A DNA stretch of 64,000 bases from the NCBI GenBank assembly GCA_016432345.1, contig CP066685.1:695740-759739 (forward strand), written 5' to 3'. Shown piece by piece: positions 1 to 64,000 of the stretch. The notes beneath the pieces are model-generated. The model saw only the letters and a program-made list of their open reading frames with translations. It was not told the origin of the DNA and ran no database searches. The number at the start of each line of letters is the position of its first letter. Position 1 is the stretch's first letter. Origin of the DNA: Candidatus Levyibacteriota bacterium. GTDB taxonomy: Bacteria > Patescibacteriota > Microgenomatia > Levybacterales > UBA12049. The translations under genes were made by a program, and so were the position numbers.

Positions 1-195
1 TCGTGAAGAAAAAAACAATACATCAACAACAATCACATTGATAAAAAGGACAAAAATAAAACCCAAAAGGACAAATACAGTAGCTTTATTTTCAAAAAGA
101 TACCCTGCGCTACTCGTAAATGCTTGGATTTTACTTGGAGAATCTTCCTGGGAATCGTCCATACAAATAGTATAGCAAAAGAGGAAAAAGAAATC

Positions 196-270
196 TGGTC
201 GGGGTGAGAGGAATTGGACCTCCTGCTTCTCGGTCCCAAACCGAGCGTTCTACCGATGAACTACACCCCG
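196..270 (-). tRNA. tRNA-Pro (anticodon TGG)
   Basis: Reverse complement reads CGGGGTG...CTCGG-TTTGGGA-CCGAG...CACCCCG-A-CCA: 7-bp acceptor stem, anticodon stem-loop with TGG, T-loop GTCCAATTC, encoded CCA. Confidence 0.85.
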
Positions 271-272
271 AG

Positions 273-357
273 TGCCGCGAGAGAGAGTCGAACTCTCACA
301 CCCTTTTAGGATAAAGGCTCTTAAGGCCTTCGTGTCTGCCATTCCACCACCGCGGCG
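273..357 (-). tRNA. tRNA-Leu (anticodon TAA), type II with long variable arm
   Basis: Reverse complement GCCGCGG...AAGGC-CTTAAGA-GCCTT...long variable arm...GTTCGACTC...CCGCGGC-A; anticodon TAA. Confidence 0.85.
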
Positions 358-394
358 TTTTACCACTCTATTCTACTGCATATAACATATACTA

Positions 395-1363
395 TCAACC
401 ATGTGAAGGTGGAGTGATTCCTAAAACTTTCAACGAATAATCCAAAAGCTCCTTCATATCCTCACGCCTGTTATTACTATTAAGAAGCACGCCAATTATC
501 TGATGATTATTGTAATCTAAATATGTTGCCAAACAAAGACCAGCCTCTGGCGTATAGCCTGTTTTAACGCCTTTTACTCCAGGATAAGTTGTCAGAAGAT
601 TTGTTTCATTTTCTAAATAAAACGCTTTGTGCGTTTGCGAATAGGGAATTTGGTACTCTGACGTTTCAACTATTTTTTGGAAAAGAGGAAAATGCTCAAA
701 TGCGTATTTTGTGATAATAAGTAAATCATAGACGGTTGTATACTGCTTGCCATCTCCCTGCAGTCCGCTTGAGTTAGTAAAATGCGTATCCAAAAGACCA
801 AATGATTTTGCCTTATTATTCATAGCTAAAATAAACGCCTCGCGTCCTAAAGGATAATTACTGGCCAAAACCTCGGCTGCATCATTACCCGATGGCAGCA
901 TAAGCCCATACAAAAGCTCTTCTTGAGTCAGAATTTCGTTTTCGCCCAAACCCATACTATCTTCTCCCACCAAATTCTCTTTCGATACGATATACCTATC
1001 GTCTTCTTTTTTGTTTTCCAAAGCAATTATGGCGGTCATTATTTTAGTTAATGACGCCATGGGAAGTTTTCGATGCTCATTTTTGGTATAAAGCGCAGTA
1101 TCAGACGTCAAATCGTACACAATCGCGGCCTCTGCCGAAATCTGAGGCTTTTCCAAAGCTAAGCTTTGCATAATGTTTTCTTTGGGAAACCAAAGATCAA
1201 TAGATGAAACTTGGCTGTTTTCCCATAGGTTTAAAAAAGAGGGGAGAGGAGAAACAACTTTTGATTTTGCCAAAATATTTGGAGATATATACCACATAAT
1301 TAATCCTGCAAGCAAAAAAAGACAAATACTTGTTGCTATATACGAAAACCAAATATGCCGCAT
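395..1363 (-). CDS. D-alanyl-D-alanine carboxypeptidase (serine peptidase S11, PBP5/6-like) with N-terminal membrane anchor
   Basis: 322-aa ORF containing the three active-site motifs SLTK (SxxK), SGN and KTG in canonical order and spacing. Confidence 0.85.
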   Translation of the reverse strand: MRHIWFSYIATSICLFLLAGLIMWYISPNILAKSKVVSPLPSFLNLWENSQVSSIDLWFPKENIMQSLALEKPQISAEAAIVYDLTSDTALYTKNEHRKLPMASLTKIMTAIIALENKKEDDRYIVSKENLVGEDSMGLGENEILTQEELLYGLMLPSGNDAAEVLASNYPLGREAFILAMNNKAKSFGLLDTHFTNSSGLQGDGKQYTTVYDLLIITKYAFEHFPLFQKIVETSEYQIPYSQTHKAFYLENETNLLTTYPGVKGVKTGYTPEAGLCLATYLDYNNHQIIGVLLNSNNRREDMKELLDYSLKVLGITPPSHG

Positions 1364-1435
1364 TTTATTATTTTAGCAAAAAACATATATTAGCGCTAAA
1401 TTGACGGAGACTAATTGTTTTAGTATCATAGTAAA

Positions 1436-2011
1436 ATGAGCTTACTTTTTTTAAATCTGTTTTGGATTGCCACAAATATATTATTAGCCGTATTGGCGGT
1501 TGATTTTGGCTGGCTGGCGTGGAAAATAAAACAAACACAACTAAAACCAGCGCTTTGGTTTCTCTGGCTGCTTTTTGTTCCAAATACTATGTATATGGTT
1601 ACTGATCTCATTCACTTCCAAAAGCAATTTAACAAAGTTAATGCCAGCGCAACAGATATAGCAATATTAATTTTGCAATACAGTATTTTACTGCTGGCTA
1701 CATTAATTACATTTTTACTTGCTATGCATCCATTTGAAAAAACACTTATAAAAAAGCTAAAACATCCTTTATATGTTTCTTTCGCTATTTTTGTGGTCAA
1801 TTTTATTATTGCCTTTGGCATTGTGATTGGCCGGGTACAACGCACAAATTCATGGGAAGTATTTACTAATATCGGAAAAGTTATCCAAGACAGTAATAAT
1901 GTATTTACTTCCCAAGAACTAATGACGCTTGTAATTTTTTTTGGCGTCCTTAATAATTGCGTCTATTTCTTTTTTAGAAAAAAAGTTTATCTGTATGAAA
2001 TCGCAAAATAA
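1436..2011 (+). CDS. Polytopic integral membrane protein, function unknown
   Basis: 191-aa ORF with several hydrophobic helices; no recognisable catalytic motif. Confidence 0.5.
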   Translation: MSLLFLNLFWIATNILLAVLAVDFGWLAWKIKQTQLKPALWFLWLLFVPNTMYMVTDLIHFQKQFNKVNASATDIAILILQYSILLLATLITFLLAMHPFEKTLIKKLKHPLYVSFAIFVVNFIIAFGIVIGRVQRTNSWEVFTNIGKVIQDSNNVFTSQELMTLVIFFGVLNNCVYFFFRKKVYLYEIAK

Positions 2012-2372
2012 CGCCTGGCGACAAAGCCGTGTTTATCATGGTAAAAAACAAGGTCGGTTGCTTGGCTTCCCAACTCTTAATCTTGATCCTTTGGTTTTAC
2101 CAAAAGATCAAAAAGAAGGAGTCTATGCGGCGATAGTAAAACTTAAAGGAAAAACATACAAAGCAGCGCTTTTTTTTGGCCCGCGGATTGTGGTTGGCGA
2201 GACGTATAATACGCTGGAGCTTTATGTGTTTGATTTTTCAGATGAAATATACGATAAAAAAATAGAATTTCAAATTTTGGATTTTATTCGGGGAGTGATG
2301 GACTTTTCGTCATTTGAAGAACTTAAAAAACAAATAAAAAAAGATGTCGAAAAAATACAATCCTTGATATGA
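1995..2372 (+). CDS. Riboflavin kinase domain protein (RibF C-terminal-domain-like)
   Basis: GRLLGFPTLNL matches the riboflavin kinase GRxLGFPTANL motif. Start placed at the internal Met that gives the usual motif position; it overlaps the preceding ORF by 17 nt. Confidence 0.65.
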   Translation: MKSQNNAWRQSRVYHGKKQGRLLGFPTLNLDPLVLPKDQKEGVYAAIVKLKGKTYKAALFFGPRIVVGETYNTLELYVFDFSDEIYDKKIEFQILDFIRGVMDFSSFEELKKQIKKDVEKIQSLI

Positions 2373-3289
2373 AAAAAACCTCATTCTTTCCATTGTTTTT
2401 GTTGGCAATCGCGTTTCTTTACTTTTTCTATCCGCCTTTTTCTGCAATTGCCAATAAAGTTTTATATCAATCACCGTGCGACACGCCAAAAACCTACAAA
2501 ATTGGCATTGTTGATTTACGCTTTCAACTGCCCAAAAGTGATTTTCAAGAAAGAACAAAAGAAGCGGCGCGAATTTGGAATACAGCTCTTCAGAAAAATC
2601 TCCTTTTGTACGATCCGCAAGCAATACTTACAGTTAATCTTGTTTACGACCAAAGACAATCATTAAATACACAAATAAACTCGCTTGAAGGCACGCTAAA
2701 TAGTCAAAAATCATCTCTAGATTCCGAAATTGCAGAATACGAAAGCCTTGCGAAATCATTTGAAAGCAAACTTTCGGCGTTTAACACCCAGGTTAGCTAT
2801 TGGAATAGTCAAGGCGGCGCGCCTAAAGATGAATACGACAAGCTAAAAAAAGAGGAAGAAGAATTAAAAACGCAGGCGCAGCGAATAAATGCGTTGGCCA
2901 AAAAACTAAACTTTTCCACCCAAAATTACAATACCCAAGTTAATACTCTTAACACAACAATTCGTACATTCAAAAACGAACTTCAGAAAAAACCAGAAGA
3001 AGGAGTCTACAAACCAAAGGAGCAAAAAATTGATATTTTTTTTGACATCAACCATGATGAGCTTGTCCATACACTGGCGCATGAATTTGGCCACGCCTTA
3101 GACATTGACCATATTCCAAACGAAAACGCTATTATGTATCCCTTTACCACACAAACAATTAAACCCGCAGCAGAAGAAATTGCGGCTTTACAAAAAATCT
3201 GCGAGAAGCGTTTTATCGGAGAAATAGCATTTAAAAATGCGGTTATACTTACTCAAGAACTTATTACAAAAGTGAAAGAAACAAAATAA
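2369..3289 (+). CDS. Secreted metzincin-type zinc metallopeptidase with a coiled-coil region
   Basis: N-terminal signal peptide; HEFGHALDIDH (HExxHxxxxxH) followed by an AIMYP Met-turn; central region rich in heptad-like repeats. Confidence 0.65.
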   Translation: MKKTSFFPLFLLAIAFLYFFYPPFSAIANKVLYQSPCDTPKTYKIGIVDLRFQLPKSDFQERTKEAARIWNTALQKNLLLYDPQAILTVNLVYDQRQSLNTQINSLEGTLNSQKSSLDSEIAEYESLAKSFESKLSAFNTQVSYWNSQGGAPKDEYDKLKKEEEELKTQAQRINALAKKLNFSTQNYNTQVNTLNTTIRTFKNELQKKPEEGVYKPKEQKIDIFFDINHDELVHTLAHEFGHALDIDHIPNENAIMYPFTTQTIKPAAEEIAALQKICEKRFIGEIAFKNAVILTQELITKVKETK

Positions 3290-3314
3290 CCTCGTTTTCT
3301 GCTATAATATATAC

Positions 3315-3337
3315 ACCGCATAAGGCGGTTTTTTTAA
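3315..3337 (+). terminator. Putative intrinsic terminator after the metallopeptidase gene
   Basis: ACCGC-ataag-GCGGT hairpin followed by a T7 run, immediately 3' of the stop at 3289. Confidence 0.45.
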
Positions 3338-3339
3338 TT

Positions 3340-5160
3340 ATGGATATTCGTAATGTGGCCATTATCGCCCATGTTGACCATGGAAAAACAACATTGGTGG
3401 ACGCGCTGTTAAAGCAATCAAAAACAAAACTGCATAAAGACAGCGCTAGCTCGCTTATTATGGATAGCAACGAGCTTGAGCAAGAAAGGGGTATTACTAT
3501 TTTTTCCAAAAACGCCTCGGTGCTGTGGCATTCGCCAGCTGGCGAAACCAAAATAAATATTATTGACACCCCAGGACACGCAGATTTTGGCGGGGAAGTA
3601 GAAAGAGTTTTAAAAATGGCCGATGGATGCTTGCTGCTAATTGATGCCAAAGAAGGACCAATGCCCCAGACCCGTTTTGTTTTAAAAAAAGCGCTGGAGA
3701 TGAAATTAAAAATTATTGTGGTTGTTAATAAAATTGATAAAAAAGACGCCCGTATCCATTATGTGCTTAGTAAAACTCTTGATTTGTTTTTCGAATTAGG
3801 AGCCGATGAAGAAACCGCCGATTTTCCCATTATTTATGCATCGGCAAAAATGGGAAAAGCAGGACTCACAGAAGATTTAACAGCCATGACCGATATATCA
3901 CCGATATTTAACATGATTCTAGAAAAAATTCCATCCCCTGCTGGAGACAAAAATAAGCCACTTCAGATACTTATTACCACCCTTTCTACTGATCTGCATA
4001 AAGGACGCATTGCGATTGGACGAATATACAATGGCACAATTAAAAACGGCCAAGACATAGTCCAAATAAAAAGGGACCAAACAAAAAATACTTATAGAGT
4101 AACTTCTCTTATGACCTTTGTTGGGCTTGATAAAACAGAAGTAGAAAGTACAGAAAGCGGCGATCTTGTGGCTGTTTCTGGTATTGCCAATCCTGAAATT
4201 GGCGAAACAATTACTGATCCTACAGAATCAATCGCTCTGCCTGTACTTAATATCGAAGAACCAACGATTAGAGTTACTTTTATGGTAAACAGCTCTCCTT
4301 TTGCAGGACGGGAAGGGGAATTTAAAACCTCTCGCCAAGTTAGGGATAGATTATATAAAGAACTAGAAACCGACATGGCTCTTAGGGTACAAGACGATGC
4401 TTTAGGAGGTTGGGTTGTGTCGGGACGGGGAGAACTGCATATTGCAATTTTAATTGAGCGGATGCGGCGGGAAGGATACGAATTTCAAGTTGGCAGACCA
4501 CAAGTTATTGATAAAGTTATAAACGGCGAAAAACTTACTCCGTACGAACGCATATTTATAGAAATACCAGATGAATTTAGCGGTATTGTTATGCAAAAAT
4601 TAGGCGCAAGACGCGGCGAATTACAAGATATGAAGTCAGAAAACGGCACAACATATATGGAATTTATTATTTCCACCCGCGGGCTTTTTGGCTATCGAAG
4701 CGAATTTGTTACAGATACTCGGGGTTTAGGTATTATTAACACTTCATTTTACAAATACGATAAAGACAATGGTTATTCTCACGAAAGGGAAAGAGGTTCG
4801 CTTGTTGTTCACGAAAATGGCATAACCAATTTATATGGCCTTACCAATGCCCAAGATAGAGGAATACTTTTTGTTGGACCCGGCATAGATGTTTACAAAG
4901 GACAAGTTGTTGGAGAAAATGCCAGATCAGAAGATATGACAATTAATGTCTGCAAAGAAAAACAACTCTCCAACATGCGCTCCAAAGGCGAAGGCGGCAT
5001 GGAACATTTTAATACACCAAAACAAATGGGGCTTGAAGACGCGCTGGAATTTATTGCCGATGACGAACTTGTTGAAGTAACACCTAAAAATATTCGAATT
5101 AGGAAAGCCATACTTGACGAAGTTGAAGCCCGCCGCAAACGCTCCCAAGGATTGATTTAA
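3340..5160 (+). CDS. typA: Translational GTPase TypA/BipA
   Basis: 606 aa; N-terminus VAIIAHVDHGKTTLVD, DTPGHADF, NKIDK G-motifs; full TypA-length C-terminal domains. Confidence 0.9.
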   Translation: MDIRNVAIIAHVDHGKTTLVDALLKQSKTKLHKDSASSLIMDSNELEQERGITIFSKNASVLWHSPAGETKINIIDTPGHADFGGEVERVLKMADGCLLLIDAKEGPMPQTRFVLKKALEMKLKIIVVVNKIDKKDARIHYVLSKTLDLFFELGADEETADFPIIYASAKMGKAGLTEDLTAMTDISPIFNMILEKIPSPAGDKNKPLQILITTLSTDLHKGRIAIGRIYNGTIKNGQDIVQIKRDQTKNTYRVTSLMTFVGLDKTEVESTESGDLVAVSGIANPEIGETITDPTESIALPVLNIEEPTIRVTFMVNSSPFAGREGEFKTSRQVRDRLYKELETDMALRVQDDALGGWVVSGRGELHIAILIERMRREGYEFQVGRPQVIDKVINGEKLTPYERIFIEIPDEFSGIVMQKLGARRGELQDMKSENGTTYMEFIISTRGLFGYRSEFVTDTRGLGIINTSFYKYDKDNGYSHERERGSLVVHENGITNLYGLTNAQDRGILFVGPGIDVYKGQVVGENARSEDMTINVCKEKQLSNMRSKGEGGMEHFNTPKQMGLEDALEFIADDELVEVTPKNIRIRKAILDEVEARRKRSQGLI

Positions 5161-5268
5161 CAACCTTTTTAACGACTGTCGTTATAGATGTTGATACGAC
5201 AACCTAAAATCAATCTCCCTCTGTCTGTTCTTGAACAAAAACTCCAAATCTTGTATCATAATAAACAT

Positions 5269-5340
5269 TGCTGAGTCGTCTAATGGTAGGACAACGGACT
5301 TTGGATCCGTTTATTCTGGTTCGAATCCAGGCTCAGCAGC
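5269..5340 (+). tRNA. tRNA-Gln (anticodon TTG)
   Basis: TGCTGAG acceptor stem pairing with CTCAGCA; anticodon stem ACGGA/TCCGT with loop CTTTGGA; T-loop GGTTCGAATCC. Confidence 0.85.
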
Positions 5341-5394
5341 CTAGGCTTTAGTATCGGAAATTTCATTAATCTTAACCACCTTATTAAACTTATC

Positions 5395-6438
5395 ATGAAT
5401 AATTTTTTTCGAAATAAAATACTTATTGTTGTACTTCTCCTAATTAACGCTACTCTTATTGTATTTCTTCCAAAGAATAAATCAATAAGTACTCCTTTAA
5501 ACAAAAACACAATAAACCCGCAAACCAAACAAAACCTTAACCCTTTGTCAATTGAAGCCATGCGCGAGAAAACATATCCAGGCAGCGATATTATAATCGA
5601 ACAAACTCTACCTTCTACCAGTAATTACAATCAGTATCTTACTTCCTACCAATCGGACGGTCTAAAAATCTACGCTCTGTTAACTGTTCCTATTGGCCAA
5701 AAACCCAAAAATGGTTGGCCGGTGATTGTTTTTAATCATGGCTATATTCCGCCCGAAGTTTACCGGACAACCGAAAGGTATGTTGCTTACATTGATGCTT
5801 TTGCCAGAAACGGCTATATAGTTTTTAAACCAGATTACAGAGGAAATGGTAATTCCCAAGGAAAACCCGAAGGCGCATATTACTCTGCGGCTTACGCAAC
5901 CGATGATTTAAATGCAATTTCCTCAATTAAAAAATATAAAGACGCAAACCCCCAAAGAATTGGCGTTTGGGGCCACTCAATGGGCGGCAATATTACCCTT
6001 CGGGATTTGGTTGTAAACACAAAAGATATAAAAGCGGCTGTAATTTGGGGTGGGGTTGTTGGCTCGTACGAAGACTTAATGTATAACTGGCAACGAAAAG
6101 TAACTTATCGTCCATCAGGAAGAGAACTAACACTTCGAAATTCATCCAGACAACAATTAATAGACAAATATGGGGACCCAAGAAAAAACCCGCAGTTTTG
6201 GAACTCGCTTGACCCTACCTACTTTGTAAAAGATATTACAGCGCCCATTCAATTGGACACAGGCGGCAGCGACGAAGAAGTACCGGTGGCTTTTTCTAAG
6301 TCTCTAAAAGACAAATTGCAAACGGCTGGAAAAACCGTTGAATATTTCGAATATCCAGGAGATGACCACAACATTTCTCAAAATTTTACCCCTGCCATGC
6401 AAAATTCAGTTAAATTTTTCGATAAATACCTAAAATAG
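5395..6438 (+). CDS. Membrane-anchored alpha/beta hydrolase (S9 peptidase / dienelactone hydrolase-like)
   Basis: N-terminal TM helix, linker, then a hydrolase fold with the GHSMGG nucleophile elbow. Confidence 0.7.
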   Translation: MNNFFRNKILIVVLLLINATLIVFLPKNKSISTPLNKNTINPQTKQNLNPLSIEAMREKTYPGSDIIIEQTLPSTSNYNQYLTSYQSDGLKIYALLTVPIGQKPKNGWPVIVFNHGYIPPEVYRTTERYVAYIDAFARNGYIVFKPDYRGNGNSQGKPEGAYYSAAYATDDLNAISSIKKYKDANPQRIGVWGHSMGGNITLRDLVVNTKDIKAAVIWGGVVGSYEDLMYNWQRKVTYRPSGRELTLRNSSRQQLIDKYGDPRKNPQFWNSLDPTYFVKDITAPIQLDTGGSDEEVPVAFSKSLKDKLQTAGKTVEYFEYPGDDHNISQNFTPAMQNSVKFFDKYLK

Positions 6439-6711
6439 CTGACTTAGACTTTTAGCCTCAATTTTGATATAATCCGCGGATGCTTCCAAAAAAATCCGTA
6501 TTTATCATCCCGGGATTTAGGCACAAACCTACCAGCAAAGCAAGTAAAGGCAAAACAAAAACATTTCGCTACATTCCTTCAGTAGAAAAGTATCTAATAC
6601 AAATCCAAAAAACCGACCATGATATCGGAAATACCCGATATTTACAAACACTCCGCCTCGCAACAAAAGAATTATTGTAATAATTTTTTTTGTCTGTTAT
6701 ATTAGAACCGA

Positions 6712-7533
6712 ATGCGCAGAAACGATATACTGAAAGCAAATAAAAAATGGTGGAATGATGTTACCCCAATTCACGCAAAATCCAAACTCTATAATCTCGC
6801 CTCTTTTAAAAAAGGAAAAACCAGTTTAGAAAAAACAGAAATTACAGAATTGGGCAATAACGTTCGTGGAAAAACCTTATTACATCCCATGTGCCACTTT
6901 GGTATGGACACATTATCGTGGGCCAGAAAAGGCGCAATAACAACAGGTGTTGATTTATCAGATAAAGCAATTGAATTCGCAAAAGAATTAAGTAAAGAAA
7001 CCCATATTCCATCAACCTTTATATGTTCGGATTTTAATAAATTGCCAAAAGCACTCAACAAAAAATTTGATATTATTTTTATGTCTTATGGCGTACTTTG
7101 CTGGATAACAGACATTAATAAATGGGCAAAAATAATAAGTCATTTTTTAAAAAAAGGTGGCACTTTTTATATTATCGAACTTCATCCATTTACCAACATA
7201 TTAAGTTATGATTTTAAGATATCCTACAACTATTTTGATAAAGGCCCAGACATTGATGATTCAGAAGGCACCTATGCAGATTGGAATGCGCCGATAAAAA
7301 GCCCGACATATGTCTGGAGCTATACCATAAGTAATGTTATAAACGCGCTAACCCAACAAGGATTAAAAATAGAATATGTCCATGAATTTCCTTTTACCAT
7401 GTACGATCAGTTTCCCGGATTTATGAAGATAAACGAAAAAAACCAATATGTCTTAAAAAATAAAAAAATTCAAATACCTCTCTTGTTTTCCATAAAAGCT
7501 ACCAAACAAAACTTTAATACTGCCAAGTATTGA
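6712..7533 (+). CDS. Class I SAM-dependent methyltransferase
   Basis: LLHPMCHFGMDT (motif I-like), GVDLSDKAIEFAKE (motif post-I), FDIIFMSYGVL (motif II). Confidence 0.6.
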   Translation: MRRNDILKANKKWWNDVTPIHAKSKLYNLASFKKGKTSLEKTEITELGNNVRGKTLLHPMCHFGMDTLSWARKGAITTGVDLSDKAIEFAKELSKETHIPSTFICSDFNKLPKALNKKFDIIFMSYGVLCWITDINKWAKIISHFLKKGGTFYIIELHPFTNILSYDFKISYNYFDKGPDIDDSEGTYADWNAPIKSPTYVWSYTISNVINALTQQGLKIEYVHEFPFTMYDQFPGFMKINEKNQYVLKNKKIQIPLLFSIKATKQNFNTAKY

Positions 7534-7703
7534 AGTTTTTTACATAAAACTATGTCTCTTATTTTTACTATTCTAAGCTTTGGCTTTACCTGCGACTGCG
7601 TCATGCCATCGATGCTGACCACGTAGCGGCAATTACTACATTTGTCAACCGAGAGCAAAGCATCCGCTCTGCAGAAGTAAGGATACGACAGCTTTTTTAT
7701 TTG

Positions 7704-7775
7704 AGCGGCGGACCGGATTCGAACCGGCGACATCTTCCTTGGCAAGGAAGCATTCTACCACTGAATTACCACCGC
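7704..7775 (-). tRNA. tRNA-Gly (anticodon GCC)
   Basis: Reverse complement GCGGTGG-TA-ATTCAGTGGTAGAAT...CTTCC-TTGCCAA-GGAAG...GGTTCGAATCC...CCGCCGC. Confidence 0.85.
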
Positions 7776-7780
7776 ACGGG

Positions 7781-7853
7781 TGCCGAGAGCAGGAATCGAA
7801 CCCGCATAACCGCTTCTTCAGAGCGGCGCCTTGACCACGTTGGCAATCTCGGC
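7781..7853 (-). tRNA. tRNA-Phe (anticodon GAA)
   Basis: Reverse complement GCCGAGA...CCGCT-CTGAAGA-AGCGG...GGTTCGATTCC...TCTCGGC-A. Confidence 0.8.
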
Positions 7854-8135
7854 TTTCTGCTTTTGTATTCTAGCATAAGTTCTAACCCTATGACAATTCG
7901 CACAAACAAGGTCACATTTTATTATCTCTTTCTTTATTTTTTCTATATTTGATGTATCGTTAACAGCCATCCAAGAAATACTTCTTATTTTTGTTTCTCC
8001 ATCACGATGATCAAAATCCATTACATATGGTGGAAATAAATTACTACAATCCATACATGGTCTATCTTTCTTTAACTCAGTGATAAATCTACGGCGTTCT
8101 TCTTTGTATCTTGTTTTTCTTAGTAATGCTAACAT
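7818..8135 (-). CDS. HNH homing-endonuclease-like protein
   Basis: 105 aa with CMDCS...FDHRDGE...N...CANCH (CxxC, His-Asp, Asn, CxxCH: HNH/His-Me finger). The last 11 codons plus the TGA stop are the first 36 nt of tRNA-Phe. Confidence 0.7.
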   Translation of the reverse strand: MLALLRKTRYKEERRRFITELKKDRPCMDCSNLFPPYVMDFDHRDGETKIRSISWMAVNDTSNIEKIKKEIIKCDLVCANCHRVRTYARIQKQKAEIANVVKAPL

Positions 8136-8143
8136 AAGTTGTC

Positions 8144-8688
8144 TTGTTTGGTTCTGATGATATTGGTATTCATGTCTGCATTGTAGATCTTGATGTTGGC
8201 ATGGCTCGCAAGCCAGTTATTATTGAAGTAAAACGGGGAGATTATTTAATTGGCCCGGATAATGGCGTGCTTTTACCTGCTGTAAGAATGCTTGGAGGAG
8301 ATAAGAAAGTCTTTGTAATAATAAATAAAGATTTTATGCTTTTACCAATTTCACCAATTTTTCATGGACGACATATTTTTTCACCAGTTGCTGCACATTT
8401 ATCAAATGGTGTACCAATCGATCAATTTGGTCCAGTTATCAGATTTAACACTTTAGAACCAGCGCCATATCAAGAAGCAACCATTAAAAATGGCGTCATT
8501 GAAGCAGAAGTTATTACGATTAATAAATTTGGCTCGCTCAAGTAGAGACTTTTGGCCAAGTCAAACCCCAAGAACCCCTCATTCTCAAAGACGATTATGG
8601 AAGAGTGGAAATTGCGATCAACCTCGGTGAATTTGCAAAAAAATATAAAGTAAACGTTGACGATAGAGTTGTTATTAAAAAGTTGTAG
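8144..8688 (+). pseudogene. 5'-truncated and frameshifted SAM hydroxide adenosyltransferase (DUF62 / fluorinase-chlorinase family) remnant
   Basis: Conserved DUF62 core (VDLDVGMARK..GPDNGVL...FHGRHIFSPVAAHL) but missing roughly 90 N-terminal residues. The C-terminal part (ETFGQVKPQEPLILKDDYGRVEIAINLGEFAKKY...) continues in a different frame after the stop at 8545. Confidence 0.65.
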
Positions 8689-8691
8689 ATG

Positions 8692-8763
8692 TGGGCACTG
8701 AGGGATTTGAACCCCCGGCATCTTCGATGTAAACGAAGCGCTCTACCACTGAGCTAAGTGCCC
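8692..8763 (-). tRNA. tRNA-Val (anticodon TAC)
   Basis: Reverse complement GGGCACT-TAGCTCAGTGGTAGAGC...CTTCG-TTTACAT-CGAAG...GGTTCAAATCC...AGTGCCC-A. Confidence 0.85.
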
Positions 8764-8781
8764 GACTATTTTTATGATTAG

Positions 8782-8865
8782 TGCCGAGGACAGGAGTCGA
8801 ACCTGCACGCTTTTTATAGCACTACCACCTCAAGGTAGCGGGTATACCAGTTTCCCCACCTCGGC
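8782..8865 (-). tRNA. tRNA-Leu (anticodon GAG), type II
   Basis: Reverse complement GCCGAGG...CTACC-TTGAGGT-GGTAG, long variable arm, GGTTCGACTCC, CCTCGGC-A. Confidence 0.85.
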
Positions 8866-9486
8866 TTGTTTACTAATTATATCTAAACAGGCTTGAATTT
8901 TAAAGTACTTTCTTTTCAGGCAAGGTACTTTTTTGTTGTAATACATCTTTCCAACAAGAATCAACGATTCCCTTTTTGCGAATTTTAAGCTAAATGTTGA
9001 TTTTCCTTCAAATTTAATAGCACCAGATAATCCGAAGAAACGCTTTATCTCCTTTTGTAACCATTCAATATGATTTTCGCTTGCAGAAAGAAAACCAGTA
9101 TACATCATAAAACTACTTTTCCATCTTTTATCCCAATAACTATATGTGTAGCCATCACCGTCTAAATGACCTCTTAAGAAATCCGCAAAATATCTATCCG
9201 GAATTTTTATACTACCTAAAGTTTTGGTCTTATGTGGAGTTAATCCAATGGATAATAAAAACCTGTAGAATTTTACATTTCCAAACTGAACCTGGTAGTA
9301 TTTTTTTTCGTGCGTGTAAGAACTATACTTTAATCCGATCTTATTTTTTAAGTTTAATATTTTTATAAAGGTTTGAATTTGATCCAAATCTTTCGACGTT
9401 AAATTAATATGCCTTCCATCTATCGAAAGACTTCCATCAGTCGTAATTAATCCTACAGCGTATGCTATACCTCTACTCCATCTCAC
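8830..9486 (-). CDS. Double-motif LAGLIDADG homing endonuclease, free-standing
   Basis: 218 aa with two LAGLIDADG motifs (AVGLITTDGSL and FLRGHLDGDGYTY). The last 11 codons plus the TGA stop coincide with the first 36 nt of tRNA-Leu(GAG). Confidence 0.75.
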   Translation of the reverse strand: MRWSRGIAYAVGLITTDGSLSIDGRHINLTSKDLDQIQTFIKILNLKNKIGLKYSSYTHEKKYYQVQFGNVKFYRFLLSIGLTPHKTKTLGSIKIPDRYFADFLRGHLDGDGYTYSYWDKRWKSSFMMYTGFLSASENHIEWLQKEIKRFFGLSGAIKFEGKSTFSLKFAKRESLILVGKMYYNKKVPCLKRKYFKIQACLDIISKQAEVGKLVYPLP

Positions 9487-9544
9487 TGATAAATTGTAGC
9501 ATACTCAAGAATTAGCGTATACCATTTACTACTTGCTCTTTTTT

Positions 9545-9629
9545 GTGCCGAAGAGAGGATTCGAACCTCCACGAGCTTTAGGCTCACAGCGTTCTGAACA
9601 CTGCATGTCTACCATTCCATCACTTCGGC
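9545..9629 (-). tRNA. tRNA-Leu (anticodon CAG), type II
   Basis: Reverse complement GCCGAAG...CAGTG-TTCAGAA-CGCTG, long variable arm, GGTTCGAATCC, CTTCGGC-A. Confidence 0.8.
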
Positions 9630-9699
9630 AAGTACACCTATTCTAACAAACACTGTAAAACTTGACAACAAACCAAAAAATGTGCAACTATAAAATACC

Positions 9700-10281
9700 A
9701 TGGGCAAATTTTTTAGACTTGCAATTTTTTTGTGCTTAACACCCGTTGTTTTTTTATTACTCTTTGTTTCTATTTCTTACCTCTCATATCTTAAAGTTTT
9801 TCAAGATCCATACCACGTGCATCTTTCCCAAAGTCAAACTGTAGCTTACGCCGCTTTGCCATCTGCACAGGATATTATCGAACAAGAAGTAATCATGCAG
9901 GATGCCAGAGTAGAAATGATAAAACAATTCTTTGCCAAATATAAATCGCCGCTAGAACCGTACGCAAAAGAGGTTGTTAACTATGCCGATGATTTTGGTC
10001 TTGATTTTCGGCTTATTCCCTCTATCGCCATGCAAGAATCTAACCTTTGTCTTAAAGCTCCAGTTGACTCCAACAACTGCTGGGGATTTGGCATATATGG
10101 CGGCAAGGTAAGAATGTTTAAAGACTATAAAGAAGGGATTTATGAAGTTACCAAAACCCTTGCTACAAACTACAAGAAAAATGGCTTAGAAACGCCAGAA
10201 CAAATTATGACTCGCTACACCCCAGGAAGCAATGGCAGTTGGGCTAGAGGAGTAACCCACTTTATGAATCAGCTTCAGTAA
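9700..10281 (+). CDS. Secreted lysozyme-like / lytic-transglycosylase-like peptidoglycan hydrolase, paralog 1
   Basis: Signal anchor; conserved block IPSIAMQESNLC...WGFGIYGG (putative catalytic Glu-Ser context as in SLT-type muramidases); clear paralogy with the next gene. Confidence 0.5.
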   Translation: MGKFFRLAIFLCLTPVVFLLLFVSISYLSYLKVFQDPYHVHLSQSQTVAYAALPSAQDIIEQEVIMQDARVEMIKQFFAKYKSPLEPYAKEVVNYADDFGLDFRLIPSIAMQESNLCLKAPVDSNNCWGFGIYGGKVRMFKDYKEGIYEVTKTLATNYKKNGLETPEQIMTRYTPGSNGSWARGVTHFMNQLQ

Positions 10282-10336
10282 CCCATAGTAAACCCCTTGA
10301 CAAACCTATAGTTACATGATAAAATTCCCCCTTAGA

Positions 10337-10379
10337 TCCTAAGGTATGGCCTTCAAAACCCCATACGTTAGGATTTTTT
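10337..10379 (+). terminator. Compound hairpin plus T-run between the two paralogs
   Basis: ATCCTAA-GGTATGG...CCATACG-TTAGGAT nested stem followed by TTTTTT. Confidence 0.4.
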
Positions 10380-10380
10380 A

Positions 10381-10935
10381 ATGGTAAAAAAAGGAGTGCT
10401 TCTTTTTACAGTGCTGGCAATTATCTATCAAAACTTTATTCCAAATGTCTTTGCGCAGAAATCTGCAGGATCGTCTGCTGTGTCTATTGTCACACTTCCA
10501 GAACAAGAAGAAGACGCAAGAGTAAAAATTCTTAAAAAATATCTTGAAAAATACAATTCGCCTTTGGTAAATTATGCTAGTGTCTTTGTTGCGGAAGCTG
10601 ACAAAAACAATATTGATTATAGATTGCTTGTGGCTATATCTGGTGTCGAATCCACCTTTGGACAACAAATTCCTAATAATTCCTACAATGCGTGGGGATG
10701 GGGAATTTATGGCGATAATATGATTAGATTTTCGTCTTGGAACGAAGCTATTGCAACTATATCTGGCGAACTTAGACAAAAATATATAAATCAGTGGGGA
10801 GCTAAAGATGTCTATCAGATTGGAAGGTTTTATGCTGCTTCACCAACATGGGCATCCCGTGTTAATTACTTTATGGAAAAAATAAACGCGTTTGCCCTAA
10901 AAAATCCGGGGCAGTCTCTTCCCATTTCACTCTAA
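10381..10935 (+). CDS. Secreted lysozyme-like / lytic-transglycosylase-like peptidoglycan hydrolase, paralog 2
   Basis: Signal peptide; the same architecture (KYxSPLxxYA...DxRLLxAISGVESTFG...WGWGIYGD...) aligns along its whole length with the preceding ORF. Confidence 0.5.
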   Translation: MVKKGVLLFTVLAIIYQNFIPNVFAQKSAGSSAVSIVTLPEQEEDARVKILKKYLEKYNSPLVNYASVFVAEADKNNIDYRLLVAISGVESTFGQQIPNNSYNAWGWGIYGDNMIRFSSWNEAIATISGELRQKYINQWGAKDVYQIGRFYAASPTWASRVNYFMEKINAFALKNPGQSLPISL

Positions 10936-10959
10936 GTAAGGTATAATTGCCATTTAGAA

Positions 10960-11042
10960 GGGTCGGTGGCGGAACTAGGTATACGCGTATGGTTTAGGAC
11001 CATATCCCGAAAGGGTTGGAGGTTCGATTCCTCTCCGACCCA
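10960..11042 (+). tRNA. tRNA-Leu (anticodon TAG), type II
   Basis: GGGTCGG acceptor; anticodon stem TATGG/CCATA with loop TTTAGGA; long variable arm CCCGAAAGGG; GGTTCGATTCC; CCGACCC-A. Confidence 0.75.
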
Positions 11043-11055
11043 CCCGTAAATAATT

Positions 11056-11889
11056 ATGAACATTACATCAACAATCGAAAAGCTAAAAGACAATACAATT
11101 AAATTAACTATTACTATCCCCAGTAACATGGTTAAAAAAACCTGGGAAAAAGTAGTTGAGGAAACATCAAAAAACGCCAAAGTTTCGGGTTTTCGTAAAG
11201 GCAAGGCGCCAAAAAAATTGATTGAAGAACAAATTGACACCGAAAAAATACGTGAAGAGGTTCTTAAAGAATTACTTCCTCAAGCCTATATCGAAACTGT
11301 TAAAAAACACAACATTACCCCAATTGTTAATCCAAAAATTCATGTCGAAAAATTTGAAGAAGGTGGAGATTGGGAATTTACCGCCCTTACTTGCGAAACA
11401 CCAGAAGTAAATCTTGGTAAATATAAAGACGAGATTCAAAAAATTACTGCCAAATCAAAAATTATCATTCCTGGTAAAGAGCCGCAGCAACCAAACTTTG
11501 ATGAGATTGTAAAAACTCTGCTTGCAGCCACAACAGCAATTATTCCATCAATGCTTATCGAACACGAAGTAGATAGGCTTTTAAGCCAAACGCTTGACGA
11601 AGTAAAGCGGCTTGGCATGACACTTGAGCAGTACTTAAATGCTACAAAAAGAACACCGCAAAACCTTCGAGAAGAGTATCAAAAAAAGGCAGAAACCGAC
11701 ATAAAATTGGAGTTTGTTTTACAAAAAATTGCCGAAGCAGAAAAAATCGTTGTTGAAGAAAAAGAAATACAAGAAGCAATCCAAAAAGCCAAGGATGAAA
11801 CAGAACGAAAAAACCTGGAGGCAAACAAATATCTTCTAGCTTCAATCCTGCGACAACAAAAGACTCTTGATTTTCTGCGCAACCTGTGA
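11056..11889 (+). CDS. tig: Trigger factor, short form (277 aa; ribosome-binding N domain plus C-terminal arms; apparently lacking the PPIase domain)
   Basis: N-terminal domain with the GFRKGKAP ribosome-docking signature; total length about 150 aa shorter than canonical Tig. Confidence 0.7.
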   Translation: MNITSTIEKLKDNTIKLTITIPSNMVKKTWEKVVEETSKNAKVSGFRKGKAPKKLIEEQIDTEKIREEVLKELLPQAYIETVKKHNITPIVNPKIHVEKFEEGGDWEFTALTCETPEVNLGKYKDEIQKITAKSKIIIPGKEPQQPNFDEIVKTLLAATTAIIPSMLIEHEVDRLLSQTLDEVKRLGMTLEQYLNATKRTPQNLREEYQKKAETDIKLEFVLQKIAEAEKIVVEEKEIQEAIQKAKDETERKNLEANKYLLASILRQQKTLDFLRNL

Positions 11890-11917
11890 TAAGGTAAACC
11901 CGAAATGGGGAAGCGCT

Positions 11918-12511
11918 ATGCAAATTACAACGCAAAAAAAGCAGAAAAACTCTTTAGGGCAATTTGTTGATCAAAACCCGGTCGAAGCAATTCGCAGTAT
12001 CGGTGGTGGTACCGAGTGGACTAATGATTTTTGGGAACAACTACTTGGTGAGAAAGAAAAGAAACAACCTCAAAAAAGTGGCGAACTTCAGGAAGGACAA
12101 GATCTTAATTTATCAATTGAACCAGGAATTGATTACAGACGAGAAATAATTCATGGTTCAGAAAAAATAGCCTCCGAAGAAAACCAGGCTCTTATTCAAC
12201 AAATAGAAATGATAGTTCTTGAACTTAAACGCTTGAGCGCATCTTCAAAAGAATTGGAAATTGAATTCAAAGATGTAATTGTTACCCAAAATGTGGTTAA
12301 ACCCGGCAAATATCACCAGGGTTTTTTTGAATGGATGCTAATAATTATTAAAACTGCCCGCCTGCGAATAGAAGATGCTGGCGCCTGGCTTTCTGCCATG
12401 AAAGGCAAAAAAGGTAAAAAACAATCACAAAATTACTGGGAAAGATTTAAAAAAGAGGGCACCACTTTTGGCCTCTCCAACGAACGCGTCGTTTCCACCC
12501 AAACAGGGTAA
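11918..12511 (+). CDS. Hypothetical protein (charged, Lys/Glu-rich)
   Basis: Uninterrupted ORF with coding-like composition; no recognisable motif. Start chosen at the internal ATG downstream of the tig stop. Confidence 0.4.
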   Translation: MQITTQKKQKNSLGQFVDQNPVEAIRSIGGGTEWTNDFWEQLLGEKEKKQPQKSGELQEGQDLNLSIEPGIDYRREIIHGSEKIASEENQALIQQIEMIVLELKRLSASSKELEIEFKDVIVTQNVVKPGKYHQGFFEWMLIIIKTARLRIEDAGAWLSAMKGKKGKKQSQNYWERFKKEGTTFGLSNERVVSTQTG

Positions 12512-12529
12512 AATAAAAGGGTTATTAAT

Positions 12530-13150
12530 ATGAATGAGTTACCCACCGCTGGTAATCCCGAAACCTCCCGCTTTCCAGAATTTGAGTATGGAAGAGATTT
12601 ATATGTTCAACTTTTTAAGGATGATACTCCTTTTGTTAACTTAGGTTATCTTCCTTATCAAAGAATTATAGCAGAAAGGGCACTCAGTATTTTAGAAAAT
12701 GATGGACATATTAGGCTAACACCTATGCCTTGTGCTACGTTCACAGGAGAAAAAGGAGATCTTGGTGATGCTGTATATCTCTATTTGCTCAGGCATGACG
12801 GGTACAGTCTTCACGCTGATGTGGAAGTCCCAGAAGGCGGTATTGATCAATCTTGGATTTTAAGACATACTTTTTTTGGAAGTGAAGCTAGCAGCACAGT
12901 TGTAGAAATTAATATGCTTCCGGGAGACACTAATTGTGAAGATCTAACTAGTTTAGTTAGACATTTATATGAGGAAAAAGGAGTACAAATAGGTGGTCAT
13001 CCAGAAATTCATTTAGAACCGGACGCATTGTTATCCCGAGTAAAATCAGCTTTGTCTTCCTCAACACACCAGGTGTGTGGTAGCTTGACACATAAGGAAA
13101 AATGGTACAATCGTTATGATGATTACGAAGCTTTACTGTTATGTAGATGA
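12530..13150 (+). CDS. Hypothetical protein; region is GC-richer than its surroundings
   Basis: 206-aa ORF with no motif recognised; its end overlaps the DUF3800 gene start. Confidence 0.4.
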   Translation: MNELPTAGNPETSRFPEFEYGRDLYVQLFKDDTPFVNLGYLPYQRIIAERALSILENDGHIRLTPMPCATFTGEKGDLGDAVYLYLLRHDGYSLHADVEVPEGGIDQSWILRHTFFGSEASSTVVEINMLPGDTNCEDLTSLVRHLYEEKGVQIGGHPEIHLEPDALLSRVKSALSSSTHQVCGSLTHKEKWYNRYDDYEALLLCR

Positions 13151-13696
13151 AAGCGGTCAAAATACAAAAGGAAAAGTATTTGTCGTTTCTGTGGTTGTAA
13201 CAGGTCAAAAACGGGAAGAACTTATAAAGATTTGTGAACAATTAGAACAAGTTAGTGGTAAGCGGAAGGATAAATGGGGCGAAGCTGATCATGAAGAACG
13301 AATGCGTTATCTTCATCATATTTTTGCAGATGACCGTTTTAGGGGCTGTTTACGCTACGAAGTGTTTCGTCAAACAATCGATTACGATACGGCAACTATT
13401 AAAGGTATTGTTGCATCAATAAAATGGGAAAAACCGAGTAGCAAGTATACTACGCTTATATATTGATGGACTTAGAAAAACAAAACGGCATGAATATGGA
13501 GCAAAACTTCGTCATTTGGGACTATCTGTTAGAAAAGTACAAGGAATTGCGAAAGACGAAAGTAATACTTTAACTCGTCTTGCTGATGCTATTGCTGGCT
13601 TTGTACTTGACGCAGTGGATGGCACATCGGAAGAGATAAAAGCATTATTTCGAAAAGCAAAGCGGGATAGTATGCTTATTGAAGTTTCTCCATAAA
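13116..13696 (+). pseudogene. DUF3800-family protein, interrupted by a +1 frameshift near 13440-13466
   Basis: N-terminus KLYCYVDESG (DUF3800 YxDESG signature). Frame A stops at 13466; the downstream part (IDGLRKTKRHEYG...LTRLADAIAGFVLDA...) continues in frame +1 to 13696 and matches the conserved C-terminal half of the family. Confidence 0.55.
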
Positions 13697-13809
13697 AAAA
13701 CCACCCACTAAGGGGTGGAGGAGCCTAGTCTTTTGAGAGACACATGCCATAACGGACAGTTTTCAGCTCTGATTTGCATTATTTATATCACATTTCTGCT
13801 TTTTCGTCA

Positions 13810-13911
13810 ATGCCAAAAAATCAACAGTTGATTTTACTCGGAAAATTCTATACAATTCTAAAGGTGAAACAATTTTGCATTCTTACTGTCGTCCTTATTG
13901 ATCTCGCATAA
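13810..13911 (+). CDS. Putative ilv leader peptide (33 aa: MPKNQQLILLGKFYTILKVKQFCILTVVLIDLA), 14 of 33 residues Ile/Leu/Val
   Basis: Short ORF whose stop lies 2 nt before the first of the alternative stem-loop segments upstream of ilvB; the C-terminal third is ILTVVLIDL. Confidence 0.55.
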   Translation: MPKNQQLILLGKFYTILKVKQFCILTVVLIDLA

Positions 13912-13942
13912 ACGAGCGGGGCTGACTGTAGAAAAACATACT

Positions 13943-13966
13943 CCCGCTCATAAGCGGGATTTTTTT
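13943..13966 (+). terminator. Attenuator terminator: CCCGCT-cata-AGCGGG plus T7, abutting the ilvB ATG
   Basis: 6-bp GC-rich stem followed by TTTTTTT. The upstream segment GAGCGGGG (13914-13921) can pair with TCCCGCTC (13942-13949) as a mutually exclusive antiterminator. Confidence 0.55.
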
Positions 13967-15652
13967 ATGAAACAAATGTCGGGTGGGCATATGCTGATGG
14001 AAACTTTCTTAAAAGAAGGTGTGGATTTAATTTTTGGCTATCCAGGGGGCGCTATTATGCCTGTATATAATGCCCTGTATGATTACCGAGGAAAAATCCG
14101 CCATATCTTAGTCCGCCACGAGCAAGGCGCATCCCACGCCGCAGAAGGATATGCCCGCATAACTGGCAAACCAGGTGTTTGCTTGGCCACTTCTGGTCCC
14201 GGCGCCACCAATCTTATTACCGGCATTACCGATGCCTTAATGGACTCTGTGCCTTTAGTCTGTATTACAGGACAAGTTGCTTCCCATTTGGTTGGAACAG
14301 ATGCTTTTCAGGAAGCAGACATCGTTGGCATGACTACACCAATTACTAAATGGAATTACCAAATTACCAAAGCCTATGAAATCGTTAACGTCATTGCCAA
14401 AGCATTTAGTATTGCCAAATCAGGCAGACCTGGACCTGTTTTAATTGATATTACCAAAGACGCCCAAATTGATACAGGCAGTTTTTCCTACAAACCATAC
14501 CAGATTAAAAAAACATATCTCTCGCTTATTACACAAAAGAATAATATTAAAAAAGCAGCAGACCTTCTAAATAATGCCAAACGGCCTTATGTACTTATTG
14601 GTCATGGAGTGCAAATTTCATATGCCGAAAAAGAGCTTTTACAGTTTGTAGAAAAAGGCGGATTTCCGACTGCCGCAACCATCCACGGATTATCTTCTCT
14701 TCCCGCCAATCATCCTCTTTATGTTGGCATGCTTGGTATGCACGGCAATTACGGATCTAACATCCTAACAAACAAAGCAGATGTGATTATTGCCATCGGC
14801 ATGCGATTTGACGATAGGGTAACAGGAAGAATAAAAGACTATGCGCCTCAAGCCAAAATTGTTCATGTTGACATTGATCAAAGCGAGCACAATAAAATTA
14901 TAAAAACCGCTTTGGCAATAGTTGGCGACGCAAAAGAAGTTTTGCGAAAACTTATCCCCCTTATTAAGAAAAACTCTCACGCAGAGTGGATAAAAGAGTT
15001 TAGAAAATGTGATGCAATAGAATATGAAAAAGCCGTTCGCCCCGAAATGGCGCCAACAACCCCTCTTATCAAGATGGCAGAAGTTATCGCCATGCTGTCA
15101 AAAAAAACAAACGGCCAATCTATTATTGTTGCCGATGTGGGACAACATCAAATGATGGCAGCGCGTTATTATAAATTTCAAAAACCGAAAAGCTTTATCA
15201 CATCCGGCGGACTTGGCACTATGGGTTTTGCTTTACCGGCAAGTATTGGTGTCAAACTCGCCAGTCCAAAACGAAATGTAATTGCTGTTATTGGCGATGG
15301 CAGTTTTCAAATGACTATTCAAGAACTGGCAACAATTACCCAGGAAAAATTACCTGTTAAAATAATACTATTGAATAATAACTATTTAGGTATGGTGCGA
15401 CAATGGCAAGAGTTATTTTTTGACAGAAGGTATTCTTTTGTCGATTTAGATAATCCGGATTTTATCCAAGTGGCAAAAGGATTTCGCATTCCAGGCTTAA
15501 AAGTGGAAAAACGAAAAGATTTGGCAAAGGGAGTAGATAAAATGCTTTTAGCAAAAACACCATTTCTTTTGGAAGTGCATGTCGAAAAGGAAGGAAATGT
15601 TTTTCCCATGATGCCAACCGGCGCTTCGGTGGAGGAGATAAGACTGGAATAA
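13967..15652 (+). CDS. ilvB: Acetolactate synthase (acetohydroxy-acid synthase) large subunit
   Basis: ThDP enzyme: GVDLIFGYPGGAIMP N-terminal motif, GDGSFQM ThDP-binding motif; roughly 560 aa. The start could instead be the ATG at 13991 or 13997. Confidence 0.9.
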   Translation: MKQMSGGHMLMETFLKEGVDLIFGYPGGAIMPVYNALYDYRGKIRHILVRHEQGASHAAEGYARITGKPGVCLATSGPGATNLITGITDALMDSVPLVCITGQVASHLVGTDAFQEADIVGMTTPITKWNYQITKAYEIVNVIAKAFSIAKSGRPGPVLIDITKDAQIDTGSFSYKPYQIKKTYLSLITQKNNIKKAADLLNNAKRPYVLIGHGVQISYAEKELLQFVEKGGFPTAATIHGLSSLPANHPLYVGMLGMHGNYGSNILTNKADVIIAIGMRFDDRVTGRIKDYAPQAKIVHVDIDQSEHNKIIKTALAIVGDAKEVLRKLIPLIKKNSHAEWIKEFRKCDAIEYEKAVRPEMAPTTPLIKMAEVIAMLSKKTNGQSIIVADVGQHQMMAARYYKFQKPKSFITSGGLGTMGFALPASIGVKLASPKRNVIAVIGDGSFQMTIQELATITQEKLPVKIILLNNNYLGMVRQWQELFFDRRYSFVDLDNPDFIQVAKGFRIPGLKVEKRKDLAKGVDKMLLAKTPFLLEVHVEKEGNVFPMMPTGASVEEIRLE

Positions 15653-15653
15653 T

Positions 15654-15902
15654 ATGAACATTCAAACCTATACCATAACAGTTGAATCCGAAAATAAACC
15701 AGGAGTACTCTACCGTATCGCCGGTATTTTTGTGCGGCGAAAAATTAATGTTGAAAGTTTGTCTGTTGCCGAAACAAAAACTAAGGGCTTGTCAAAATTT
15801 TCAATTATTGCTAATATTACACCATACAACGCAAAAAGAGTTATTGAAAGCATTAAAAAAATTGTGGAAGTAACCGACGTTAATGCCGTAATCAAAAAAT
15901 GA
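15654..15902 (+). CDS. ilvN: Acetolactate synthase small (regulatory) subunit, minimal ACT-domain form
   Basis: 82 aa; ACT fold pattern ITVESENKPGVLYRIAGIFVRRKINVESL; positioned between ilvB and ilvC. Confidence 0.8.
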   Translation: MNIQTYTITVESENKPGVLYRIAGIFVRRKINVESLSVAETKTKGLSKFSIIANITPYNAKRVIESIKKIVEVTDVNAVIKK

Positions 15903-15946
15903 AACAAAATAATAATAACCTACAAAAACTCTAAACTGCCTCTTAT

Positions 15947-16993
15947 ATGAAAATAAATTTTGGCGGTGTCATCGAAGACGTGGTCACCCGAAAAGAATTT
16001 CCATTGACAAAAGCAAAGCAAGTGCTTAAAGACGAGGTAATTGCAGTAATTGGTTATGGCGTGCAAGGACCAGCCCAGGCATTAAACTTGCGGGATAACG
16101 GCTTTAGTGTGATTGTGGGACAACGAAAAGGTGGTCAGTCATTTGAAAAAGCCCAAAAAGACGGCTGGAAAGAGGGAAAAAACCTTTTCGATATAGAAGA
16201 AGCGGCAAAACGGGGAACCATTATTTGTTACCTTCTTTCCGATGCCGGGCAAATTCAATCCTGGCCGATTATTAAAAAACATCTAACACCTGGCAAAGCC
16301 TTATATTTTTCTCACGGCTTTGGTATAACTTACAAAAAACATACCAAGATTGTACCGCCAAAAAATGTTGATGTTATTTTGGTGGCCCCCAAAGGCTCGG
16401 GACGCACTGTCCGCAAACTCTTTACCGAAGGTAAAGGCATTAACAGCAGTTTTGCCATTTTCCAGGACGCCACAAAAAAAGCAAAAGAACGAATACTTGC
16501 AATAGGCATAGCCATAGGATCGGGTTATTTATTTGAAACAACGTTTGAAAAAGAGGTTTTTAGCGACCTAACAGGAGAAAGAGGCGTTTTAATGGGCGCC
16601 ATTGCCGGGGTTATGGAAGCGCAGTATAATTTGCTTCGCAAAAAGGGGCACACGCCATCGGAAGCATTTAACGAAACGGTCGAAGAAGCCACCCAAAGTC
16701 TTATTCCTTTAATTTCCGAAAACGGCATGGACTGGATGTTTGCCAATTGTTCAACCACGGCACAGCGCGGAGCGCTAGATTGGAAAGGAAAATTTAGAAA
16801 AGCTGTCGAACCGATATTTAATGATTTATACAAAAAAGTAAAATCAGGTTACGAAGCGCAGGTTACCATTAAAGCAAATAGCAAGAAAAATTATAAAGTT
16901 GGTTTGCAAAAAGAATTAGACACCATCAAAAATTCCGAAATGTGGAAAACAGGAACCACCGTCCGCTCCCTTCGCCCCGAACGACAAAAGTAA
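15947..16993 (+). CDS. ilvC: Ketol-acid reductoisomerase
   Basis: Rossmann motif GYGVQGPAQALNLRDNG; class I KARI length (348 aa). Confidence 0.9.
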   Translation: MKINFGGVIEDVVTRKEFPLTKAKQVLKDEVIAVIGYGVQGPAQALNLRDNGFSVIVGQRKGGQSFEKAQKDGWKEGKNLFDIEEAAKRGTIICYLLSDAGQIQSWPIIKKHLTPGKALYFSHGFGITYKKHTKIVPPKNVDVILVAPKGSGRTVRKLFTEGKGINSSFAIFQDATKKAKERILAIGIAIGSGYLFETTFEKEVFSDLTGERGVLMGAIAGVMEAQYNLLRKKGHTPSEAFNETVEEATQSLIPLISENGMDWMFANCSTTAQRGALDWKGKFRKAVEPIFNDLYKKVKSGYEAQVTIKANSKKNYKVGLQKELDTIKNSEMWKTGTTVRSLRPERQK

Positions 16994-16997
16994 GCGT

Positions 16998-17026
16998 TTG
17001 ACAAATAAGACACAACCTCTTATACT
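16998..17026 (+). promoter_or_regulatory. Sigma70-like promoter TTGACA-17 nt-TATACT; predicted start site falls at the leader ATG (leaderless leader mRNA)
   Basis: -35 TTGACA at 16998-17003, 17-nt spacer, -10 TATACT at 17021-17026, 7 nt before the ATG at 17034. Confidence 0.5.
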
Positions 17027-17033
17027 ACGATTA

Positions 17034-17090
17034 ATGAAGACAAATCAAAACATTCTCCTTACTATTGATCTCCTCCTTACGGAGATCTAA
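17034..17090 (+). CDS. Putative leu leader peptide (18 aa: MKTNQNILLTIDLLLTEI), 6 Leu and 3 Ile
   Basis: Short ORF ending 35 nt before the terminator hairpin; the Leu codons lie inside a self-complementary segment GATCTCC..GGAGATC. Confidence 0.6.
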   Translation: MKTNQNILLTIDLLLTEI

Positions 17091-17124
17091 TGGTTTGGGA
17101 GAAATAATTTTTAGATAATAACAA

Positions 17125-17150
17125 TCTCCCAAGCAAGGGAGATTTTTTTT
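17125..17150 (+). terminator. Attenuator terminator: TCTCCC-aagcaa-GGGAGA plus T8, abutting the leuA ATG
   Basis: Hairpin followed by TTTTTTTT. The upstream GGGAGA (17096-17101) and GGAGATC (17081-17087) can pair with ATCTCCC as alternatives; the 3' arm GGGAGA also serves as the Shine-Dalgarno for leuA. Confidence 0.6.
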
Positions 17151-18293
17151 ATGAAAAAACAGATTTTTATTTTTGACACAACTTTAAGGGATGGCGAGCA
17201 AGTACCCGGCTGTCAGTTAAATACTATTGAAAAAATTCAGGTGGCAAAAGCCTTAGACGAGCTTGGAATTGACATTATCGAAGCGGGCTTTCCAATCTCC
17301 AGCCCAGGAGATTTAAAATCTATTATTGAACTTTCCAAAGTCGTAACTCGGCCTACCATTTGCTCCTTATCCCGCGCTATTAAAGAAGATATTGATGCGG
17401 CCGCAGAAAGTCTAAAATTTGCCAAGCATAAACGAATACACACATTTATAAGCTCTTCCGATGTACAAATTAAATATCAGTTTAAATCCACCCGCGAAAA
17501 AATTATGCAGCAAGGCATTGAGGCTGTAAAATATGCCAAAAAGTTTACCCAGGATGTGGAATTTTCGGCCATGGACGCAGGCCGATCTGACAACGCATTT
17601 TTAGCAAAATTTATCGAAAATACAATCAAAGCCGGAGCCACTACTGTTAACATTCCCGACACTACAGGTTATTGTTTACCCGATGAGTTTGGTGAAAAAA
17701 TTAAATACTTATTCGAAAATGTCAAGGGAATTGATAAAGTAATTGTCAGCGTCCACTGCCATAACGACCTAGGACTAGCTACCGCTAATACCATTGCCGC
17801 TGTCCAAAATGGCGCGCGGCAAATAGAAGTAACTGTCAATGGTGTAGGCGAGAGGGCAGGCAACACCTCGCTTGAAGAAGCAGTGATGATCTTAAAAACA
17901 AGAGTTGATTTAAACGCTACAACCAGCATTAATACCAAATTAATTTGTCAAACATCTCAACTTGTTTCCAAACTTATGCACATGCCTGTTCAGCCAAACA
18001 AAGCCATCGTTGGCAAAAATGCCTTTGCCCACTCGTCAGGTATCCATCAAAACGGCGTCTTAAAAAACCGATTTACCTACGAAATTATTAACCCGGAAGA
18101 TGTTGGTGCTAAATCTTCGCTTGTTCTTACAGCCAGATCAGGACGATCAGCTTTAAGGTACCATTTAGAACGCTTGGGTTACAAAAAACTTTCCCAAACC
18201 CAAATTAATAGTACTTATCAAAAATTTTTAATGCTGGCAGACCAGAAAAAAGATTTAGGCGACAATGATTTAAAATATCTAATGAGTAATTAA
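17151..18293 (+). CDS. leuA: 2-isopropylmalate synthase, short form without the C-terminal regulatory domain (LeuA/CimA family)
   Basis: [10 protein letters not shown] motif and a HxH metal-site region in a DRE-TIM barrel; only 380 aa. Confidence 0.8.
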
Positions 18294-18295
18294 AT

Positions 18296-19978
18296 ATGAA
18301 AAGAAGCGATGCCTTAACTAAAGGAATTAAACGCGCGCCTGCCAGGGCAATGCTGCGGGCAGTTGGGTTTACAGATAAAGATTTTGGGAAACCAATTATA
18401 ACTGTGGCCTGTCCTTATACCAATGCCACCCCCTGCAATGCCCATATCCAGGATTTAGGCAACATAGCCCTGTCTGAAATAGAAAAAAAGGGTGGCAAAG
18501 GATTTATTTTTGGTACCCCTGTTGTCACAGATGGCGAAACAATGGGCATGGAAGGCATGAAGTATTCTCTTGTTAGCCGCGAACTTATTGCCGATTGCAT
18601 CGAAACCATGCACGAAGCGTATTCAGCCGATGCTGCTTTTACACTATCAGGATGCGACAAAACTATCCCAGCAGCTCTTATGCCACTGGCACGAAATAAC
18701 AATGTTGGACTAACACTTTATGGCGGAACAATTCGCCCAGGAAAATATAAAGGCAAAGATTTAACTATTGTTAGTACCTTTGAAGCAGTAGGAAGTTATA
18801 TTGCTGGAAAAATATCAGATGACGAACTTCATCAAATAGAGTGTCATTCTTGTCCAGGCAACGGCGCTTGCGGAGGCATGTATACGGCCAATACCATGGC
18901 TTCGGCGATTGAGGCTTTAGGAATGAGTATTCCGGGCAGCGCATCCCACCCGGCAGTTGATAAGCATAATAAAATTTCAGTAAAAAAAGTACAAGATATT
19001 AAAAAATCAATAACCGCACTCTTTATGCTTCTGGAAAAGAATATCCGAGCGCGGGATATTATAACTAAAAAGGCCTTTGAAAACGCTATCACAGTTGTTT
19101 TGGCATTGGGCGGTTCCACAAATGCAGTACTTCATCTTATTGCTCTTGCTCATGAAGCAGAAATAAATCTAACAATTGACGATTTTACTCGCATTGGCAA
19201 AAAAATTCCTTTAATTGGCAATTTTAAACCCTTTGGCGACTATGTAATGGAAGATTTAGATAATATTGGCGGCGTACCAATGGTAATGAAAATGCTCCTT
19301 GATGCAGGACATCTATATGGAGATTGCCTAACAGTCACTGGAAAAACCGTGTCCGAAAATCTTAAAAATGCCCCAAAACGGGAAACCAACCAAAACGTTA
19401 TTTATAGTCTCGAAAAACCATTATCTCCTCCACAACATCATATTATTATTTTAAGAGGCAACCTTGCGCCTGATGGCGCAGTGTTAAAACTAAGCGGAAA
19501 AGAAATGAAGTTTCATTCTGGTCCTGCCCGGGTTTTTAACTGCGAAGAAGAAGCTTTGGACGCAATTCTGCAGGGAAAAATAAAAAAAGGCGATTGTGTT
19601 GTAATTCGCTACGAGGGGCCAAAAGGCGGCCCGGGCATGCGGGAAATGCTTTCGCCATCCAGCGCTTTAATGGGCGCGGGACTTGGCAAAGATGTAGCTT
19701 TAATTACCGATGGACGTTTTTCTGGCGGCACACACGGCATCATGGTTGGCCACATTGCGCCAGAAGCAGAAAGAGGCGGACCAATTGCAACTATAAAAGA
19801 GGGTGATACAATAACAATTGATCTTGCAAAACGGACAGTTGATGTCGAACTTTCGAATGTCGAAATTAAAAAACGGCTGACAAAATGGAAAGCGCCAAAA
19901 GCGCAATACACCAGGGGCGTTTTGGCAAAGTACGCAAAATTAGTCTCAAGCGCAAGTAAAGGAGCGGTAACATCATGA
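18296..19978 (+). CDS. ilvD: Dihydroxy-acid dehydratase
   Basis: [17 protein letters not shown] Fe-S cluster motif; 560 aa. Confidence 0.9.
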
Positions 19979-20346
19979 AAATAATCAAAACCAAAAAAGC
20001 GCCAGCTGCGATCGGACCATACTCACAAGCAATTGTAGCAGGAGATTTTGTTTTCTGTTCTGGTCAGATTGGTATCAATCCAACAACAGGTAACCTGGTT
20101 GAAGGAATCGAAGACCAAACCAAACAAGTAATCACAAATCTTCAAGCAGTGCTCAAAGCCGCAAGGTTAGACCTTGCAAGTGTGGTAAAGACAACAGTAT
20201 TTCTCAAAAATATAAATGATTTTCCAAAGATGAACAATGTGTTTGCTTCTTTTTTCGACAAACATAAACCAACCCGCTCCACAATCGAAGCATCAAATCT
20301 CCCTAAAAATGCACTAGTCGAGATAGACGCGATAGCCCTCAAATGA
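19975..20346 (+). CDS. ridA: RidA (YjgF/TdcF) reactive enamine/imine deaminase
   Basis: 123 aa; [11 protein letters not shown]...FVSGQ-like signature; translationally coupled within the ilv-leu operon. Confidence 0.8.
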
Positions 20347-21719
20347 AACCAAAAACACTATTTGAAAAAATTTGGGATAGCCACGTGGTGTATCAAAAAA
20401 AGAACTATCCTGATGTTTTATATATCGACGCCCACTTAATCCACGAAGTTACCAGCCCCCAAGCCTTTGATGGTCTACGCAAAAGAAATCTCCCGGTTTT
20501 TCGCAGCATTCGCACCTGGGCCACAGCCGACCACAATGTCCCAACCAAAAATCAAGACAAACCAATCAAAGAAATACTCTCAAGAAAACAAGTTGAAATG
20601 CTTACCAAAAATTGCAAAGAGTTTGGTATTCGCCTCTATGGCCTTGGCCATCCATATCAAGGCATCGTCCATATTATTGGCCCGGAGCTTGGCATTACCA
20701 AACCTGGAATGACGATAGTTTGTGGTGATAGCCACACTTCCACTCACGGCGCGTTTGGCAATATTTCTTTTGGCATTGGTACAAGTGAAGTCGAACAGGT
20801 TTTAGCGACCCAAACTATCTTGCAATACAAACCCAAAACTATGCTGATAACTGTTGATGGAAAGTTAAAAAAAGGTGTTGTTGCAAAAGATATTATTCTT
20901 TACATTATTTCAAAAATATCAACAAGCGGCGCAACAGGCTACTTTGTTGAGTATGCCGGGTCAACCATTCAAAATCTTTCCATGGAAGCCAGAATGACTA
21001 TCTGCAACATGAGTATCGAAATAGGAGCCCGAGGTGGCCTAATTGCGCCAGATAAAACAACATTTGCCTACATGAAAAACCGAAAGTTTATGCCAAAAAA
21101 CAAAGAATGGGATAAAATAATCGCATATTGGAAAACCTTACCATCCGACAAAGACGCTATATACGACAAAGAGCTACATTTCGATGCAACAGACATAGAA
21201 CCAATGATTACCTATGGCACCAATCCCGGCATGGGAGTAAAAATCACAGAAAAAATCCCAAACGTTCCAACAGCCGAAAAAGCCCTTACCTATATGAATT
21301 TAAAAGCTGGAACTCCCATGATTGGATTAAAGATAGATTATGTTTTCTTGGGAAGCTGTACGAATTCCAGGATTGAAGACCTGCGTTTAGTTGCCAGTAT
21401 TGTTAAGGGGAAAAAGAAAGCAAAAAATGTTGATGTTTTTGTTATCCCAGGTTCCAAGCAAGTAGAAAAACAGGCCAAAAAAGAGGGGATAGATAAAACT
21501 CTTAAAAATGCTGGTTTCGAACTAAGGGAACCAGGATGTTCGGCCTGTTTGGGAATGAATGAAGACAAAATTCCTGCTGGAAAATACTGCATCTCAACAT
21601 CAAATCGCAACTTTGAAGGCCGCCAAGGCCCAGGTGCCAGAACTTTTTTAGCAAGTCCACTAACAGCCGCGGCGGCGGCAATTACAGGTAGAATTACAGA
21701 TGTCAGAACAATATTATGA
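20343..21719 (+). CDS. leuC: 3-isopropylmalate dehydratase large subunit
   Basis: Aconitase-family motifs ([21 protein letters not shown]); 458 aa. Confidence 0.9.
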
Positions 21720-22282
21720 AAACTATAATTTCAACCTGCGTACCATTACCAATAGAAAATATTGACACCGACCAAATTATTCCGGCCAGGTTTCTTAAAG
21801 CCACAACCCGAGAAGGTTTTGGTGAAAACTTATTTCGGGACTGGCGCGCAAAGGATAATTTTGTTCTTAACAATCCAGCATACTTTGGCAAAATTTTAGT
21901 TGCCGGGAAAAATTTTGGCTGCGGCTCCAGCCGCGAACACGCCGCCTGGGCTATAAAAGATTATGGCTTTAAAGCTGTAGTTTCCAGCTTTTTTGCGGAC
22001 ATATTTAAAAACAACGCACTCAACAACAACCTTCTTCCAGTCCAAATCAGCGAATCATTCCTGCAAAAACTTTTTAAAGCAATAGAAAAAGATCCAAAAA
22101 CAAAAGCAACTATTGACCTTGAAAAACAAATCATATCTTTTAACTCTCAAAAAGAAAAGTTTGATATTAACCCATATAAAAAAACGTGCTTAATATATGG
22201 ATATAACGATATAGAATACCTTTTGTCAATAAAAGACAAAATTAAAGAGTATGAGAAAAACAATAGCAATTTTGCCAGGTGA
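21716..22282 (+). CDS. leuD: 3-isopropylmalate dehydratase small subunit
   Basis: 188-aa aconitase swivel domain ([13 protein letters not shown]); overlaps leuC by 4 nt. Confidence 0.85.
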
Positions 22283-23306
22283 TGGGATAGGCCCAGAAAT
22301 TATAGAACAAGCAATAAAAGTGCTCAAAATTGTGGGTACAAAATTTAATCACGAATTTGTGTTCGAATATGGACTAATAGGTGCTATAGCAATAGATAAA
22401 ACTGGAAACCCTTTACCAAATGAAACGCTTAAACTATGTAAGTCAACAGACGCTATTTTATTCGGCGCAATCGGCGATCCAAAATACGACAATGATCCAA
22501 GCGCAAAAATTAGACCCGAACAAGGGCTTTTAAAACTTCGAAAATCCCTAGACCTTTATGTCAACGTCCGCCCAATTCGGGTATTTGAAAAACTAAAAAG
22601 CAAATCTCCTTTGAAAGGAGAAATTTTAGAAGGTGTTGATTTTGTGGTAGTACGAGAACTTATAGGAGGGATTTATTTTGGAAAGCGGGGAAGAAGAAAA
22701 AACGGAACAGTAGCCTACGATACCTCCACATATTCAAAAGCAGAAATTGAAAGAGTAGCAAAATTCGCCTTTGAGCTTGTGCTGACTCGGAAGAAACATA
22801 TCACAGTTGTTGATAAAGCCAATGTATTGGAAACTTCGCGCCTTTGGAGAGAAACAATTCAAGAACAATCGAAACAATATAACAATGTAACAATCGAATT
22901 CATGTTTGTCGACAACGCGGCAATGCAGATTATTAAAAAACCAAGTAGTTTCGATGTAATTTTAACCGAAAATATGTTTGGAGACATTCTCACGGATGAA
23001 GCCTCGGTCATCACTGGTTCAATTGGTATGTTGCCCTCTGCATCAATCGGCGCAAAAACCTCGCTGTATGAACCAATTCATGGCTCATATCCAAAAGCCA
23101 AAGGATTAAATACTGCAAATCCTATTGGGACAATCCTTTCTGCAGCAATGATGCTCGAATATAGTTTTGGACTTATAAAAGAAGCAAAATCAATAGAAAA
23201 CGCCGTCGAAAAAGCAATCAATCTTGGTTTCGGCACAAAAGACATCGTTTCAAATAATCCACTTGGTACTTCAGAACTAGGCACCAAAATCGCATCTTTG
23301 ATATAA
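22251..23306 (+). CDS. leuB: 3-isopropylmalate dehydrogenase
   Basis: [12 protein letters not shown]-terminus and [12 protein letters not shown] motif; 351 aa. Confidence 0.9.
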
Positions 23307-23497
23307 TAGATGTTAATGAACAGCCGAGTATTTACCCCAGATGAGGTTGCCAAAAACACCACTGAGGGAAAATTCTATTCTGTTTTTCAAGAAAAATAAT
23401 AAACATTACATCCTTCGCTGACAAAAATCTTCTTAAACACCAAAGCTACTGTAATTGTCTTTATCTAGCCAATTTGCTACAATAAATTAACTTTTTT

Positions 23498-23571
23498 GGG
23501 CGCATAGCTCAGTTGGTTAGAGCGTTACATTGACATTGTAAAGGTCTCAGGTTCGAATCCTGATGCGCCCA
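23498..23571 (+). tRNA. tRNA-Val (anticodon GAC)
   Basis: GGGCGCA-TAGCTCAGTTGGTTAGAGC...TTACA-TTGACAT-TGTAA...GGTTCGAATCC...TGCGCCC-A. Confidence 0.85.
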
Positions 23572-23659
23572 CAAGTGATCTAATTGGATTATAAAAAGAC
23601 CCAGTTGACACCCACGAAATTACTTTTGCTAGACTACTTATCACTCTATTTATCACTCT

Positions 23660-23998
23660 ATGAAAAAAGCAAAAACCAGTCCTCAAAACGAGAATCTCAC
23701 AGATATTCTTAAACTTCTTACCAAAAGAATCGAAGAAGTAGCTGTTGATGTATACGGAATAAAAGGGAGCATAGCAAGAATTGATCTTAAAGTGCATGCT
23801 ATAGACATGAATACCAAATTAACAAAATCGGACGTAGAAAGATTAAGTAAAGAAGTAAAAAAGGTTGAAAAAAGAATTATTAACGAAGTTGGAAAATTCA
23901 TTGATCAAGCTATTCTTCCACAACTCGATGATAAAGCCGATAAAAAAGATGTAGAACGATTGGAAGGAAAACTCGACAGTCTTTTACACGCAAATTAA
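23660..23998 (+). CDS. Hypothetical coiled-coil protein
   Basis: 112-aa Lys/Glu-rich ORF with heptad character and no identifiable motif. Confidence 0.35.
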   Translation: MKKAKTSPQNENLTDILKLLTKRIEEVAVDVYGIKGSIARIDLKVHAIDMNTKLTKSDVERLSKEVKKVEKRIINEVGKFIDQAILPQLDDKADKKDVERLEGKLDSLLHAN

Positions 23999-24003
23999 TT
24001 TGA

Positions 24004-24032
24004 TTGACAATAATAAATTTGTCTGCTAGTAT
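24004..24032 (+). promoter_or_regulatory. Sigma70-like promoter TTGACA-17 nt-TAGTAT, 7 nt upstream of the ilvA leader ATG
   Basis: -35 at 24004-24009, -10 at 24027-24032; leader ATG at 24040. Confidence 0.4.
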
Positions 24033-24039
24033 ACATACA

Positions 24040-24084
24040 ATGAATAAAAATCAAATTATCACAATTACCACCATTCCTTCCTAA
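24040..24084 (+). CDS. Putative ilvA leader peptide (14 aa: MNKNQIITITTIPS), 4 Ile and 4 Thr
   Basis: Short ORF whose stop codon is immediately followed by GGGAGGTG, the first arm of the alternative structures. Confidence 0.55.
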   Translation: MNKNQIITITTIPS

Positions 24085-24108
24085 GGGAGGTGTGTTTTTG
24101 TAAGAAAT

Positions 24109-24136
24109 ACCTCCCATAAAGGGAGGTTTTTTATTT
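24109..24136 (+). terminator. Attenuator terminator: ACCTCCC-ataaa-GGGAGGT plus U-run, 5 nt before the ilvA ATG
   Basis: 7-bp stem followed by TTTTTATTTT. The upstream GGGAGGTG (24085-24092) can pair with ACCTCCC as the antiterminator. Confidence 0.55.
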
Positions 24137-24141
24137 TAACC

Positions 24142-25392
24142 ATGAACAATACTGTTACAATTAAAACAATCGAAGAGGCTTCTAAACGAATCAATGGCAT
24201 AGCCAAAAATACACCACTGCAGCATGCCAAAAGACTTTCCGAACTTTTTGAAGCCACCATCTTTTTAAAACGCGAAGACCTTCAACGAGTGCGTTCTTAC
24301 AAAATTCGAGGCTCCTATAATCTGATGAAGTCGCTTTTGGACAAGGAAAAAGCAAACGGCGTTGTCTGCGCCAGCGCGGGCAACCACGCGCAAGGAGTAG
24401 CCTACAGCGCGGCAGCGCTTAAAATACATGCCGACATTTTTATGCCGGTTAAAACACCGCTGCAGAAAATAAACCGAGTCAAGCATTTCGGAGGAGCATG
24501 GATAAAAATCCACCTGGTTGGCAATACCTATGATGAAAGTTATAAAGAGGCTTTAAAGTATTGCAAAGATAAAAAAGCCACCCTTGTTCATCCCTTCGAT
24601 GATCCTCGCGTAATATCGGGAGCAGGCACCATTGCCAAAGAAATTTACGACGAGTTAGGCCAAAATATTGACTATATAATTTGTACAATTGGCGGAGGAG
24701 GATTAATTTCTGGAGTGGGAACATATCTTACTCAAAAAATAAAAAAAATAAAGGTGATAGGAACAGAACCAAAGGGAGCGCCAAGTATGTACGAGGCATT
24801 AAAAAAAAGAAAAGTTATTACACTCGATGCTATCGATACCTTTGTCGATGGGGCGGCAGTAAAAACAGTAGGCCAAAAAACATTTGATATTGCAAAAACT
24901 GTAGTAAGTGAGATTATTTTAGTTCCAGAAGGCAAAGTTTGCACTACTATGATTGATCTTTATCAAAATGAAGGGATTGTCGCAGAACCAGCAGGCGCGC
25001 TTTCGATCTCTGCTCTTGACTTTATGGCAGAAAAAATAAAAGGAAAAACTGTTGTTTGCATTTTAAGCGGCGGCAATAACGACATTTTAAGATACCCAGA
25101 AATTATGGAAAGAAGTCTTATATATCTTGGAAGAAAACACTATTTTCTTATTGAGTTTGCGCAAAAACCTGGACAGCTTAGACAGTTTGTGGATAAGGCG
25201 CTTGGTCCAACCGATGACATTGTGCGCTTTGAATACATCAAAAAAAGCGCCAAAGAAACAGGTCCGGCATTGGTTGGCATCGAGCAGGAAAAAAAAGAAG
25301 ATTACGATAAACTCATACACCAAATGAATAACTTTGGTATTATATACAAAATAATAACTTCTAATGATCTTATCTATAATTATCTTATATAA
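24142..25392 (+). CDS. ilvA: Biosynthetic threonine dehydratase (threonine ammonia-lyase) with a C-terminal regulatory domain
   Basis: PLP-lysine motif (KREDLQRVRSYKIRGSYN), glycine-rich loop (GNHAQG, GGGGLISG), ACT-like C-terminal domain; 416 aa. Confidence 0.85.
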   Translation: MNNTVTIKTIEEASKRINGIAKNTPLQHAKRLSELFEATIFLKREDLQRVRSYKIRGSYNLMKSLLDKEKANGVVCASAGNHAQGVAYSAAALKIHADIFMPVKTPLQKINRVKHFGGAWIKIHLVGNTYDESYKEALKYCKDKKATLVHPFDDPRVISGAGTIAKEIYDELGQNIDYIICTIGGGGLISGVGTYLTQKIKKIKVIGTEPKGAPSMYEALKKRKVITLDAIDTFVDGAAVKTVGQKTFDIAKTVVSEIILVPEGKVCTTMIDLYQNEGIVAEPAGALSISALDFMAEKIKGKTVVCILSGGNNDILRYPEIMERSLIYLGRKHYFLIEFAQKPGQLRQFVDKALGPTDDIVRFEYIKKSAKETGPALVGIEQEKKEDYDKLIHQMNNFGIIYKIITSNDLIYNYLI

Positions 25393-25432
25393 AAGCTTTG
25401 CATAGCGGTATTTTTTTGCTATAGTAATAACC

Positions 25433-26671
25433 ATGAAGGATACAAAAAATCTAAAAGATCACAAGCAAATTGGCCAAGAGCTTGAATTATTTTTTACTCA
25501 TGACATAGCTCCTGGCGCTCCATTTTGGCTTCCTCGCGGCCTGATTATCTTTAAACAACTTGAAAAATATATTAGAGAACTAACAGAAAATGCCGGATAT
25601 TTAGAAACATCAACCCCCATAATGGTAAAATCTGAGCTGTTTAAGCAATCTGGACACTGGGAAAAATTTGGCGCGCATAATATGTATAATTTACAACTTT
25701 CAGATGAAAATGATGATTCTAAACCAGTTAGTTATTCCCTAAAACCAATGAACTGTCCCGAATCAACCATAATTTATAGATTTAGACCCAGATCGTATAG
25801 AGAATTACCCTTAAGACTGTCCGAAATTGGCAGGCTTCATAGAAGAGAAAAATCAGGGGAAGTAAACGGACTGCTTCGAGTTAGACAGTTAACTATGGAC
25901 GATGCGCATATTTATGCTACTGAAGAGCAAATTTTTGATGAGGTTTCTAATATTTTGGACATGATGATACATTTTTACGAAAGTTTTGGTTTTGAGTATG
26001 AATTCCGATTTGCCACCAGACCAGAATCCAGAGCAGGAAATGATAAAATGTGGGACAAAGCGGAAAACGCGCTATATCAAGCTTTAAAAAAGAAAAAAAT
26101 TAAAGCAGGGGACAAAATGGGAGACGGAGCATTTTATGGACCAAAAATAGACTTGCACATTAAAGATTCCCAAAAAAGAGAATGGCAACTTGCAACAGTT
26201 CAACTGGACTTCCACCAACCAGAAGCGTTTAATTTAAAATATATAGATGAAAATGGCGAGTCGCAAAGACCTGTTATGATTCACAGGGCAATCTTTGGTT
26301 CATTTGAAAGATTTATTGGTATTCTAACAGAACACTATCAAGGTAAATTTCCGCTGTGGCTTTCTCCTGTGCAAATAATACTTGTTCCAATTGCTGATCG
26401 ACACAAAGAGAAGGCAGAAAAAATCTTCAAAAAGTTACAAAATGAAGGTATTAGAGTAGAAATTGATGATCGAAAAGAGACGATGCAATCTAAAATTAGA
26501 GATGCCACTTTACAAAAAGTGCCATATATGGGTATAATAGGAGATAAAGAAACCGAAAAATCGGGCGAGTTTCTTTTGTCTGTAAGAACACGAGAGGGAA
26601 AAGATCTAGGACAATTAGCTTTCCCAATGTTTTTACAAAGGGTAAAAGAAGAAATTGATACGAAGGTTTAA
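25433..26671 (+). CDS. thrS: Threonine--tRNA ligase, catalytic core plus anticodon-binding domain only (no TGS or N2 editing domains)
   Basis: Starts directly at the DHKQIGQELELFF motif (canonical DHRKLGxELDLF, which normally lies about 240 aa into ThrRS); class II motifs and the C-terminal anticodon-binding domain are present. Sits in the conserved thrS-infC-rpmI-rplT order. Confidence 0.8.
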   Translation: MKDTKNLKDHKQIGQELELFFTHDIAPGAPFWLPRGLIIFKQLEKYIRELTENAGYLETSTPIMVKSELFKQSGHWEKFGAHNMYNLQLSDENDDSKPVSYSLKPMNCPESTIIYRFRPRSYRELPLRLSEIGRLHRREKSGEVNGLLRVRQLTMDDAHIYATEEQIFDEVSNILDMMIHFYESFGFEYEFRFATRPESRAGNDKMWDKAENALYQALKKKKIKAGDKMGDGAFYGPKIDLHIKDSQKREWQLATVQLDFHQPEAFNLKYIDENGESQRPVMIHRAIFGSFERFIGILTEHYQGKFPLWLSPVQIILVPIADRHKEKAEKIFKKLQNEGIRVEIDDRKETMQSKIRDATLQKVPYMGIIGDKETEKSGEFLLSVRTREGKDLGQLAFPMFLQRVKEEIDTKV

Positions 26672-27245
26672 AAAACATAATCAAAGACAACAAGTATTCA
26701 GGATAAACGAACGCATCTTTGCTGTAAGTCTTCGCGTTTTAGATAGTGAAGGAAAACAAATAGGCATACTAAATCGTTTTGAAGCACTACAAAAGGCCAG
26801 AAATGCAGGACTAGATTTAGTAGAGATTGCACCAAGCGCAAAACCGCCTGTTGCTAAAATAGTTGATTTTAAAAAATTTTTATATCAAGAGGCGAAAAAG
26901 AAAAAGGAAGAGAAGAAAAAAGCCAAGGTGCCTGAAACCAAAGAAATTAGGTTAGGGCCTTTTATGAATAACCATGACTTAGATGTTATGGTAAGACGAG
27001 CACGAACGTTTTTGGAAAATGGAGATAAAGTAAAATTAGTTGTTAAATTTGTCGGAAGACAAATAACACATCCTGAGTTTGGAAAAGACATAACAAAAAA
27101 ATCAATTGATCATCTTTCTGATATATCAAAAATTGAAAGAGAGATGAAATTTGAAGGAAAAAATTTAATAACAATACTATCGCCAGAAAAGAAAAGAAAT
27201 AAACATGAAGAAGAAAACACGAAAGTCAGCCTTAAAACGGTTTAA
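26655..27245 (+). CDS. infC: Translation initiation factor IF-3
   Basis: RINERI...LRVLD N-domain and C-domain; the in-frame start is non-ATG (TTG at 26655), as is typical for infC; overlaps the thrS end. Confidence 0.8.
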   Translation: MIRRFKKHNQRQQVFRINERIFAVSLRVLDSEGKQIGILNRFEALQKARNAGLDLVEIAPSAKPPVAKIVDFKKFLYQEAKKKKEEKKKAKVPETKEIRLGPFMNNHDLDVMVRRARTFLENGDKVKLVVKFVGRQITHPEFGKDITKKSIDHLSDISKIEREMKFEGKNLITILSPEKKRNKHEEENTKVSLKTV

Positions 27246-27393
27246 AATAACGAAAAAAGGAAAAGTTATGTTTTCCCATCAGTATACTGGGCACTTAATG
27301 CGTAAAAAGGGCGCAAAAAGACAACGTAGACAAAAAGAACCAGGACAGCTTAGTGGCGCATTTGCTAAAAGACTAACAAAAATTCTTGAGTAA
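27205..27393 (+). CDS. rpmI: 50S ribosomal protein L35
   Basis: 62-aa basic protein with KTRKSALKRFKITKKGK; position between infC and rplT. Confidence 0.8.
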   Translation: MKKKTRKSALKRFKITKKGKVMFSHQYTGHLMRKKGAKRQRRQKEPGQLSGAFAKRLTKILE

Positions 27394-27395
27394 TT

Positions 27396-27743
27396 ATGAG
27401 AGTAAAACGAGGTACAGTTTCTAGACGAAAACATAACAAACTTCATTCTCTTACCAAGGGATATAGAGGTACCAAAAGCCGCCTTACAAAGGTGGCAAAA
27501 GAAGCAATCCTTCATGCGGGCGCGTACGCGTTTCATGGAAGAAAACTTCGCAAACGAGACATACGCCAACTTTGGATTACACGTATTGGCGAAGCATCCA
27601 AACAGATGGGAATTTCTTACAGTGTTTTTATGAATAAGTTAAAAAAAGCAAATATTTTACTTGACAGAAAAATTCTAAGCGAACTTGTTGTAAATGATAC
27701 TGCTGCTTTTAAACAAGTAATTGACTCTGTTAAAAATATCTGA
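27396..27743 (+). CDS. rplT: 50S ribosomal protein L20
   Basis: MRVKRGTVSRRKHNK... canonical L20 N-terminus; 115 aa. Confidence 0.9.
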   Translation: MRVKRGTVSRRKHNKLHSLTKGYRGTKSRLTKVAKEAILHAGAYAFHGRKLRKRDIRQLWITRIGEASKQMGISYSVFMNKLKKANILLDRKILSELVVNDTAAFKQVIDSVKNI

Positions 27744-27749
27744 TAAGAT
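27721..27749 (+). promoter_or_regulatory. Sigma70-like promoter TTGACT-17 nt-TAAGAT overlapping the rplT 3' end, 10 nt upstream of the aromatic leader ATG
   Basis: -35 at 27721-27726, -10 at 27744-27749. Confidence 0.35.
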
Positions 27750-27759
27750 CAATCTACCA

Positions 27760-27813
27760 ATGAAACAATTCAACAATAGAAAAATTACTTTTTGGTTTTA
27801 TTTTACCTCCTAA
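27760..27813 (+). CDS. Putative aromatic leader peptide (17 aa: MKQFNNRKITFWFYFTS), with Phe-Trp-Phe-Tyr-Phe in 6 consecutive codons
   Basis: Short ORF directly followed by AGCGGGGA and a strong terminator before the DAHP synthase gene. Confidence 0.6.
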   Translation: MKQFNNRKITFWFYFTS

Positions 27814-27843
27814 AGCGGGGACTATTTGCGTGTTGCAAATAAG

Positions 27844-27866
27844 ATCCCCCAAAGGGGGATTTTTTG
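27844..27866 (+). terminator. Attenuator terminator: ATCCCCC-aaa-GGGGGAT plus TTTTT, 5 nt before the DAHP synthase ATG
   Basis: 7-bp stem (5 consecutive G-C pairs), 3-nt loop, U-run. The upstream GCGGGGA (27815-27821) can pair with TCCCCC as the antiterminator. Confidence 0.6.
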
Positions 27867-27871
27867 TATTT

Positions 27872-28630
27872 ATGACAAATAAAACAATTATTATAACAGG
27901 ACCATGCGCTGCCGAATCGGAAGAACAAATTCTTCTATCGGCAAAAGAAGCAAAAAAAAGGCAGGTTGACTTTTTACGGGTTAGTTTGTGGAAACCCCGC
28001 ACCAAACCCGGCTTTGACGGTTTAGGAGAAAAAGGTATCGAGCTTTTGGTAAAAGTGGCAAAAATGGGCGTAAATCCAGCTACCGAAGTTATTATTCCAT
28101 CCCATGCAGAAAAAGTTATAGACACTGTTTTAACAGCTGTACCAACCGCAAAGGTACTTCTCTGGATTGGAGCTCGAAACCAAAATCATTATATTCAGCA
28201 AGAAATTGCCCGAGCTATGGGAAACGAAAAAAGAGCATACTTAATGGTCAAAAATCAACCCTGGCCAAGCTTAGAACATTGGGAGGGAATTATTGAACAT
28301 GTACTTCATGGTGGTATTAGTAAAAACCGTCTGCTTATTTGCCATCGCGGCTTTAGTCCAAACGGACATGCAAATCCTTATGGATACCGAAATGTCCCAG
28401 ATTACGAAATGACCATGAAAATAAAAAATAAAACAAAACTTCCTGTGCTTTTTGATCCATCTCACACAGGAGGAAGTGTTGATAATGTATTTAGAATCGT
28501 CAAAGAAGCTGCAAAACATTCATTCGATGGTTTAATTATCGAAGTGCATCCAAATCCAAAAAACGCCAAAACCGATGCCAAACAACAGCTTACCTGGAAA
28601 CAATTCGATGAATTACTAAAATTAGTATGA
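27872..28630 (+). CDS. aroF: 3-deoxy-7-phosphoheptulonate (DAHP) synthase, class I-beta (KDO8PS-like), bare catalytic domain
   Basis: IITGPCAAESEEQ N-terminal motif of the Ibeta DAHPS/KDO8PS fold; roughly 250 aa; first gene of the shikimate cluster. Start set at the Met downstream of the attenuator. Confidence 0.7.
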   Translation: MTNKTIIITGPCAAESEEQILLSAKEAKKRQVDFLRVSLWKPRTKPGFDGLGEKGIELLVKVAKMGVNPATEVIIPSHAEKVIDTVLTAVPTAKVLLWIGARNQNHYIQQEIARAMGNEKRAYLMVKNQPWPSLEHWEGIIEHVLHGGISKNRLLICHRGFSPNGHANPYGYRNVPDYEMTMKIKNKTKLPVLFDPSHTGGSVDNVFRIVKEAAKHSFDGLIIEVHPNPKNAKTDAKQQLTWKQFDELLKLV

Positions 28631-29694
28631 CGCAAAAAACCTACATCATTGATACAACAGAAACAACTACTATTATTATAAATAATTATATTCTTAAAGA
28701 TATTGATTCTATTCTTAAAGAAAACAGTTATAGTATGTTTTTGCTTCTTTGTGACGATACAACAAAAAAACTTTTTATAAACAAAGTCTTAGAATCTCTA
28801 AAAAAACTTGGTAAACCCATTGAAATACATAGTCTCACTCCAGGAGAAGACAGTAAAAATACTATAAATCTTTTTCGAATTCTTGAACACATGGTTGAAA
28901 AAGGATTTGATCGAAAAAGCGCTGTTATCGCGCTTGGCGGGGGAGTTATTGGAGATATTGCGACAATCGCCGCGGGTGTATTTTTGCGGGGAATTGACTG
29001 TATTCAAATCCCAACAACACTGCTTGCCCAAGTCGATGCGGCAATTGGAGGAAAAGGCGCTGTAAATGTGCGTCATTACAAAAATATCATTGGAGTTATT
29101 AAACAACCCTCTTTTATTCTTATCGATCCAATGCTTTTAACAAAACTGCCAGAAAAACAATACAAGTCAGGAATAGGGGAAGTTTTAAAATATGCAATTG
29201 CCATGGATAAAAAACTTTTTGAACTTTTAGAAAAACAAACAAAACATACATCACTTCTTCCAATTATTAATCGCTGTGTTGAGCTGAAAACGAACATCGT
29301 GCAAAAAGACCCACATGAAAAAAGTGGAAAAAGGCAACAGCTAAATTTTGGCCATACCTTGGGGCACGCCATTGAACTCTATGCGCATCTTTCTCATGGA
29401 GAAGCAATTAGTATTGGCATGACTTTTGCAATTATTGTTAGCGAAAAATTAAATATGCTTAAAAAAGAGGACGCAAAAAAATCAATTGAACTTTTAAAAG
29501 TTTACAAACTTCCTACAACTATTTCAAAAAAATCAATTGCCAAAGACACAATTTATACACAAATGAAAAAAGACAAAAAAGCAATAGACGGCATGCCAAC
29601 TTTTGTACTCCTTGAAGGCATAGGAAAAACAAAATCTGGCTGCCATGTCCAAAGAGATATTATTGAGCAGACTTTAGACGAGATATTGATATGA
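28627..29694 (+). CDS. aroB: 3-dehydroquinate synthase
   Basis: LGGGVIGDIATIAAGVFLRGIDCIQIPTTLLAQVDAAIGGKGAVN NAD- and metal-binding motifs. Confidence 0.85.
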   Translation: MTQKTYIIDTTETTTIIINNYILKDIDSILKENSYSMFLLLCDDTTKKLFINKVLESLKKLGKPIEIHSLTPGEDSKNTINLFRILEHMVEKGFDRKSAVIALGGGVIGDIATIAAGVFLRGIDCIQIPTTLLAQVDAAIGGKGAVNVRHYKNIIGVIKQPSFILIDPMLLTKLPEKQYKSGIGEVLKYAIAMDKKLFELLEKQTKHTSLLPIINRCVELKTNIVQKDPHEKSGKRQQLNFGHTLGHAIELYAHLSHGEAISIGMTFAIIVSEKLNMLKKEDAKKSIELLKVYKLPTTISKKSIAKDTIYTQMKKDKKAIDGMPTFVLLEGIGKTKSGCHVQRDIIEQTLDEILI

Positions 29695-30125
29695 AAATTT
29701 TAGTTCTTAACGGGCCAAATCTTAATATCTTGGGAAAACGAAAAAAAGAGTTTTATGGAATATCTACACTTGATAATATCAATATCATTCTAAAAGACGC
29801 TGCAAAAAAATATGACTGCCAACTTTTATTTTTTCAATCAAATCATGAAGGAAGACTTATTGATTTTATTCAAAAACACGCAAAAAGCGCAGATGGCATA
29901 CTGATAAATCCTGGAGCGCTGACTCATTATGGGTATTCACTTCACGATGCACTAGTTGATACAAAATTACCAATTGTCGAAGTGCACCTTTCTGACATCA
30001 CAAAACGGGAAGACTTTAGAAAAATAGATGTATTTGATGGAATTGTAATTGAAAGAGTAATGGGAAAAAAAGAAAAAAGTTACGAAGAAGGACTGGAAAA
30101 ACTAATTAAACATATTAAAAAATGA
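29691..30125 (+). CDS. aroQ: 3-dehydroquinate dehydratase, type II
   Basis: ILVLNGPNLNxLGxR...HEGxLID type II DHQase signature; 144 aa. Confidence 0.85.
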   Translation: MKILVLNGPNLNILGKRKKEFYGISTLDNINIILKDAAKKYDCQLLFFQSNHEGRLIDFIQKHAKSADGILINPGALTHYGYSLHDALVDTKLPIVEVHLSDITKREDFRKIDVFDGIVIERVMGKKEKSYEEGLEKLIKHIKK

Positions 30126-31279
30126 ATATTAAGATCTATCCATCTAAAATATCAGGAGTCATAAATGCGCCGCCATCCAAAAGTATAACACACCGAGCTA
30201 TTATTGCCGCTGCTTTAGCGCATGGAACCTCTGTAATAAAAAACGTGCTTTTTTCCGATGACACAAAATACACAATTCATGCGCTACAACAACTAGGTGT
30301 AGAAATAGAACAAAACAAAACAACACTAACTATTTATGGAACTGGTGGAAAACTTATTGCTCCCAAAAAACCGCTATATGTAGGCAACTCCGGGTCAACA
30401 CTTCGCATGATCACTGCTATTGCGTCATTAGCAAAAGGTGAAACAATAATTACAGGAGAAAAACGACTGCAAAAACGCCCCATCCAAGATCTTCTTGACG
30501 CGTTAAAACAAATCAATACAAGTATAATTACAATTGATGGATCGAAAAGCTCACAGTATATTACCGCACTGCTGCTTATTGCTCCATTTGCAAAAAACAC
30601 TTTGGAAATTATTATTAAAGGGGATCTTCGTTCAAAACCATATGTTCTATTAACTCTTGATGTAATGAAATCATTCGGCGTTTCTTTCCACCTTAGAGGT
30701 GGAAACCTATTGACACCTTTGGAAAAAAACCAAAAATATAAAGGTAGAAAATATACGGTTGAAGGAGATTTTTCCTCTGCGGCATACTTTTTTGCAGCGG
30801 CCGCAATAACAAAAGGCAAAATAACAGTAAAAAATCTTAATAAGAATTCTGCGCAGGGAGACAAGAATTTTCTTAACCTCCTGCAAAAAATAGGAAGCAC
30901 TGTTGATATGAATGATTATCCTGATATTGTTCAAACACTGGCTGTTGTTGCTGCCTTTACCAAAGGAAAAACCACTATTACAAATATAAATCATTTAAAA
31001 GACAAAGAAACAAATCGTATTTCTGCGACTGCAAAGGAGCTTAGGAAAATGGGAATTGCAGTAAAAGCAACAAATGACAAACTCATTATACAGGGGGGAA
31101 TACCAAAAGGAGCAGTAATTAACACATATAACGATCACAGAATGGCCATGAGTTTTGCTGTTGCTGGTCTTGCCGCAATGGGTGAAACGATTATTCAAAA
31201 TGCAGAAGTAGTTAACAAATCGTATCCCAATTTTTGGAAAGATTTGCAAAATCTTGGAGCAAAAATAGAAGTTATATGA
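30122..31279 (+). CDS. aroA: 3-phosphoshikimate 1-carboxyvinyltransferase (EPSP synthase)
   Basis: PPSKSITHRAIIAAALA N-terminal motif, VEGDFSSAAYFFAAAAI; 385 aa. Confidence 0.85.
   Translation: MNIKIYPSKISGVINAPPSKSITHRAIIAAALAHGTSVIKNVLFSDDTKYTIHALQQLGVEIEQNKTTLTIYGTGGKLIAPKKPLYVGNSGSTLRMITAIASLAKGETIITGEKRLQKRPIQDLLDALKQINTSIITIDGSKSSQYITALLLIAPFAKNTLEIIIKGDLRSKPYVLLTLDVMKSFGVSFHLRGGNLLTPLEKNQKYKGRKYTVEGDFSSAAYFFAAAAITKGKITVKNLNKNSAQGDKNFLNLLQKIGSTVDMNDYPDIVQTLAVVAAFTKGKTTITNINHLKDKETNRISATAKELRKMGIAVKATNDKLIIQGGIPKGAVINTYNDHRMAMSFAVAGLAAMGETIIQNAEVVNKSYPNFWKDLQNLGAKIEVI
30684..30722 (+). repeat. REP-like hairpin copy inside the aroA coding sequence (TTCCACCTTAGAGGTGGAA plus CTATTGACACCTT)
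   Basis: A 37-39-nt near-identical match to the left flank of the Y1 transposase gene at 39614-39653; encodes FHLRGGNLLTPLE in frame. Confidence 0.7.
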
Positions 31280-31779
31280 ACATTGTTTTAATTGGTATGA
31301 GGGGAGCTGGTAAAACAACTGTGGCAAAACTGTTGTCTAAAAAACTGCAAAAAGAAGTTTTGGAAACAGATGACTTTATTGCAAAAAAGGCAGGTATGAC
31401 TATTGCCGAAATTGTTTTAATGAAGGGTTGGGATTATTTTCGCGATGTTGAAACGGAAGTAATTGCCGATATTTCAAAAAAAGATAATGTAATTATTTCC
31501 TGCGGCGGGGGCGTTGTAATAAGACCAAAAAATATAGATTTGTTAAAACAAAATGGGAAAATTTTTTGGCTGCAAGTTAGTGTTGCAACGCTTCTTAACA
31601 GAATCGGACACGACCAAAACCGACCATCACTCACTGGTAAGCCGCAAAAAGAGGATATGGAAGAAACGCTAAAAAAACGATATACACTATATAAAAACGC
31701 AAGCAATGTTAGTATTGATACAGAAAAACTAACTAAAAAAGAAGTGGCGCAAAAAATAATTGATTCATTATGGAAATAA
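31276..31779 (+). CDS. aroK: Shikimate kinase
   Basis: IVLIGMRGAGKTT P-loop; 167 aa; start chosen at the ATG overlapping the aroA stop (ATGA). Confidence 0.85.
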   Translation: MNIVLIGMRGAGKTTVAKLLSKKLQKEVLETDDFIAKKAGMTIAEIVLMKGWDYFRDVETEVIADISKKDNVIISCGGGVVIRPKNIDLLKQNGKIFWLQVSVATLLNRIGHDQNRPSLTGKPQKEDMEETLKKRYTLYKNASNVSIDTEKLTKKEVAQKIIDSLWK

Positions 31780-32546
31780 ATTCACAAACACAACTTTGCT
31801 GCATTATCGGTAATCCAGTAGAACATTCTCTTTCGCCAACAATTCATAATGCAGCTTATGATAATTTAGGACTAAATTTTGTTTACCTGTCATTTCGGGT
31901 AACTGATGTAAAAAATGCCATTGCGGGAATTAGAGCCCTCGGAATAAAAGGAATAAGTATTACAATTCCTCATAAAATCACTGTTATGCCGCTACTTGAT
32001 GAAATTGATAAATCAGCAAAAGAAATTGGCGCAGTGAATACTATTATAAACAACAACGGAAAACTAAAAGGTTTTAATACCGATTATAAAGGCGCCATAC
32101 GAGCTCTTGAAGAAAAAACAACGCTTACCGGAAAACACGTTGTATTACTCGGTAAAGGTGGAGCAGGAAAAGCAATTGCCTTTGGGCTTAAAGAAAAAAA
32201 TGCATCAGTCTTTATCGTTAACAGAGCAATAGAAAAGACAAAAGTTTTAGCAGAAATTAAGAAAGCAGATATACTAATCAATGCCACGCCTATTGGCATG
32301 CATCCAAAAACAGAAGAATCGTTAATACCCAAAAAATATCTTCATAAAAACCTGATTGTTTTCGATATTGTCTATAACCCAAAAGAAACAAAATTACTAA
32401 AATATGCAAAAGAAGCTGGATGTGCAATTGTCTATGGTTATAAAATGCTCTTATACCAGGCAGTATCGCAGTTTGAGCTTTTTACCAATCACAAAGCGCC
32501 AGTTGCTATAATGGAGGAGGCTTTATTATTATGCTTAAATTCTTAA
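31770..32546 (+). CDS. aroE: Shikimate dehydrogenase
   Basis: GNPVEHSLSPTIHNAAY substrate-binding motif; GKGGAGKA Rossmann motif. Confidence 0.85.
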   Translation: MEINSQTQLCCIIGNPVEHSLSPTIHNAAYDNLGLNFVYLSFRVTDVKNAIAGIRALGIKGISITIPHKITVMPLLDEIDKSAKEIGAVNTIINNNGKLKGFNTDYKGAIRALEEKTTLTGKHVVLLGKGGAGKAIAFGLKEKNASVFIVNRAIEKTKVLAEIKKADILINATPIGMHPKTEESLIPKKYLHKNLIVFDIVYNPKETKLLKYAKEAGCAIVYGYKMLLYQAVSQFELFTNHKAPVAIMEEALLLCLNS

Positions 32547-33658
32547 CAGCAGGCGAATCACACGGTAAAGCAGAAATTGCTATTTTAGAAGGCATGCCGG
32601 CCGGTCTTTTCATTTCCCATGAAGACATAAATCGCGAATTAAAAAAGCGCATGCATGACTACGGACGAGGAGGACGGGCAGAAATAGAAACTGACGAGGC
32701 GAAAATTCTCTCCGGAGTTAGACAGGGAAAAACCATCGGCAGCCCAATTGCCTTGCTTGTAGAAAACAAAGACCAGGCTAAATGGGAAGATAAAATAACC
32801 AAACCCCGTCCAGGACACGCAGATTTAGCGGGAAGTTTAAAATACGGCTTTGATGATGTCCGAAATGTTTTGGAAAGAGCATCGGCTCGAGAAACAGTGA
32901 TGCGGGTGGCAGTTGGCGCTGTTTGTAAAAAGTTTTTATCTGAATTTGGCATAGAAATTGCCAGTCATACAATTCGTATCGGCAAAATTGCCATTACAAA
33001 AACTGATTATTCATTTGATGAAATAAAAGATATTTATATAAAAGATCCCGATGTCCATTGTATTGACAAAAACACTCAAGAAAAAATGAAACAAGAAATA
33101 ACAAATGCTCGTCTTAACAAAGATACCTTGGGAGGAATTGTAGAAATTATTGCTCATAATGTTCCAGTAGGTCTTGGCAGTTATGTTCATTTTGACAAAA
33201 GACTTGATGCCAACATTGCACAAGCTTTAATGAGTGTACCATCGGTAAAAGCTGTAGAAATCGGCAATGGCATCGAAGCATCTGGCAAAACAGGAAAAGA
33301 AATACAAGATGCAATTACTGTTTCTAATAATTCTATACAACGAAAAACCAATAATATGGGAGGCATTGAAGGCGGCATGAGCAATGGAGAAGATATTGTC
33401 TGTCGAGTCTACCATAAACCTCTTTCGACAATTTATGATCCTCTCCCAACTGTTGATATAAAAACAAAAGAAAAAACTGTTGCAGCTATTGAAAGATCGG
33501 ATGTATGCGTGGCGCCTCGCGCTGGGGTTGTATCAGAAAGCATGATTGCATATACACTTGCTCAAGCAATGTTAGAAAAATTTGGCGGAGATTCATTACA
33601 AGAAACAAAAAGAAATTTTGACGCATACATTAAATTACTGCCGATTAAACGCGTATGA
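32531..33658 (+). CDS. aroC: Chorismate synthase
   Basis: FLTAGESHG N-terminus, GGRxSARETxxRVAxGA motif; 375 aa. Confidence 0.9.
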   Translation: MLKFLTAGESHGKAEIAILEGMPAGLFISHEDINRELKKRMHDYGRGGRAEIETDEAKILSGVRQGKTIGSPIALLVENKDQAKWEDKITKPRPGHADLAGSLKYGFDDVRNVLERASARETVMRVAVGAVCKKFLSEFGIEIASHTIRIGKIAITKTDYSFDEIKDIYIKDPDVHCIDKNTQEKMKQEITNARLNKDTLGGIVEIIAHNVPVGLGSYVHFDKRLDANIAQALMSVPSVKAVEIGNGIEASGKTGKEIQDAITVSNNSIQRKTNNMGGIEGGMSNGEDIVCRVYHKPLSTIYDPLPTVDIKTKEKTVAAIERSDVCVAPRAGVVSESMIAYTLAQAMLEKFGGDSLQETKRNFDAYIKLLPIKRV

Positions 33659-35328
33659 AAAATAATCAACCATTAATTGGCATTATTGGCGGAACTGGAA
33701 AAATGGGGCAGTGGTTCACCCAGTTTTTCCAGGATCATGAGCTATTGGTACTCACTGCTTCGAGAAAAACAGCTCTTTCGATAGAATCTCTTGCCAAAAA
33801 AGCAAACATCATTATAGTTTCTGTTCCCATCTCCGAAACGCAAAAAACACTTAAAAAAATTATTCCGCATATATCAAAAGACAAACTTCTAACAGACTTA
33901 ACATCATTCAAAGTAATGCCCATGGAAACAATGAAAGAGGCAGAATCTGGAACGTTAGGCATGCATCCGCTTTTTGGACCAAGCGCAACGCTTGATCAAA
34001 AATTAAAAATAGTTTTTTGCAAACAAAAAAATAATTCTCATGTTACTTTTTTAGAAGATCTTTTTACAAAATCAGGCATTGAAATAATTGAAATATCTGC
34101 CGAAGAACACGACTACCAAATGGCTTACATTCAAGCATTCACCAATGCTATAAATTTACTATATGCCAAAATTATTTTTGAGCATAAAAACGTGCTAGAA
34201 AACAAACTGCATACACCTATTTTTACTTTACAATCACTTATTATGGGTAGAGTTTTAAACCAGGATATAAAATTAACCAGTGATTTACAATTATATAATC
34301 CCTATTTTTTGCCCGTACTAGAAGCATTTGTTACTCAGGCAAAAAAGTTAGAAACTATTATTGAAAAAGAAGATGAAAAAGCATTTGTCGAAATGTTTTC
34401 CGAAGAACAAGCGTTGACAAAAAATTTTGCCAGTTTTTCCACATTACAAACAAATAAGCTGCTGCTGCAAGTCAACAATGTTACAGTAACAATTCCATCT
34501 AAAATTTCGGAAATTGATTTGTCAAAAAATGCAGATGTTGCATATTTAGGACCGGAAGGAACATTTTCTCATCTGGCAGTTTTAACTGCTATGCCTCATA
34601 ATACAAAAGTTTCCTACGAAACTATATATGATATTTTTAACGCCGTACAAAATGGAGATATTAAATTAGGCATTATCCCCGCAGAAAACTCAATAGAGGG
34701 AACAGTTAAAGAAACATTAGATTATCTTATTGATTTTTCTTTAATGGTTATTGGTTCTTTCGAACTTCCTATTCATCAACAGTTTCTCTCGAAAGAAAAA
34801 AATTTAACAAATATTCACACTGTCGCATCACATCCTCAAGCCCTTGCCCAATGCAGAAACTGGATTAAAAAGCATGTGCCAAACGCCAAAACAATTTCAA
34901 CATCAAGCACTACAAACGCCTTACAAAATCCCCAAAAAGGCTACGCCTACATTGCGTCAAAACTTGCTGCAAAGCAATACCATATGTCTATCCTTGTAAA
35001 AGACATAGAAGATAACCCAAACAACAGGACAAAATTCTATATTGTAGCCAGAAAAAAAATAAAAATTGATGGCATAAGCAATAACAAAACATTGATCTTT
35101 GCTACAGTGCATAATAGAGTAGGAATCCTTCGCGACATTCTAAACGTTTTTGCAACCCATCAAATAAATTTAACAAAATTAGAATCAAGACCAAGCGGCG
35201 GCAAACATGTTTGGGACTATCACTTTTTTATTGAATTTGAAAAGAATCAAAAAAATGTTTCCCTCTCACAACTGTTTAGCGAACTTAAGCCATACTGCCC
35301 AATCATTCGAACCTTGGGAAAAACATGA
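33655..35328 (+). CDS. Fused prephenate dehydrogenase (TyrA) and prephenate dehydratase with ACT domain (PheA)
   Basis: N-terminal roughly 280 aa: NAD Rossmann IGIIGGTGKMGQWF and GMHPLFGP (TyrA). C-terminal half: AYLGPEGTFSH, GIIPAENSIEG, TKLESRP and a terminal ACT region (PDT-ACT). One uninterrupted 557-aa ORF. Confidence 0.75.
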   Translation: MKNNQPLIGIIGGTGKMGQWFTQFFQDHELLVLTASRKTALSIESLAKKANIIIVSVPISETQKTLKKIIPHISKDKLLTDLTSFKVMPMETMKEAESGTLGMHPLFGPSATLDQKLKIVFCKQKNNSHVTFLEDLFTKSGIEIIEISAEEHDYQMAYIQAFTNAINLLYAKIIFEHKNVLENKLHTPIFTLQSLIMGRVLNQDIKLTSDLQLYNPYFLPVLEAFVTQAKKLETIIEKEDEKAFVEMFSEEQALTKNFASFSTLQTNKLLLQVNNVTVTIPSKISEIDLSKNADVAYLGPEGTFSHLAVLTAMPHNTKVSYETIYDIFNAVQNGDIKLGIIPAENSIEGTVKETLDYLIDFSLMVIGSFELPIHQQFLSKEKNLTNIHTVASHPQALAQCRNWIKKHVPNAKTISTSSTTNALQNPQKGYAYIASKLAAKQYHMSILVKDIEDNPNNRTKFYIVARKKIKIDGISNNKTLIFATVHNRVGILRDILNVFATHQINLTKLESRPSGGKHVWDYHFFIEFEKNQKNVSLSQLFSELKPYCPIIRTLGKT

Positions 35329-35340
35329 TATACTAAATAT

Positions 35341-35601
35341 ATGGATCAACTAGAAATATTACGAAAAAATATAGACCAGATTGACAACGATATTTTAACT
35401 CTTTTAGTAAAACGGTTTTCTCTTGTTAAAAAAATTGGAGTGTATAAAAAAAATAATAATATGTTGATTGTAAATAAAAATAGGGAAGAAGAAAAAATAA
35501 ATGCTTTAATCAAAACTGGCAATATGTTTAACATGTCAAAAGAATTTATCCAAAATATCTGGCAAACAATTTTTGCAGAAAGTTATAAACTGGAAATATA
35601 A
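35341..35601 (+). CDS. Chorismate mutase, AroQ class, monofunctional
   Basis: 86 aa; LRKNIDQIDNDILTLLVKRFSL helix-1 signature of AroQ-type chorismate mutases. Confidence 0.75.
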   Translation: MDQLEILRKNIDQIDNDILTLLVKRFSLVKKIGVYKKNNNMLIVNKNREEEKINALIKTGNMFNMSKEFIQNIWQTIFAESYKLEI

Positions 35602-35607
35602 TATCTT

Positions 35608-36525
35608 ATGCCAACAGTATATTTTAACGGCAAATTTATTCCCGAAAACCAAGCTTTAGTACCAATCAATACTCATGCTTTGCATTATGGCACTGGCTGT
35701 TTTGAAGGAATAAGAGCTTACTATTCGGAAAAAGAAAATGCCTTATTAGTATTTCGCATGCAGGATCATTACAAAAGATTTTTGCAATCGTGTAAAATCT
35801 TAATGACAACCCCTGAAGAATCGGTTGATAAATTATGTGAGATAACAACTAAACTTATTCAAAAAAACTTTGAAAAAATTGATTTATACATTCGACCGCT
35901 GGCTTACAAAGCCGATCGGGCTGTCGGGAATTTTAATTTAAAATTCCTTAAAAACGGCTTGGCAATTTATACAATTGCCTTTGGCCGCTACCTTAACACC
36001 GACAAAGGTATTAGAGCAAACGTTAGCTCCTGGCGAAGAATTCCTGACAATGTTATTCCTGCTAGAGCCAAAATTACCGGCGGTTATGTAAATAGTTCTT
36101 TGGCCAAAACAGAAAGTTTGTTAGCCGGATATGAAGAAGCGCTATTCTTAGATAATCAAGGACACGTCATGGAAGGCACTGGAGAAAATATTTTTATTGT
36201 TAGAGACGGCATTGTTATAACCCCGCCAGAATCAGACGATATTTTAATTGGCATCACAAGACTTACCGTGATGACTCTTTTAAAAAATGATTTGGGAATC
36301 ACAGTTATTGAAAGGAGTATTGATAGAGCAGAGCTTTATCAAACCGACGAAGTTTTTGTGGTAGGAACTGCCGCAGAAGTTACGCCAGTTGTAGAAATCG
36401 ATGGAAGAATAATTAGCAACGGTAAAATTGGCAAAATAACAGCAGATGTAAAAGATTTATATTTTAAACTTGTTCATGGAGATTATCCAAAATATAGAAA
36501 ATTTATCACAAAAGTAGAGCTATAA
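35608..36525 (+). CDS. ilvE: Fold-type IV PLP aminotransferase (branched-chain amino-acid aminotransferase IlvE-like)
   Basis: HALHYGTGCFEGIRAY motif typical of BCAT; 305 aa. Lies at the end of the aromatic cluster, so it may serve both pathways. Confidence 0.65.
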   Translation: MPTVYFNGKFIPENQALVPINTHALHYGTGCFEGIRAYYSEKENALLVFRMQDHYKRFLQSCKILMTTPEESVDKLCEITTKLIQKNFEKIDLYIRPLAYKADRAVGNFNLKFLKNGLAIYTIAFGRYLNTDKGIRANVSSWRRIPDNVIPARAKITGGYVNSSLAKTESLLAGYEEALFLDNQGHVMEGTGENIFIVRDGIVITPPESDDILIGITRLTVMTLLKNDLGITVIERSIDRAELYQTDEVFVVGTAAEVTPVVEIDGRIISNGKIGKITADVKDLYFKLVHGDYPKYRKFITKVEL

Positions 36526-36527
36526 AC

Positions 36528-37565
36528 ATGGAAGAGCAACTAATCGATATTAAAAATGCCGCGCTTTCTTTAATTCTTGATGCAAAAGATAAGGCAGAAC
36601 TCGAGGAAATAAAATTACAATTTTTAGGAAGAAACGGCACATTTACTTTAATATTAAAAGACCTTCCAAAAATCCCAAAAGAAAAAAGGCCTGCCGTTGG
36701 ACAACTAGCTAATAGTGTCAAAATAACGATCTCTGACGCAATTGATAGACAAAACTTAAAACTAAAAACCGAAAAACCAAAACAGCAAAAAGATGTTCTT
36801 GATGTTACCATGCCTGGCCACAAACCGCCGCTTGGACACCATCATCTTATTACCCAAGCAATTTCAGAGATTACTGCTATATTTGAAAAAATTGGTTTTA
36901 CCCGCGTCAAATACCCAGAGGTCGAATGGGATTGGTACGCCTTTGAAGGATTGAATTTTCCTAAAGATCACCCAGCCCGAGACGACTGGGAAACATTTTT
37001 TATCAAACAAAAACCAGATCCTAAAAAAGGCCCGGTTATTTTAACCCCTCATACTTCTTCCGGGCAGATTAGAGAAATGGAACGGGTAAAAACTCCTCCA
37101 ATTAGAATGCTTAACATCGCCAAATGCTACCGAAGACAATCTGACGTTTCTCATTCACCAATGTTTCACCAATTTGAAGGATTAGTAGTAGACAAAAATA
37201 TTTCAATCACACATCTAAAAGGAACGCTTGATTATTTTGTTAAATCATACTTTGGCGCCAACAGAAAATCTCGAATTAGACCATACCATTTTCAGTTTAC
37301 CGAACCGTCATTTGAAGTTGATGTTTCCTGTGGCATTTGTCTTGGCCGAGGATGTAAACTTTGTAAAGCAGGATGGTTGGAAATGGGAGGAGCAGGCATG
37401 GTCCATCCAAATGTTCTAAAATTTGGGGGAATTAATTCTAAAGAGTACTCTGGATTTGCTTTTGGTTGGGGAGTCGAACGAGTGTTGATGATGAAAGAAG
37501 GAATAGAGATAGACGATCTGCGATTATTATATTCCAATAATTTAGATTTCTTAGAGCAATTCTAG
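36528..37565 (+). CDS. pheS: Phenylalanine--tRNA ligase alpha subunit
   Basis: Class II motifs (FPKDHPARD, CYRRQSDVSHSPMFHQFEGL, GWLEMGGAGMVHP); 345 aa. Confidence 0.9.
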   Translation: MEEQLIDIKNAALSLILDAKDKAELEEIKLQFLGRNGTFTLILKDLPKIPKEKRPAVGQLANSVKITISDAIDRQNLKLKTEKPKQQKDVLDVTMPGHKPPLGHHHLITQAISEITAIFEKIGFTRVKYPEVEWDWYAFEGLNFPKDHPARDDWETFFIKQKPDPKKGPVILTPHTSSGQIREMERVKTPPIRMLNIAKCYRRQSDVSHSPMFHQFEGLVVDKNISITHLKGTLDYFVKSYFGANRKSRIRPYHFQFTEPSFEVDVSCGICLGRGCKLCKAGWLEMGGAGMVHPNVLKFGGINSKEYSGFAFGWGVERVLMMKEGIEIDDLRLLYSNNLDFLEQF

Positions 37566-37647
37566 TATCAGCGTATAGTTAATAGCGTCTAGCGTATAGT
37601 TTTAGATTTAACTAAACGCTAATTTCTAAACGCTATACGCTAAATAT
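37566..37647 (+). repeat. Imperfect palindromic repeat element of the AGCGTATAG / CTAAACGCT family filling the pheS-pheT spacer
   Basis: CAGCGTATAGTT, TAGCGTCTAGCGTATAGTT ... CTAAACGCTATACGCTA: inverted arms able to form a long hairpin; shares motifs with 48901-48977 and 49946-49976. Confidence 0.7.
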
Positions 37648-39609
37648 ATGAATATAAAAATTTTAGACAGTTGGCTTCGTCAACACATAAAAACAAAAGC
37701 CACGCCGGAAAAAATTGCCGAAATTTTATCTCTTACTTCTGTATCTGTTGAAAGAATTGAAAAAATCGACAATGATTTTATCTATGATATCGAAGTAACA
37801 ACAAACAGGCCAGACATTATGTCTGTTATTGGGCTGGCACGAGAAACTGCAGCAGCCTTAAAACAGTCCGGAATCGATGCAACATATATTCCTTATCTAC
37901 CAAAAGGGCTCGAAAAAGTAAAAAGTAATACCAAAGTTATTATTAAAAATGATGCAAGACTGGTAAATAGAATTTGTGCTGTTGTAATGGATGTGAACAT
38001 AAAACCAACTCCGGATATTATTACAAAAAGAATCGAAGCATCAGGCATTCGATCACTCAATAATCTTATTGATATAACAAATTATGTCATGCTGGAAATT
38101 GGTCATCCAACCCATGTCTTTGATTACGATAGATTACTAGAATCTACCCTTATCATTCGAGAGTCTAAAAAAGGAGAAAAAGTTACTACCCTTGATAACA
38201 AAACGCATACACTTCTAGGCGGAGATATTGTGGCAGATAACGGAAAAGGAGAAATTATAGATTTGCTGGGGATTATGGGCACAAAAAACAGTGTGGTAAC
38301 CAACAATACAAAAAGAATACTCTTCTTTATCGACAACAACGATCCTGTTCGCATTAGAAAAACATCTATGTCTTTAGGCATTCGAACAGATGCTGCTGTA
38401 ATAAACGAAAAAAATATCGATCCAACACTTGCTATGACTTCGCTGCTTGCCGGAATCGAGTTATACAAGGAATCGACAGATGGAAAAATGCTCTCCAACA
38501 TCATAGATATCTACCCAAATAAAGTAAAACCAAAAATAGTATCTGTAACACTCAAAAAAATTCAAACCCTTTTGGGCATCAACATAAACCTATCAACTGT
38601 TATACAAATCCTTAAAAGCCTAGAATTTGAAGTAGTAAGTAAAAAAAACGACCAATTGGTAGTTTCTGTACCCAGTTTTAGGACAAACGACGTTACGATA
38701 GAAGAGGATATTTGTGAAGAAGTCGCCCGCCTTTACGGGTACCATAACTTGCCGACTTTGCTTCCTCCACTTTCAAGTATCCAACATTACTCTGTTGAAA
38801 AAAACAGTTTTTATTGGGAGGAACGAATTAAAAATATCCTTAAGTACTGGGGATTTACCGAAATGTATACATATTCGTTGGTTTCAGAAGACTTGTTTGA
38901 TGGACCGGTAGAAAATGCAGTCAAGCTATCAAACCCATTAACAGAAGATATGTTATATCTACGAAAAACACTAATTCCCAGTCTTTTGCAGACGGTAAGA
39001 GAAAATAAAAACCGAGAGTCTATGATGATTTTTGAAATTGCCAATATTTACGAAAAAACAGATGACAAACATCTTCCTAACGAAATCCCAATGCTGGCCG
39101 GCATTGTAAAAAAACAAGATGTAACATTTTTCGACGTCAAGGGAATACTGGAACAGCTTTTTGCCGATGTAGGAATATCAAATATCCAATTCAAAAAAAA
39201 TAAAGAGGGGATAGAAAAAATACATATCCACTGCAATAACTCTGTTATTGGAGAAGTTGAAATCCTGGAAGAAACTTTAATTAACTTTGAAATAAATTTT
39301 GTAAAGTTATTGTCTTTCGTAAACAACAAAAAAGTCTATACCCCAATTGGCAAATATCCGCCAATTATTGAGGACATCGCTTTTATTTTTGAAAAACCAA
39401 TTACAGTTGGAGATGTTATTTCAGAAATAAAAAGCCAAGATCCTCTTATTAAAGAAGTTTCCCTATTAGATGCTTATGAGCATACAAAAACATTTCATAT
39501 TATTTACCAACATAGAGAAAAAAATCTTACTTCAGAGGATGTTGCACCCATCCGGGAAAAAATCCTCAAAGCAATTAAAGAAACCTTCTGTGCAAAAATA
39601 AAAGAATAA
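37648..39609 (+). CDS. pheT: Phenylalanine--tRNA ligase beta subunit, short form (653 aa; apparently lacking the N-terminal EMAP-type tRNA-binding domain)
   Basis: B3/4 and B5 region motifs (DIEVTTNRPDIMSVIGLARE); length about 150 aa less than typical bacterial PheT. Confidence 0.8.
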   Translation: MNIKILDSWLRQHIKTKATPEKIAEILSLTSVSVERIEKIDNDFIYDIEVTTNRPDIMSVIGLARETAAALKQSGIDATYIPYLPKGLEKVKSNTKVIIKNDARLVNRICAVVMDVNIKPTPDIITKRIEASGIRSLNNLIDITNYVMLEIGHPTHVFDYDRLLESTLIIRESKKGEKVTTLDNKTHTLLGGDIVADNGKGEIIDLLGIMGTKNSVVTNNTKRILFFIDNNDPVRIRKTSMSLGIRTDAAVINEKNIDPTLAMTSLLAGIELYKESTDGKMLSNIIDIYPNKVKPKIVSVTLKKIQTLLGININLSTVIQILKSLEFEVVSKKNDQLVVSVPSFRTNDVTIEEDICEEVARLYGYHNLPTLLPPLSSIQHYSVEKNSFYWEERIKNILKYWGFTEMYTYSLVSEDLFDGPVENAVKLSNPLTEDMLYLRKTLIPSLLQTVRENKNRESMMIFEIANIYEKTDDKHLPNEIPMLAGIVKKQDVTFFDVKGILEQLFADVGISNIQFKKNKEGIEKIHIHCNNSVIGEVEILEETLINFEINFVKLLSFVNNKKVYTPIGKYPPIIEDIAFIFEKPITVGDVISEIKSQDPLIKEVSLLDAYEHTKTFHIIYQHREKNLTSEDVAPIREKILKAIKETFCAKIKE

Positions 39610-39613
39610 ACTA

Positions 39614-39653
39614 CTTTTCCACCTTAGAGGTGGAATGCTATTGACACCTTGGG
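39614..39653 (+). repeat. Left REP-like hairpin of the Y1-transposase unit (TTCCACC-TTAGA-GGTGGAA plus downstream CTATTGACACCTT)
   Basis: Perfect 7-bp stem hairpin; its exact reverse complement occurs at 40378-40396. Confidence 0.7.
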
Positions 39654-40353
39654 TATTTTCGTTTACTCTAGCAATATGCCGGGAAGAAAAACGCCACTGG
39701 TAAATAACGAAATATACCACATCTTTAATAGAGGTGTCGCATCGCAACCAACATTTCTCAATAAAAGAGACTATGACAGAGCTTTAGAAACAATTTTCTA
39801 CTATCAAAATAGCATTCCTCCAATAAAATACTCTCGTTTCCTATCTTTATCTACAGAAGATAGAACTGAGTTATTCGAAAATTTAGCAAAACAGAAAAAT
39901 TTTCTAGTAGAAATCATTTCGTACTGCCTTATGCCTAATCACTTTCATTTTCTGTTGAGACAAATAAAAGATGGTGGTATTGCAAAGTTTATAAGTAACT
40001 TTACAAATAGTTATACCCGCTTTTTCAATACAAAACGAGAAAGAACAGGGCCGCTTTTTACAGGAAAGTTTAAATCTGTAAGGATTGAAACACAAGAACA
40101 ACTTCTCCACGTTTCAAGATATATCCATTTGAATCCATATACTTCTTTTGTTGCAAAAACACTTAAAGACCTTGAAACTTATCCCTATTCTTCTTTTCCA
40201 GAATTCATTAACAAAGTAAAATCAAATTTTTGTACTAAGGACATTGTTTTAGCTAACTACAAAAATATAGAATCTTATAAACAATTCGTTTTTGACCAAG
40301 CAGACTACCAACGATCATTAGGTCTAATAAAACATCTAACCACAGAGAATTAG
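39649..40353 (+). mobile_element. HUH-Y1 transposase of the IS200 / REP-associated tyrosine transposase (RAYT) type
   Basis: YHIFNRG N-terminal motif, HUH motif MPNHFHFLL, catalytic-Tyr helix VSRYIHLNPY (YIxxNP signature); flanked by inverted REP-like hairpins. Confidence 0.7.
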
Positions 40354-40377
40354 GTATTACCAGAGGTGGCGTATCTG

Positions 40378-40396
40378 TTCCACCTCTAAGGTGGAA
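40378..40396 (+). repeat. Right REP-like hairpin (TTCCACC-TCTAA-GGTGGAA), the exact inverse of the left one
   Basis: Reverse complement of 39617-39635; 22 nt beyond the convergent PBP1A stop. Confidence 0.7.
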
Positions 40397-40418
40397 AATG
40401 ATAACAGGAGAAACTTAG

Positions 40419-42776
40419 TCAAAGTGTTGACGTCGGTGTTGGAATAGAGGTATTGGTTGGCGTTGGAGTAGGAGTATCTGAAACAACCCGCGTTGATTTT
40501 TCGGTTGGAGGGTGATAAAAAGGATCATCTTTATAATGCTCGTTTATCCATTCATTAATACCATCTTGCCATCTGTTTTTTCCATCACCCGAAAATGGAT
40601 CTTCTTCCGCAAAATTAATAAATTTTTTGGTATCGTACTCGTTATGCGCAATTTCTGAATCGCTGGCAAGCTTATTATTATCTGCTTTGGAAACTTTAAA
40701 CTCCTTATATATTGCTGACGGTCCTTGCGGCTGTGTCCCTTTAATATAATATTCTGCTCTGGTTTTTTGTCCGTCCACTGGTAACCCTCCGCCCAAACTA
40801 TCTATAGTTACTGCTGTTACATTATCTGGTTTATTAAATTCTTCATTTGGTTTATTTTTTAGCGCTTCTAAAATAATTCTCCTCCAAATTGGCGCGGCGC
40901 CTGTTACGCCTGACGCCACATTCCCCATTGGACTGTTGTCGTTATTCCCAACCCAAGTCGCCACCAAAATACTTGGCGTCCATCCAATTGTCCAGTTATC
41001 TCTTTTATCATCAGTTGTTCCTGTTTTTACAGCAATTTCTCGTCCAGTAATATTTAAATAACTGTTTTCTCCAAAAGTAATCAGTCTGGCATTATTATCA
41101 AATAATATATGAGAAACAATAAACGCCACCTCGGAACTTAATACTCTTTTTGGCGATGCTTCCTTATTTTCGTACAAAACTTTTCCTTTTCTATCGGTTA
41201 CTTTAAGAATCGCAATCGGTTCAACATGATACCCGCCATTGGCAAACGCGCTGTATGCCGATGCCAATTCCATCATGTGTACCTCGCCGCCGCCAAGTGT
41301 TATAGACAAACCAAAATGTTTCACATTATCATCTGATGGTTCAAAAGTGGAAATACCCATACTATATGCGGTTGTTAACATATTTTTTACACCAACTTGC
41401 GCTAGCATCTTTACAGCCGGAATATTAAGCGAGGATCCAAGCGCAAAACGCATCTGTACCGGCCCATGAAATTTACCATCGTAATTCTTTGGCTCGTAAT
41501 CTTTTCCTCCCTGATTTGGAAATACTGTTTTTGTATCCATAAGAAGTGTCGATGCGCTAAAACCTTTTAAAAGCGCGGTGGCGTATGTTACAGGTTTTAT
41601 AGAAGAACCTGGTTGTCTTAATGCTTGAGTTACCACATTAAATTGTCCATCAAAAGACACTCTTTTTAAAGTTCCCGACTCTGTGGCAAAGAAATCTTTA
41701 CTCCCCACCATTGCTAAAATTTCTCCATTCTTAGGATTTATCACAATGCTTGCTCCGTTACCAACCTTAAGAGAAGCCGCAGCATCAACTTCTTCTTTTA
41801 CAATCTCTTCTGCTTTTTGTTGTAGTTTATAATCAATGGTTGTTGTTACCTGTAAACCCCCTTGTTCAACCATATTTTCTCCAAATTTTTTAATAAGTAG
41901 ATCTTTTACATAAAAAGAAAAATGCGGCGCTTTTATAGATTGACTTTTAGATAAAAATTCAACTTTGTCTAAAGATTTTACCGCTTCTTTTTCTTGTTTT
42001 TCTGTAATATAGCCATCCTCCTGCATTCGCCGCAAGACGTCTTTTGTACGATTAATATATGCTTTTTTATTTAACCCATAAGGAGAATAATAAGAAGGAA
42101 GCTGGGGAAACCCAGCTAAAATTGCCGATTCTGCAAGAGTTAAATCTTTGGCTTTTTTGCCAAAATACCCCTCACTTGCCGCCTCAACACCAACCATAGT
42201 TCCTCCATATGGCGCGATATTAAGATAAAGTTCCAGAATCTGATCTTTTTTATACTTTTTATCTACTTGAATTGCTAAAATAAGCTCTTTTATTTTTCGA
42301 GGCAAAGAACGCTCTGATGTTAAAAGCGTATTTTTTACCAACTGCTGCGTCAGTGTTGATCCTCCGGTAACGCGGCGAAATAAAAGCGCATCACGAAAAA
42401 CCCGCAAGTATGCCATGGGAGAAAATCCTTGATTTGTGTAAAAATCTTTGTCTTCAATGGCAATTGTTGCGAGTTTTATACTTTTAGGAATATCTTTTAA
42501 TTCCACATACGTTCTATTTTGATCTTCAAAAATATCGTATAGTAAAACCTCATTTCTGTCGAAAATCTTTGTTGATTGCGACAAGTTGCTGGCTGACAAC
42601 TTGCCAGGAGTTGGCAAATCGCGGCCATACCAGAAAAAAAGCGCTATCACAAATAAAACAAGTCCAATTGTCCCAAAAAAAACCAGTTTCACCAAACCGC
42701 TAATTAACAAAAGGTTTTTAGATCTATAAACTCGATCGCGTCTTCGACTTCTAAATCCTAACATGATTATACGCAT
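40419..42776 (-). CDS. Class A penicillin-binding protein (PBP1A; glycosyltransferase plus transpeptidase) with a Thr/Pro-rich C-terminal tail
   Basis: N-terminal TM anchor; GT51 motifs (EDKDFYTNQGFS, RKIKELILA); transpeptidase SxxK/SxN/KTG (STLK, SLN, KTGTT); C-terminus TPTPTPTNTSIPTPTSTL. Confidence 0.85.
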   Translation of the reverse strand: MRIIMLGFRSRRRDRVYRSKNLLLISGLVKLVFFGTIGLVLFVIALFFWYGRDLPTPGKLSASNLSQSTKIFDRNEVLLYDIFEDQNRTYVELKDIPKSIKLATIAIEDKDFYTNQGFSPMAYLRVFRDALLFRRVTGGSTLTQQLVKNTLLTSERSLPRKIKELILAIQVDKKYKKDQILELYLNIAPYGGTMVGVEAASEGYFGKKAKDLTLAESAILAGFPQLPSYYSPYGLNKKAYINRTKDVLRRMQEDGYITEKQEKEAVKSLDKVEFLSKSQSIKAPHFSFYVKDLLIKKFGENMVEQGGLQVTTTIDYKLQQKAEEIVKEEVDAAASLKVGNGASIVINPKNGEILAMVGSKDFFATESGTLKRVSFDGQFNVVTQALRQPGSSIKPVTYATALLKGFSASTLLMDTKTVFPNQGGKDYEPKNYDGKFHGPVQMRFALGSSLNIPAVKMLAQVGVKNMLTTAYSMGISTFEPSDDNVKHFGLSITLGGGEVHMMELASAYSAFANGGYHVEPIAILKVTDRKGKVLYENKEASPKRVLSSEVAFIVSHILFDNNARLITFGENSYLNITGREIAVKTGTTDDKRDNWTIGWTPSILVATWVGNNDNSPMGNVASGVTGAAPIWRRIILEALKNKPNEEFNKPDNVTAVTIDSLGGGLPVDGQKTRAEYYIKGTQPQGPSAIYKEFKVSKADNNKLASDSEIAHNEYDTKKFINFAEEDPFSGDGKNRWQDGINEWINEHYKDDPFYHPPTEKSTRVVSDTPTPTPTNTSIPTPTSTL

Positions 42777-42815
42777 AGTATAGCAAATTTCAGTTTTTCT
42801 TGTTATACTTTAGGC

Positions 42816-43988
42816 ATGGATGCAATCACGGAATTATTAACGCGAGGCGTTGATACCATCTATCCCGATAAGGTTGAACTCGAAAAAGTGCTTCGAGAAG
42901 GGCAAAAACTACGAGTCTACCAGGGATTCGACCCAACTTCCCCACAGTTTCATATTGGACATATGGTAGGACTACGTAAACTTTCTCAATGGCAAAATTT
43001 GGGACATGAAGTAATCTTTCTTATTGGAGATTTTACCGCTATGACAGGCGACCCAACAGGAAAAGATAAAACCCGAATTCCTTTAACTCGAGAGCAGGTT
43101 TTAGAAAATGCAAAAACATACAAAGAACAGGCATCGAAAATTCTTAATTTTAGTGGAAAAAATCCAACCGTTATCAAATATAACAGCGATTGGCTGGCAA
43201 AAATGTCTGTATTGGAATTTGCAAATTTAGCTTATCATTTATCTCTTAACCAGATAATAAAAAGAGATATGTTTCAAAAAAGAATTGCGAATAATATGGA
43301 TATCTCTATGACAGAAATTTTTTATCCGCTTATGCAAGGATACGACTCTGTTGCGATGAATGTTGATGTGGAAGTCGGAGGAAGTGATCAAATGTTTAAC
43401 ATGATGACAGGACGCGACCTTATGCATAAAATAAAAAGAAAAAACAAATTCGTTATGACTACACCTCTTCTCACAGATTCACAAGGAGTAAAAATAGGTA
43501 AAACCGAAGGCAATTCGATTGCTCTTACCGACAAACCCGAAGATTTGTTTGGGAAAATAATGACACTCCCAGATGATGTTATGCAAAAGGGCTTTGAATA
43601 TCTTACCGACGTGCCAATGGATGAAATTAATTCAATGAACAATGATTTTATGAAAAATAAAAAAAGGCTGGCATATGAAATTGTTAAACAACTTAATAAT
43701 GAAAGCGCGGCAAAAGAGGCCGAAAGATATTTTGAAAAAACAGTTCAGAAAAAAGAAATACCAAGCGATATCAAGGAATTTTCGTGGTCTACCGGAAAGT
43801 CTTTGGTAGATTTTCTTACTGAATCAAAACTCGCAACAAGCAAAACTGATGCCAAACGCTTAATCGAACAAGGCGGAGTGGCAATTGATGAAGAAATAAT
43901 AACCGATTCCAACGCGCCGTTTTCGGGAACAGATGACTCTATCGTACGAGTTGGAAAAAGAAAATTTATTAGAGTCTCTATAAAGTAA
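42816..43988 (+). CDS. tyrS: Tyrosine--tRNA ligase
   Basis: Class I HIGH (FHIGHMVG) and KMSKS-like (KIGKTEG) motifs; S4-like C-terminal domain; 390 aa. Confidence 0.85.
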   Translation: MDAITELLTRGVDTIYPDKVELEKVLREGQKLRVYQGFDPTSPQFHIGHMVGLRKLSQWQNLGHEVIFLIGDFTAMTGDPTGKDKTRIPLTREQVLENAKTYKEQASKILNFSGKNPTVIKYNSDWLAKMSVLEFANLAYHLSLNQIIKRDMFQKRIANNMDISMTEIFYPLMQGYDSVAMNVDVEVGGSDQMFNMMTGRDLMHKIKRKNKFVMTTPLLTDSQGVKIGKTEGNSIALTDKPEDLFGKIMTLPDDVMQKGFEYLTDVPMDEINSMNNDFMKNKKRLAYEIVKQLNNESAAKEAERYFEKTVQKKEIPSDIKEFSWSTGKSLVDFLTESKLATSKTDAKRLIEQGGVAIDEEIITDSNAPFSGTDDSIVRVGKRKFIRVSIK

Positions 43989-43989
43989 C

Positions 43990-45507
43990 ATGCAAAATAA
44001 ATACGCTTTAATTAGTGTTTTTGATAAAACTGGAATTGCCGATTTTGCAAAACAAATTGTAAATTTTGGATACAAAATTATTTCAACTGGCGGTACTGCA
44101 AAAACCCTCCAAGAAAATGGAGTACAAATTATCCCCATTCAAGATATAACAGGCAGCCCCGAAAGCTTTGACGGCAGAATGAAAACAATTAGTTTTCAAA
44201 TTGAGTCTGGAATTTTATTCGATCGGTCAAATTTAAAACACGTTAAGCAAGCTGAAGCACTAAAAATAAAACCGATTGACCTTGTTATCTGTAATCTCTA
44301 TCCATTTGAAAAAGAGCAAACAATCGAAAATATTGACGTGGGCGGCCCGACTATGATTAGGGCAGCAGCTAAGAATTTTAAAAACGTAATTGTTGCCGTT
44401 GATCCTAATGATTATGAAAAAGTTGCAAATGAACTCAAAAAACCCACGCCTGAATTAAGAAAAAAACTTGCCGCCAAAGCGTTTGCGCATTTATCTCTTT
44501 ATGACAGTCAAATTGCAAAATATCTCACATCTGAACTTTTTCCGAATGAAGTTACTATTCCAGGTAGAAAAGCAAAAGACCTTCGCTATGGAGAAAACCC
44601 TCATCAACAAGCAAGCCTTTATTTTTTTCCAAATACCAATTCTCCACTCAAAAAACTAGAACGACTATGGGGCAGAGAACTATCCCTGCTAAATGTTACC
44701 GATATAAACGCAGGTCTGGCATCAGTAAAAATGTTTAACGAACCCGCAGCAGCTGTAATAAAGCATAACAACCCATGCGGTATTGCTCTTGGCAAAAATG
44801 CAGCCGAAGCCCTAAAGCTGGCAATTGCAGCAGATCCCGAATCTGCCTTCGGCGGAGTTATGGTATTAAACAAGCCAATCAATACAGCAACTGCAAGCGT
44901 TATCACAATGTTTAAAGATGAAAAAAAAAGTAATGTAGATATACTAGCAGCGCCAGAAATAGATAAAGAAGCCTTTGCTGTTCTATCGAAACTTCGAAAA
45001 AGTATGGGAATTTATGTATTTGGCGCTATACCAAAAATAACAGATCCAATGGATATCAAACATATCGAAGGCGGTTTTATTCTCCAAACCGCAGATGATG
45101 TTTTGAATGGATTTTCTGGTTGGGAAGTAGTTACGCAGAAAAAACCAACCGAGCAACAACTACAGCAAATGCAGATTGCCTGGAAATTTATTACTAGAAT
45201 TAAATCAAATGCTGTCATTGTTGTTGACAAAGATTTGCCAATGACACGAGGCATTGGCACAGGCCAAACATCAAGAGTTAGAGCAGTAAAAATTGCGCTT
45301 GAACAGGCAGGGGATCATATCAAAAATGCAATACTTGCCAGCGACAGCTTTTTCCCATTTGGCGACTCTGTGGCACTTGCGGCAAACAAGGGTATTTCAG
45401 CAATAGTCCAACAAGGCGGATCAATCAATGACCAATCATCCATTGATGCGGCAAACAAAGCAGGAATTGCGATGGTCTTTACCCACCGCCGCGCGTTTTG
45501 GCACTAA
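43990..45507 (+). CDS. purH: Bifunctional AICAR transformylase / IMP cyclohydrolase
   Basis: MGS-like N-terminus (ALISVFDKTGI...ISTGGTAK) plus an AICARFT domain; 505 aa. Confidence 0.85.
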   Translation: MQNKYALISVFDKTGIADFAKQIVNFGYKIISTGGTAKTLQENGVQIIPIQDITGSPESFDGRMKTISFQIESGILFDRSNLKHVKQAEALKIKPIDLVICNLYPFEKEQTIENIDVGGPTMIRAAAKNFKNVIVAVDPNDYEKVANELKKPTPELRKKLAAKAFAHLSLYDSQIAKYLTSELFPNEVTIPGRKAKDLRYGENPHQQASLYFFPNTNSPLKKLERLWGRELSLLNVTDINAGLASVKMFNEPAAAVIKHNNPCGIALGKNAAEALKLAIAADPESAFGGVMVLNKPINTATASVITMFKDEKKSNVDILAAPEIDKEAFAVLSKLRKSMGIYVFGAIPKITDPMDIKHIEGGFILQTADDVLNGFSGWEVVTQKKPTEQQLQQMQIAWKFITRIKSNAVIVVDKDLPMTRGIGTGQTSRVRAVKIALEQAGDHIKNAILASDSFFPFGDSVALAANKGISAIVQQGGSINDQSSIDAANKAGIAMVFTHRRAFWH

Positions 45508-45634
45508 AATATGGTATTATAGATATATGGACACATTTCGAAAACACCAGTGGATTTGGAAAATAATCGTTGTTGTTTCTTCTTTGGCGCTTATCGCAAC
45601 ATCTGTGCTTCCTTTCCTACCGCGTTAATACCGT

Positions 45635-47653
45635 ATGAATCTTAAAACGCCAATTGCCAATGCGGATAGACCGTATAAAATGTATGCCTCGCGCCTGGAA
45701 AAGCTGGGCATAATAAAACTAGAAGATTTCTTATATCATGTTCCGTCCCGCTACGAAGACTATTCTATTATTTCTTCTATACGACATTTGCAAGCTGGAG
45801 AAATTGTTACTATTCAAGGAACTGTTGCTGCAATAGAAAACGAGTACGCTAAAAACTATAAAAAATTACAAAAAGCAACAATAGAAGATAACAGCGGAAC
45901 AATAGATGTTGTTTGGTTTAATCAACAATACATTACTAAAATTATCAAAAAAGGGACAAAAGTTTCTTTGTCGGGCAAAGTTGATTGGTTCTCCCGTAAA
46001 TTAACTATTGCTTCGCCAGAATACGAAATTATGTACGATAATTCAGAACCAATTCATACTGGCAGAATTGTGCCGATTTATCCAGAAACAAGAGGTGTTT
46101 CTTCCAAGTGGCTGCGCCGCCAAGTATATAAAATTCTACAAGAACAAAATGTACTCGAGTACATTCCTGATTCAATTATTATAAATAATTCTCTTACCAA
46201 CATTACAGATGCAATACAACAAATACATTTTCCCAAAAATATAGAAAATGCAAAAAGAGCCAAAGACCGTTTGGCATTTGACGAACTCTTTTTGCTGCAG
46301 CTTGCATCTTTACAAAGAAGAAACGCTTGGGAAAAACAACTTGTTGGACATCCGTTTTCTATTTCCACATTTCAAAAACAAATAGGGGAGTTTTGGAAAA
46401 GACTGCCATTTACACTAACTGACGCCCAAAAAAGAGCAGTCAAAGATATTTTTGCCGACCTTGCTTCAAAAAAACCAATGAACAGACTACTAGAGGGAGA
46501 CGTAGGAAGCGGAAAGACAGTTGTTTCTGCAATTGCTATGTATGTTGCATATCTTAATGGCTTTCAATCAGTTCTTATGGCGCCAACAGAGATACTCGCA
46601 CAACAACATTTGGCAACGATCTCTAATCTTTTATCTTCATTGGGAGTCAAGGTTGACCTCGTAACAAGCAGCAAAAAGCCGCGAGCCACACGCGCATTTG
46701 ATATTCTTGTTGGCACTCATGCTATTCTTTCGGATAAGATTAATTTAGATAAATTAGGTCTGGTGGTGATTGACGAACAACAGCGGTTTGGTGTTGAGCA
46801 ACGAAGCATTATTCGGCAAAAAGGCAAAAACCCGCATGTCTTAACAATGACAGCAACTCCAATCCCGCGAACTGTGGCATTAACACTCTATGGAGATTTA
46901 GATTTATCTTATCTTGACGAAATGCCAAAAGGCAGACAAAAAATAAAAACCTGGCTTGTCCCTCCACAAAAACGAGAAAACGCTTACAAATGGATAAATA
47001 AGCAAATTCAAGAAAATAGGGATCAAGTTTTTATTATTTGTCCATTTATTGAACAGTCGGAAAGCATGCAAACCGTTAAAGCAGCGGCAATTGAATTTGA
47101 GCGCCTGCAAAAAGAAGTTTTCCCAAACTTAAAAATTGGCTTGCTTCATGGCAAACTAAAATCCAAAGAAAAAGACGAAGTGCTGCGGCAATTTAAAGAG
47201 AAAAAATTTGATATACTCGTTGCTACACCAGTAGTTGAAGTAGGTATAGATATCCAAAACGCCACCATTATGCTTATTGAAGCATCCGAACGTTTTGGAC
47301 TAGCACAGCTTCATCAACTGCGAGGTCGGGTAGGCAGGGGAGACAAACAATCATATTGTTTACTATTTACAGAATCAAAAAGCCCACAAACTCTGGAAAG
47401 ACTAAAAGCCTTAGAAACCATGCATGTCGGAGCAGAACTTGCAGAACTGGACTTACGCCTTCGCGGGCCTGGAGAAATGTATGGCACCATGCAGCACGGC
47501 GCAAAACAACTTAAAGTTGCTTCATTTTCTGATTTTCCACTGATCGAAAAAACAAGAAGAGCGACAGAAAGTATTTTTCCAAAACTTTCTCAATATCCAA
47601 ATCTGCAAGAAAAATTACATAGTATAATTATTCAAGAAGTCTCTCCAGATTAA
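45635..47653 (+). CDS. recG: ATP-dependent DNA helicase RecG
   Basis: Wedge/OB N-terminal region; SF2 helicase motifs (LLEGDVGSGKT, DEQQRFGV, TATPIPRT, QLRGRVGRG); 672 aa. Confidence 0.9.
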   Translation: MNLKTPIANADRPYKMYASRLEKLGIIKLEDFLYHVPSRYEDYSIISSIRHLQAGEIVTIQGTVAAIENEYAKNYKKLQKATIEDNSGTIDVVWFNQQYITKIIKKGTKVSLSGKVDWFSRKLTIASPEYEIMYDNSEPIHTGRIVPIYPETRGVSSKWLRRQVYKILQEQNVLEYIPDSIIINNSLTNITDAIQQIHFPKNIENAKRAKDRLAFDELFLLQLASLQRRNAWEKQLVGHPFSISTFQKQIGEFWKRLPFTLTDAQKRAVKDIFADLASKKPMNRLLEGDVGSGKTVVSAIAMYVAYLNGFQSVLMAPTEILAQQHLATISNLLSSLGVKVDLVTSSKKPRATRAFDILVGTHAILSDKINLDKLGLVVIDEQQRFGVEQRSIIRQKGKNPHVLTMTATPIPRTVALTLYGDLDLSYLDEMPKGRQKIKTWLVPPQKRENAYKWINKQIQENRDQVFIICPFIEQSESMQTVKAAAIEFERLQKEVFPNLKIGLLHGKLKSKEKDEVLRQFKEKKFDILVATPVVEVGIDIQNATIMLIEASERFGLAQLHQLRGRVGRGDKQSYCLLFTESKSPQTLERLKALETMHVGAELAELDLRLRGPGEMYGTMQHGAKQLKVASFSDFPLIEKTRRATESIFPKLSQYPNLQEKLHSIIIQEVSPD

Positions 47654-47696
47654 AATAACCTTGCGGTTAAAGAAAAAACAAGATATAATACAACGT

Positions 47697-47900
47697 ATGC
47701 CGCAGGAGCCAAAAAAACGCCATTCAAGACAAAGACAAGGAAAAAGAAGAGCAAGTATTCATTTACAAATACCAAAAGGCGCAGCGTGCGCAAATTGCAG
47801 TAACATTACATTGCCTCATACCGTATGTAAACAATGCGGATACTATGATGGACGACAAGTTTTGGCAATAAAAAAGAATAAAAATGAAAACCGCTCTTGA
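47697..47900 (+). CDS. rpmF: 50S ribosomal protein L32
   Basis: [15 protein letters not shown]...CANC...[17 protein letters not shown] zinc-ribbon L32 pattern. The upstream in-frame ATG at 47661 is possible but would give an atypical N-terminal extension. Confidence 0.7.
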
Positions 47901-48240
47901 TCCCCGTCATAAAACGCGGCAAAAACTTATCGAAGAATTGTTTGCGATGGATTTTAATAATCAAAAATCATCAGAAAAGACCAAAAGTATATTTTCTCAA
48001 AAACAAGAAATAGATGCGGTGATTCAAAAAGCCGCAACAGAATTTCCCATAGATAAAATCAATAAAATTGATCTGGCAATCTTGCGGTTGGCTGTCTATG
48101 AATTATTACTCGAAAAAACCCAGCCCAAAAAAGTTATTATTGACGAAGCAATAGAACTGGCCAAAGAATACGGCGGGGATTTAAGCCCGAGTTTTATTAA
48201 CGGCGCTTTAGGCAAAATTATTTCTTATGCAGCTTCCTAA
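47884..48240 (+). CDS. nusB: Transcription antitermination factor NusB
   Basis: [17 protein letters not shown]... and [13 protein letters not shown] helices; 118 aa. Confidence 0.75.
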
Positions 48241-48889
48241 ATTTAATAATAAACAATTATTACAACAGGCGTTTACTCATCGCTCGTATCTTAACGAAAC
48301 AAGAGAAAATATAGAGTCTAATGAACGCCTTGAATTTTTAGGCGACAGCATTTTATCTTTTGTCGTTTCCAACTATTTATATGAAACATATCCCAAGTTT
48401 GATGAAGGAACGCTTACCAACTTGCGCTCTTTGCTGGTCAATACCAAAAGCTTAGCCGAAAGCGCAAGACAGCTTAAATTTGGAGATATGCTACGGCTTT
48501 CTAAAGGCGAGGAAGAATCAAAAGGACGACAAAACCAAAGTCTTTTAGCAGATTGTTTTGAAGCATACATCGGGGCGCTATTTTTAGACCAAGGACTTGA
48601 AGCTGTAAATACGTTTATTTTGCAAACTATTTTGGAGAAGATAAAAGATATTATTACCAAAAAATCATTAAAAGATCCCAAAAGCTTGCTGCAGGAATAT
48701 GTTCAATCTCAAAAACAAAAATCTCCGGTGTATAAAGTAATAAATGAAGAAGGTCCTGCCCACGCCAAAACATTTACGGTAGGAGCATATATAGATAATA
48801 TTTTACAAGGAAAAGGTATTGGCAAATCCAAACAGCAAGCAGAAGAATACGCAGCTAACGTAGCACTTGAGAAGCTGCAGAAAAAATGA
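48227..48889 (+). CDS. rnc: Ribonuclease III
   Basis: RNase III signature [11 protein letters not shown]; C-terminal dsRBD; 220 aa. Confidence 0.9.
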
Positions 48890-48900
48890 TAAAATAACAA

Positions 48901-48977
48901 TTAGCGTATAGATACTAGCATCTAGCGTTTAGTTAAAAAAACTATACGCTAATTTACTAGACGCTAAACGCTGTATT
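48901..48977 (+). repeat. Palindromic repeat element (TAGCGTATAG ... CTATACGCTA ... TAGACGCTAAACGCT) filling the rnc-rpsP spacer
   Basis: Same motif family and arm arrangement as 37566-37647; ends 1 nt before the rpsP ATG. Confidence 0.7.
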
Positions 48978-49208
48978 ATGAGTGTTGTTATTCGGCTAAC
49001 ACAAATGGGTAAAAAAGGCGAGCGAAAGTTTCGTGTTGTGGTAAAAGAAAAACGAAGCCGCAGGGACGGCAAACCAGTAGAATCTTTAGGCTGGTACGAA
49101 AAACGAACAGATAAGGTAATAAAAAATATAGATCGGGAGCGTTTTGAGTATTGGCTGCAAAAGGGAGCCAAACCAACCGCCACAGTTACCAAACTTTTGA
49201 CTGTATGA
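48978..49208 (+). CDS. rpsP: 30S ribosomal protein S16
   Basis: MSVVIRLTQMGKKGERKFRVVV canonical S16 N-terminus; 76 aa. Confidence 0.9.
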   Translation: MSVVIRLTQMGKKGERKFRVVVKEKRSRRDGKPVESLGWYEKRTDKVIKNIDRERFEYWLQKGAKPTATVTKLLTV

Positions 49209-49444
49209 AAAAGGCTTTACAATATATTGTTTCTTCAATTGTTGATAATCCAAAAGACGCAAAAATAGCAGAGCAGAAACAGGATGAAATGACACAACTT
49301 ATTATAACAGTAAATCCAGAAGATATGGGTAAGATAATAGGTAAAGAAGGTAAAGTTATCCGAAGCATCCGAAATGTCATGAAAATTTTAGCCATGAAAC
49401 ACAACGAAAAAATAAATATTTCATTAAGCGAAACCCCTCAATGA
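49205..49444 (+). CDS. KH-domain RNA-binding protein (YlqC/UPF0109 family)
   Basis: GKIIGKEGKVIRSIR GxxG KH loop; conserved position between rpsP and trmD; start overlaps the rpsP stop (ATGA). Confidence 0.75.
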   Translation: MKKALQYIVSSIVDNPKDAKIAEQKQDEMTQLIITVNPEDMGKIIGKEGKVIRSIRNVMKILAMKHNEKINISLSETPQ

Positions 49445-50166
49445 AAATCTCCATTCTAACGCTTTTCCCCGAAATGTTTGGGGGCGCTTTTGATCATTCA
49501 ATCATAAAAAAAGCGCAAGAAAAAAAAATTCTTAGTATTTCGTACGTTAACATCCGCGATTTTGGTATCGGCAAACACCGCATCGTTGATGACACACCCT
49601 ATGGCGGGGGAGCAGGCATGGTGATTAGAGTAGATGTGATTGCAAACGCTCTCGCACACGCCACACGCCACACGCCACACGCCACACGCCGAATTCTTCT
49701 TGATCCGCAGGGAGAAAAATTCACTCAAAAAAAAGCGCAAGAATTATCAAAATACGATCATCTGATCTTAATTTGCGGCCGCTACGAGGGAGTGGACGAA
49801 CGGGTGCGAAAATTTGTTGACGAGGAAATTTCGATCGGCGACTATGTCTTAACAGGCGGAGAAATTCCCGCCATGGTTATTACTGATGCTGTTTGTAGAT
49901 TGCTGCCAGATGTAATTAAAGAAGAATCGCCAAAAAACGAATCTTTTTCCAACCATACGCTAGACGCTAAACGCTATACGCTATTAGAGTACTCCCAATA
50001 CACCCGTCCGCCGATTTTTAATGGCAAAAAAGTTCCAATTATTCTTACCAAAGGAGATCATCAAAAAATAGCAGGGTGGAGAAATCAAGAAGCGCTAAAA
50101 AAAACAAAAAAGAAAAGGCCGGATTTATTGCAGCTTGAAAGCGGCAAGTTGATTCAAAAGCGATAA
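49441..50166 (+). CDS. trmD: tRNA (guanine37-N1)-methyltransferase TrmD carrying two in-frame repeat insertions
   Basis: SPOUT-fold TrmD motifs (ILTLFPEMF, DDTPYGGGAGMV, ICGRYEGVDERV, VLTGGE). Extra segments ATRHTPHATR (from the CGCCACA repeats) and HTLDAKRY (from the TAGACGCTAAACGCTATACG repeat) are present relative to canonical TrmD. Confidence 0.85.
   Translation: MKISILTLFPEMFGGAFDHSIIKKAQEKKILSISYVNIRDFGIGKHRIVDDTPYGGGAGMVIRVDVIANALAHATRHTPHATRRILLDPQGEKFTQKKAQELSKYDHLILICGRYEGVDERVRKFVDEEISIGDYVLTGGEIPAMVITDAVCRLLPDVIKEESPKNESFSNHTLDAKRYTLLEYSQYTRPPIFNGKKVPIILTKGDHQKIAGWRNQEALKKTKKKRPDLLQLESGKLIQKR
49645..49682 (+). repeat. Heptanucleotide tandem repeat (CGCCACA), about 5 units, inside the trmD coding sequence
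   Basis: GCACA-CGCCACA-CGCCACA-CGCCACA-CGCCACA-CGCCG read directly in the sequence. Confidence 0.9.
49946..49976 (+). repeat. Half-copy of the AGCGTATAG/TAGACGCTAAACGCT repeat element embedded in frame in trmD
   Basis: ATACGCTAGACGCTAAACGCTATACGCTATT matches the right arm of the elements at 37566-37647 and 48901-48977. Confidence 0.7.
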
Positions 50167-50790
50167 CTGATCTTGTGATAAAGGCTGTATCTGTCTGCCT
50201 GGATCAAAATTAACCGAGTCGTACGGTTTGTAATAAAATAAAACTTTAATTGTCGAGGTAGATTCGCTAACATTTATATTTGTCGCCTCTGACAAAGGAA
50301 ACCTCTCCATCAGCATGCGCAAAAACTGTTTACTGCTTACAATATCGCCGTTAATGCTAAGCGATATCTCGATAGGATAAGCGTTTGTAACCTTGGTTTT
50401 ACTAGCAGACAATTCTCCAATCTGAAAAGAAAAATCTCCCAAAACAACATTTGCCTCTGTCGCCGCCTGGGCAATAGCCCGTAAAATCCCGCCAAAATCT
50501 TTTTCCGCTGGCAAAGCCGATGAAACAACTTTTAATTTTTCATCTAAATTTGTTTCGTCTACAGCTAAAAGGGTATTGGTATTGCTTTTAACTACATTTA
50601 CTCTTTCTTTAATATTTTTTTCCTCGTCTAAATACGAAAAATAATCGTTTATCTGGGGCATAACCGCCAAATACACCAGCGCAATCGCCAGCGCAATAAG
50701 TAAAAACGGCAGCAGATATACCTTATTTTTGTAATAAAGTAGTCTAAAAGTATTCTGATCAAATACGTCTTTTACGATACCTGTATTCAT
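50125..50790 (-). CDS. pilO: Type IV pilus assembly protein PilO-like
   Basis: 221 aa; single N-terminal TM helix followed by a periplasmic domain; third gene of a pilM-pilN-pilO array; overlaps the trmD 3' end convergently. Confidence 0.6.
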   Translation of the reverse strand: MNTGIVKDVFDQNTFRLLYYKNKVYLLPFLLIALAIALVYLAVMPQINDYFSYLDEEKNIKERVNVVKSNTNTLLAVDETNLDEKLKVVSSALPAEKDFGGILRAIAQAATEANVVLGDFSFQIGELSASKTKVTNAYPIEISLSINGDIVSSKQFLRMLMERFPLSEATNINVSESTSTIKVLFYYKPYDSVNFDPGRQIQPLSQDQLSLLNQLAAFKLQ

Positions 50791-51377
50791 GGCAAATTAC
50801 CAGTTAAAGAAATAGTATATTTCCCGGTTTTTGGATCAACAGTCAACCCTTCCAGGGTAATTTTGGCAAAAATTTTTTTATTTTCCGATAAATTTTCAAA
50901 GCCGTTTAAAAGCTTATCAATAGACAAAAGAGAAGACGATGTTATAGTCATTGATAAATTTTTTTTATCCAAATTTAAAGACTGTACGGTAATATTAGAC
51001 GGAATCACATTTACAGTCTCTGTAATTACCCCGTCAAACGTGGACCGCTTTTTTAAGATATCCGAAATATCTTTTATCCGACTTTCCGCATAAAGCAGTT
51101 TCCCGGCTTTTTTGCTTACAGCGGTAATTTGAGAAATAGCGGCATTTTCTTTTTCTTTAAGCGATTCTACCCCCAGTCTAAATTTAAGAAAGAAAAAAAT
51201 CAAAGAAGTTAAAACCACCAAAGTCAAAGAAACAACAGAAGAAATTCTAATTATCTTTAATATCTTTTCCTGCCGAAAACGTTTGGCCTTGCTGCCTTTT
51301 AAGAGATTAATTTTGTCATTCATATTCCCGCATTGCCAACCCGCATACCACAGTAAAATTAGCCGCATCATCGGCAA
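50787..51377 (-). CDS. pilN: Type IV pilus assembly protein PilN-like
   Basis: 196 aa; short cytoplasmic N-terminus, TM helix (IIRISSVVSLTLVVLTSLIFFFL), periplasmic domain; between pilM and pilO. Confidence 0.6.
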   Translation of the reverse strand: MPMMRLILLWYAGWQCGNMNDKINLLKGSKAKRFRQEKILKIIRISSVVSLTLVVLTSLIFFFLKFRLGVESLKEKENAAISQITAVSKKAGKLLYAESRIKDISDILKKRSTFDGVITETVNVIPSNITVQSLNLDKKNLSMTITSSSLLSIDKLLNGFENLSENKKIFAKITLEGLTVDPKTGKYTISLTGNLP

Positions 51378-52353
51378 TTTCTTTTGGCAGCAAAGACACG
51401 TCTATACCAAGCTCTTTAAAAGGATTAGCAACCACTGTTTCTATGCTGCAATTTTGGGCAAAAAATAAATCAATCCCGGGCAAACGGGCGCTTCCCCCGG
51501 ACAAAATAATTTGTTGAATCGGCAATTCGCTTTGATACTTCTGGGAATAAAATTCCATCGCTTTTTTAACTTCGTTAATAATAGACATTAAAATTGGTTC
51601 TGTGGCTTTGCCAATCTTTACATTCTGCCCTTGCTGCAAAATACCATGCACTTTTTTATACTCCTGCGCTTGAGCAATGTTTAATCCAAGATCGCCTGCT
51701 ATGGCTCGCGTAATGGCAATACTGCCGGTGGCTATAGTATAAGAAAAAACAATTACTCCGTTTTTGATAATGGCAAAGGAGGTGCTTAAATCCCCGATAT
51801 ACACAACAAGGATGCTTGGCACTTGATTTCTAATAAGAGGCCTTATGGTAGATAATATCTCGGTTTCAACCACATTAATACTTAATCCTGCCAAATCGAG
51901 AATTTTTTGATACCTATCCAAAAGCATGGTGGGAGTACCCACAAGAAGCACTTGCATTTTTTGTCCCTGGATCGGCTTTTGCGGCTTTTGCAGTACCGTC
52001 CAATCCAGAGTAACGTTTTTTAACGGCAAAGGAATATACTGTTCCGCTTCCCAATAAATAGCAGACGACAACTCCTGATCGGATAAAATCGGTAAATCTA
52101 TTACCCTGGTGTAAACCTGGCTATCAGGCAAGGCGATATTTACATATGGCGTGGTAATTTTCCCCTGCATCAGCATTTGTTTAATGCTTTGCGCCATTGC
52201 CTCCTGATCGAAGGGCGAATCAGACAGCATACCCTTAGACGAGGTAGGCATTTGCGCAATCGCCGCAACATTAAATTTTTCTTTATCTTCAGCAAGCCAA
52301 ATTGCTCTGGTTAAAATTGGCCCGATATCAAGCCCGAAAGGTTTTGTTTTCAT
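51316..52353 (-). CDS. pilM: Type IV pilus assembly ATPase-fold protein PilM (actin/FtsA-like)
   Basis: 345 aa; FGLDIGP N-terminal phosphate-1 motif and actin-like ASKHA-fold pattern (DIGxxxT, GGGS); upstream of pilN and pilO. Confidence 0.7.
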   Translation of the reverse strand: MKTKPFGLDIGPILTRAIWLAEDKEKFNVAAIAQMPTSSKGMLSDSPFDQEAMAQSIKQMLMQGKITTPYVNIALPDSQVYTRVIDLPILSDQELSSAIYWEAEQYIPLPLKNVTLDWTVLQKPQKPIQGQKMQVLLVGTPTMLLDRYQKILDLAGLSINVVETEILSTIRPLIRNQVPSILVVYIGDLSTSFAIIKNGVIVFSYTIATGSIAITRAIAGDLGLNIAQAQEYKKVHGILQQGQNVKIGKATEPILMSIINEVKKAMEFYSQKYQSELPIQQIILSGGSARLPGIDLFFAQNCSIETVVANPFKELGIDVSLLPKEIADDAANFTVVCGLAMREYE

Positions 52354-53222
52354 TGTTGAGACGAAAAAAGAATATACTGAAAAAACTCATTTGGAAGTTT
52401 GGGAAACCCCTGATAATAAGTTATTTTTCTGGCAGTGTCTCCCGATTTACCGGTTGAATTTATGCTTTTACCCTGGGAAGGAAATGCTCTTGTACCCTTA
52501 ATTCCAATTTGCGTATTCGCATACAAAGGAACAACCCTAACAACTATACCTCTTGATGAATCGGCAATATAAATTGATTTTCTATAAGCAAAAGTTTTGC
52601 CCGCCACCGATCCAACGCCGCCATCTTCCGAAGAAAACTTATTAACTAATCTTCTATCCGAACAGGGATCAACGGCATACCGCGTGGACACTGGCGACTG
52701 CGGCCTACCCGATATCACAATTATTTCGACTGCCGCCATAGTATTTATAATGGAATCAGTATTGCATTTATCGCTTGTCAAACCCCAGTAAACAGTAATG
52801 CCTGCGCTACCCGCTGTTGTCTGCCAACCGCTATTATAATTAAGCGTGCCGTCTGTCATATGATCAACCAGCCAAACATCAACTCCATCGTCTTTGGCAA
52901 CTGGCGCAATGTTTTGGCACAAACTTGCATCAGCGCCGCAATTAACTATAAATTCATTTCCTCCAACTGTTGTCGGCTTATTAGCCTTAACGACAGCATT
53001 ATTTCCAAGCGATAATTCTACCTCTTCACCTGTTTTAAGCGCCTCCTCAACTCCTGCTTCTGCTGCCGAAAACGCTCGCTGCGAGTTATCCTCCTCTGTG
53101 CTGATGCGCAAATTAACTATCGAGCGCGAAGCAAGCGACAAACCAACAGTTAAAGAAACTACCACTATCAAAATCACAATTAAAAGTGTTTGTCCGCTTT
53201 CCGAATTGAAAATTGTCTTCAT
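52350..53222 (-). CDS. PilX-like minor pilin / pilus assembly protein
   Basis: N-terminal hydrophobic segment GQTLLIVILIVVVSLTVGL followed by QRAFSAAEAGVEEAL (PilX_N-type motif). Confidence 0.5.
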   Translation of the reverse strand: MKTIFNSESGQTLLIVILIVVVSLTVGLSLASRSIVNLRISTEEDNSQRAFSAAEAGVEEALKTGEEVELSLGNNAVVKANKPTTVGGNEFIVNCGADASLCQNIAPVAKDDGVDVWLVDHMTDGTLNYNSGWQTTAGSAGITVYWGLTSDKCNTDSIINTMAAVEIIVISGRPQSPVSTRYAVDPCSDRRLVNKFSSEDGGVGSVAGKTFAYRKSIYIADSSRGIVVRVVPLYANTQIGIKGTRAFPSQGKSINSTGKSGDTARKITYYQGFPKLPNEFFQYILFSSQQ

Positions 53223-53268
53223 CTTTCTATACGATTAGCGTATCAGTTTATCACATAAACTGTCAATG

Positions 53269-53826
53269 CTACCTTGGCGCGTTTCTCATGGTAACAGTTG
53301 TTTGGAAAGGAACTTTGGCCGCATTTTCTAAAAGCAAACCACTGCGGGTGGTAAGAGCAAAATTAATTCCAATAACAGGCGCGTCAGTCGCGCTAGCCTG
53401 CATACAGGTGAATGCGGGTAAATTACTTGGATCATCGCAAGCCAAAGTTACAGCAGAGTCTAAAAAAGAAATGCCATTTGTATAAATGGTAGGTGGAGAA
53501 GATGCGCATGAAAAAGCAAAAGTAGTATATGTCTTTTTATCATAAGCTGTTAATCGCACATAGTTATATGTTTCTGGCTCTGCTGGACAAACACTAATAA
53601 AATCTGTGCCATTGTTGCTTACACCATAAAAACCCTCGGCGTTGCGGATGGTTTTGGCCATTTGCGAAATGGCATAGTTGCCGTTTTGTCTAACCAGCGT
53701 GATAGCATTTGTCTTGTTGGCTCCCCTAAGCGAAGAAAACAAAATAGCGCCAATAATTGCTCCTACCGCAATCAAAACAACCATCACTACCAACAGCTCG
53801 ATTAAGGTAAAACCTTTATCTTTCAT
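53269..53826 (-). CDS. Type IV minor pilin (prepilin-type N-terminal methylation domain)
   Basis: MKDKGFTLIELLVVMVVL class III signal with the G/F cleavage site and Glu+5. Confidence 0.7.
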   Translation of the reverse strand: MKDKGFTLIELLVVMVVLIAVGAIIGAILFSSLRGANKTNAITLVRQNGNYAISQMAKTIRNAEGFYGVSNNGTDFISVCPAEPETYNYVRLTAYDKKTYTTFAFSCASSPPTIYTNGISFLDSAVTLACDDPSNLPAFTCMQASATDAPVIGINFALTTRSGLLLENAAKVPFQTTVTMRNAPR

Positions 53827-53831
53827 TTTTA

Positions 53832-54611
53832 TTACTCACCCCCACAACTACCACCTAAAACAACCTCTACAATATCAGATAAGCCGCTAGTTATACCCCC
53901 TCCATAATCGGTACTACCAGCAAATCTGTATATAATAGCATCACAGGTACTAGTTATATAGCTATAAGTATTAAAACTAGTTGTACCAGGAGCAAATCTA
54001 ACTAAGATACCTCCAGGCGTACATTGATAACCAGAACAGTAATAGATTATATATCCTGCCGCTCCATCCACAGAAGTCCAGGACAAATTAGGATTATTAG
54101 GATCATCATTATACGACAGCGCTGGGGGGACGCGGTTTGTCCCAGGAGTTGGGACAGCAGCCGAGGACAAACACGACACCTGCTTGGCGCTGTGGCAATA
54201 AAGATTGCCTGGGTTTGTACACTTGCTGTCCGACCACGATGTTGACACCGTAACTTCTGCCCCGCTTGAGCATGATGACGACAACTCTTTATTTATGGTT
54301 ACTTCCCGAACAAAAACATCAACATTTTGTCCACATCCAGTACCTTTTGGTGTAAGACTGCTCTTATCTTTATCCAAACAGTTATTGGGAGGAAATAAAT
54401 TAAACTGCGTAAAATTACTATCTCTTATTTTTCTTACTATCTCCATTCCTTGCTGAGAATATTGAGTGGCTAAATTTTGATTTTTGCTAAACTGGGCGTT
54501 GTAAAGAGCAGAAATTACCACAATTGTAATGGCCGAAACCAAAACCACAGCTATGCCAAAAGCCGCCAAAACCTCAATCAGCGTTTGCCCGTCCTCATTT
54601 TTCATTAGCAC
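53832..54611 (-). CDS. Type IV minor pilin / pseudopilin-like protein
   Basis: GQTLIEVLAAFGIAVVLV prepilin-like N-terminal helix (non-canonical Q instead of F at +1). Confidence 0.55.
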   Translation of the reverse strand: MLMKNEDGQTLIEVLAAFGIAVVLVSAITIVVISALYNAQFSKNQNLATQYSQQGMEIVRKIRDSNFTQFNLFPPNNCLDKDKSSLTPKGTGCGQNVDVFVREVTINKELSSSCSSGAEVTVSTSWSDSKCTNPGNLYCHSAKQVSCLSSAAVPTPGTNRVPPALSYNDDPNNPNLSWTSVDGAAGYIIYYCSGYQCTPGGILVRFAPGTTSFNTYSYITSTCDAIIYRFAGSTDYGGGITSGLSDIVEVVLGGSCGGE

Positions 54612-55111
54612 CCTCCTCCTATGCTTATGTTGCTTGCGCTATTAACCGATATTTTTTTACAATTGCCATACCCTGTTACTTTTATTTCGCCACCCGACCC
54701 CGAAATACCCCCTGAAATTGTGTTAAATTCAACAACCGCTATAGAAGTTTTATCAAAACTGATATTTGCCGGTAATTTTTTAGTATCCAAAGTATAAAAA
54801 CTACCACCACAGGAAACCCTAAACTCATAGTCTTTAAGATCGGGATCGGTAGCGCCGCGACATGATCCGTCGCAAATCTCCACTCTATATGCATTAAGCT
54901 GCTGCGTATCGCTGCACTGCGTTGGCTTTACCTGCGACTGCGCCCTAGATTTAGCCAACTGCAGCATGGTTGCCACCTCTGAAGTAGCAGCAGAAAGTGT
55001 TTGCGCTCTACTGTAATTTACAAATGCCGCAATGCCAACCACCGATAGGACTGCCGTAATAGCTATCACAATAATAAGCTCAATCAGCGTAAAACCTTTA
55101 TCATTTATCAT
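54605..55111 (-). CDS. Type IV minor pilin (FimT/GspH-like)
   Basis: MINDKGFTLIELIIVIAI prepilin signal; 168 aa. Confidence 0.65.
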   Translation of the reverse strand: MINDKGFTLIELIIVIAITAVLSVVGIAAFVNYSRAQTLSAATSEVATMLQLAKSRAQSQVKPTQCSDTQQLNAYRVEICDGSCRGATDPDLKDYEFRVSCGGSFYTLDTKKLPANISFDKTSIAVVEFNTISGGISGSGGEIKVTGYGNCKKISVNSASNISIGGGC

Positions 55112-55582
55112 TTACGGGTTTGTGAAGGTAATAGACCAATTTGTTGAACCATCACAGTATGTAGTATTATTATTTAGATCCTTATCGTTATCATTAACAT
55201 TCTCCAAACAAGCATACAAATTGTATCCCGTTCCACTTCCAGCTTGAACATAGGTATACACATATTTGCCAGTATTTAACGGATCGCAGGGAATTTTTTG
55301 TATGTAAGTTGCTGGCGGACTTCCCCCTACAAACGCATTATTACAAGCGGGCAATGAACTTGGATAACTGCCAAGGTCAGCTCGATAAATCTCTAAAGCT
55401 GCTTGAATTTGACGCAAGTTTGACTTTCTTTGTCCATCGCGAGCCCGCTGTCTAATCCCTATAAAATTTGCCATCAAAAGCGTTGTTAAAATACCAATAA
55501 TAACAATCACCACCAAAAGCTCAATTAAAGTAAATCCTTTTTTCATGGGCTCACGTTCGGGCTTGACACTGCATAGTTGCAA
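55112..55582 (-). CDS. Type IV pilin / GspG-like pseudopilin
   Basis: KKGFTLIELLVVIVIIGILTT...RARDGQRKSNLRQIQAALEIY, a classical T2SS/T4P major (pseudo)pilin N-domain. Confidence 0.75.
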   Translation of the reverse strand: MQLCSVKPEREPMKKGFTLIELLVVIVIIGILTTLLMANFIGIRQRARDGQRKSNLRQIQAALEIYRADLGSYPSSLPACNNAFVGGSPPATYIQKIPCDPLNTGKYVYTYVQAGSGTGYNLYACLENVNDNDKDLNNNTTYCDGSTNWSITFTNP

Positions 55583-56139
55583 ATTTTTCCGCAGGCAGAC
55601 GAATCTATATTGTTAAACTTTAAACTTGCTTGCGGATTTGCTCCTCCTCTTTCTAAACTAGCATACAACCAATAGGCTTGTCCATTGCTGCTGGCATAAT
55701 ATACGTACCTTCTAGTATCTGTGTCTTTAGGCAAAACAGCCATGTAGGGCGACCATTCCTCACCCCAATCTATAATTTGGTGATCTGCTTTAAATCCTTT
55801 TATTCTATAGGGAAGCTTGTCCTCTTTTGCTGTGCTTAGTGGATAACTACTATTATCTTTATGGTACTGCTCCAAAGCTTTTTGCATTTGTTCAAGGTCG
55901 GATTTTCTTATATTATCATTTGCTTTTTGCATTTGCGCCAGGGGATCAAAGTAAACAAATGCGCTTATCCCCAAAACACCAATCACAGCCATCGCCGCCA
56001 AAAGCTCAATTAGGGTAAAACCAGTCTGCAAGCGTATAGCAGGTAGCGTATAGCGTATAGTTTTTAATAAATTTTGCATTTTGAACTTTGAATTACTTTC
56101 CATCGTAGCAACGAAGAAAATATATGTCAAGGAAAACAA
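55543..56139 (-). CDS. Type IV pilin with a long leader; 5' end duplicated at 59809-59940
   Basis: ...LQTGFTLIELLAAMAVIG...KANDNIRKSDLEQMQKALEQY pilin N-domain. The first roughly 45 codons and 80 nt of upstream sequence are identical to those of the pilin gene at 58786-59940. Confidence 0.7.
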   Translation of the reverse strand: MFSLTYIFFVATMESNSKFKMQNLLKTIRYTLPAIRLQTGFTLIELLAAMAVIGVLGISAFVYFDPLAQMQKANDNIRKSDLEQMQKALEQYHKDNSSYPLSTAKEDKLPYRIKGFKADHQIIDWGEEWSPYMAVLPKDTDTRRYVYYASSNGQAYWLYASLERGGANPQASLKFNNIDSSACGKICNYAVSSPNVSP

Positions 56140-56141
56140 TC
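56000..56141 (-). repeat. About 140-bp segment (pilin 5' coding plus upstream leader with an AGCGTATAG x3 array), identical copy 1
   Basis: Identical by eye to 59809-59940, including AGCGTATAGCAGGTAGCGTATAGCGTATAG. Confidence 0.85.
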
Positions 56142-56161
56142 CTTAAAATAAAAGTTTACAA

Positions 56162-57289
56162 TTATGCAATAAAATTTAGGTAGTTTTTAGGCGTAACTGC
56201 CGCAAAAGCCGCTTGGGGATATGAAGTTATCCAATCCTTTGGCGCAACCACTTTTTTCTTGTTAGACCACTTGCATTCATACCCAAATAACTTACCGTCG
56301 CGGTCCTCCACCAAATCTATCTCCTGCTGACTATATGTGCGCCAAAAATACTGGTTGCTATAAATTCCTTTATATGAACGTTTTTTAAGCCTCTCAACCA
56401 CTACAAAATTCTCCCACAATTTTCCACCATCATCCCTCATATCAAGGCCGTTAAATTGCGCTATTATTCCATTACGTATCCCGTTGTCCAGAAAAAAATA
56501 TTTATTTTTACTAGTAATTTCAGAACGCAGATTTCTGCTTAATCCTCCTAATGATAGGATTACAAAAGATTTCTCCAACAAATCAAGATATCTGGCAACT
56601 GTTTTAATATCAATGCCAAGTTTCATTGATAACTCATTTAAAGATACTTCGCTGCCCAATTGAAATGCCAATAATTTTAACAAATCCAGTAATACTTTTG
56701 ATCCTTTGATTTTTTCTAATGACAGTACATCCTTTAACAAATAAGAATTAACTATTTCTTCAATAATACTTACTTTTTCTTGCTTGGTTTTAGCGGTTAA
56801 TACTTCTGGATAAACGCCAAAAATTAAAAATTCATTTAATCTTTCTCTAAGCTCGTGCTTATTATAAATCTCTGAAAGCTCAAGTTGAGAAATAGGAAAT
56901 AACGTAACAGTATTTTTTCTACCGGTTAAAGGTTCGCCAATCTGGTGGGAAAGGTCAAAAGACGATGATCCTGTGGCAATCACCTTAATATTTGGTATTT
57001 GATCTATAATAATCTTTAAACCCATGCCTATATTAGGAATTTGTTGCGCTTCATCAATTGCGATCAATTCATACCCTTGGGCATACTCCAAAATTTGGGA
57101 AAAATCCTGCGATCCTAAAATTTGTTGAGTACGGATATTATCTCCTATATCCAGCTTATATTTTAATTGAGTGCTGTTTAAATAATCCTGCAGCATAGTA
57201 GTTTTGCCTACACGTCTTGGCCCATAAATTACCAGCACTTTTTGTGGTTTTAACAGCTTTCCAATATCATATATTCTAGGTATAAGCAT
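56162..57289 (-). CDS. AAA+ superfamily ATPase (COG1373 / AAA_14 plus DUF4143-like)
   Basis: Walker A IYGPRRVGKTT, Walker B LIAIDEAQ; 375 aa; a paralog lies divergently downstream. Confidence 0.7.
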   Translation of the reverse strand: MLIPRIYDIGKLLKPQKVLVIYGPRRVGKTTMLQDYLNSTQLKYKLDIGDNIRTQQILGSQDFSQILEYAQGYELIAIDEAQQIPNIGMGLKIIIDQIPNIKVIATGSSSFDLSHQIGEPLTGRKNTVTLFPISQLELSEIYNKHELRERLNEFLIFGVYPEVLTAKTKQEKVSIIEEIVNSYLLKDVLSLEKIKGSKVLLDLLKLLAFQLGSEVSLNELSMKLGIDIKTVARYLDLLEKSFVILSLGGLSRNLRSEITSKNKYFFLDNGIRNGIIAQFNGLDMRDDGGKLWENFVVVERLKKRSYKGIYSNQYFWRTYSQQEIDLVEDRDGKLFGYECKWSNKKKVVAPKDWITSYPQAAFAAVTPKNYLNFIA

Positions 57290-57462
57290 AAAAATATGCT
57301 ATCACAACTCCACAAATTTGTCAAAATTTATGGAGTATTGATCCTTAAATTATTTTGTTAAACGTTATTTGGCAAGGTAGAAAGGGTACAACCTAGTCAA
57401 CCATTGACTTCCTTAAATAACCCTGCTAAAATTTAGATATTATTCAAAATAACCCTGCTAAA

Positions 57463-58746
57463 ATGAATTACTACCCAAGAAAACTGCTAAGTAAAATAGA
57501 ACCCTTTTATAAACTTAGGGAGATTATCGCCATAGTTGGCGCGAGACAAGTGGGTAAAACTACCCTTCTAAAAATTATTTTTGATCATTTATCAAAAAAA
57601 CATAAATGTTTATTTTTAACTTTTGAAAATCGTTCTGATTTAGAAATATTTGACACAGATATTGAAAACTTTAAAAAACTGTATTGTTTGGATTACGAAA
57701 TAATTTTTATAGATGAGTTTCAATATGCTAAAGATGCCGGGCAAAAACTAAAATATCTGTATGATACTACCAAAGTGAAGTTTTTTATTAGTGGTTCTGC
57801 TTCGCTGCAGATAAAAGAAGCAGGTAAATACCTGGTAGGCAGAGTGTTTACTTTTGATTTACATTCATTTTCTTTTGAGGAATACTTGGAAGTAACAAAT
57901 CCTGCTTTGTATCATATTGTCAAAAAAGGCTTTAACATAGTAAAAAATCTTTTAGCAGGAAACGAACCTAAAATCACAAATTTCATAAAAAGCGAAGCCC
58001 TAAATGCTAAATTAACAAATCTTTTCGAACAGTATTTGATATTTGGAGGTTATCCTAGAGTAGTAACTTCTAAAACAGACGACGAAAGAAAACAAGTTCT
58101 TGCCAGCATCATAGATAATTATTTATTGCGGGATATTAGTTCTTTACTGCATTTGGCAACGGAAAATCAGTTGTTAAATTTAAGCCGATTTTTAAGTCTG
58201 CAAACAGGTAATTTAATCTCTTACACAGAGTTATCTACAACTATCGGCATGCCTTACAAAGAAGTTAAAAACCACATCAAAATACTTGAGCAGACTTTTG
58301 TTGTTAATTTGGTTTATCCATATTTTGGCAATAGAAGAACAGAACTAGTTAAAAACCCTAAAGTATACTTTTTGGACAACGGTTTTAGAAATAAAGTGAT
58401 TGACAATTTTTCTTCTTTGTCAGACAGGTCGGATATGGGGGCATTAGCAGAAAATTTTATATTCAATAGTCTAATTAGAGGCAACATAATAGATTCAAAC
58501 AAGGTAAATTTTTGGAGAACAAAATCACAGGCCGAGGTTGATTTTATAGTTTTTAGAGAAGGGGAAATTATCCCTGTGGAAGTAAAATACGCTCCCATCA
58601 ATCAAAAAGTTGCGGGGAAAAGTCTGTTTAGTTTTATCAATAAATACTCTCCCAAAACAGCAGTTATTACTACCAACAAAGAATTTGGGGCGCGTCAAAT
58701 TAAAAACACAAATCTATACTTTATTCCTATTTTCTTTTTAGACTAG
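57463..58746 (+). CDS. AAA+ superfamily ATPase (COG1373 / AAA_14 plus DUF4143-like), paralog
   Basis: Walker A IVGARQVGKTT, Walker B IIFIDEFQ; 427 aa. Confidence 0.7.
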   Translation: MNYYPRKLLSKIEPFYKLREIIAIVGARQVGKTTLLKIIFDHLSKKHKCLFLTFENRSDLEIFDTDIENFKKLYCLDYEIIFIDEFQYAKDAGQKLKYLYDTTKVKFFISGSASLQIKEAGKYLVGRVFTFDLHSFSFEEYLEVTNPALYHIVKKGFNIVKNLLAGNEPKITNFIKSEALNAKLTNLFEQYLIFGGYPRVVTSKTDDERKQVLASIIDNYLLRDISSLLHLATENQLLNLSRFLSLQTGNLISYTELSTTIGMPYKEVKNHIKILEQTFVVNLVYPYFGNRRTELVKNPKVYFLDNGFRNKVIDNFSSLSDRSDMGALAENFIFNSLIRGNIIDSNKVNFWRTKSQAEVDFIVFREGEIIPVEVKYAPINQKVAGKSLFSFINKYSPKTAVITTNKEFGARQIKNTNLYFIPIFFLD

Positions 58747-58785
58747 GCCGGCCCTACAGGGAGGGGTATCCTTCTTTTTTCATAA

Positions 58786-59940
58786 TTATTGCTCAAAACA
58801 ATATAATCTCTTTGATTCGTTACAATAAACACCACCACAAGAGCTTGTCCAAGAATTATCTGTTGCCAGATAGCCACCTGTTACAGCACTGTATAAAAAA
58901 GATGTCGTTGACCAATCACTACATGGATTACCATCGCTGCTGCCACTTGAATTAGTTTGCGTCCATACTGTACAACTGGCAGATGAAGTCAAAACATCCC
59001 CGTTTTCTGTTACGTTAATTCCATGCCTCAAATAGGAAGAGTCTGATTTCTGTGTAATCAAATCACTCCAGCTATTTGCAACTAACGTATCATCAATAAG
59101 ATTGTATGATGATGTTTTAGTAAACCTTGTACCAGGGCCGTTTGTACTATCTGAAAGCCATGTCATCCATGTCCTCCCATGCAAATTAGTAACAGTGGAA
59201 TTATCTGCTAAACTTTTGCAAATCTTATCTGCTCCATCCAAACCGCTAGTACCACTACCAGCACTTTTTAAATCACCATTATACACTTGGCTGGTCACAA
59301 AAACATACTTACTTGTGAGAGTTGGTGTAGCTGTGGGAACGGGAGTAGAAGTTGCGGTTGGTTCTGGCGTTGAAGTTGGAGCAGGAGTAGAAGTTGGAGA
59401 TGCAACTTGACCTTGACAAAGCGTGGCTGGACATGGAGCAACCGTTAAATTGGAGGATGTAGCGCTGTAATTGTATGGATCGCTGCATGGAATAACTTGT
59501 GGGCCAACTTGCGAGTCGTTTACGCAGTGATCAAGTTTGGCAAAAAGACGATAGCCGCCAGCATCAAGCCCATATTTATAAGGCATATTAGAATCCTGCG
59601 GCACTTTTTCCATATATCCTGGCCATAAATCTCCAAATGGCACGGTGTCAGGATAAGTACCGTTATCATTGTAATACACTTCAAGCGCCCTTTGAATTTG
59701 CGCCAGCTCCTGTTTCCTTTGAGTATCTCTGGCCCTTTGTATCTGATCTATTGGATTAACAACCACTAAAATCCCTGCCGTTAAAATTCCAAGAATGGCA
59801 ATCACCACCAAAAGCTCAATTAGGGTAAAACCAGTCTGCAAGCGTATAGCAGGTAGCGTATAGCGTATAGTTTTTAATAAATTTTGCATTTTGAACTTTG
59901 AATTACTTTCCATCGTAGCAACGAAGAAAATATATGTCAA
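58786..59940 (-). CDS. Long type IV pilin: pilin N-domain, Thr/Pro-rich linker, roughly 190-aa C-terminal extension domain
   Basis: GFTLIELLVVIAILGIL...RARDTQRKQELAQIQRALEVYY; linker PTSTPAPTSTPEPTATSTPVPTATPT; the N-terminal leader is identical to the gene at 55543-56139. Confidence 0.7.
   Translation of the reverse strand: MTYIFFVATMESNSKFKMQNLLKTIRYTLPAIRLQTGFTLIELLVVIAILGILTAGILVVVNPIDQIQRARDTQRKQELAQIQRALEVYYNDNGTYPDTVPFGDLWPGYMEKVPQDSNMPYKYGLDAGGYRLFAKLDHCVNDSQVGPQVIPCSDPYNYSATSSNLTVAPCPATLCQGQVASPTSTPAPTSTPEPTATSTPVPTATPTLTSKYVFVTSQVYNGDLKSAGSGTSGLDGADKICKSLADNSTVTNLHGRTWMTWLSDSTNGPGTRFTKTSSYNLIDDTLVANSWSDLITQKSDSSYLRHGINVTENGDVLTSSASCTVWTQTNSSGSSDGNPCSDWSTTSFLYSAVTGGYLATDNSWTSSCGGVYCNESKRLYCFEQ
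59809..59940 (-). repeat. About 140-bp segment (pilin 5' coding plus upstream leader), identical copy 2
   Basis: See 56000-56141. Confidence 0.85.
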
Positions 59941-59958
59941 GAAACCCCAGGTGGTAAA

Positions 59959-60531
59959 TTATTTTAGTGGTTTAGATGTTGGTGTAACTGTGGGAGTGGG
60001 GGTTGAAGTTGCGGTTGGTTCTGGCGTTGAGGTTGGAGCAGGAGTAGAAGTTGGGACCACAACTGGACAAAGCGCTGTATCCGCGCATGGAGCAACCGTT
60101 AAATTGGGGGAGGTAACGCTGTAGTTGTAAGTGGTTGTACTACATGTTGCAGAGTCAATAACTTGATTGTCATCGCACCGCTCGAGTTTGGCAAAAAGAC
60201 GATAAGAACTCCCATCTGTAGCAGGCTGATACGAATACTCAAAAGAACCACCTGGATCTTTTGGCATCTTCATAAGATACGGTGAAAACGGTTCGCCCCA
60301 TACGACTTCGGAGGATGAAGGATATTTGCCGTTATCTGCATAGTAGGATTCCAGGGCATTGCGTACCTGCAAAAGTTCCTGTTTTCTCTGCGAATCCCGA
60401 GCCTTTTTAAGTAAATCTACCGGATTTATAATCGTCAGCAGTCCGGCAGCAAGAATCCCCAAAATAGCAATCACTACTAAAAGCTCAATCAGAGTAAAAG
60501 CCCGCTCGGCAAATAACAATCGCTTTTTCAT
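59959..60531 (-). CDS. Type IV pilin with a Thr/Pro-rich C-terminal tail; mosaic relative of the N-terminal half of the 58786-59940 pilin
   Basis: AFTLIELLVVIAILGILAAG...KARDSQRKQELLQVRNALESYY; shares NLTVAPC and the TSTPAPTSTPEPTATSTP segment (nearly identical DNA) with the preceding pilin. Confidence 0.7.
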   Translation of the reverse strand: MKKRLLFAERAFTLIELLVVIAILGILAAGLLTIINPVDLLKKARDSQRKQELLQVRNALESYYADNGKYPSSSEVVWGEPFSPYLMKMPKDPGGSFEYSYQPATDGSSYRLFAKLERCDDNQVIDSATCSTTTYNYSVTSPNLTVAPCADTALCPVVVPTSTPAPTSTPEPTATSTPTPTVTPTSKPLK

Positions 60532-60573
60532 CTTAATGATAAGGTATCAATTCGCCAAAATTATGTCAAGCCC

Positions 60574-63500
60574 CTACGGAGCAACCTCCTGCCAAATATA
60601 GTTGGGGGATTTAAGAAAATCAGGAGCATTTAAAATAAAGTCTAATCGCTCGAAAACTTTAAACGATGGCGTGGTTTTGTTATTACTGCAAAGGTTTCTG
60701 TGATTTATTATCTGTCCTCCTTGCAATTTAGCATTAGTTACCAAAGCGCCGGCAATACTAAGCTGGGTATCTGGTGTTGGAGGGCTGGCTTGACAGCCGG
60801 CAATATCGTTTCCCTCCAATACAATGTCTGAATCACTGCTGTAAAATCCTTCCAATTTGGTAACTGCTTTATCAACTGTAATTTTCCCAGATACCGAAAA
60901 GGTAACAGTCGAACCAACCGGTACAATAATATTCTCGCTGATATTAAGGTTGCCATTTACCAGTATGACATAATTTTTACCATTCGGGAAAGTATATCCG
61001 GTACCAGACAATGTTAAATCGCCTTCTGATTTATACAAACCATTTGTTAATTGACTAATATCCGATGGAAAAGGATTTGGGACAATCCCGTTTTGCCTGG
61101 CGGTGGTGGTCATATAATCGTAGGAGGTTCTAATTGCTCCGCTCACAGGCGTAAATGTTTCTTTCCACAATCCCGAACCAGCTTGCCAATCGTAGTCTTT
61201 CGATGCCCGGCCGCCTGCTACCCCAAAATTTGGGGTGGATCCGCCGGAAAAGATTACTCCAGGTGTTTGGCCGCCGCCGCCATCACCTCTGCCAGGCAAA
61301 GACGCGTATGGCTCCATACCCGTTCTACCCTGGGGAATTGAGTCCACAAACCCGCTATCCATGCGCATATCCCCGCCCACTCCCTGAAACCAGGACGAAG
61401 TACGAACATTTACAGTAACTCTAATAGATTGTGGAATACAATTACGTTGGGCTATCAGCGGATCGCTAGATACCCCTGCATCCTCATTTACTGTTAGCGT
61501 AGCTGTTCCCTCACTAATAGCATTAACTGTAATAATTGCTCCTTGAGGAACTCCCCTAGAAATTCCAATTATTTGACTCTCGGGATCACTAGTATACCAG
61601 CCTATTAAACCTGGATTTCCATTATAGCCAGTGGCGGTTAAGGTGAGCGTTTGTCCAGGCTCCATGGTTATATTTAATCCCGGTGATACCCGCAGGATGC
61701 TGCACCAATACGAAACATCGGTACTGCAGTAGTTGCTAAAAAGACCATTGCTGTTTTTGGCATAGGATTTTGGGTGAAACTGACCCGCAGAATCATATCT
61801 GTGCGTAGCGGTCGAGCCGCCTGGAGTAAGAAAAAGCGAGGTTATAGGATCATCGAAATTGTAGAAATAACTGCTGATTGCCTGCGGCGGGGCGGGGCTG
61901 GTATCAATGCTGGCCGAGTATTGACTTGTTATTATGTTTGAATATCCACTCAAAAACAAAGGTCTAACAAAGGCAAAAAGGTAGCTTCCGGCCGGGGTAA
62001 TTAGATAATCCCGTTCTCCGCCTATCATATGGCTTACGCCCGGTATCCTTTTTAAAGGCAGCCACGGGCCTAAAGTGCCGTCGCTGCTATTAACAGCCGA
62101 AACAAAATCAACGCTAGTCTGTAAGCCGTTTTCTGTAAAACGCAGTCCTGTTACAAAAGCGTAGCCGTTAGACGCAAAAGCATTTGAAAAGTGACCATTT
62201 GGCGGGGCCGTAAGCCGCGCCCAGGAATCTAACGACCCGCCCCCAGATCTTATCCGCGCTCCAAAAACATTTGTTGTTGTCCCATTGAAATCAATTAAAT
62301 AAAGATAATCGTTGGCTACAAACAGATCCTTTATTCCATAAGGAGAGTCCACCTGGGGCATAGGTAATTCTTCCCAGTTAAGACTGTCTGTTGAGCGCAA
62401 AATTTTTGCTGTTACCGCGCCTGCTTCGCTTCTTGTTCCCGAAACAATTAATTTATTACCATAACTAGTCATCGAATAAGGCGTAAACCCCGCAGGGAAA
62501 TTTGGGTCACGGGAAAGCCAAGAACCAAGACTGCCATCGCTACTATTAACTTGAACATTGTAAAACTTATACACATTAGCGCCATAATGATTGTAATTGG
62601 CAATTACATAGATATTATTGCCTCTGTTTGCAACAAGCTGACCAGGATTTAAAGTATAAGAAGGATCAGCGCTGGTGCCGGGATTAGGCAGCGACCATTC
62701 CGGTTTGCTAACCCACGGGCCTAAAGTGCCGTCTGTTTGATATTGCGCTCTAAGCACATTAGCAAGAGAAGCTGTGCCATAAGCCCCCCCAACCATAAAA
62801 AGATAATTATTCACCATTACAGGTTTTGAGTACCAAATAGGAGGATAAGACTGATAAGTGTTTTCAAAAGACTGCAGTGTGCCGTTGGCGTTGATTTTGG
62901 CGGCAAGACTGGCATTAAGCGAGGTTGTTACAACAACAATATACCCGTTTGCTAAAACCGCAGATTGCGGCCATGCGCCAATAAAAGTTGGCGTTTCGGA
63001 CATCTGCCATCCTTCTTCTCTAAGAGTGCCATTATTTTGGTTTATAGGAGCAAATTGCGTAAATCCACCGCTGGTAACATACAAATAATTACCCGATACC
63101 GCAGAATTACTCATTACACCAGGATAAGATAAATCAGTAAGGGTCTGCCATGCGTTTATAGTACCATCGCTATTTACATAAGCTGATTTTACTGTTTTTA
63201 TCCATCCGCTATTATCATTGCCCCCTGCTATAAAAATGTAATCGTTGGCGGCCGCGGCTGAATGATAATACAATGGGATTGAAAGTTTTGTAGTTTCTGT
63301 CCAATCGCCTAAAGAAACGCTGTCTCCGTTGATAGTTATTTTGGCGGAGTAAGTTGTATCTTTGGAGAAACTTCCATACAAACCTCCTGTTACAAACAAA
63401 TATCCTTTAATTGCGACAGTAGCATGAGTATATCGAGGCTGCGGCAGGGACGTAAGGGTTGTCCACTGGTCTAAAGTGCCGTCATCGTTAACCTTGGCGG

Positions 63501-64000
63501 CATAGACGGCGGATTGCGTTGTACCATCGTTTGCCATACCACCGACTACAAAAAGAAAACCATTATACACAGTGGCAGTATGATTATGAAGCTGTTTGGG
63601 CAAAGAAGAAACAGTGCTCCACTGGCCTAAAGTGCCGTCATCGTTAACCTTGGCGGCATAGACGGCGGAAGAATAATATCCTCCTGTAATATAAACATAA
63701 CCATTAACCGCGGCTGTGGCGTATCCAACCATCTCTTGTGATGTAAGAGGAACTGCCATAGGATTCCACTTCGCAACAACATTGCTGGGATTAGCGGCAA
63801 TGGTGTTAAAGACAACGTCAAGCGGCCGCTCGCCCCTATCTGGCTGCGCAGTTAGGCTTTGACAAAAAGGCCTATCCGCCTCGCCCGCAAAACCAAAAGA
63901 AACACTTTGGCTATAAACAGAACAACTTCTATCTTCACAGTTATAAAGGCCGGAGTTAACATTGGAAAATTCCGGCGCGCCGCCTGGTCCAATCGTGTCG
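60574..64000 (-). CDS. Giant secreted beta-propeller (Kelch/galactose-oxidase-like repeat) protein, likely pilus-associated adhesin; N-terminus lies beyond the window edge
   Basis: Repeated roughly 45-aa units (YITGGYYSSAVYAAKVNDDGTLGQWSTVSSLP / FVVGGMANDGTTQSAVYAAKVNDDGTLDQWTTLTSLP ...). The minus-strand reading frame stays open from 63759 up to coordinate 64000 with no stop. Confidence 0.6.
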   Translation of the reverse strand, partial: DTIGPGGAPEFSNVNSGLYNCEDRSCSVYSQSVSFGFAGEADRPFCQSLTAQPDRGERPLDVVFNTIAANPSNVVAKWNPMAVPLTSQEMVGYATAAVNGYVYITGGYYSSAVYAAKVNDDGTLGQWSTVSSLPKQLHNHTATVYNGFLFVVGGMANDGTTQSAVYAAKVNDDGTLDQWTTLTSLPQPRYTHATVAIKGYLFVTGGLYGSFSKDTTYSAKITINGDSVSLGDWTETTKLSIPLYYHSAAAANDYIFIAGGNDNSGWIKTVKSAYVNSDGTINAWQTLTDLSYPGVMSNSAVSGNYLYVTSGGFTQFAPINQNNGTLREEGWQMSETPTFIGAWPQSAVLANGYIVVVTTSLNASLAAKINANGTLQSFENTYQSYPPIWYSKPVMVNNYLFMVGGAYGTASLANVLRAQYQTDGTLGPWVSKPEWSLPNPGTSADPSYTLNPGQLVANRGNNIYVIANYNHYGANVYKFYNVQVNSSDGSLGSWLSRDPNFPAGFTPYSMTSYGNKLIVSGTRSEAGAVTAKILRSTDSLNWEELPMPQVDSPYGIKDLFVANDYLYLIDFNGTTTNVFGARIRSGGGSLDSWARLTAPPNGHFSNAFASNGYAFVTGLRFTENGLQTSVDFVSAVNSSDGTLGPWLPLKRIPGVSHMIGGERDYLITPAGSYLFAFVRPLFLSGYSNIITSQYSASIDTSPAPPQAISSYFYNFDDPITSLFLTPGGSTATHRYDSAGQFHPKSYAKNSNGLFSNYCSTDVSYWCSILRVSPGLNITMEPGQTLTLTATGYNGNPGLIGWYTSDPESQIIGISRGVPQGAIITVNAISEGTATLTVNEDAGVSSDPLIAQRNCIPQSIRVTVNVRTSSWFQGVGGDMRMDSGFVDSIPQGRTGMEPYASLPGRGDGGGGQTPGVIFSGGSTPNFGVAGGRASKDYDWQAGSGLWKETFTPVSGAIRTSYDYMTTTARQNGIVPNPFPSDISQLTNGLYKSEGDLTLSGTGYTFPNGKNYVILVNGNLNISENIIVPVGSTVTFSVSGKITVDKAVTKLEGFYSSDSDIVLEGNDIAGCQASPPTPDTQLSIAGALVTNAKLQGGQIINHRNLCSNNKTTPSFKVFERLDFILNAPDFLKSPNYIWQEVAP

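Follow-up and report, generated by a model that had tools for sequence, protein, structure and literature searches.

The ilvB-ilvN-ilvC genes of a Candidatus Levyibacteriota genome are probably controlled by a ribosome-mediated (leader-peptide) transcription attenuator that directly precedes ilvB (probability roughly 0.8). Attenuation of ilvB through a leader rich in Ile, Leu and Val had been proposed in an initial annotation of the window, i.e., the whole 64 kb stretch of DNA analysed here, and the proposal gained support from a conserved architecture, folding under ribosome masks, coding-type substitutions within the leader, and the presence of sister attenuators. The model is built on sequence elements, conservation, codon content and predicted energetics, from which we infer ribosome stalling and the response in vivo.

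The suspicion that the DNA came from a CPR-like genome was borne out, since the encoded IlvB matches QQG40652.1, a protein of a Candidatus Levyibacteriota MAG, at 100% identity. The source genome is this Levyibacteriota MAG of ~0.76 Mb, in which the branched-chain and aromatic amino acid pathways are complete. The elements of the predicted attenuator and the genes that it would regulate are as follows:

13810-13863, + strand: 5′ extension of a 33-codon ORF; not conserved, probably not translated
13828-13833, + strand: −35 box (TTGATT) of the leader promoter; TTG invariant in an eight-sequence alignment (A1)
13851-13856, + strand: −10 box (TACAAT), 17-nt spacer from the −35 box; TA.AAT invariant in A1
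13864-13911, + strand: conserved leader ORF, GTG plus 14 codons and TAA, (M)KQFCILTVVLIDLA; similar ORF in 17 related loci
13879-13899, + strand: putative regulatory codon run ATT CTT ACT GTC GTC CTT ATT (I L T V V L I), six of seven I/L/V
13884-13895, + strand: segment 1, predicted anti-antiterminator 5′ arm, UAC.GUCGUCCU; pairs with 13918-13930 in the no-ribosome MFE structure
13903-13916, + strand: small hairpin CUCG-CAUAAA-CGAG around the stop codon, predicted by folding; inner part of the 1:2 structure
13914-13921, + strand: segment 2, predicted antiterminator 5′ arm, GAGCGGGG; 2 nt 3′ of the stop, pairs with 13942-13949
13942-13949, + strand: segment 3, UCCCGCUC, predicted antiterminator 3′ arm and terminator 5′ arm; CCCGC invariant in A1
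13953-13959, + strand: segment 4, predicted terminator 3′ arm, AGCGGGA; 92% of A1 cells paired
13960-13966, + strand: U7 tract of the predicted intrinsic terminator; adjoins the ilvB start codon
13967-15652, + strand: ilvB (NCBIfam TIGR00118)
15654-15902, + strand: ilvN, short (82 aa; NCBIfam TIGR00119-like)
15947-16993, + strand: ilvC (NCBIfam TIGR00465)
13967-16993, + strand: putatively regulated gene set ilvB-ilvN-ilvC, directly 3′ of the attenuator

On the − strand, ORFs at 13895-13990 and 13763-13855 overlap the conserved promoter and terminator; no supporting signal was seen for either.

The leader had initially been taken to be a 33-codon ORF, MPKNQQLILLGKFYTILKVKQFCILTVVLIDLA, running from ATG 13810 to TAA 13909-13911 with 14 I/L/V residues. 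The coordinates and composition of this ORF were confirmed, and its role as a leader stood for the last 15 codons, which are conserved from GTG 13864, but not for the start at ATG 13810. Judging by sequence comparison, it is most likely that the 15 codons from GTG 13864 make up the functional leader. The conserved leader peptide is MKQFCILTVVLIDLA, with six of the seven residues in its core being I/L/V. Among the stop-free 7-mers of the six-frame translation, 0.19% reach such a density (at least six I/L/V in a seven-residue stretch), while 15-mers with at least seven I/L/V make up 5.5% of the six-frame set; T-rich sequence readily yields hydrophobic peptides. In relatives, the leader start codon is only ever ATG or GTG, and substitutions within the ORF are either synonymous or exchanges among I, L, V and T, which is a coding-type pattern. 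Every ilv leader analysed (n = 15) contains all three of I, L and V, at 40–62% of residues, and between clades it is only this I/L/V content of the peptide that is conserved.

It is very unlikely that the full 33-codon ORF (or 45 codons from TTG 13774) serves as the leader, transcribed from a promoter further upstream. The frame is open from 13774 with ATG 13810 in frame, and in the related loci L161 and L163 it is likewise open 5′ of the start codons. However, a scan of 13400-14200 found no promoter-like site 5′ of 13810, and ATG 13810 falls in sequence without a counterpart in relatives, aligning there with the end of the DUF5660 gene that lies upstream. Codons 1–18 are unconserved; they overlap with the promoter, which is conserved, and some of them fall in sequence that is specific to the window. 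Four relatives (L162, L169, L166 and L005) have in-frame stops 4–9 codons upstream with no alternative start; in L162 and L169 the stop falls 8 codons 5′ of GTG with no start between. Moreover, the conserved blocks upstream are exactly the −35 and −10 hexamers, after which an indel breaks the frame before the start (in L162, 1 nt between the −10 box and the start codon). The 33-codon leader was rejected on the basis of these upstream stops, the frame-breaking indel and the unconserved ATG 13810 region.

The promoter at 13828-13856, which falls inside the 33-codon ORF, is the sole sigma70-like site in 13400-14200. The end of its −10 box lies 7 nt 5′ of GTG 13864, and in most relatives the distance to the start codon is 7–9 nt. 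A full promoter pattern ending 5–10 nt before the start is found at all four leader ORFs identified in the window (see below), versus 0.9% of all ATGs. Because the 15-codon leader starts 7 nt after a conserved promoter, its mRNA is probably leaderless, with both the TSS and leaderless initiation predicted from promoter geometry. The transcription start would lie ~7 nt beyond the TACAAT at 13851-13856, either on GTG 13864 or 1 nt 5′ of it, so that translation of the 15-codon leader would begin on a leaderless mRNA. The Levyibacteriota genome shows no enrichment of SD-like motifs, and neither the leader ORF nor ilvB is preceded by one. GTG is a poor start codon for leaderless mRNA in E. coli (PMC4633059).

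Both of the RNA structures anticipated by the initial annotation were found. The antiterminator pairs GAGCGGGG with UCCCGCUC at 13914-13921 and 13942-13949, and the hairpin with a T7 run does adjoin the acetolactate synthase start, with the terminator at 13942-13959, U7 at 13960-13966 and the ilvB ATG at 13967. RNA folding, suggested at the outset as a check, predicted the alternative pairings that the model calls for. The 7-bp terminator UCCCGCU-CAUA-AGCGGGA has a predicted energy of −11.0 / −11.8 kcal/mol, compared with −12.9 kcal/mol for the 8-bp antiterminator helix and −13.4 to −14.6 kcal/mol for the antiterminator with its inner pairs (ViennaRNA). A third structure, the anti-antiterminator, would form by pairing of the Val-Val-Leu codons (13888-13895) with 13918-13926. 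The small hairpin around the stop codon has an equivalent in L161, L163 and L081 (CUCGC-AUAA-GCGAG). With no ribosome, the predicted fold comprises the 1:2 hairpin and the terminator (−27.1 kcal/mol). With a ribosome mask at the stop codon (+12 nt) the terminator forms, and with a mask at Val10 the antiterminator forms, at −18.0 kcal/mol for the full length and −14.6 kcal/mol before segment 4 exists. The overall folding energy of the region is unexceptional (z = −2.2 over 66 nt and −1.06 over 196 nt).

These elements suggest the following mechanism. When Ile, Leu and Val are ample, the ribosome would reach TAA 13909 and cover GAGCGGGG (13914-13921), leaving UCCCGCU (13942-13948) to pair with AGCGGGA (13953-13959), and RNA polymerase would stop in the U7 tract just 5′ of ilvB. 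When charged Ile, Leu or Val tRNA is scarce, the ribosome would stall within ILTVVLI (13879-13899), melting the 1:2 hairpin and freeing GAGCGGGG. The latter would then pair with UCCCGCUC ahead of the synthesis of segment 4, such that the terminator could not form and ilvBNC would be transcribed. Without translation, segment 1 (13884-13895) would sequester segment 2 and the terminator would again form.

Another reading takes the hairpin and U7 for a common terminator, perhaps a bidirectional one, or an insulator that stops transcription arriving from upstream; the ORF and the complementary G-run would then be products of chance in T-rich intergenic DNA. An A-run (13932-13936) and the downstream U-run can lengthen the stem and give it a bidirectional look, the G/C arms are generic, and I/L/V-rich stretches account for 5.5% of random 15-mers. 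However, the upstream unit already has a hairpin of its own at 13701-13718, and the terminator adjoins the ilvB ATG so closely that no promoter fits in between; under this explanation ilvB would lack one. The module also goes with ilvB (or ilvE-ilvB) whichever gene lies upstream, and chance is very unlikely to have produced four cognate leaders within one window. Taken with these points, an ordinary terminator or insulator is barely plausible. Terminator-like sites numbered four in 13400-14200, versus 0.8 ± 0.9 in shuffles. Under strict criteria there were five terminators on the whole + strand of the window, of which four belong to the ilvB, leuA, ilvA and aro attenuators.

Inspection of homologous loci, another check suggested in the initial annotation, showed that the small ORF and terminator are kept in 17 related loci, mostly Levyibacteriota-like (L161, L163, L162, L081, L169, L166, L164, L082, L083, L171, L005, L172, L167, L170, L015, L022 and L087). 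All share a layout of promoter, 15–18-codon ATG/GTG ORF, stop, G-rich arm, terminator and U-run. In every relative the G-rich arm, complementary to the terminator 5′ arm, starts 0–9 nt after the stop, and a canonical U7–U8 tract comes after the hairpin. The promoter-ORF-terminator module accompanies ilvB (or ilvE-ilvB), and its layout persists though the upstream genes vary (DUF5660, transposase, exosortase or an opposite-strand hydrolase). Terminator stems are clade-specific (CCCGCU/AGCGGG, ACCGCC/GGCGGU, AACCUC/GAGGUU and AUCUCCC/GGGAGAU), yet each locus keeps a complementary stop-adjacent arm.

Three-state folding was likewise predicted for each of the 15 ilv leaders and for four other leaders, and the 1:2 pairing appeared in 14 of 15 no-ribosome folds. 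In most leaders the antiterminator was better than in 200 local shuffles (z −1.0 to −4.6). Within A1, 92% of cells were paired in the terminator, versus 29–48% when the pairing was slid, and 85% in the antiterminator, versus 50–58%. RNAalifold on A1 recovered the same 1:2 helix with two compensatory pairs, covariation being too sparse to carry statistical weight. Among eight close relatives, one compensatory pair was counted in the antiterminator and none in the terminator, which did not exceed shuffles; the terminator and antiterminator cores are nearly invariant in these sequences, making covariation counting uninformative. An 18-sequence MAFFT alignment (stop codon to U-run) was set aside, since register slips in G/C runs make pair counting on it unreliable. 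Swapping arms between loci as a control discriminated poorly (own −11.0 versus cross −9.1 kcal/mol), and these nearly equal energies indicate that the G-rich and C-rich arms are generic.

The window holds three sister attenuators with leaders cognate to their operons, namely leuA (ILLTIDLLL), ilvA (IITITTI) and the aro operon (FWFYF), each predicted from the following features:

16998-17150, + strand: putative leuA attenuator; promoter TTGACA-17-TATACT
17034-17090, + strand: leuA leader ORF, MKTNQNILLTIDLLLTEI; terminator at 17123-17144 followed by U8
24004-24141, + strand: putative ilvA attenuator; promoter TTGACA-17-TAGTAT
24040-24084, + strand: ilvA leader ORF, MNKNQIITITTIPS; terminator at 24109-24127
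27721-27871, + strand: putative attenuator of the aro operon (DAHP synthase, ATG 27872)
27760-27813, + strand: aro leader ORF, MKQFNNRKITFWFYFTS; terminator at 27841-27863

L172 has a leuA leader too (MKVTCFQTDLLLALN), and the aro leader and terminator are kept in L173 (MNKAQNWFYFFFASLIGR). In tests by amino acid, each leader matched its own operon only (leuA, Leu; ilvA, Ile/Thr; aro, F-W-F-Y-F).

The sister leaders bear on two further explanations. One is that the product of the small ORF is itself functional, as a hydrophobic micro-peptide, or that the structure mainly controls ilvB translation with termination being secondary. The peptide is hydrophobic and conserved, and translational control comes into consideration because the hairpin and U-run occupy the start region of ilvB, the terminator directly adjoining an ATG that lacks an SD. 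Against this, 15 residues are too short for a membrane helix, nothing of the peptide but its I/L/V content is kept between clades, and the aro and ilvA leaders are enriched in their cognate residues rather than generally hydrophobic. A canonical U7–U8 tract after the hairpin in every locus further argues for termination, and the chance of either version being correct appears very slim.

The other explanation accepts the switch but has it set by a trans-acting factor (an RNA-binding protein, uncharged tRNA or a metabolite), with the small ORF incidental. The alternative hairpins do not in themselves say what the sensor is, nor can covariation tell sensors apart, and in Streptomyces coelicolor an attenuator-like ilvB leader is reported to have behaved non-classically upon mutation of its regulatory codons, the mutations being without effect (PMC1262725). 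We nonetheless consider this highly improbable here. Only 103 nt separate the start codon, also the predicted TSS, from the U-tract, which is far too short for a T-box, and no T-box was matched in Rfam at the gathering or E-value threshold. A scan of the whole window at gathering score returned tRNAs only, with no leader or T-box family; at E ≤ 10, the best match in 13650-14050 was Trp_leader, with 15.8 bits versus a gathering score of 41 (E = 1.5). The sub-threshold matches (Trp_leader and assorted sRNAs) were dismissed as chance-like and terminator-driven. Furthermore, the frame, length, RTG start and amino acid content of the ORF are kept while its nucleotides vary, and codon content tracks the operon end product in all four attenuators. 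Sensing by the translating ribosome is the reading that we favour.

CPR bacteria (Patescibacteria) are usually seen as reduced, largely auxotrophic symbionts in which little gene regulation is known. A literature search for attenuation or leader peptides in CPR, Patescibacteria or Microgenomates found no relevant papers. We put at about even the chance that Levyibacteriota, and perhaps Microgenomates, use a small regulon of leaderless attenuators (ilvBNC, leuA-ilvD-leuCDB, ilvA and aro/phe/tyr) as their main amino acid sensing. If real, this regulon would provide the first cis-regulatory evidence in CPR both of coupled transcription-translation sensing, in a bacterium of ~0.76 Mb, and of regulated amino acid prototrophy. 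The attenuators may compensate for lost allosteric domains, as LeuA (380 aa) is without its regulatory domain and IlvN has just 82 aa. An amino acid-specific attenuator before each pathway argues that the pathways are used and tuned to supply, and would imply that translation closely trails transcription and that leaderless initiation is routine in Levyibacteriota cells. The arrangement of a −10 box, ~7 nt, an ATG/GTG micro-ORF, a G-arm and a terminator also offers an annotation signature for tiny regulatory ORFs in CPR genomes, and the 103-nt attenuator is a compact device that could be tested in heterologous hosts. As the attenuation mechanism itself is textbook, the value of the finding is taxonomic and physiological rather than conceptual.

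The classical ribosome-sensed terminator/antiterminator devices, with four segments, are those of E. coli ilvGMEDA (ilvL), ilvBN (ivbL) and the trp/his/leu/thr class. The predicted Levyibacteriota attenuator has in common with this class a stop codon placed so that the terminating ribosome masks segment 2, and with ilvL and ivbL a multivalent control by Ile, Leu and Val (mechanism summarised in PMC11857589). However, enterobacterial leaders have 32 codons, an SD and a longer 5′ UTR, whereas the Levyibacteriota leader has 15 codons and no SD, and Rfam leader families (e.g., Trp_leader, RF00513) fall below threshold on it.

The initial annotation had regarded attenuation as unexpected in a CPR-like genome, a view that is weakened by ILV leaders before the closest non-CPR ilv operons, which are from Bacteroidota. 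The best 80 IlvB matches are mostly from this phylum and have ilvD directly 5′ of ilvB with nothing comparable at that position; leader peptides and terminators were instead found further upstream, before ilvD. The closest relatives of IlvB outside the CPR (60–65% identity) are encoded in these operons, and examples of the same principle come from Dyadobacter (L007, MKLTLIVLVLLIVTPWA) and Flavobacterium (L042 and L067). The Bacteroidota leaders differ in having 17–28 aa dominated by Ile/Val runs, in preceding ilvD-ilvB, and in their terminator stems.

Among known systems, the predicted attenuator comes closest to that of Corynebacterium glutamicum, which is leaderless and has a 15-aa leader peptide, IlvL (MTIIRLVVVTARRLP); the region before ilvBNC there combines this peptide with three hairpins and a TSS lying 1 nt from the start codon (PMC11857589). 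Experiments back the attenuator of C. glutamicum, whereas that of Levyibacteriota is predicted; there is no sequence similarity between the two, which belong to Actinomycetota and CPR/Levyibacteriota, respectively. The leader region of C. glutamicum spans 292 nt with the terminator far from ilvB, compared with 103 nt and a U-tract adjoining the ATG in Levyibacteriota, where the leader also differs in starting with GTG. Nevertheless, both leaders have 15 residues with Ile, Leu and Val codons and no ribosome-binding site, and the TSS 1 nt from the start in C. glutamicum is mirrored by a predicted −10 box 7 nt before the start in Levyibacteriota. Both would also operate through three competing hairpins (anti-antiterminator, antiterminator and terminator), and leader peptides are found at leuA and aroF in C. 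glutamicum too, comparable to those in the Levyibacteriota window (PMC11857589, PMC3890552).

The ilvB locus works, with a probability that we put at about 80%, as a leader-peptide transcription attenuator, for which the transcription start site, ribosome stalling and in vivo response are predicted. The initial annotation had proposed such a device with a 33-codon leader ORF. Its antiterminator, its terminator and the abutment of the latter on the start codon of ilvB were all recovered, and attenuation is supported, but the leader itself is most likely shorter, at 15 codons from GTG 13864. The product of the controlled gene is the large subunit of a biosynthetic acetolactate synthase (561 aa; TIGR00118, E = 8e-213).

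Elements of the ilvB leader (+ strand)
13810-13911: 33-codon ORF first proposed as leader, MPKNQQLILLGKFYTILKVKQFCILTVVLIDLA, ATG 13810 to TAA 13909-13911, with 14 I/L/V residues
13828-13856: promoter, TTGATT (13828-33), 17-nt spacer, TACAAT (13851-56)
13864-13911: leader ORF as corrected, GTG to TAA, (M)KQFCILTVVLIDLA, the final 15 codons of the 33-codon ORF
13884-13895: segment 1
13914-13921: segment 2, GAGCGGGG, 2 nt past the stop codon and complementary to segment 3, UCCCGCUC (13942-13949)
13942-13959: terminator, a 7-bp hairpin of UCCCGCU (13942-48), loop CAUA and AGCGGGA (13953-59)
13960-13966: U7, with the ilvB ATG beginning at the next base

The correction came from the search of homologous loci that the initial annotation had suggested, drawn from GTDB genomes, JGI/ENA metagenomes and exact-protein matches. 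The same module lies directly upstream of ilvB or ilvE-ilvB in 17 related loci. It comprises a sigma70-like promoter, an ORF of 15-18 codons usually 7-9 nt (maximum 13) past the -10 box, a G-rich arm that begins 0-9 nt past the stop codon of this ORF and is complementary to the terminator's 5' arm, and a U-run. It is the 15-codon ORF that corresponds to the leaders of these relatives.

Leader peptides of the related loci (L-numbers)
L161: MKQFAILTVVLLDLA
L163: MKQLCILTVVLLDLA
L162: (GTG)KNFAILTVVLLDLA
L081: (GTG)KKFAILIIVLLDLA
L169: (GTG)KKFAILTVVLLDLAT
L166: (GTG)KKLSLIIVLLELAK
L164: MSKLLFIIVVSIIVLA
L082: MNRRFAQLIIVLITH
L083: MNNKAAQLIVVLITH
L171: MNNKFAQLIVILITH
L005 (Levyibacteriota MAG): MRNSAALLVIVALAS
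L172 (ilv leader): MNRLLSLTNVVVLLIEG
L167: MQNYLLSLFGIVLVEAC
L170: MNKNSLLLVVDLLILVEK
L015: MRPFSAVIIILLTNP
L022: MNRNFSTIVVLLINPA
L087: MKNNSSLIYVLLINHA

The first 18 codons of the longer ORF were rejected as part of the leader because the sole promoter-like site of the region, whose TTG and TA.AAT are invariant in an alignment of eight sequences, lies within them. They are further disfavoured by an in-frame stop eight codons before the GTG in L162 and L169, with no intervening start, by a 1-nt indel in L162 that falls between its -10 box and its start codon, and by the alignment, in relatives, of the ATG 13810 region to where the DUF5660 gene ends. Within the close clade, the leader ORF shows synonymous changes (AAA/AAG, CTT/CTG, ACT/ACA, CTT/TTA, GCA/GCG/GCT), the remaining substitutions are exchanges among I, L, V and T, and at the start codon only ATG and GTG interchange. 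The genes upstream of the module vary by locus (DUF5660, IS200-like transposase, exosortase, opposite-strand hydrolase), so the module belongs to the ilv operon rather than to an upstream unit.

Folding with ViennaRNA, also suggested at the outset, gave -11.0 kcal/mol for the terminator core and -12.9 kcal/mol for the antiterminator as an 8-bp helix alone (-13.4 to -14.6 with inner pairs). When 13864-13966 was folded under ribosome masks, the reasoning of the initial annotation about ribosome position was borne out. With the A-site at the stop codon (mask to +12 or +15) the terminator alone is predicted. With the A-site at Val10 (GTC 13891) the minimum free energy structure at full length is the antiterminator (-18.0 kcal/mol), which is also the sole strong structure before segment 4 is synthesised (-14.6 kcal/mol). 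Without a ribosome, the fold combines the terminator with a 1:2 structure (-27.1 kcal/mol), in which 13884-95, including the Val-Val-Leu codons GUC GUC CU, pairs with 13918-30 and a small CUCG/CGAG hairpin encloses the stop codon. This predicted anti-antiterminator is an addition to the model first proposed. The three states were reproduced in 15/15 ilv leaders tested, save one no-ribosome fold, with antiterminator energies below most local shuffles (z -1.0 to -4.6), and an independent RNAalifold prediction contains both the 1:2 helix and the terminator. The three-state folding and this agreement indicate a complete classical attenuator within 103 nt.

The terminator was also recovered by a consensus scan, and 13400-14200 holds four terminator-like sites vs 0.8 +/- 0.9 in shuffles. 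The global fold energy of the leader region is unremarkable (z = -2.2 over 66 nt, -1.06 over 196 nt). Covariation is not statistically convincing, the cores being invariant in the close clade and shuffles not exceeded: the antiterminator is 85% paired vs 50-58% when slid, with one compensatory pair, and the terminator 92% vs 29-48%, with none. In an arm-swap control, the post-stop arm paired with the terminator arms of other loci at -9.1 vs -11.0 kcal/mol natively; the swapped pairing is nearly as stable, which marks the arms as generic G-runs and C-runs.

The ilvB attenuator is one of a four-operon set in the window. A whole-window terminator scan followed by sequence reading found three sister devices, all of which show three-state folding.

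Sister attenuators (+ strand)
16998-17150: leuA; promoter 16998-17026 (TTGACA-17-TATACT); leader ORF 17034-17090, starting 7 nt past the promoter, Leu-rich MKTNQNILLTIDLLLTEI; terminator 17123-44, AATCTCCC-AAGCAA-GGGAGATT + U8, abutting leuA ATG 17151
24004-24141: ilvA (threonine dehydratase); promoter 24004-24032; leader ORF 24040-24084, MNKNQIITITTIPS (4 Ile, 3 Thr), its stop codon abutting GGGAGGU; terminator 24109-27, ACCTCCC-ATAAA-GGGAGGT + U-run
27721-27871: aro; promoter 27721-27749; leader ORF 27760-27813, MKQFNNRKITFWFYFTS (five consecutive aromatic residues); terminator 27841-63

These four devices account for 4/5 strict + strand terminators in the 64 kb. The fifth (3298-3339), a TATAAT-like box and then the hairpin ACCGC-ATAAG-GCGGT + U7, abuts ATG 3340 of a 606-aa ORF and lacks a leader ORF; it is probably an ordinary terminator of the upstream gene. 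Each of four composition tests matched its cognate leader only, with no - strand match; six-frame background was 0.19% for at least 6/7 I/L/V, 0.11% for at least four Ile in seven and 0.42% for at least five Leu in nine, while the aromatic test required four in a row (background for five in a row, 0.017%). A leuA leader also occurs in L172 (5776-5886; MKVTCFQTDLLLALN), and the aromatic leader recurs in L173, a Levybacteria genome (930-1040), as MNKAQNWFYFFFASLIGR followed by ACCUCC-UCAAAA-GGGAGGU-U7.

The aro operon carries the genes for DAHP synthase, DHQ synthase, DHQase, EPSP synthase, shikimate kinase, shikimate dehydrogenase, chorismate synthase and a fused prephenate dehydrogenase/dehydratase. 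The last (33655-35328; 557 aa) also carries an ACT domain and is followed by a small ORF (35343-35600; putatively chorismate mutase-like, read by eye), a class IV aminotransferase and pheS/pheT, a compact Phe/Tyr branch joined to the shikimate operon.

At ilvB, 7 nt separate the end of the -10 hexamer from the start codon. Transcription would hence start at GTG 13864 or 1 nt before it, and the leader mRNA, judged by promoter position, is probably leaderless. A full TTGnnn-16..18-TAnnnT promoter ends 5-10 nt upstream of 4/4 leader ORFs; the same pattern precedes 0.9% of all ATGs and 6/61 gene starts in the window. SD-like motifs are not clearly enriched, since they precede 6/61 gene starts vs 6.7% of all ATGs. 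Several operon-first genes also have a full promoter with the -10 box ending 5-10 nt before the ATG (e.g., 1436, 25433, 42816, 56162(-)). This suggests that leaderless mRNAs are widespread in this genome. Leaderless GTG starts are functional in mycobacteria and poor in E. coli (PMC4633059).

Downstream of ilvB lie ilvN, ilvC, leuA, ilvD, ridA, leuC, leuD, leuB, tRNA-Val and ilvA. LeuA (17151-18293; 380 aa) aligns with positions 4-382 of a model that has 516, and hence lacks the C-terminal regulatory domain; this LeuA_dimer domain is present in the L172 relative. IlvN (15654-15902; 82 aa) consists of an ACT domain only. Allosteric feedback may be reduced, and attenuation would then be the main control. 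Ten tRNA genes (196-11044 and 23498-23572), including four tRNA-Leu (taa, gag, cag, tag) and two tRNA-Val (tac, gac), adjoin or lie within the branched-chain cluster; tRNA-Val(gac), the reader of the leader's GTC codons, sits between leuB and ilvA. Upstream of the leader are a short trigger factor, a DUF5660 protein and DUF3800 fragments. A ~1.2-kb stretch (12530-13720) separates the ilv promoter from the DUF5660 gene. It contains a 206-aa ORF without family match and frameshifted DUF3800 fragments (13116-13466, 13516-13695), and ends in a hairpin (13701-13718) after A7 that is terminator-like on the - strand only. It is absent from L161, L163 and L166, and the same position in L162 is occupied by an IS200-like transposase.

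The guess of a CPR-like genome was right: IlvB is 100% identical to QQG40652.1 from a Candidatus Levyibacteriota (Levybacteria) MAG, of the Patescibacteria and Microgenomates groups. An Rfam scan gave no curated family match for the ilvB leader, and full-text literature searches returned no paper tying CPR, Patescibacteria or Microgenomates to attenuation or leader peptides. The device belongs to a well-known type of regulator, here in a phylum for which we found no earlier description of it, and its value lies in CPR physiology, not in a new mechanism. Attenuation in the enterobacterial ilv, leu, trp and his operons follows the same scheme, but there the leaders are longer and SD-led. Outside CPR, the nearest homologues of IlvB are from Bacteroidota (60-65% identity), where I/L/V-rich leaders (e.g., MKLTLIVLVLLIVTPWA, MQISIIITSIIVVSVINTSAAGMV) and terminators precede ilvD(-ilvB), unlike the ilvB position here (L007 895-998, L042 1092-1211, L067, L038 and many other loci). 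The attenuation principle is therefore widespread among relatives of this operon, which raises the question of joint transfer of operon and attenuator. An attenuator-like ilvB leader of S. coelicolor showed non-classical behaviour (PMC1262725). Closest among known systems is the ilvBNC attenuator of C. glutamicum, with a 15-aa leader, IlvL (MTIIRLVVVTARRLP), a transcription start site one nt from its start codon, three hairpins and no RBS (PMC11857589); in that organism leader peptides occur at leuA, aroF and trpE as well (PMC3890552).

Follow-up and report, generated by a model that had tools for sequence, protein, structure and literature searches.

Four predicted amino-acid-specific leader-peptide attenuators in a biosynthetic region of a Candidatus Levyibacteriota genome

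Introduction

In a 64-kb stretch of DNA (the window) from a MAG of the uncultured Candidatus Levyibacteriota (CPR/Patescibacteria), four sets of amino acid biosynthesis genes are each preceded by a short ORF and a hairpin with a U-run. The question raised by this locus is whether these elements are classical ribosome-mediated (leader-peptide) transcription attenuators, each specific for particular amino acids, as the original prediction held. Judged from sequence, this is very probably the case: the elements are conserved in relatives, and no comparable combination precedes unrelated genes in the window.

Results

Genes and operons

Gene identities were confirmed with NCBIfam, and the leaders and the operons that follow them lie on the + strand. 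The first putatively regulated operon, ilvB-ilvN-ilvC (13967-16993), comprises ilvB (13967-15652), ilvN (15654-15902, 82 aa) and ilvC (15947-16993). The second, leuA-ilvD-ridA-leuC-leuD-leuB (17151-23306), begins with leuA (17151-18293); ilvD lies between leuA and ridA (19975-20346), and leuC, leuD and leuB lie downstream of ridA, with leuB ending at 23306. The LeuC encoded here shares 72-74% identity with its Bacteroidota counterparts. The position of ridA between ilvD and leuC had been regarded as unusual, but the same placement in the relatives L107, L112, L113, L114 and L119 shows it to be typical of the lineage; in many other relatives ridA adjoins ilvA.

The third group (24142-27743) consists of ilvA (24142-25392), thrS (25433-26671) and then infC, rpmI and rplT, which ends at 27743. 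There is no terminator between ilvA and thrS, and thrS has its own -10 box (TATAGT, 25420-25425) 7 nt 5' of its ATG. A DAHP synthase gene (27872-28630) heads the fourth putatively regulated operon, DAHP synthase-aroB-aroQ-aroA-aroK-aroE-aroC-tyrA/pheA fusion (27872-35328), after which come genes for chorismate mutase, ilvE, pheS and pheT.

Architecture of the four leaders

Each unit can be read as a sigma-70-like promoter followed by an ORF of 14-18 codons that starts 7-10 nt past the -10 box, contains a cluster of end-product codons and stops 0-3 nt before a segment 2. Segments 3 and 4 would form an intrinsic terminator that touches, or almost touches, the first structural gene.

The ilvB-leader promoter (TTGATT, 17 nt, TACAAT; 13828-13856) ends 7 nt before a GTG at 13864, and the hexamers, the spacer and this gap are identical in L112, L113 and L114. 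The ORF that begins there, (M)KQFCILTVVLIDLA and stop (13864-13911), has its Ile/Leu/Val codons at 13879-13905. Its orthologues are MKQLCILTVVLLDLA (ATG start, L112), (M)KKFAVFAVVLIDLAT (L113) and (M)KKFAILIIVLLDLA (L114), and more distant leaders of this type read MNRRFAQLIIVLITH and similar (L088, L091, L096, L097). The leader had been proposed to start at ATG 13810; this in-frame upstream ATG is not kept in the orthologues, and the conserved start is GTG 13864, whose position is occupied by an ATG at the homologous site in L112. GTG-start leaders are themselves conserved, before ilvB in 3 of 4 close relatives and before aro in L115. GUG initiation, possibly on leaderless RNA, is inefficient in E. 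coli, and the dependence of the ilvB leader on it is a point against the attenuator reading. Segments 1 (13882-13894) and 2 (13913-13931) would form an anti-antiterminator hairpin; the segment 2 core, CGAGCGGGG (13913-13921), begins 1 nt past the stop codon. Segment 3 and the terminator (TCCCGCT-CATA-AGCGGGA and T7; 13941-13966) run into the ilvB ATG at 13967, which the U-run abuts, and CTCCCGCTC (13941-13949, segment 3) can pair instead with segment 2, giving an antiterminator of -14.6 kcal/mol (z = -3.3) in which 7/7 terminator-arm bases are paired.

The leu leader lies behind the best promoter match in the 20 kb scanned (TTGACA, 17 nt, TATACT; 16998-17026; 11 of 12 consensus positions), the -10 box of which ends 7 nt before the ATG at 17034. 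This promoter is conserved, with gaps of 7 nt in L112, 8 nt in L113 and 10 nt in L114. The ORF, MKTNQNILLTIDLLLTEI and stop (17034-17090), contains five Leu codons, each CTC or CTT; orthologues in relatives read MNKNKNILRTQDLLLEI, MKKNQNILRTSNLLILEA and MQRTDLLLTTNLLIQKV. Segment 1 (TTCTCC, 17053-17058), an inner hairpin (17067-17087) and segment 2 (TTTGGGAGAA, 17094-17103), which starts 3 nt past the stop codon, together span 17053-17103. The terminator, including segment 3, is AATCTCCC-AAGCAA-GGGAGATT and T8 (17123-17150), its U-run abutting the leuA ATG at 17151. The alternative pairing of AATCTCCCAA (segment 3) with segment 2 has a z of -3.8, with 6/6 arm bases paired. Of the 24 predicted pairs, 20 can form in all four sequences and the others in three, with compensatory changes in two.

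Upstream of ilvA, a promoter (TTGACA, 17 nt, TAGTAT with TG; 24004-24032) ends 7 nt before the ATG at 24040, a gap kept in L111, L115 and L116. The ORF, MNKNQIITITTIPS and stop (24040-24084), contains seven Ile/Thr residues in an unbroken run. Segment 1 (24060-24081) is followed by segment 2 (GGGAGGTGTG..., 24085-24101), immediately after the stop codon, the two spanning 24060-24101. The terminator (ACCTCCC-ATAAA-GGGAGGT and T6; 24109-24132) precedes the ilvA ATG at 24142. The antiterminator has a z of -3.9 with 6/6 arm bases paired, and compensatory changes occur in 8 of the 17 pairs of the consensus fold.

The aro-leader promoter (TTGACT, 17 nt, TAAGAT with TG; 27721-27749) overlaps the end of rplT and ends 10 nt before the ATG at 27760; TTGACT, the 17-nt spacer and a -10 box recur in L115, L116, L107, L117 and L118. 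The ORF, MKQFNNRKITFWFYFTS and stop (27760-27813), encodes four Phe, one Trp and one Tyr, and its orthologues are (M)KKKDLIFYFFYFTS, MKQSNNNTIVFWFYFTS, MNKAQNWFYFFFASLIGR, MNISQVNYFWFTYFT... and MNIMCQANNYWFYFTF... Segment 2 (GGGGAC-TATTTGC...GCAAATA, 27817-27841) precedes the terminator (GATCCCCC-AAA-GGGGGAT(C) and T6; 27843-27865), and the DAHP synthase ATG is at 27872. The antiterminator is predicted at -15.6 kcal/mol (z = -3.1). The 1:2 pairing is weak here (4 bp), a further point against the attenuator reading, so the switch in this unit may have only two hairpins.

The sequences show the ORFs, hairpins, alternative pairings and promoter motifs, the conservation of all these, and the agreement of codons with pathway; the transcription start sites, ribosome stalling and termination in the following scheme are inferred. 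With cognate aminoacyl-tRNA plentiful, the ribosome would reach the stop codon and cover segment 2, the terminator would form and transcription would stop. With cognate aminoacyl-tRNA scarce, the ribosome would stall on the regulatory codons and cover segment 1, segment 2 would pair with the terminator 5' arm as an antiterminator, and RNA polymerase would enter the operon. Ile/Leu/Val would be sensed for ilvBNC, Leu for leuA-ilvD-ridA-leuCDB, Ile and Thr for ilvA (with read-through extending the control to thrS-infC-rpmI-rplT), and Phe/Trp/Tyr for the shikimate-tyrA/pheA operon.

Chance expectation and conservation

A strict terminator was defined as a stem of at least 6 bp with at least 50% GC and at least 5 T in the following 6 nt. 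Across all 64 kb of the + strand, only the four leader hairpins qualify (hairpin and U-run at 13942-13966, 17123-17150, 24109-24132 and 27843-27865); first-order Markov simulations give an expectation of 1.0 +/- 1.0 per strand. The U-runs end 0 nt (ilvB, leuA), 9 nt (ilvA) and 6 nt (DAHP synthase) from the structural start codon. In all four units a segment 0-3 nt past the stop codon pairs with the terminator 5' arm, and segment 1 falls partly on the regulatory codons, a geometry in keeping with the model. Measured against shuffled upstream sequence, the antiterminator folds have z-scores of -3.1 to -3.9 in 4/4 elements of the window, and -2.2 to -5.0 in 19 of 23 scorable instances across relatives; in the remaining four, segment 2 lies within the ORF, outside the region definition used for scoring.

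The four matching specificities had been thought very unlikely to arise by chance. Biased microORFs alone are not rare: among 1286 mechanical short ORFs, 24 were biased for I/L/V, 23 for F/W/Y, 80 for Leu (at least four Leu in seven residues, so that Leu-rich composition by itself is not unusual) and one for Ile/Thr, the seven-residue run described above, which is unique. It is the full conjunction of intergenic position, promoter, terminator, alternative pairing and cognate operon that is unique to the four sites. A search of the whole window for a comparable microORF and terminator before unrelated genes found none; the single further combination of microORF, hairpin and ORF, on the - strand near 63612-63624, has a 5-bp stem and an unbiased peptide.

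The frequency of biased microORFs would also be expected if the hairpins were ordinary intrinsic terminators of the upstream units and the ORFs chance frames in AT-rich spacers. Closure of the preceding unit had been claimed for ilvB and ilvA; it fits leu and aro best, because the leu promoter begins 5 nt past ilvC, the aro promoter begins within the last part of rplT, and no other terminator lies between ilvC and the leu leader or between rplT and the aro leader. The leu and aro hairpins therefore probably also end upstream transcripts. For ilvB such a role is doubtful because a separate hairpin (13701-13718) follows the upstream ORF. As a full account, however, ordinary termination is highly improbable, as each hairpin follows a strong promoter match and immediately precedes the next operon, the antiterminator pairings far exceed shuffled controls, and the leaders are conserved. 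Orthologues of the leaders, matching in regulatory residues and in alternative pairings, were found in 10 related Microgenomates contigs (Levybacteria, Daviesbacteria and Roizmanbacteria-like), bearing out the expected conservation in sister genomes: the ORFs keep their frame, the position of the stop and the cognate residues, whereas the rest of the peptide, the hairpin sequences and the surrounding bases vary. Consensus folds recovered the terminator in 4/4 families and the 1:2 hairpin in 3/4, with compensatory changes, and leader codon content follows downstream gene content across relatives.

Alternative hairpins by themselves do not identify the sensor. If a metabolite, an RNA-binding protein or, as in T-boxes, uncharged tRNA set the switch, the ORFs would be incidental. 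In Firmicutes, ilv-leu, aro and thrS genes are usually controlled by T-box riboswitches. Such a sensor is nevertheless improbable: an Rfam search of the region returned no T-box or riboswitch at the gathering or a permissive threshold, the elements, at about 100 nt, are too short for a T-box, and what is constant across families is the cognate codon run and a stop codon adjoining segment 2.

The Thr/Ile leader and thrS

The leader assigned to ilvA does precede that gene, but orthologues precede thrS (L107, MKISAIICTTTTISS) or x-thrC-thrS (L116, MKKNQIITITTIPL); those of L111 and L115 read MNKNQIIAITTTLR and MNKKLIIAITTTLL. Thr codons are present where thrS or thrC lies downstream (the window, L111, L115, L116, L107) and absent where only ilvA does (L110, L081). 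The best reading is therefore a thr-type leader driving ilvA and thrS, which presupposes their co-transcription; the leader probably also serves thrS. Because IlvA consumes Thr, inducing it on Thr starvation would seem maladaptive, unless the switch really serves thrS; this too counts against the simple reading.

Translation of the leader ORFs

The leaders have promoter-like hexamers with a 17-nt spacer, and the gap from the -10 box to the leader start does not exceed 12 nt in 24 of 25 leaders; it is exactly 7 nt in 11 of them, among which are three of the window's four. With starts 7-10 nt past the -10 box, the ORFs are probably translated from leaderless or almost leaderless RNA. Across the genes compared, a -10-like box at a distance of 5-6 nt from the ATG is enriched at first-in-unit genes (8/71, against 1/62 inner genes), and the C. 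diphtheriae ilvB leader, MNIIRLVVITTRRLP, is leaderless, with its transcription start site mapped at the start codon (PMC5784534). These three observations weigh against short-leadered mRNAs (5' UTR of 5-20 nt, Shine-Dalgarno-independent initiation), a variant of the same attenuators that we regard as possible but rather doubtful. It would suit the gaps of 9-12 nt in many orthologues and of 22 nt in the L116 aro leader, all promoters having been called as consensus matches only. No Shine-Dalgarno-like motif precedes 21 of 26 genes examined, and only two have a full GGAGG; Shine-Dalgarno-independent initiation on A/U-rich leaders must therefore be common in this genome, which also suits the short-leadered variant. 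Of the earlier suggestion that leaderless leader mRNAs are an unusual variant, the conserved promoter-to-start spacing favors the leaderless part, while the precedent in Corynebacterium and the general scarcity of Shine-Dalgarno sites make it less unusual than supposed.

Discussion

The regulator type proposed here is known, and the phylum is new for it: a literature search found no published report of leader-peptide attenuators in Levybacteria (CPR). The enterobacterial thrL, leuL, ivbL/ilvL, pheL, pheM (pheST) and trpL share the 1:2 / 2:3 / 3:4 hairpin logic (Yanofsky-type), the short ORF with cognate codons and the Rho-independent terminator that precedes the first structural gene. Thr and Ile codons are mixed in E. 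coli thrL, as in the Thr/Ile leader, and pheM illustrates attenuation acting on the operon of an aminoacyl-tRNA synthetase (PMC11802643, in part). The Levybacteria leaders differ in that their peptides are shorter (14-18 aa) and apparently leaderless, without a Shine-Dalgarno site; one aromatic leader joins Phe, Trp and Tyr codons and would control the whole common pathway, and the Thr/Ile leader would drive ilvA and thrS, not thrABC. A point against the attenuator reading is that none of the four attains the gathering score of an Rfam leader family (Leu, Thr, Trp, His, Phe); the highest-scoring hits, to Phe_leader, have 27.4 and 24.8 bits, where 55 is required.

T-boxes do the same job, sensing tRNA charging, with the same terminator/antiterminator output, but they lack a leader ORF, and their structured leader of about 200 nt itself binds the uncharged tRNA; no T-box was detected here. 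In Bacteroidota and Chloroflexota, the loci that were fetched show ILV, aromatic and His attenuators of the same architecture before ilvE/ilvD/leuA, aro and his genes, e.g., MLKNSIYNKITLVSTVIIVVVIIIISSAGGGV, MNSIFIHTLLLNIIILLRKK (before leuA), MIAKRFYFYYYFFQ... and MFNKSTLHHHFHLCFQAR. Vitreschak et al. are said to have made comparative attenuator predictions for Bacteroidetes/Chlorobi in 2004. Leaders in Bacteroidota reach greater lengths (20-35 aa) and contain extended I/V runs, whereas those of Levybacteria are short and lie behind consensus TTGACA/TATAAT-type promoters.

The Corynebacterium attenuators (ilvB, leu and trp leaders, aroR) include leader peptides encoded on leaderless RNAs, as proposed here. 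A three-hairpin model has been described for ilvBNC (PMC11857589), and an aromatic leader (Phe-Tyr-Phe; aroR) lies upstream of aroF, which encodes DAHP synthase (Neshat et al. 2014, described in PMC11802643). The two groups are Actinobacteria and CPR/Microgenomates, respectively, with no detectable sequence homology; the Levybacteria aro leader, in contrast, has a Trp codon as well and is located behind rplT or trpA, and conserved GTG-start leaders distinguish the Levybacteria lineage.

Gene content of the region

The GC content of the window is ~37%, and the closest relatives of its IlvA are proteins of Levybacteria and Daviesbacteria (70-88% identity), which places the organism within the Candidate Phyla Radiation (CPR), on the Microgenomates branch. 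The DAHP synthase and LeuA of the window are 100% identical to proteins of a MAG named Candidatus Levyibacteriota, whereas no exact match to its IlvA was obtained. The gene calls of the original prediction were borne out by NCBIfam, which gave ilvB-ilvN-ilvC, leuA-ilvD-ridA-leuC-leuD-leuB, ilvA-thrS-infC-rpmI-rplT, and a shikimate operon (aro) of DAHP synthase-aroB-aroQ-aroA-aroK-aroE-aroC-tyrA/pheA, followed by chorismate mutase, ilvE, pheS and pheT. In the last of these, tyrA and pheA form a single fused protein of 557 aa (prephenate dehydrogenase and prephenate dehydratase; 33655-35328), and pheS-pheT directly follows ilvE, an unusual neighbourhood (35608-39609). A fifth leader was considered in the gap at 35328-35608 and rejected, as the gap is the chorismate mutase gene.

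A tRNA-Val(GAC) gene (23498-23572) and a conserved hypothetical gene lie between leuB and ilvA. The position of this branched-chain tRNA gene at the leu operon's end is conserved: it lies immediately 3' of leuB both here and in the homologous locus L119 (~16425-16500). The hypothetical protein (~110 aa, coiled-coil-like) matched no NCBIfam family; in several Levybacteria it is encoded 5' of the Thr/Ile leader or, in L083, of thrS itself (window 23660-23998; L083 11753-11986; L107 17692-18012; L111 276-605).

The position of ridA between ilvD and leuC had been considered unusual. The same order was found in L107, L112, L113, L114 and L119, and ridA adjoins ilvA in many other relatives; the placement is the norm for the lineage, in keeping with the known link of RidA to IlvA and IlvE chemistry.

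Three of the encoded proteins are truncated relative to their counterparts in relatives. Most relatives have a LeuA of 496 aa with a C-terminal LeuA_dimer (leucine feedback) domain, which is missing from that of the window (17151-18293; 380 aa). IlvN (15654-15902; 82 aa) is an ACT domain alone. ThrS (25433-26671; 412 aa) is without an N-terminal tRNA_SAD/editing region, which L107, L111 and L116 have (576-580 aa). With allosteric or editing domains gone, control may move onto the attenuators.

Anatomy of the four leaders

The elements ahead of ilvBNC, the leu operon, ilvA and the aro operon are very probably leader-peptide (ribosome-mediated) transcription attenuators, and their sequences predict starvation-induced, translation-dependent read-through. 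Each contains a short + strand ORF, (M)KQFCILTVVLIDLA for ilvB (13864-13911, GTG start), MKTNQNILLTIDLLLTEI for leu (17034-17090), MNKNQIITITTIPS for Thr/Ile (24040-24084) and MKQFNNRKITFWFYFTS for aro (27760-27813), and all four peptides are cognate to their NCBIfam-confirmed downstream operons. A GC-rich hairpin with a U-run follows on the same strand at 13942-13966 (ilvB), 17123-17150 (leu), 24109-24132 (Thr/Ile) and 27843-27865 (aro), with a folding energy of -9.1 to -11.0 kcal/mol. The U-run abuts the start codon of ilvB and of leuA (0 nt) and lies 9 nt from that of ilvA and 6 nt from that of the DAHP synthase gene.

In all four elements, a segment that begins 0-3 nt past the leader stop codon (segment 2) is complementary to the 5' arm of the terminator. 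The ilvB segment CGAGCGGGG pairs with the arm CTCCCGCTC, the leu segment TTTGGGAGAA with AATCTCCCAA, the Thr/Ile segment GGGAGGT with ACCTCCC, and in the aro element GGGGA...TATTTGC pairs with GCAAATA...TCCCC. Segment 2 also pairs with bases inside the ORF (segment 1) that overlap the regulatory codons, giving the layout of classical attenuation: a 1:2 anti-antiterminator, a 2:3 antiterminator and a 3:4 terminator. The 1:2 hairpin is clear in the ilvB, leu and Thr/Ile elements and weak (4 bp) in aro. On reaching the stop codon, a ribosome would cover segment 2, and termination could follow; if it stalled on the regulatory codons instead, segment 2 would be available for the antiterminator.

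The ilvB leader had originally been started at an ATG at 13810. This start was not retained: orthologues begin at the position of the GTG at 13864, and the conserved promoter TTGATT-17-TACAAT falls inside the longer ORF. The other three window leaders start with ATG; in the ilvB family GTG is shared by L113 and L114, and L112 has ATG at the homologous codon.

It had also been proposed that terminators of these elements close the preceding transcription units. Such double duty is plausible for leu and aro, since the leu promoter starts 5 nt 3' of ilvC and the aro promoter overlaps the end of rplT, but it is doubtful for ilvB because a separate hairpin at 13701-13718 follows the upstream ORF. 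This hairpin is strong (CCACCC-ACTAAG-GGGTGG) and has an A7 run 5' of it. Read on the - strand it is a perfect terminator, but the sequence to its right holds no - strand gene; on the + strand it lacks a U-run and comes after a small ORF's stop codon.

Conservation in relatives

Loci were fetched around homologues of IlvA, LeuA and DAHP synthase; the IlvA metagenome search returned mostly distant loci (55-69% identity). Each family has 4-8 conserved instances, 25 in all including those of the window, with compensatory changes. The ilvB leaders of close relatives read MKQLCILTVVLLDLA (L112, ATG start), (M)KKFAVFAVVLIDLAT (L113, GTG) and (M)KKFAILIIVLLDLA (L114, GTG), and more distant ones include MNRRFAQLIIVLITH, MNRLFSQIIVVLITH, MKNKVAQLIVLLITR and MNRPFNFIIVLLITR...; orthologues of the leu leader are MNKNKNILRTQDLLLEI, MKKNQNILRTSNLLILEA and MQRTDLLLTTNLLIQKV, with segments 2 and 3 identical in all four sequences. 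Those of the Thr/Ile leader are MNKNQIIAITTTLR (L111), MNKKLIIAITTTLL (L115), MKKNQIITITTIPL (L116) and MKISAIICTTTTISS (L107), and those of the aromatic leader are (M)KKKDLIFYFFYFTS, MKQSNNNTIVFWFYFTS and MNKAQNWFYFFFASLIGR, together with MNISQVNYFWFTYFT... and MNIMCQANNYWFYFTF... on contigs of Daviesbacteria or Roizmanbacteria type. There is no leader ahead of ilvA in L083, L088 and L107, because ilvA is internal to a larger operon in these loci.

By consensus folding each of the four families yielded its terminator, and three (ilvB excepted) also yielded the 1:2 hairpin, with compensatory changes; in the Thr/Ile family 8 of 17 pairs carry such changes. Where the terminators of orthologues vary (ACCTCCC versus CCCCGC), segment 2 varies along with them (GGGAGG versus GGGG), and an antiterminator that uses the terminator arm is also present in most orthologues.

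Relatives hold further attenuators of the same style before other genes. In L119 one Ile/Leu/Val (ILV) leader stands ahead of the entire operon that runs from ilvE to leuB, and aspartate kinase and aspartate kinase-homoserine dehydrogenase are preceded by an Ile leader, MTKRILTNDIIIAISR (17858-17960).

Chance versus design

The + strand of the 64 kb contains four strict terminators, which are precisely those of the four elements; simulated sequence contained 1.0 +/- 1.0. Folding of the sequence between the stop codon and the terminator loop gave an antiterminator with 5-7 paired arm bases in every element (-14.0 to -15.6 kcal/mol; z of -3.1 to -3.9 relative to controls with shuffled upstream sequence).

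Amino-acid bias of the microORF was not accepted by itself as a test of significance, as biased ORFs are common: among 1286 mechanically called short ORFs the threshold was reached by 24 for ILV, 23 for Phe/Trp/Tyr and 80 for Leu (1.8-6% each). The Ile/Thr run is unique in that set. A promoter, a biased ORF, a switch, a terminator and a cognate operon are combined nowhere else in the window, where in the sole other arrangement of microORF, hairpin and ORF the stem is 5 bp long and the peptide unbiased. Bias by itself is weak evidence against chance. As the conjunction is not reproduced elsewhere in the window, and the elements are conserved in relatives, the original prediction of four attenuators stands.

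Promoters and probable leaderless translation

The leu promoter ranked first in the 20 kb scanned (11 of 12 matches), and the other three leader promoters were also found. The spacer is 17 nt in all four, and the end of the -10 element lies 7, 7, 7 and 10 nt from the start codon. Of the 25 leaders, 11 have a gap of 7 nt and 24 a gap of no more than 12 nt, so that a Shine-Dalgarno site could not fit, and such a site is absent from all four window leaders. This absence is not specific to leaders: of 26 genes in the region, 21 also lack a similar motif, and a full GGAGG is found in two.

A -10-like box lies 5-6 nt before the ATG in 8 of 71 first-in-unit genes, versus 1 of 62 inner genes, suggesting that leaderless mRNAs are common in the lineage. 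TATAAT-like boxes 5-7 nt before the ATG occur at several first-in-unit genes, namely thrS (25397-25433), ilvE (35590-35610), chorismate mutase (35320-35343) and a divergent gene pair (1363, - strand; 1436, + strand). The promoter motifs imply that the leader mRNAs are themselves probably leaderless. This had been regarded as an unusual variant of attenuation; the short gap is indeed conserved, but leaderless or near-leaderless initiation appears to be customary in the lineage rather than an adaptation specific to leaders, and it has a precedent in Corynebacterium. The transcription start of the C. diphtheriae ilvB leader was mapped to its start codon (PMC5784534), and in C. glutamicum an aromatic leader, aroR (Phe-Tyr-Phe), lies 5' of aroF (PMC11802643, citing Neshat 2014).

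The Thr/Ile leader and thrS

The description of this element as an Ile/Thr leader before ilvA is accurate as to its position, but the Thr codons most plausibly serve thrS. This inference draws on the context in relatives and on the continuity of the window operon, where no terminator was found between ilvA and thrS-infC-rpmI-rplT. In L116 (981-1069) a nearly identical peptide precedes a gene of unknown function, then thrC and a full-length thrS, and in L107 (18046-18144) a related Thr/Ile leader lies directly 5' of thrS. Leaders of ilvA that have no thrS downstream carry Ile and no Thr (L110, MIKKCKMINIAIIVPL; L081, ...MIIASP). A thrS leader was not found in L083 and L086. If the Thr codons serve thrS, the paradox of Thr starvation inducing a Thr-consuming enzyme would be removed. 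To our knowledge, no leader-peptide attenuator has been described for thrS.

Implications for the lineage

The general description of CPR/Patescibacteria is of auxotrophic episymbionts whose regulation is minimal. The bacterium of the window is unusual for the group in that it synthesises branched-chain and aromatic amino acids itself, and its complete pathways appear to be wired to sensors of tRNA charging, which argues that they are used and tuned rather than relics. Tentatively, a small leaderless attenuator regulon, some of it GUG-started, could be the main means of amino-acid sensing in Levybacteria/Microgenomates, with the Thr/Ile leader re-wired from thrS or thrC-thrS to ilvA-thrS-infC-rpmI-rplT. 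Were this so, a tRNA synthetase, IF3 and two ribosomal proteins would be under amino-acid attenuation in a CPR bacterium. The elements also offer a sequence-only handle on promoter architecture, and on probable leaderless translation, in an uncultured phylum.

Comparison with known attenuators

The four elements fall outside the existing Rfam families. The leader-model comparison called for by the original prediction gave no match at gathering thresholds (Leu_leader, Thr_leader, Trp_leader, His_leader and Phe_leader RF01859), and the sole family in a permissive scan was Phe_leader, which scored 27.4 bits at 24046-24136 and 24.8 bits at 17037-17150, versus a threshold of 55. No riboswitch family was found in either scan, and the T-box covariance model had no match even at E up to 10. 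Annotators gain four new conserved leader families, or six with those of relatives, that current Rfam models miss.

A LeuC search of genome contigs yielded loci from Bacteroidota and Chloroflexi alone (59-74% identity), with no CPR genome among them. Attenuators of a similar kind are plentiful in these out-group loci (L025 15626-15747; L039 15537-15663; L077 15768-15903; L075 14781-14893; L073 8151-8279). Their leaders include aromatic peptides (MIAKRFYFYYYFFQ... in Cyclobacteriaceae and MKNVKSLRFFAYYFYYG... in Anaerolinea), a His peptide (MFNKSTLHHHFHLCFQAR, Bacteroidales), a Leu peptide 5' of leuA (MNSIFIHTLLLNIIILLRKK) and numerous I/V runs 5' of ilvE or ilvD. LeuC of the window (20343-21719) is 63-74% identical to Bacteroidota LeuC (L001-L076) and 75-77% identical to CPR LeuC (L086 and L107). 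It is thus nearly equally close to both, a hint that the ilv-leu genes were exchanged horizontally between Bacteroidota and Microgenomates.

Full-text literature searches turned up no account of attenuation by leader peptides in CPR/Patescibacteria. The mechanism is classical, and the four elements are further leader-peptide attenuators, here in CPR; the gain lies in phylogenetic reach and regulatory wiring, with no new principle added to a textbook mechanism. Two features appear mildly novel against known systems: the conserved GTG-started, probably leaderless leaders, and the apparent re-use of a thr-type leader for ilvA and an operon of synthetase and ribosomal-protein genes.

Follow-up and report, generated by a model that had tools for sequence, protein, structure and literature searches.

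A putative leucine-sensing leader-peptide attenuator with its own promoter upstream of leuA in a Candidatus Levyibacteriota bacterium

Control of leu and ilv genes by leader-peptide attenuation is classical, and the enterobacterial leu leader contains four consecutive Leu codons (CUA/CUC). The leaders of Staphylococcus aureus and Lactococcus are located at the head of the whole operon, and their leader ORFs are preceded by a Shine-Dalgarno (SD) sequence. The attenuator peptide of the S. aureus ilv-leu operon is Leu rich (PMC5794164), and leader peptides have been noted in Firmicutes, outside Proteobacteria and Actinobacteria (PMC2965389). The actinobacterial LEU element, located upstream of leuA, is a pseudoknot formed between Leu codons and the leuA SD sequence and has no obvious terminator (PMC1262725). 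In Deinococcus deserti, 14 leaderless leader peptides have been predicted, with starts mapped by dRNA-seq (PMC4007540). Full-text searches for work on CPR/Patescibacteria together with transcription attenuation or leaderless translation, and on Levybacteria together with branched-chain amino acids, returned nothing, while the search for Microgenomates and amino-acid biosynthesis returned only an unrelated TM6 genomics paper.

Here we describe an element between ilvC and leuA of a Candidatus Levyibacteriota bacterium, found in a 64,000-nucleotide stretch of DNA (CP066685.1:695740-759739), referred to as the window. It is very probably a ribosome-mediated transcription attenuator that uses a leader peptide to sense charged tRNA-Leu and controls leuA-ilvD-ridA-leuCDB. 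The Rfam models RF00512 (Leu_leader), RF01743, and RF00230 (T-box) gave no match in the region 12500-24500 at E values up to 10, in the whole window at gathering thresholds, or in seven related loci at E values up to 1. No leader, T-box, or riboswitch family reached its threshold in the window and these seven loci, where only Phe_leader gave sub-threshold hits. The latter model (RF01859) scored 24.8 bits (E = 1.6) at positions 17037-17150, and with a gathering score of 55 the element is not a member of this family; the same holds for the ilvA sibling described below (27.4 bits, E = 0.42) and the related locus L145 (27.1 bits), judged by the same threshold of 55. Phe_leader is the only Rfam leader-peptide family that scores on both the leuA and the ilvA elements, and this reflects a shared attenuator architecture.

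The ilvC-leuA spacer and its alternative folds

Flanking genes were assigned by NCBIfam and are all encoded on the plus strand: ilvB (13967-15652), ilvN (15654-15902), and ilvC (15947-16993, stop codon at 16991-16993) lie upstream of the element, and leuA (17151-18293, 380 aa), ilvD (18296-19978), ridA (19975-20346), leuC (20343-21719), leuD (21716-22282), and leuB (22251-23306) lie downstream. The gap between ilvC and leuA is 157 nt long (16994-17150), is not overlapped by any ORF of at least 80 aa on either strand, and holds, on the plus strand, a promoter, a Leu-rich short ORF, and a switchable terminator. The near-consensus promoter TTGACA-17-TATACT that a first-pass annotation had read here is present: a sigma-70-type site (16998-17026) with the -35 hexamer TTGACA at 16998-17003, the -10 hexamer TATACT at 17021-17026, and a 17-nt spacer between them. 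With 11 of 12 consensus matches, it is the top promoter-like site in the 14 kb scanned. The -10 hexamer is 7 nt from the leader ATG at 17034, and transcription is predicted to start at 17033 or 17034, in agreement with the earlier proposal of a leaderless or nearly leaderless leader.

The same arrangement is kept in related loci. The window, L001, and L002 agree in both hexamers, in the 17-nt spacing, and in the 7-nt distance to the leader ATG, with spacer sequences that differ; L143 likewise keeps both hexamers and the 17-nt spacing, so that among these three relatives the distance to the leader ATG is 7-8 nt. More generally, all of the about 28 related leaders described below are preceded by a promoter with 10-11 of 12 matches and a spacing of 17-18 nt (nearly always 17), which ends 7-13 nt before the leader start codon, with no intervening SD sequence. 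This comparison lends strong support to the view that the predicted promoter is real and that the putative leader ORF has a 5' UTR of 0-6 nt.

The leader ORF (17034-17090) consists of 18 codons and a TAA (UAA at 17088) and would encode MKTNQNILLTIDLLLTEI. Three of its codons are for Ile, as had been proposed, and five, rather than the six counted previously, are for Leu: codons 8, 9, 13, 14, and 15 (CTC CTT ... CTC CTC CTT), including a run of three. Its first codons are A rich (AUGAAGACAAAUCAAAAC), as they are in the sibling leaders, and it has no SD sequence. CTC is the rarest Leu codon in the genes of the window (5%) and yet makes up three of the five Leu codons of the leader, a preference that fits both the need for pairing (CUCC with GGAG) and a heightened sensitivity to charging. 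All five Leu codons are CUY and would be read by a tRNA-Leu with the anticodon GAG, and a gene for such a tRNA occupies 8781-8865 of the window. Dinucleotide shuffling of the spacer gave a short ORF with five or more Leu codons and a run of three or more in 35 of 5,000 shuffles. The ORF is therefore only moderately unlikely in a single sequence, and the weight of the case rests on the comparison with relatives.

SD-like cores are found 4-12 nt upstream of only 4 of 52 ORFs in the window, which by our estimate is about the chance level. By contrast, a TANNNT motif ending 5-8 nt before the start codon is present at 9 of the 23 window genes with upstream noncoding DNA, where 11% would be expected (P = 4e-4). 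The genome thus appears to have many leaderless mRNAs and few SD sites, and the leader ORF is itself predicted, from promoter spacing, to be leaderless or nearly so. The first-pass annotation had also assigned the GGGAGA of the terminator 3' arm a second role as the SD sequence of leuA. This was rejected, given the scarcity of SD sequences in the window and their absence before leuA in the subfamily-B relatives.

Folding of the RNA from 17036 to 17160 gave -40.1 kcal/mol, compared with -19.2 ± 3.0 kcal/mol for shuffled sequences (z = -6.9), and none of 200 shuffles was as good. In the minimum free energy structures, region 1a (UUCUCCU, 17053-17059), which covers codons 7-9 (Ile-Leu-Leu) and is invariant in five close relatives, pairs with the region-2 segment GGGAGAA (17097-17103) if it is not covered by a ribosome. 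Between them, an inner hairpin (17061-17093), possibly a pause hairpin, spans the second Leu run and the stop codon. Its core is the perfect 7-bp pair noticed earlier, GATCTCC (17067-17073) with GGAGATC (17081-17087), at -10.3 kcal/mol; it is extended by ACUAUU:AAUGGU pairing, and comparison of close relatives reveals compensatory CG to UA changes at two of the hairpin's pairs. Region 2 (GUUUGGGAGAA, 17093-17103), within which UUUGGGAGAA occupies 17094-17103 and begins 3 nt after the leader stop codon, is invariant in subfamily A and has either region 1a or region 3 as its partner. Region 3 (AAUCUCCCAAGC, 17123-17134) provides both the 5' arm of the terminator (17123-17130) and the 3' strand of the antiterminator, and region 4 (GGGAGAUU, the terminator 3' arm) together with U8 occupies 17137-17150, ending at the base adjacent to the leuA ATG. 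The motif GGGAGA is accordingly found twice, at 17097-17102 and 17137-17142, on either side of ATCTCCC at 17124-17130.

The terminator itself is an 8-bp hairpin, AATCTCCC-aagcaa-GGGAGATT (17123-17144), with the arms AAUCUCCC and GGGAGAUU. It continues into T8 at 17143-17150 and, as described before, is fused directly to the leuA start at 17151. The scan that yielded the promoter also returned this hairpin among its terminator-like sites. The minus strand has no T-run, and a bidirectional terminator was rejected. The competing antiterminator is formed by 10 bp between 17093-17102 and 17125-17134. Taken alone, the terminator has an energy of -11.7 kcal/mol, the antiterminator -14.0 kcal/mol, and the 1:2 composite structure, in which the pairing of region 1a with region 2 encloses the inner hairpin, -25.2 kcal/mol. 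To model translation, the predicted transcript (17034-17150) was folded with a 27-nt ribosome footprint masked for each A-site position, which corresponds to the constrained folding suggested in the first-pass annotation. The 1:2 composite structure and the terminator formed when the ribosome was left out or had its A site at codons 2-6. The terminator gave way to the 10-bp antiterminator only when the A site was at one of codons 7-14 (ILLTIDLL, including four of the five Leu codons), and from codon 15 to the stop codon the terminator formed again. The alternative pairings previously proposed for ATCTCCC are therefore backed by folding as well as by the comparison given below. In this model a stalled ribosome leaves region 2 free, whereas one that has reached the stop codon hides it, given the 3-nt distance between the UAA and region 2; the logic is that of the classical trp and leu attenuators. 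The locus thus has the parts by which this attenuator class is recognized: a short upstream ORF enriched in end-product codons (5 Leu in 18 codons), an intrinsic terminator between this ORF and the first gene, an antiterminator incompatible with the terminator, with an upstream strand that a stop-codon ribosome hides, and, in the computational model, regulatory codons placed such that a stalled ribosome frees region 2.

Related loci and sibling elements

A LeuA search of one genome per species and a metagenome collection yielded 33 loci with leuA 72-89% identical, labelled Candidatus Levyibacteriota, Microgenomates, Patescibacteria, or Saccharimonadales, plus some evidently generic labels. A Leu-rich short ORF was found upstream of leuA in about 28 of the 33, and in most a perfect-stem intrinsic terminator was found as well. 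No leader was seen at five loci at or above 72% (L004, L006, L014, L015, and L090) or at L077 (65%); L004 has an assembly gap at this place, and L090 provides only 91 nt of upstream sequence. The next-closest leuA genes, about 68% identical, are from Bacteroidota such as Pedobacter and Chitinophaga. These were considered as a source of the leader and rejected, as no comparable Leu leader was found upstream of their leu/ilv clusters. In the Levyibacteriota MAG L002, synteny extends further upstream, with an upstream ORF (window 10381-10935), tig (80% identity), a DUF5660 gene (63%), and ilvB in the same order.

Two subfamilies of leaders can be told apart. The window, L001, L002, L081/L091, and L143 make up subfamily A and have the GGGAGA/UCUCCC design in common. 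Subfamily B comprises about 20 loci, with MKTSLNLLNLALLTV and MKFGLLLGLLLSR as typical leaders, each followed by a stop codon, and has the pairing set CGGCGG / CCGCC / GGCGG, with GCGGGG/CCCCGC/GCGGGG, GGUGGG-type, and GGCGGG/CCCACC/GGUGGG variants. Regions 2, 3, and 4 co-vary between types, as GGGAGA/UCUCCC/GGGAGA, CGGCGG/CCGCCG/GGCGG, GCGGGG/CCCCGC/GCGGGG, and GGCGGG/CCCACC/GGUGGG. Each of the 24 distinct loci tested has, 0-5 nt downstream of its leader stop codon, a segment complementary to the terminator 5' arm; the region-2 duplexes of these loci range from -8.8 to -19.5 kcal/mol, with a mean z of -3.4 against shuffles. When partners were swapped between types, the mean duplex energy was -10.1 kcal/mol, compared with -14.7 kcal/mol for a locus's own partners. 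Such per-locus duplex energies, shuffles, and partner swaps were used in place of RNAalifold, which reported no consensus pairs for a 19-sequence subfamily-B alignment, likely because of the competing alternative folds and indels around the terminator. The alignment with relatives that had been put forward as a check thus gave the expected outcome for the Leu-rich ORF and for the co-variation between subfamilies. It did not do so for the helices of the switch within subfamily A: 1a:2, 2:3, and 3:4 do not vary among the five sequences and cannot by themselves show covariation, and compensatory changes were seen there only in the inner hairpin.

The switch itself was also modelled in the relatives. 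For transcripts cut before region 4, region 3 was sequestered with a ribosome on the Leu codons in 25 of the 26 units modelled, and in the same 25 units it was free with a ribosome on the last codon(s) or the stop codon; the exception was L002, which formed no antiterminator even in this truncated-transcript model. When full-length transcripts were folded at equilibrium with ribosome masks, the window and subfamily B showed the switch, but the four closest relatives kept the terminator at every, or nearly every, ribosome position. The failure of these four loci at equilibrium, and of L002, indicates that the model needs kinetics.

The design of the leuA element is repeated in three other units of the window, each with codons for its own pathway: ilvB (Ile, Leu, and Val), ilvA (Ile and Thr), and DAHP synthase (Phe, Trp, and Tyr). 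In each, a short ORF starts 7-10 nt downstream of the -10 hexamer of a promoter and is followed by a C-rich/G-rich hairpin whose U-run adjoins the start codon of ilvB and ends 8 nt before that of ilvA and 5 nt before that of the aro unit. The ilvB leader, a predicted leaderless GTG-initiated ORF on the plus strand (13864-13911; MKQFCILTVVLIDLA and a stop codon), is conserved in L001 and L002; its unit (13828-16993, plus strand) has the promoter TTGATT-17-TACAAT and a terminator at 13942-13959 followed by T7. The ilvA leader is MNKNQIITITTIPS (24040-24084), and that of the DAHP synthase-aroB-aroA unit is MKQFNNRKITFWFYFTS (27760-27813), both followed by a stop codon. No other convincing leader came up when the entire window was scanned for short ORFs adjoining promoters. 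The enrichment of each sibling peptide in codons of its own pathway provides independent support for sensing by the ribosome.

Proposed mechanism, rival explanations, and operon organization

From these elements we infer the following sequence of events. RNA polymerase would start at about 17033/17034, so that the leader AUG would form the very 5' end of the transcript or be preceded by a single nucleotide, and a ribosome would load on this 5'-terminal AUG, in line with the leaderless starts that appear to be common in this organism. With ample leucine, the ribosome would reach the UAA at 17088 and cover region 2 (GUUUGGGAGAA), leaving region 3 free to pair with region 4, and the hairpin AAUCUCCC/GGGAGAUU with U8 would terminate transcription before the leuA AUG. 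With no ribosome, region 1a and the inner hairpin would hold region 2, and the terminator would likewise form. When the charged CUY-reading tRNA-Leu (anticodon GAG) is scarce, the ribosome would stall within codons 7-14 (ILLTIDLL) and mask region 1, so that regions 2 and 3 form the 10-bp antiterminator and polymerase enters leuA. The core of the earlier reading, a leucine-sensing attenuator with its own promoter, holds. However, strict specificity for leucine would go beyond this model, as the stall window also holds Ile, Thr, and Asp codons.

Several other explanations were considered. The hairpin and U8 could instead be a constitutive terminator of ilvBNC or a hairpin that stabilizes the 5' UTR, with the Leu ORF incidental and untranslated and leuA reached by unregulated partial read-through. 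Such a role would suit the lack of a terminator of ilvC's own, the recovery of a Leu-rich short ORF from about 0.7-4% of shuffles of this C/T-rich spacer, and the invariance of the key helices in close relatives. However, the Leu ORF, its distance from the promoter, and the position of region 2 after the stop codon recur in about 28 loci whose sequences co-vary, and most of these loci have no upstream ilvC to terminate. Furthermore, since the promoter lies upstream of the terminator, a constitutive terminator would kill leuA transcription too, and we regard this explanation as very unlikely. A functional hydrophobic micropeptide, with the RNA structures being secondary, is an even less credible reading of the ORF. 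Although trans-acting leader peptides such as peTrpL are known and the C terminus of the subfamily-B peptide is well conserved (LLNLALLTV), only the Leu positions persist between subfamilies, and the conserved nucleotides are those needed for pairing. In addition, the peptides are only 13-18 aa long, and the four sibling units have four different ones, fitted to their respective pathways.

It could also be that the switch is real but responds to a factor acting in trans (for example, an RNA-binding protein, an uncharged tRNA, or a small molecule) rather than to a translating ribosome. Leu and ilv attenuators in other phyla do use T-boxes or proteins. Moreover, mutations in the leader codons in Streptomyces deviate from the prediction of classical attenuation (PMC1262725). 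In the present case, though, an RNA of only about 117 nt has no T-box or riboswitch match at any threshold, and no "ligand-like" feature is conserved in it other than the Leu codons and the fixed placement of region 2 with respect to the stop codon. Together with the codons for their own pathway products in the sibling units, this makes control by such a factor very unlikely, and sensing by the translating ribosome is the reading that we prefer.

Ribosome-mediated attenuation at this site also bears on how the neighboring genes are organized. The first-pass annotation had viewed the element as nested inside one operon. In support of this, no terminator follows ilvC, whose stop codon is 4 nt from the next -35 hexamer; transcription from the ilvB promoter is therefore bound to reach the Leu attenuator, and read-through is plausible. 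Against it, in most relatives (subfamily B) the module heads a separate leuACDB operon, and most of these loci have no upstream ilvC. Even within subfamily A, the upstream gene varies: it is ilvC directly in the window, ilvC at a distance in L001 (a 207-nt gap between ilvC and the leuA start, with about 90 nt before the -35 hexamer), unknown ORFs in L002, ilvA in L081, and a pilin-like gene and an IS transposase in L143; in the last three loci these genes separate ilvC from the module. The promoter-leader-terminator module thus travels with leuA, and it is best seen as the head of a leuA-ilvD-ridA-leuCDB unit adjoining ilvBNC, the two units having become adjacent. For annotation, this is a reason against merging ilvBNC and leuA-ilvD-ridA-leuCDB into one constitutive operon. 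The further suggestion that leu genes would be controlled separately from ilv genes does not stand, because ilvD and ridA sit behind the attenuator and no clean separation results.

If read-through transcripts leave the leader untranslated, the default fold would terminate them, and the attenuator would act as the ilvBNC terminator too. Internal genes here lack SD sequences, and internal initiation is thus evidently possible. LeuA of this organism, as judged from its sequence, is without a C-terminal regulatory domain: it aligns only to positions 4-382 of the 516-position NCBIfam profile, and its Pfam matches are HMGL-like and HCS_D2 only. The C-terminal domain of LeuA mediates leucine feedback inhibition. 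In its absence, control at the RNA level makes sense, and the attenuator suggests how a LeuA without a feedback domain stays under leucine control.

Together with its three siblings, the leuA element indicates that this genome senses amino acids via ribosome stalling on leaderless mini-ORFs, with little sign of SD use. It is tempting to extend this to a broader proposal, which we put forward tentatively and consider rather doubtful: that this Patescibacteria (CPR) lineage, which unusually keeps branched-chain and aromatic synthesis, regulates all of that synthesis by leaderless leader-peptide attenuators, of which there would be four in 64 kb, none of them in Rfam. Should ribosomes enter these leader ORFs solely through a 5'-terminal AUG, the sensor could not do without its promoter. 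Read-through transcripts from ilvBNC would then carry an untranslated leader and always terminate, and the leuA attenuator would double as the ilvBNC terminator and insulate the two abutting operons.

Comparison with described systems

The mechanism proposed here is a textbook one, and no principle is changed by it. What the locus adds is a new sequence family of a well-known mechanism: an uncatalogued leader family of about 28 members in two co-varying subfamilies, with no match to an Rfam model, and the first instance that we could find for the lineage labelled Levyibacteriota/Microgenomates/Patescibacteria. As with the leaderless attenuator ORFs of D. deserti and of actinobacteria/mycobacteria, its ORF would start with the transcript or 1 nt into it, and it lacks an SD sequence; as in D. 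deserti, the genome also appears to have many leaderless mRNAs. However, D. deserti belongs to another phylum, the sequences are unrelated, and the start point in the window is predicted from promoter spacing only. The S. aureus ilv-leu and Lactococcus leu/phe (RF01743) leaders resemble the window in having a Leu-rich leader, a mixed ilv-leu cluster, and transcription attenuation, whereas the window element is without an Rfam match. The actinobacterial LEU element likewise has an upstream ORF with a C/U-rich run of Leu codons complementary to a G-rich segment before leuA; in contrast to it, the element described here has a canonical hairpin with U8 in a genome with no sign of SD use, and it does not qualify as a LEU element.

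In its logic, the locus can be compared with enterobacterial leuL (RF00512), in which a leader ORF with a Leu run, alternative 1:2, 2:3, and 3:4 pairings, and a terminator before leuA are combined in the same way and a ribosome at the stop codon masks region 2. In contrast to leuL, the window leader has no sequence or covariance-model similarity to that family and has neither a 5' UTR nor an SD sequence, as far as can be predicted. Its Leu codons are CUC and CUU and are arranged in two clusters, its terminator is fused to the leuA AUG, and the unit that it heads includes ilvD and ridA.

Predicted attenuators before ilvB, ilvA and the aro genes

Three further units of leader-attenuator design are predicted in the window from their sequence features. 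The first attenuator of the window, at 13828-13966, precedes ilvB; a putative promoter (TTGATT-17-TACAAT) lies 7 nt before a GTG-initiated leader ORF (13864-13911) encoding MKQFCILTVVLIDLA, and the predicted terminator, TCCCGCT-cata-AGCGGGA followed by T7, adjoins the ilvB ATG at 13967. The arrangement is kept in two close relatives, L001 (leader MKQLCILTVVLLDLA) and L002 (leader MKKFAIVTLVLLDLA), with the 7-nt spacing unchanged. Upstream of ilvA (24142-25392), a putative Ile/Thr leader attenuator occupies 24004-24141, where a promoter-like TTGACA-17-TAGTAT is located 7 nt before the leader ATG at 24040 (peptide MNKNQIITITTIPS) and a terminator is predicted at 24109-24133 (ACCTCCC-ataaa-GGGAGGT and a T-run). 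The Rfam Phe_leader model matches this element below threshold, at 27.4 bits. The DAHP synthase-aroB-aroA genes are likewise preceded by a candidate aromatic (F/W/Y) leader attenuator (27721-27871), with TTGACT-17-TAAGAT 10 nt before the leader ATG at 27760 (peptide MKQFNNRKITFWFYFTS), a predicted terminator at 27844-27866 (ATCCCCC-aaa-GGGGGAT and T6) and the DAHP synthase ATG at 27872.

A TATAAT-like box followed by a hairpin, ACCGC-ataag-GCGGT with T7, was also observed at 3300-3340, ending 4 nt short of the typA ATG (3340). No leader ORF was seen at this site; the hairpin either terminates transcription of the preceding gene or serves as a further 5' control element.

Surroundings of the leucine leader

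The stop codon of the leucine leader upstream of leuA overlaps an AUG (UAAUG), which opens a five-codon mini-ORF (MVWEK and stop, 17090-17107) running across region 2, a pairing segment of the predicted attenuator. L001, L002 and L081 share this overlap, and L143 has UAGUG. Re-initiation here would favour termination. The length of the mini-ORF varies among these relatives, and it is probably incidental. Four tRNA-Leu genes, with anticodons TAA, GAG, CAG and TAG, are all located within the first 11 kb of the window (272-356, 8781-8865, 9545-9629 and 10960-11044); tRNA-Leu(GAG) would decode the leader's CUC and CUU codons. In close relatives, further genes separate ilvC from the leader, namely, a pilin-like gene (N_methyl motif) and an IS transposase (rve, rve_3) in L143 (1046-2849) and ilvA in L081 (772-2016).

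Start signals and domain content

Judged from the whole window, the genome appears to have few Shine-Dalgarno sites and many leaderless mRNAs: an SD-like core was found in only 4 of 52 ORFs, and a -10-like TANNNT ends 5-8 nt before the start codon in 9 of 23 first genes (P = 4e-4). The alignment of ThrRS (25433-26671), which has just 412 amino acids, to the TIGR00418 profile covers profile positions 168-564; therefore, the N-terminal part of the protein is missing. LeuA (17151-18293; 380 amino acids) lacks the C-terminal LeuA_dimer regulatory domain, and leucine feedback inhibition is therefore probably absent.

Comparison with loci outside the window

Several of the closest MAGs (L001, L004, L009, L010 and L012 in the LeuA search) bear the title "uncultured Gammaproteobacteria" or "Acidiferrales", although synteny links their loci to those of Levyibacteriota and Microgenomates MAGs; the labels look unreliable. 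Bacteroidota relatives of LeuA (~68% identity) likewise lack the LeuA_dimer domain. In Chitinophaga (L017, L032, L034, L038, L042-L045, L049 and L063), a conserved short ORF ending in STSSLVLFLLNAS lies ~290 nt upstream of leuC and may represent an unrelated Leu-type leader in Bacteroidota.
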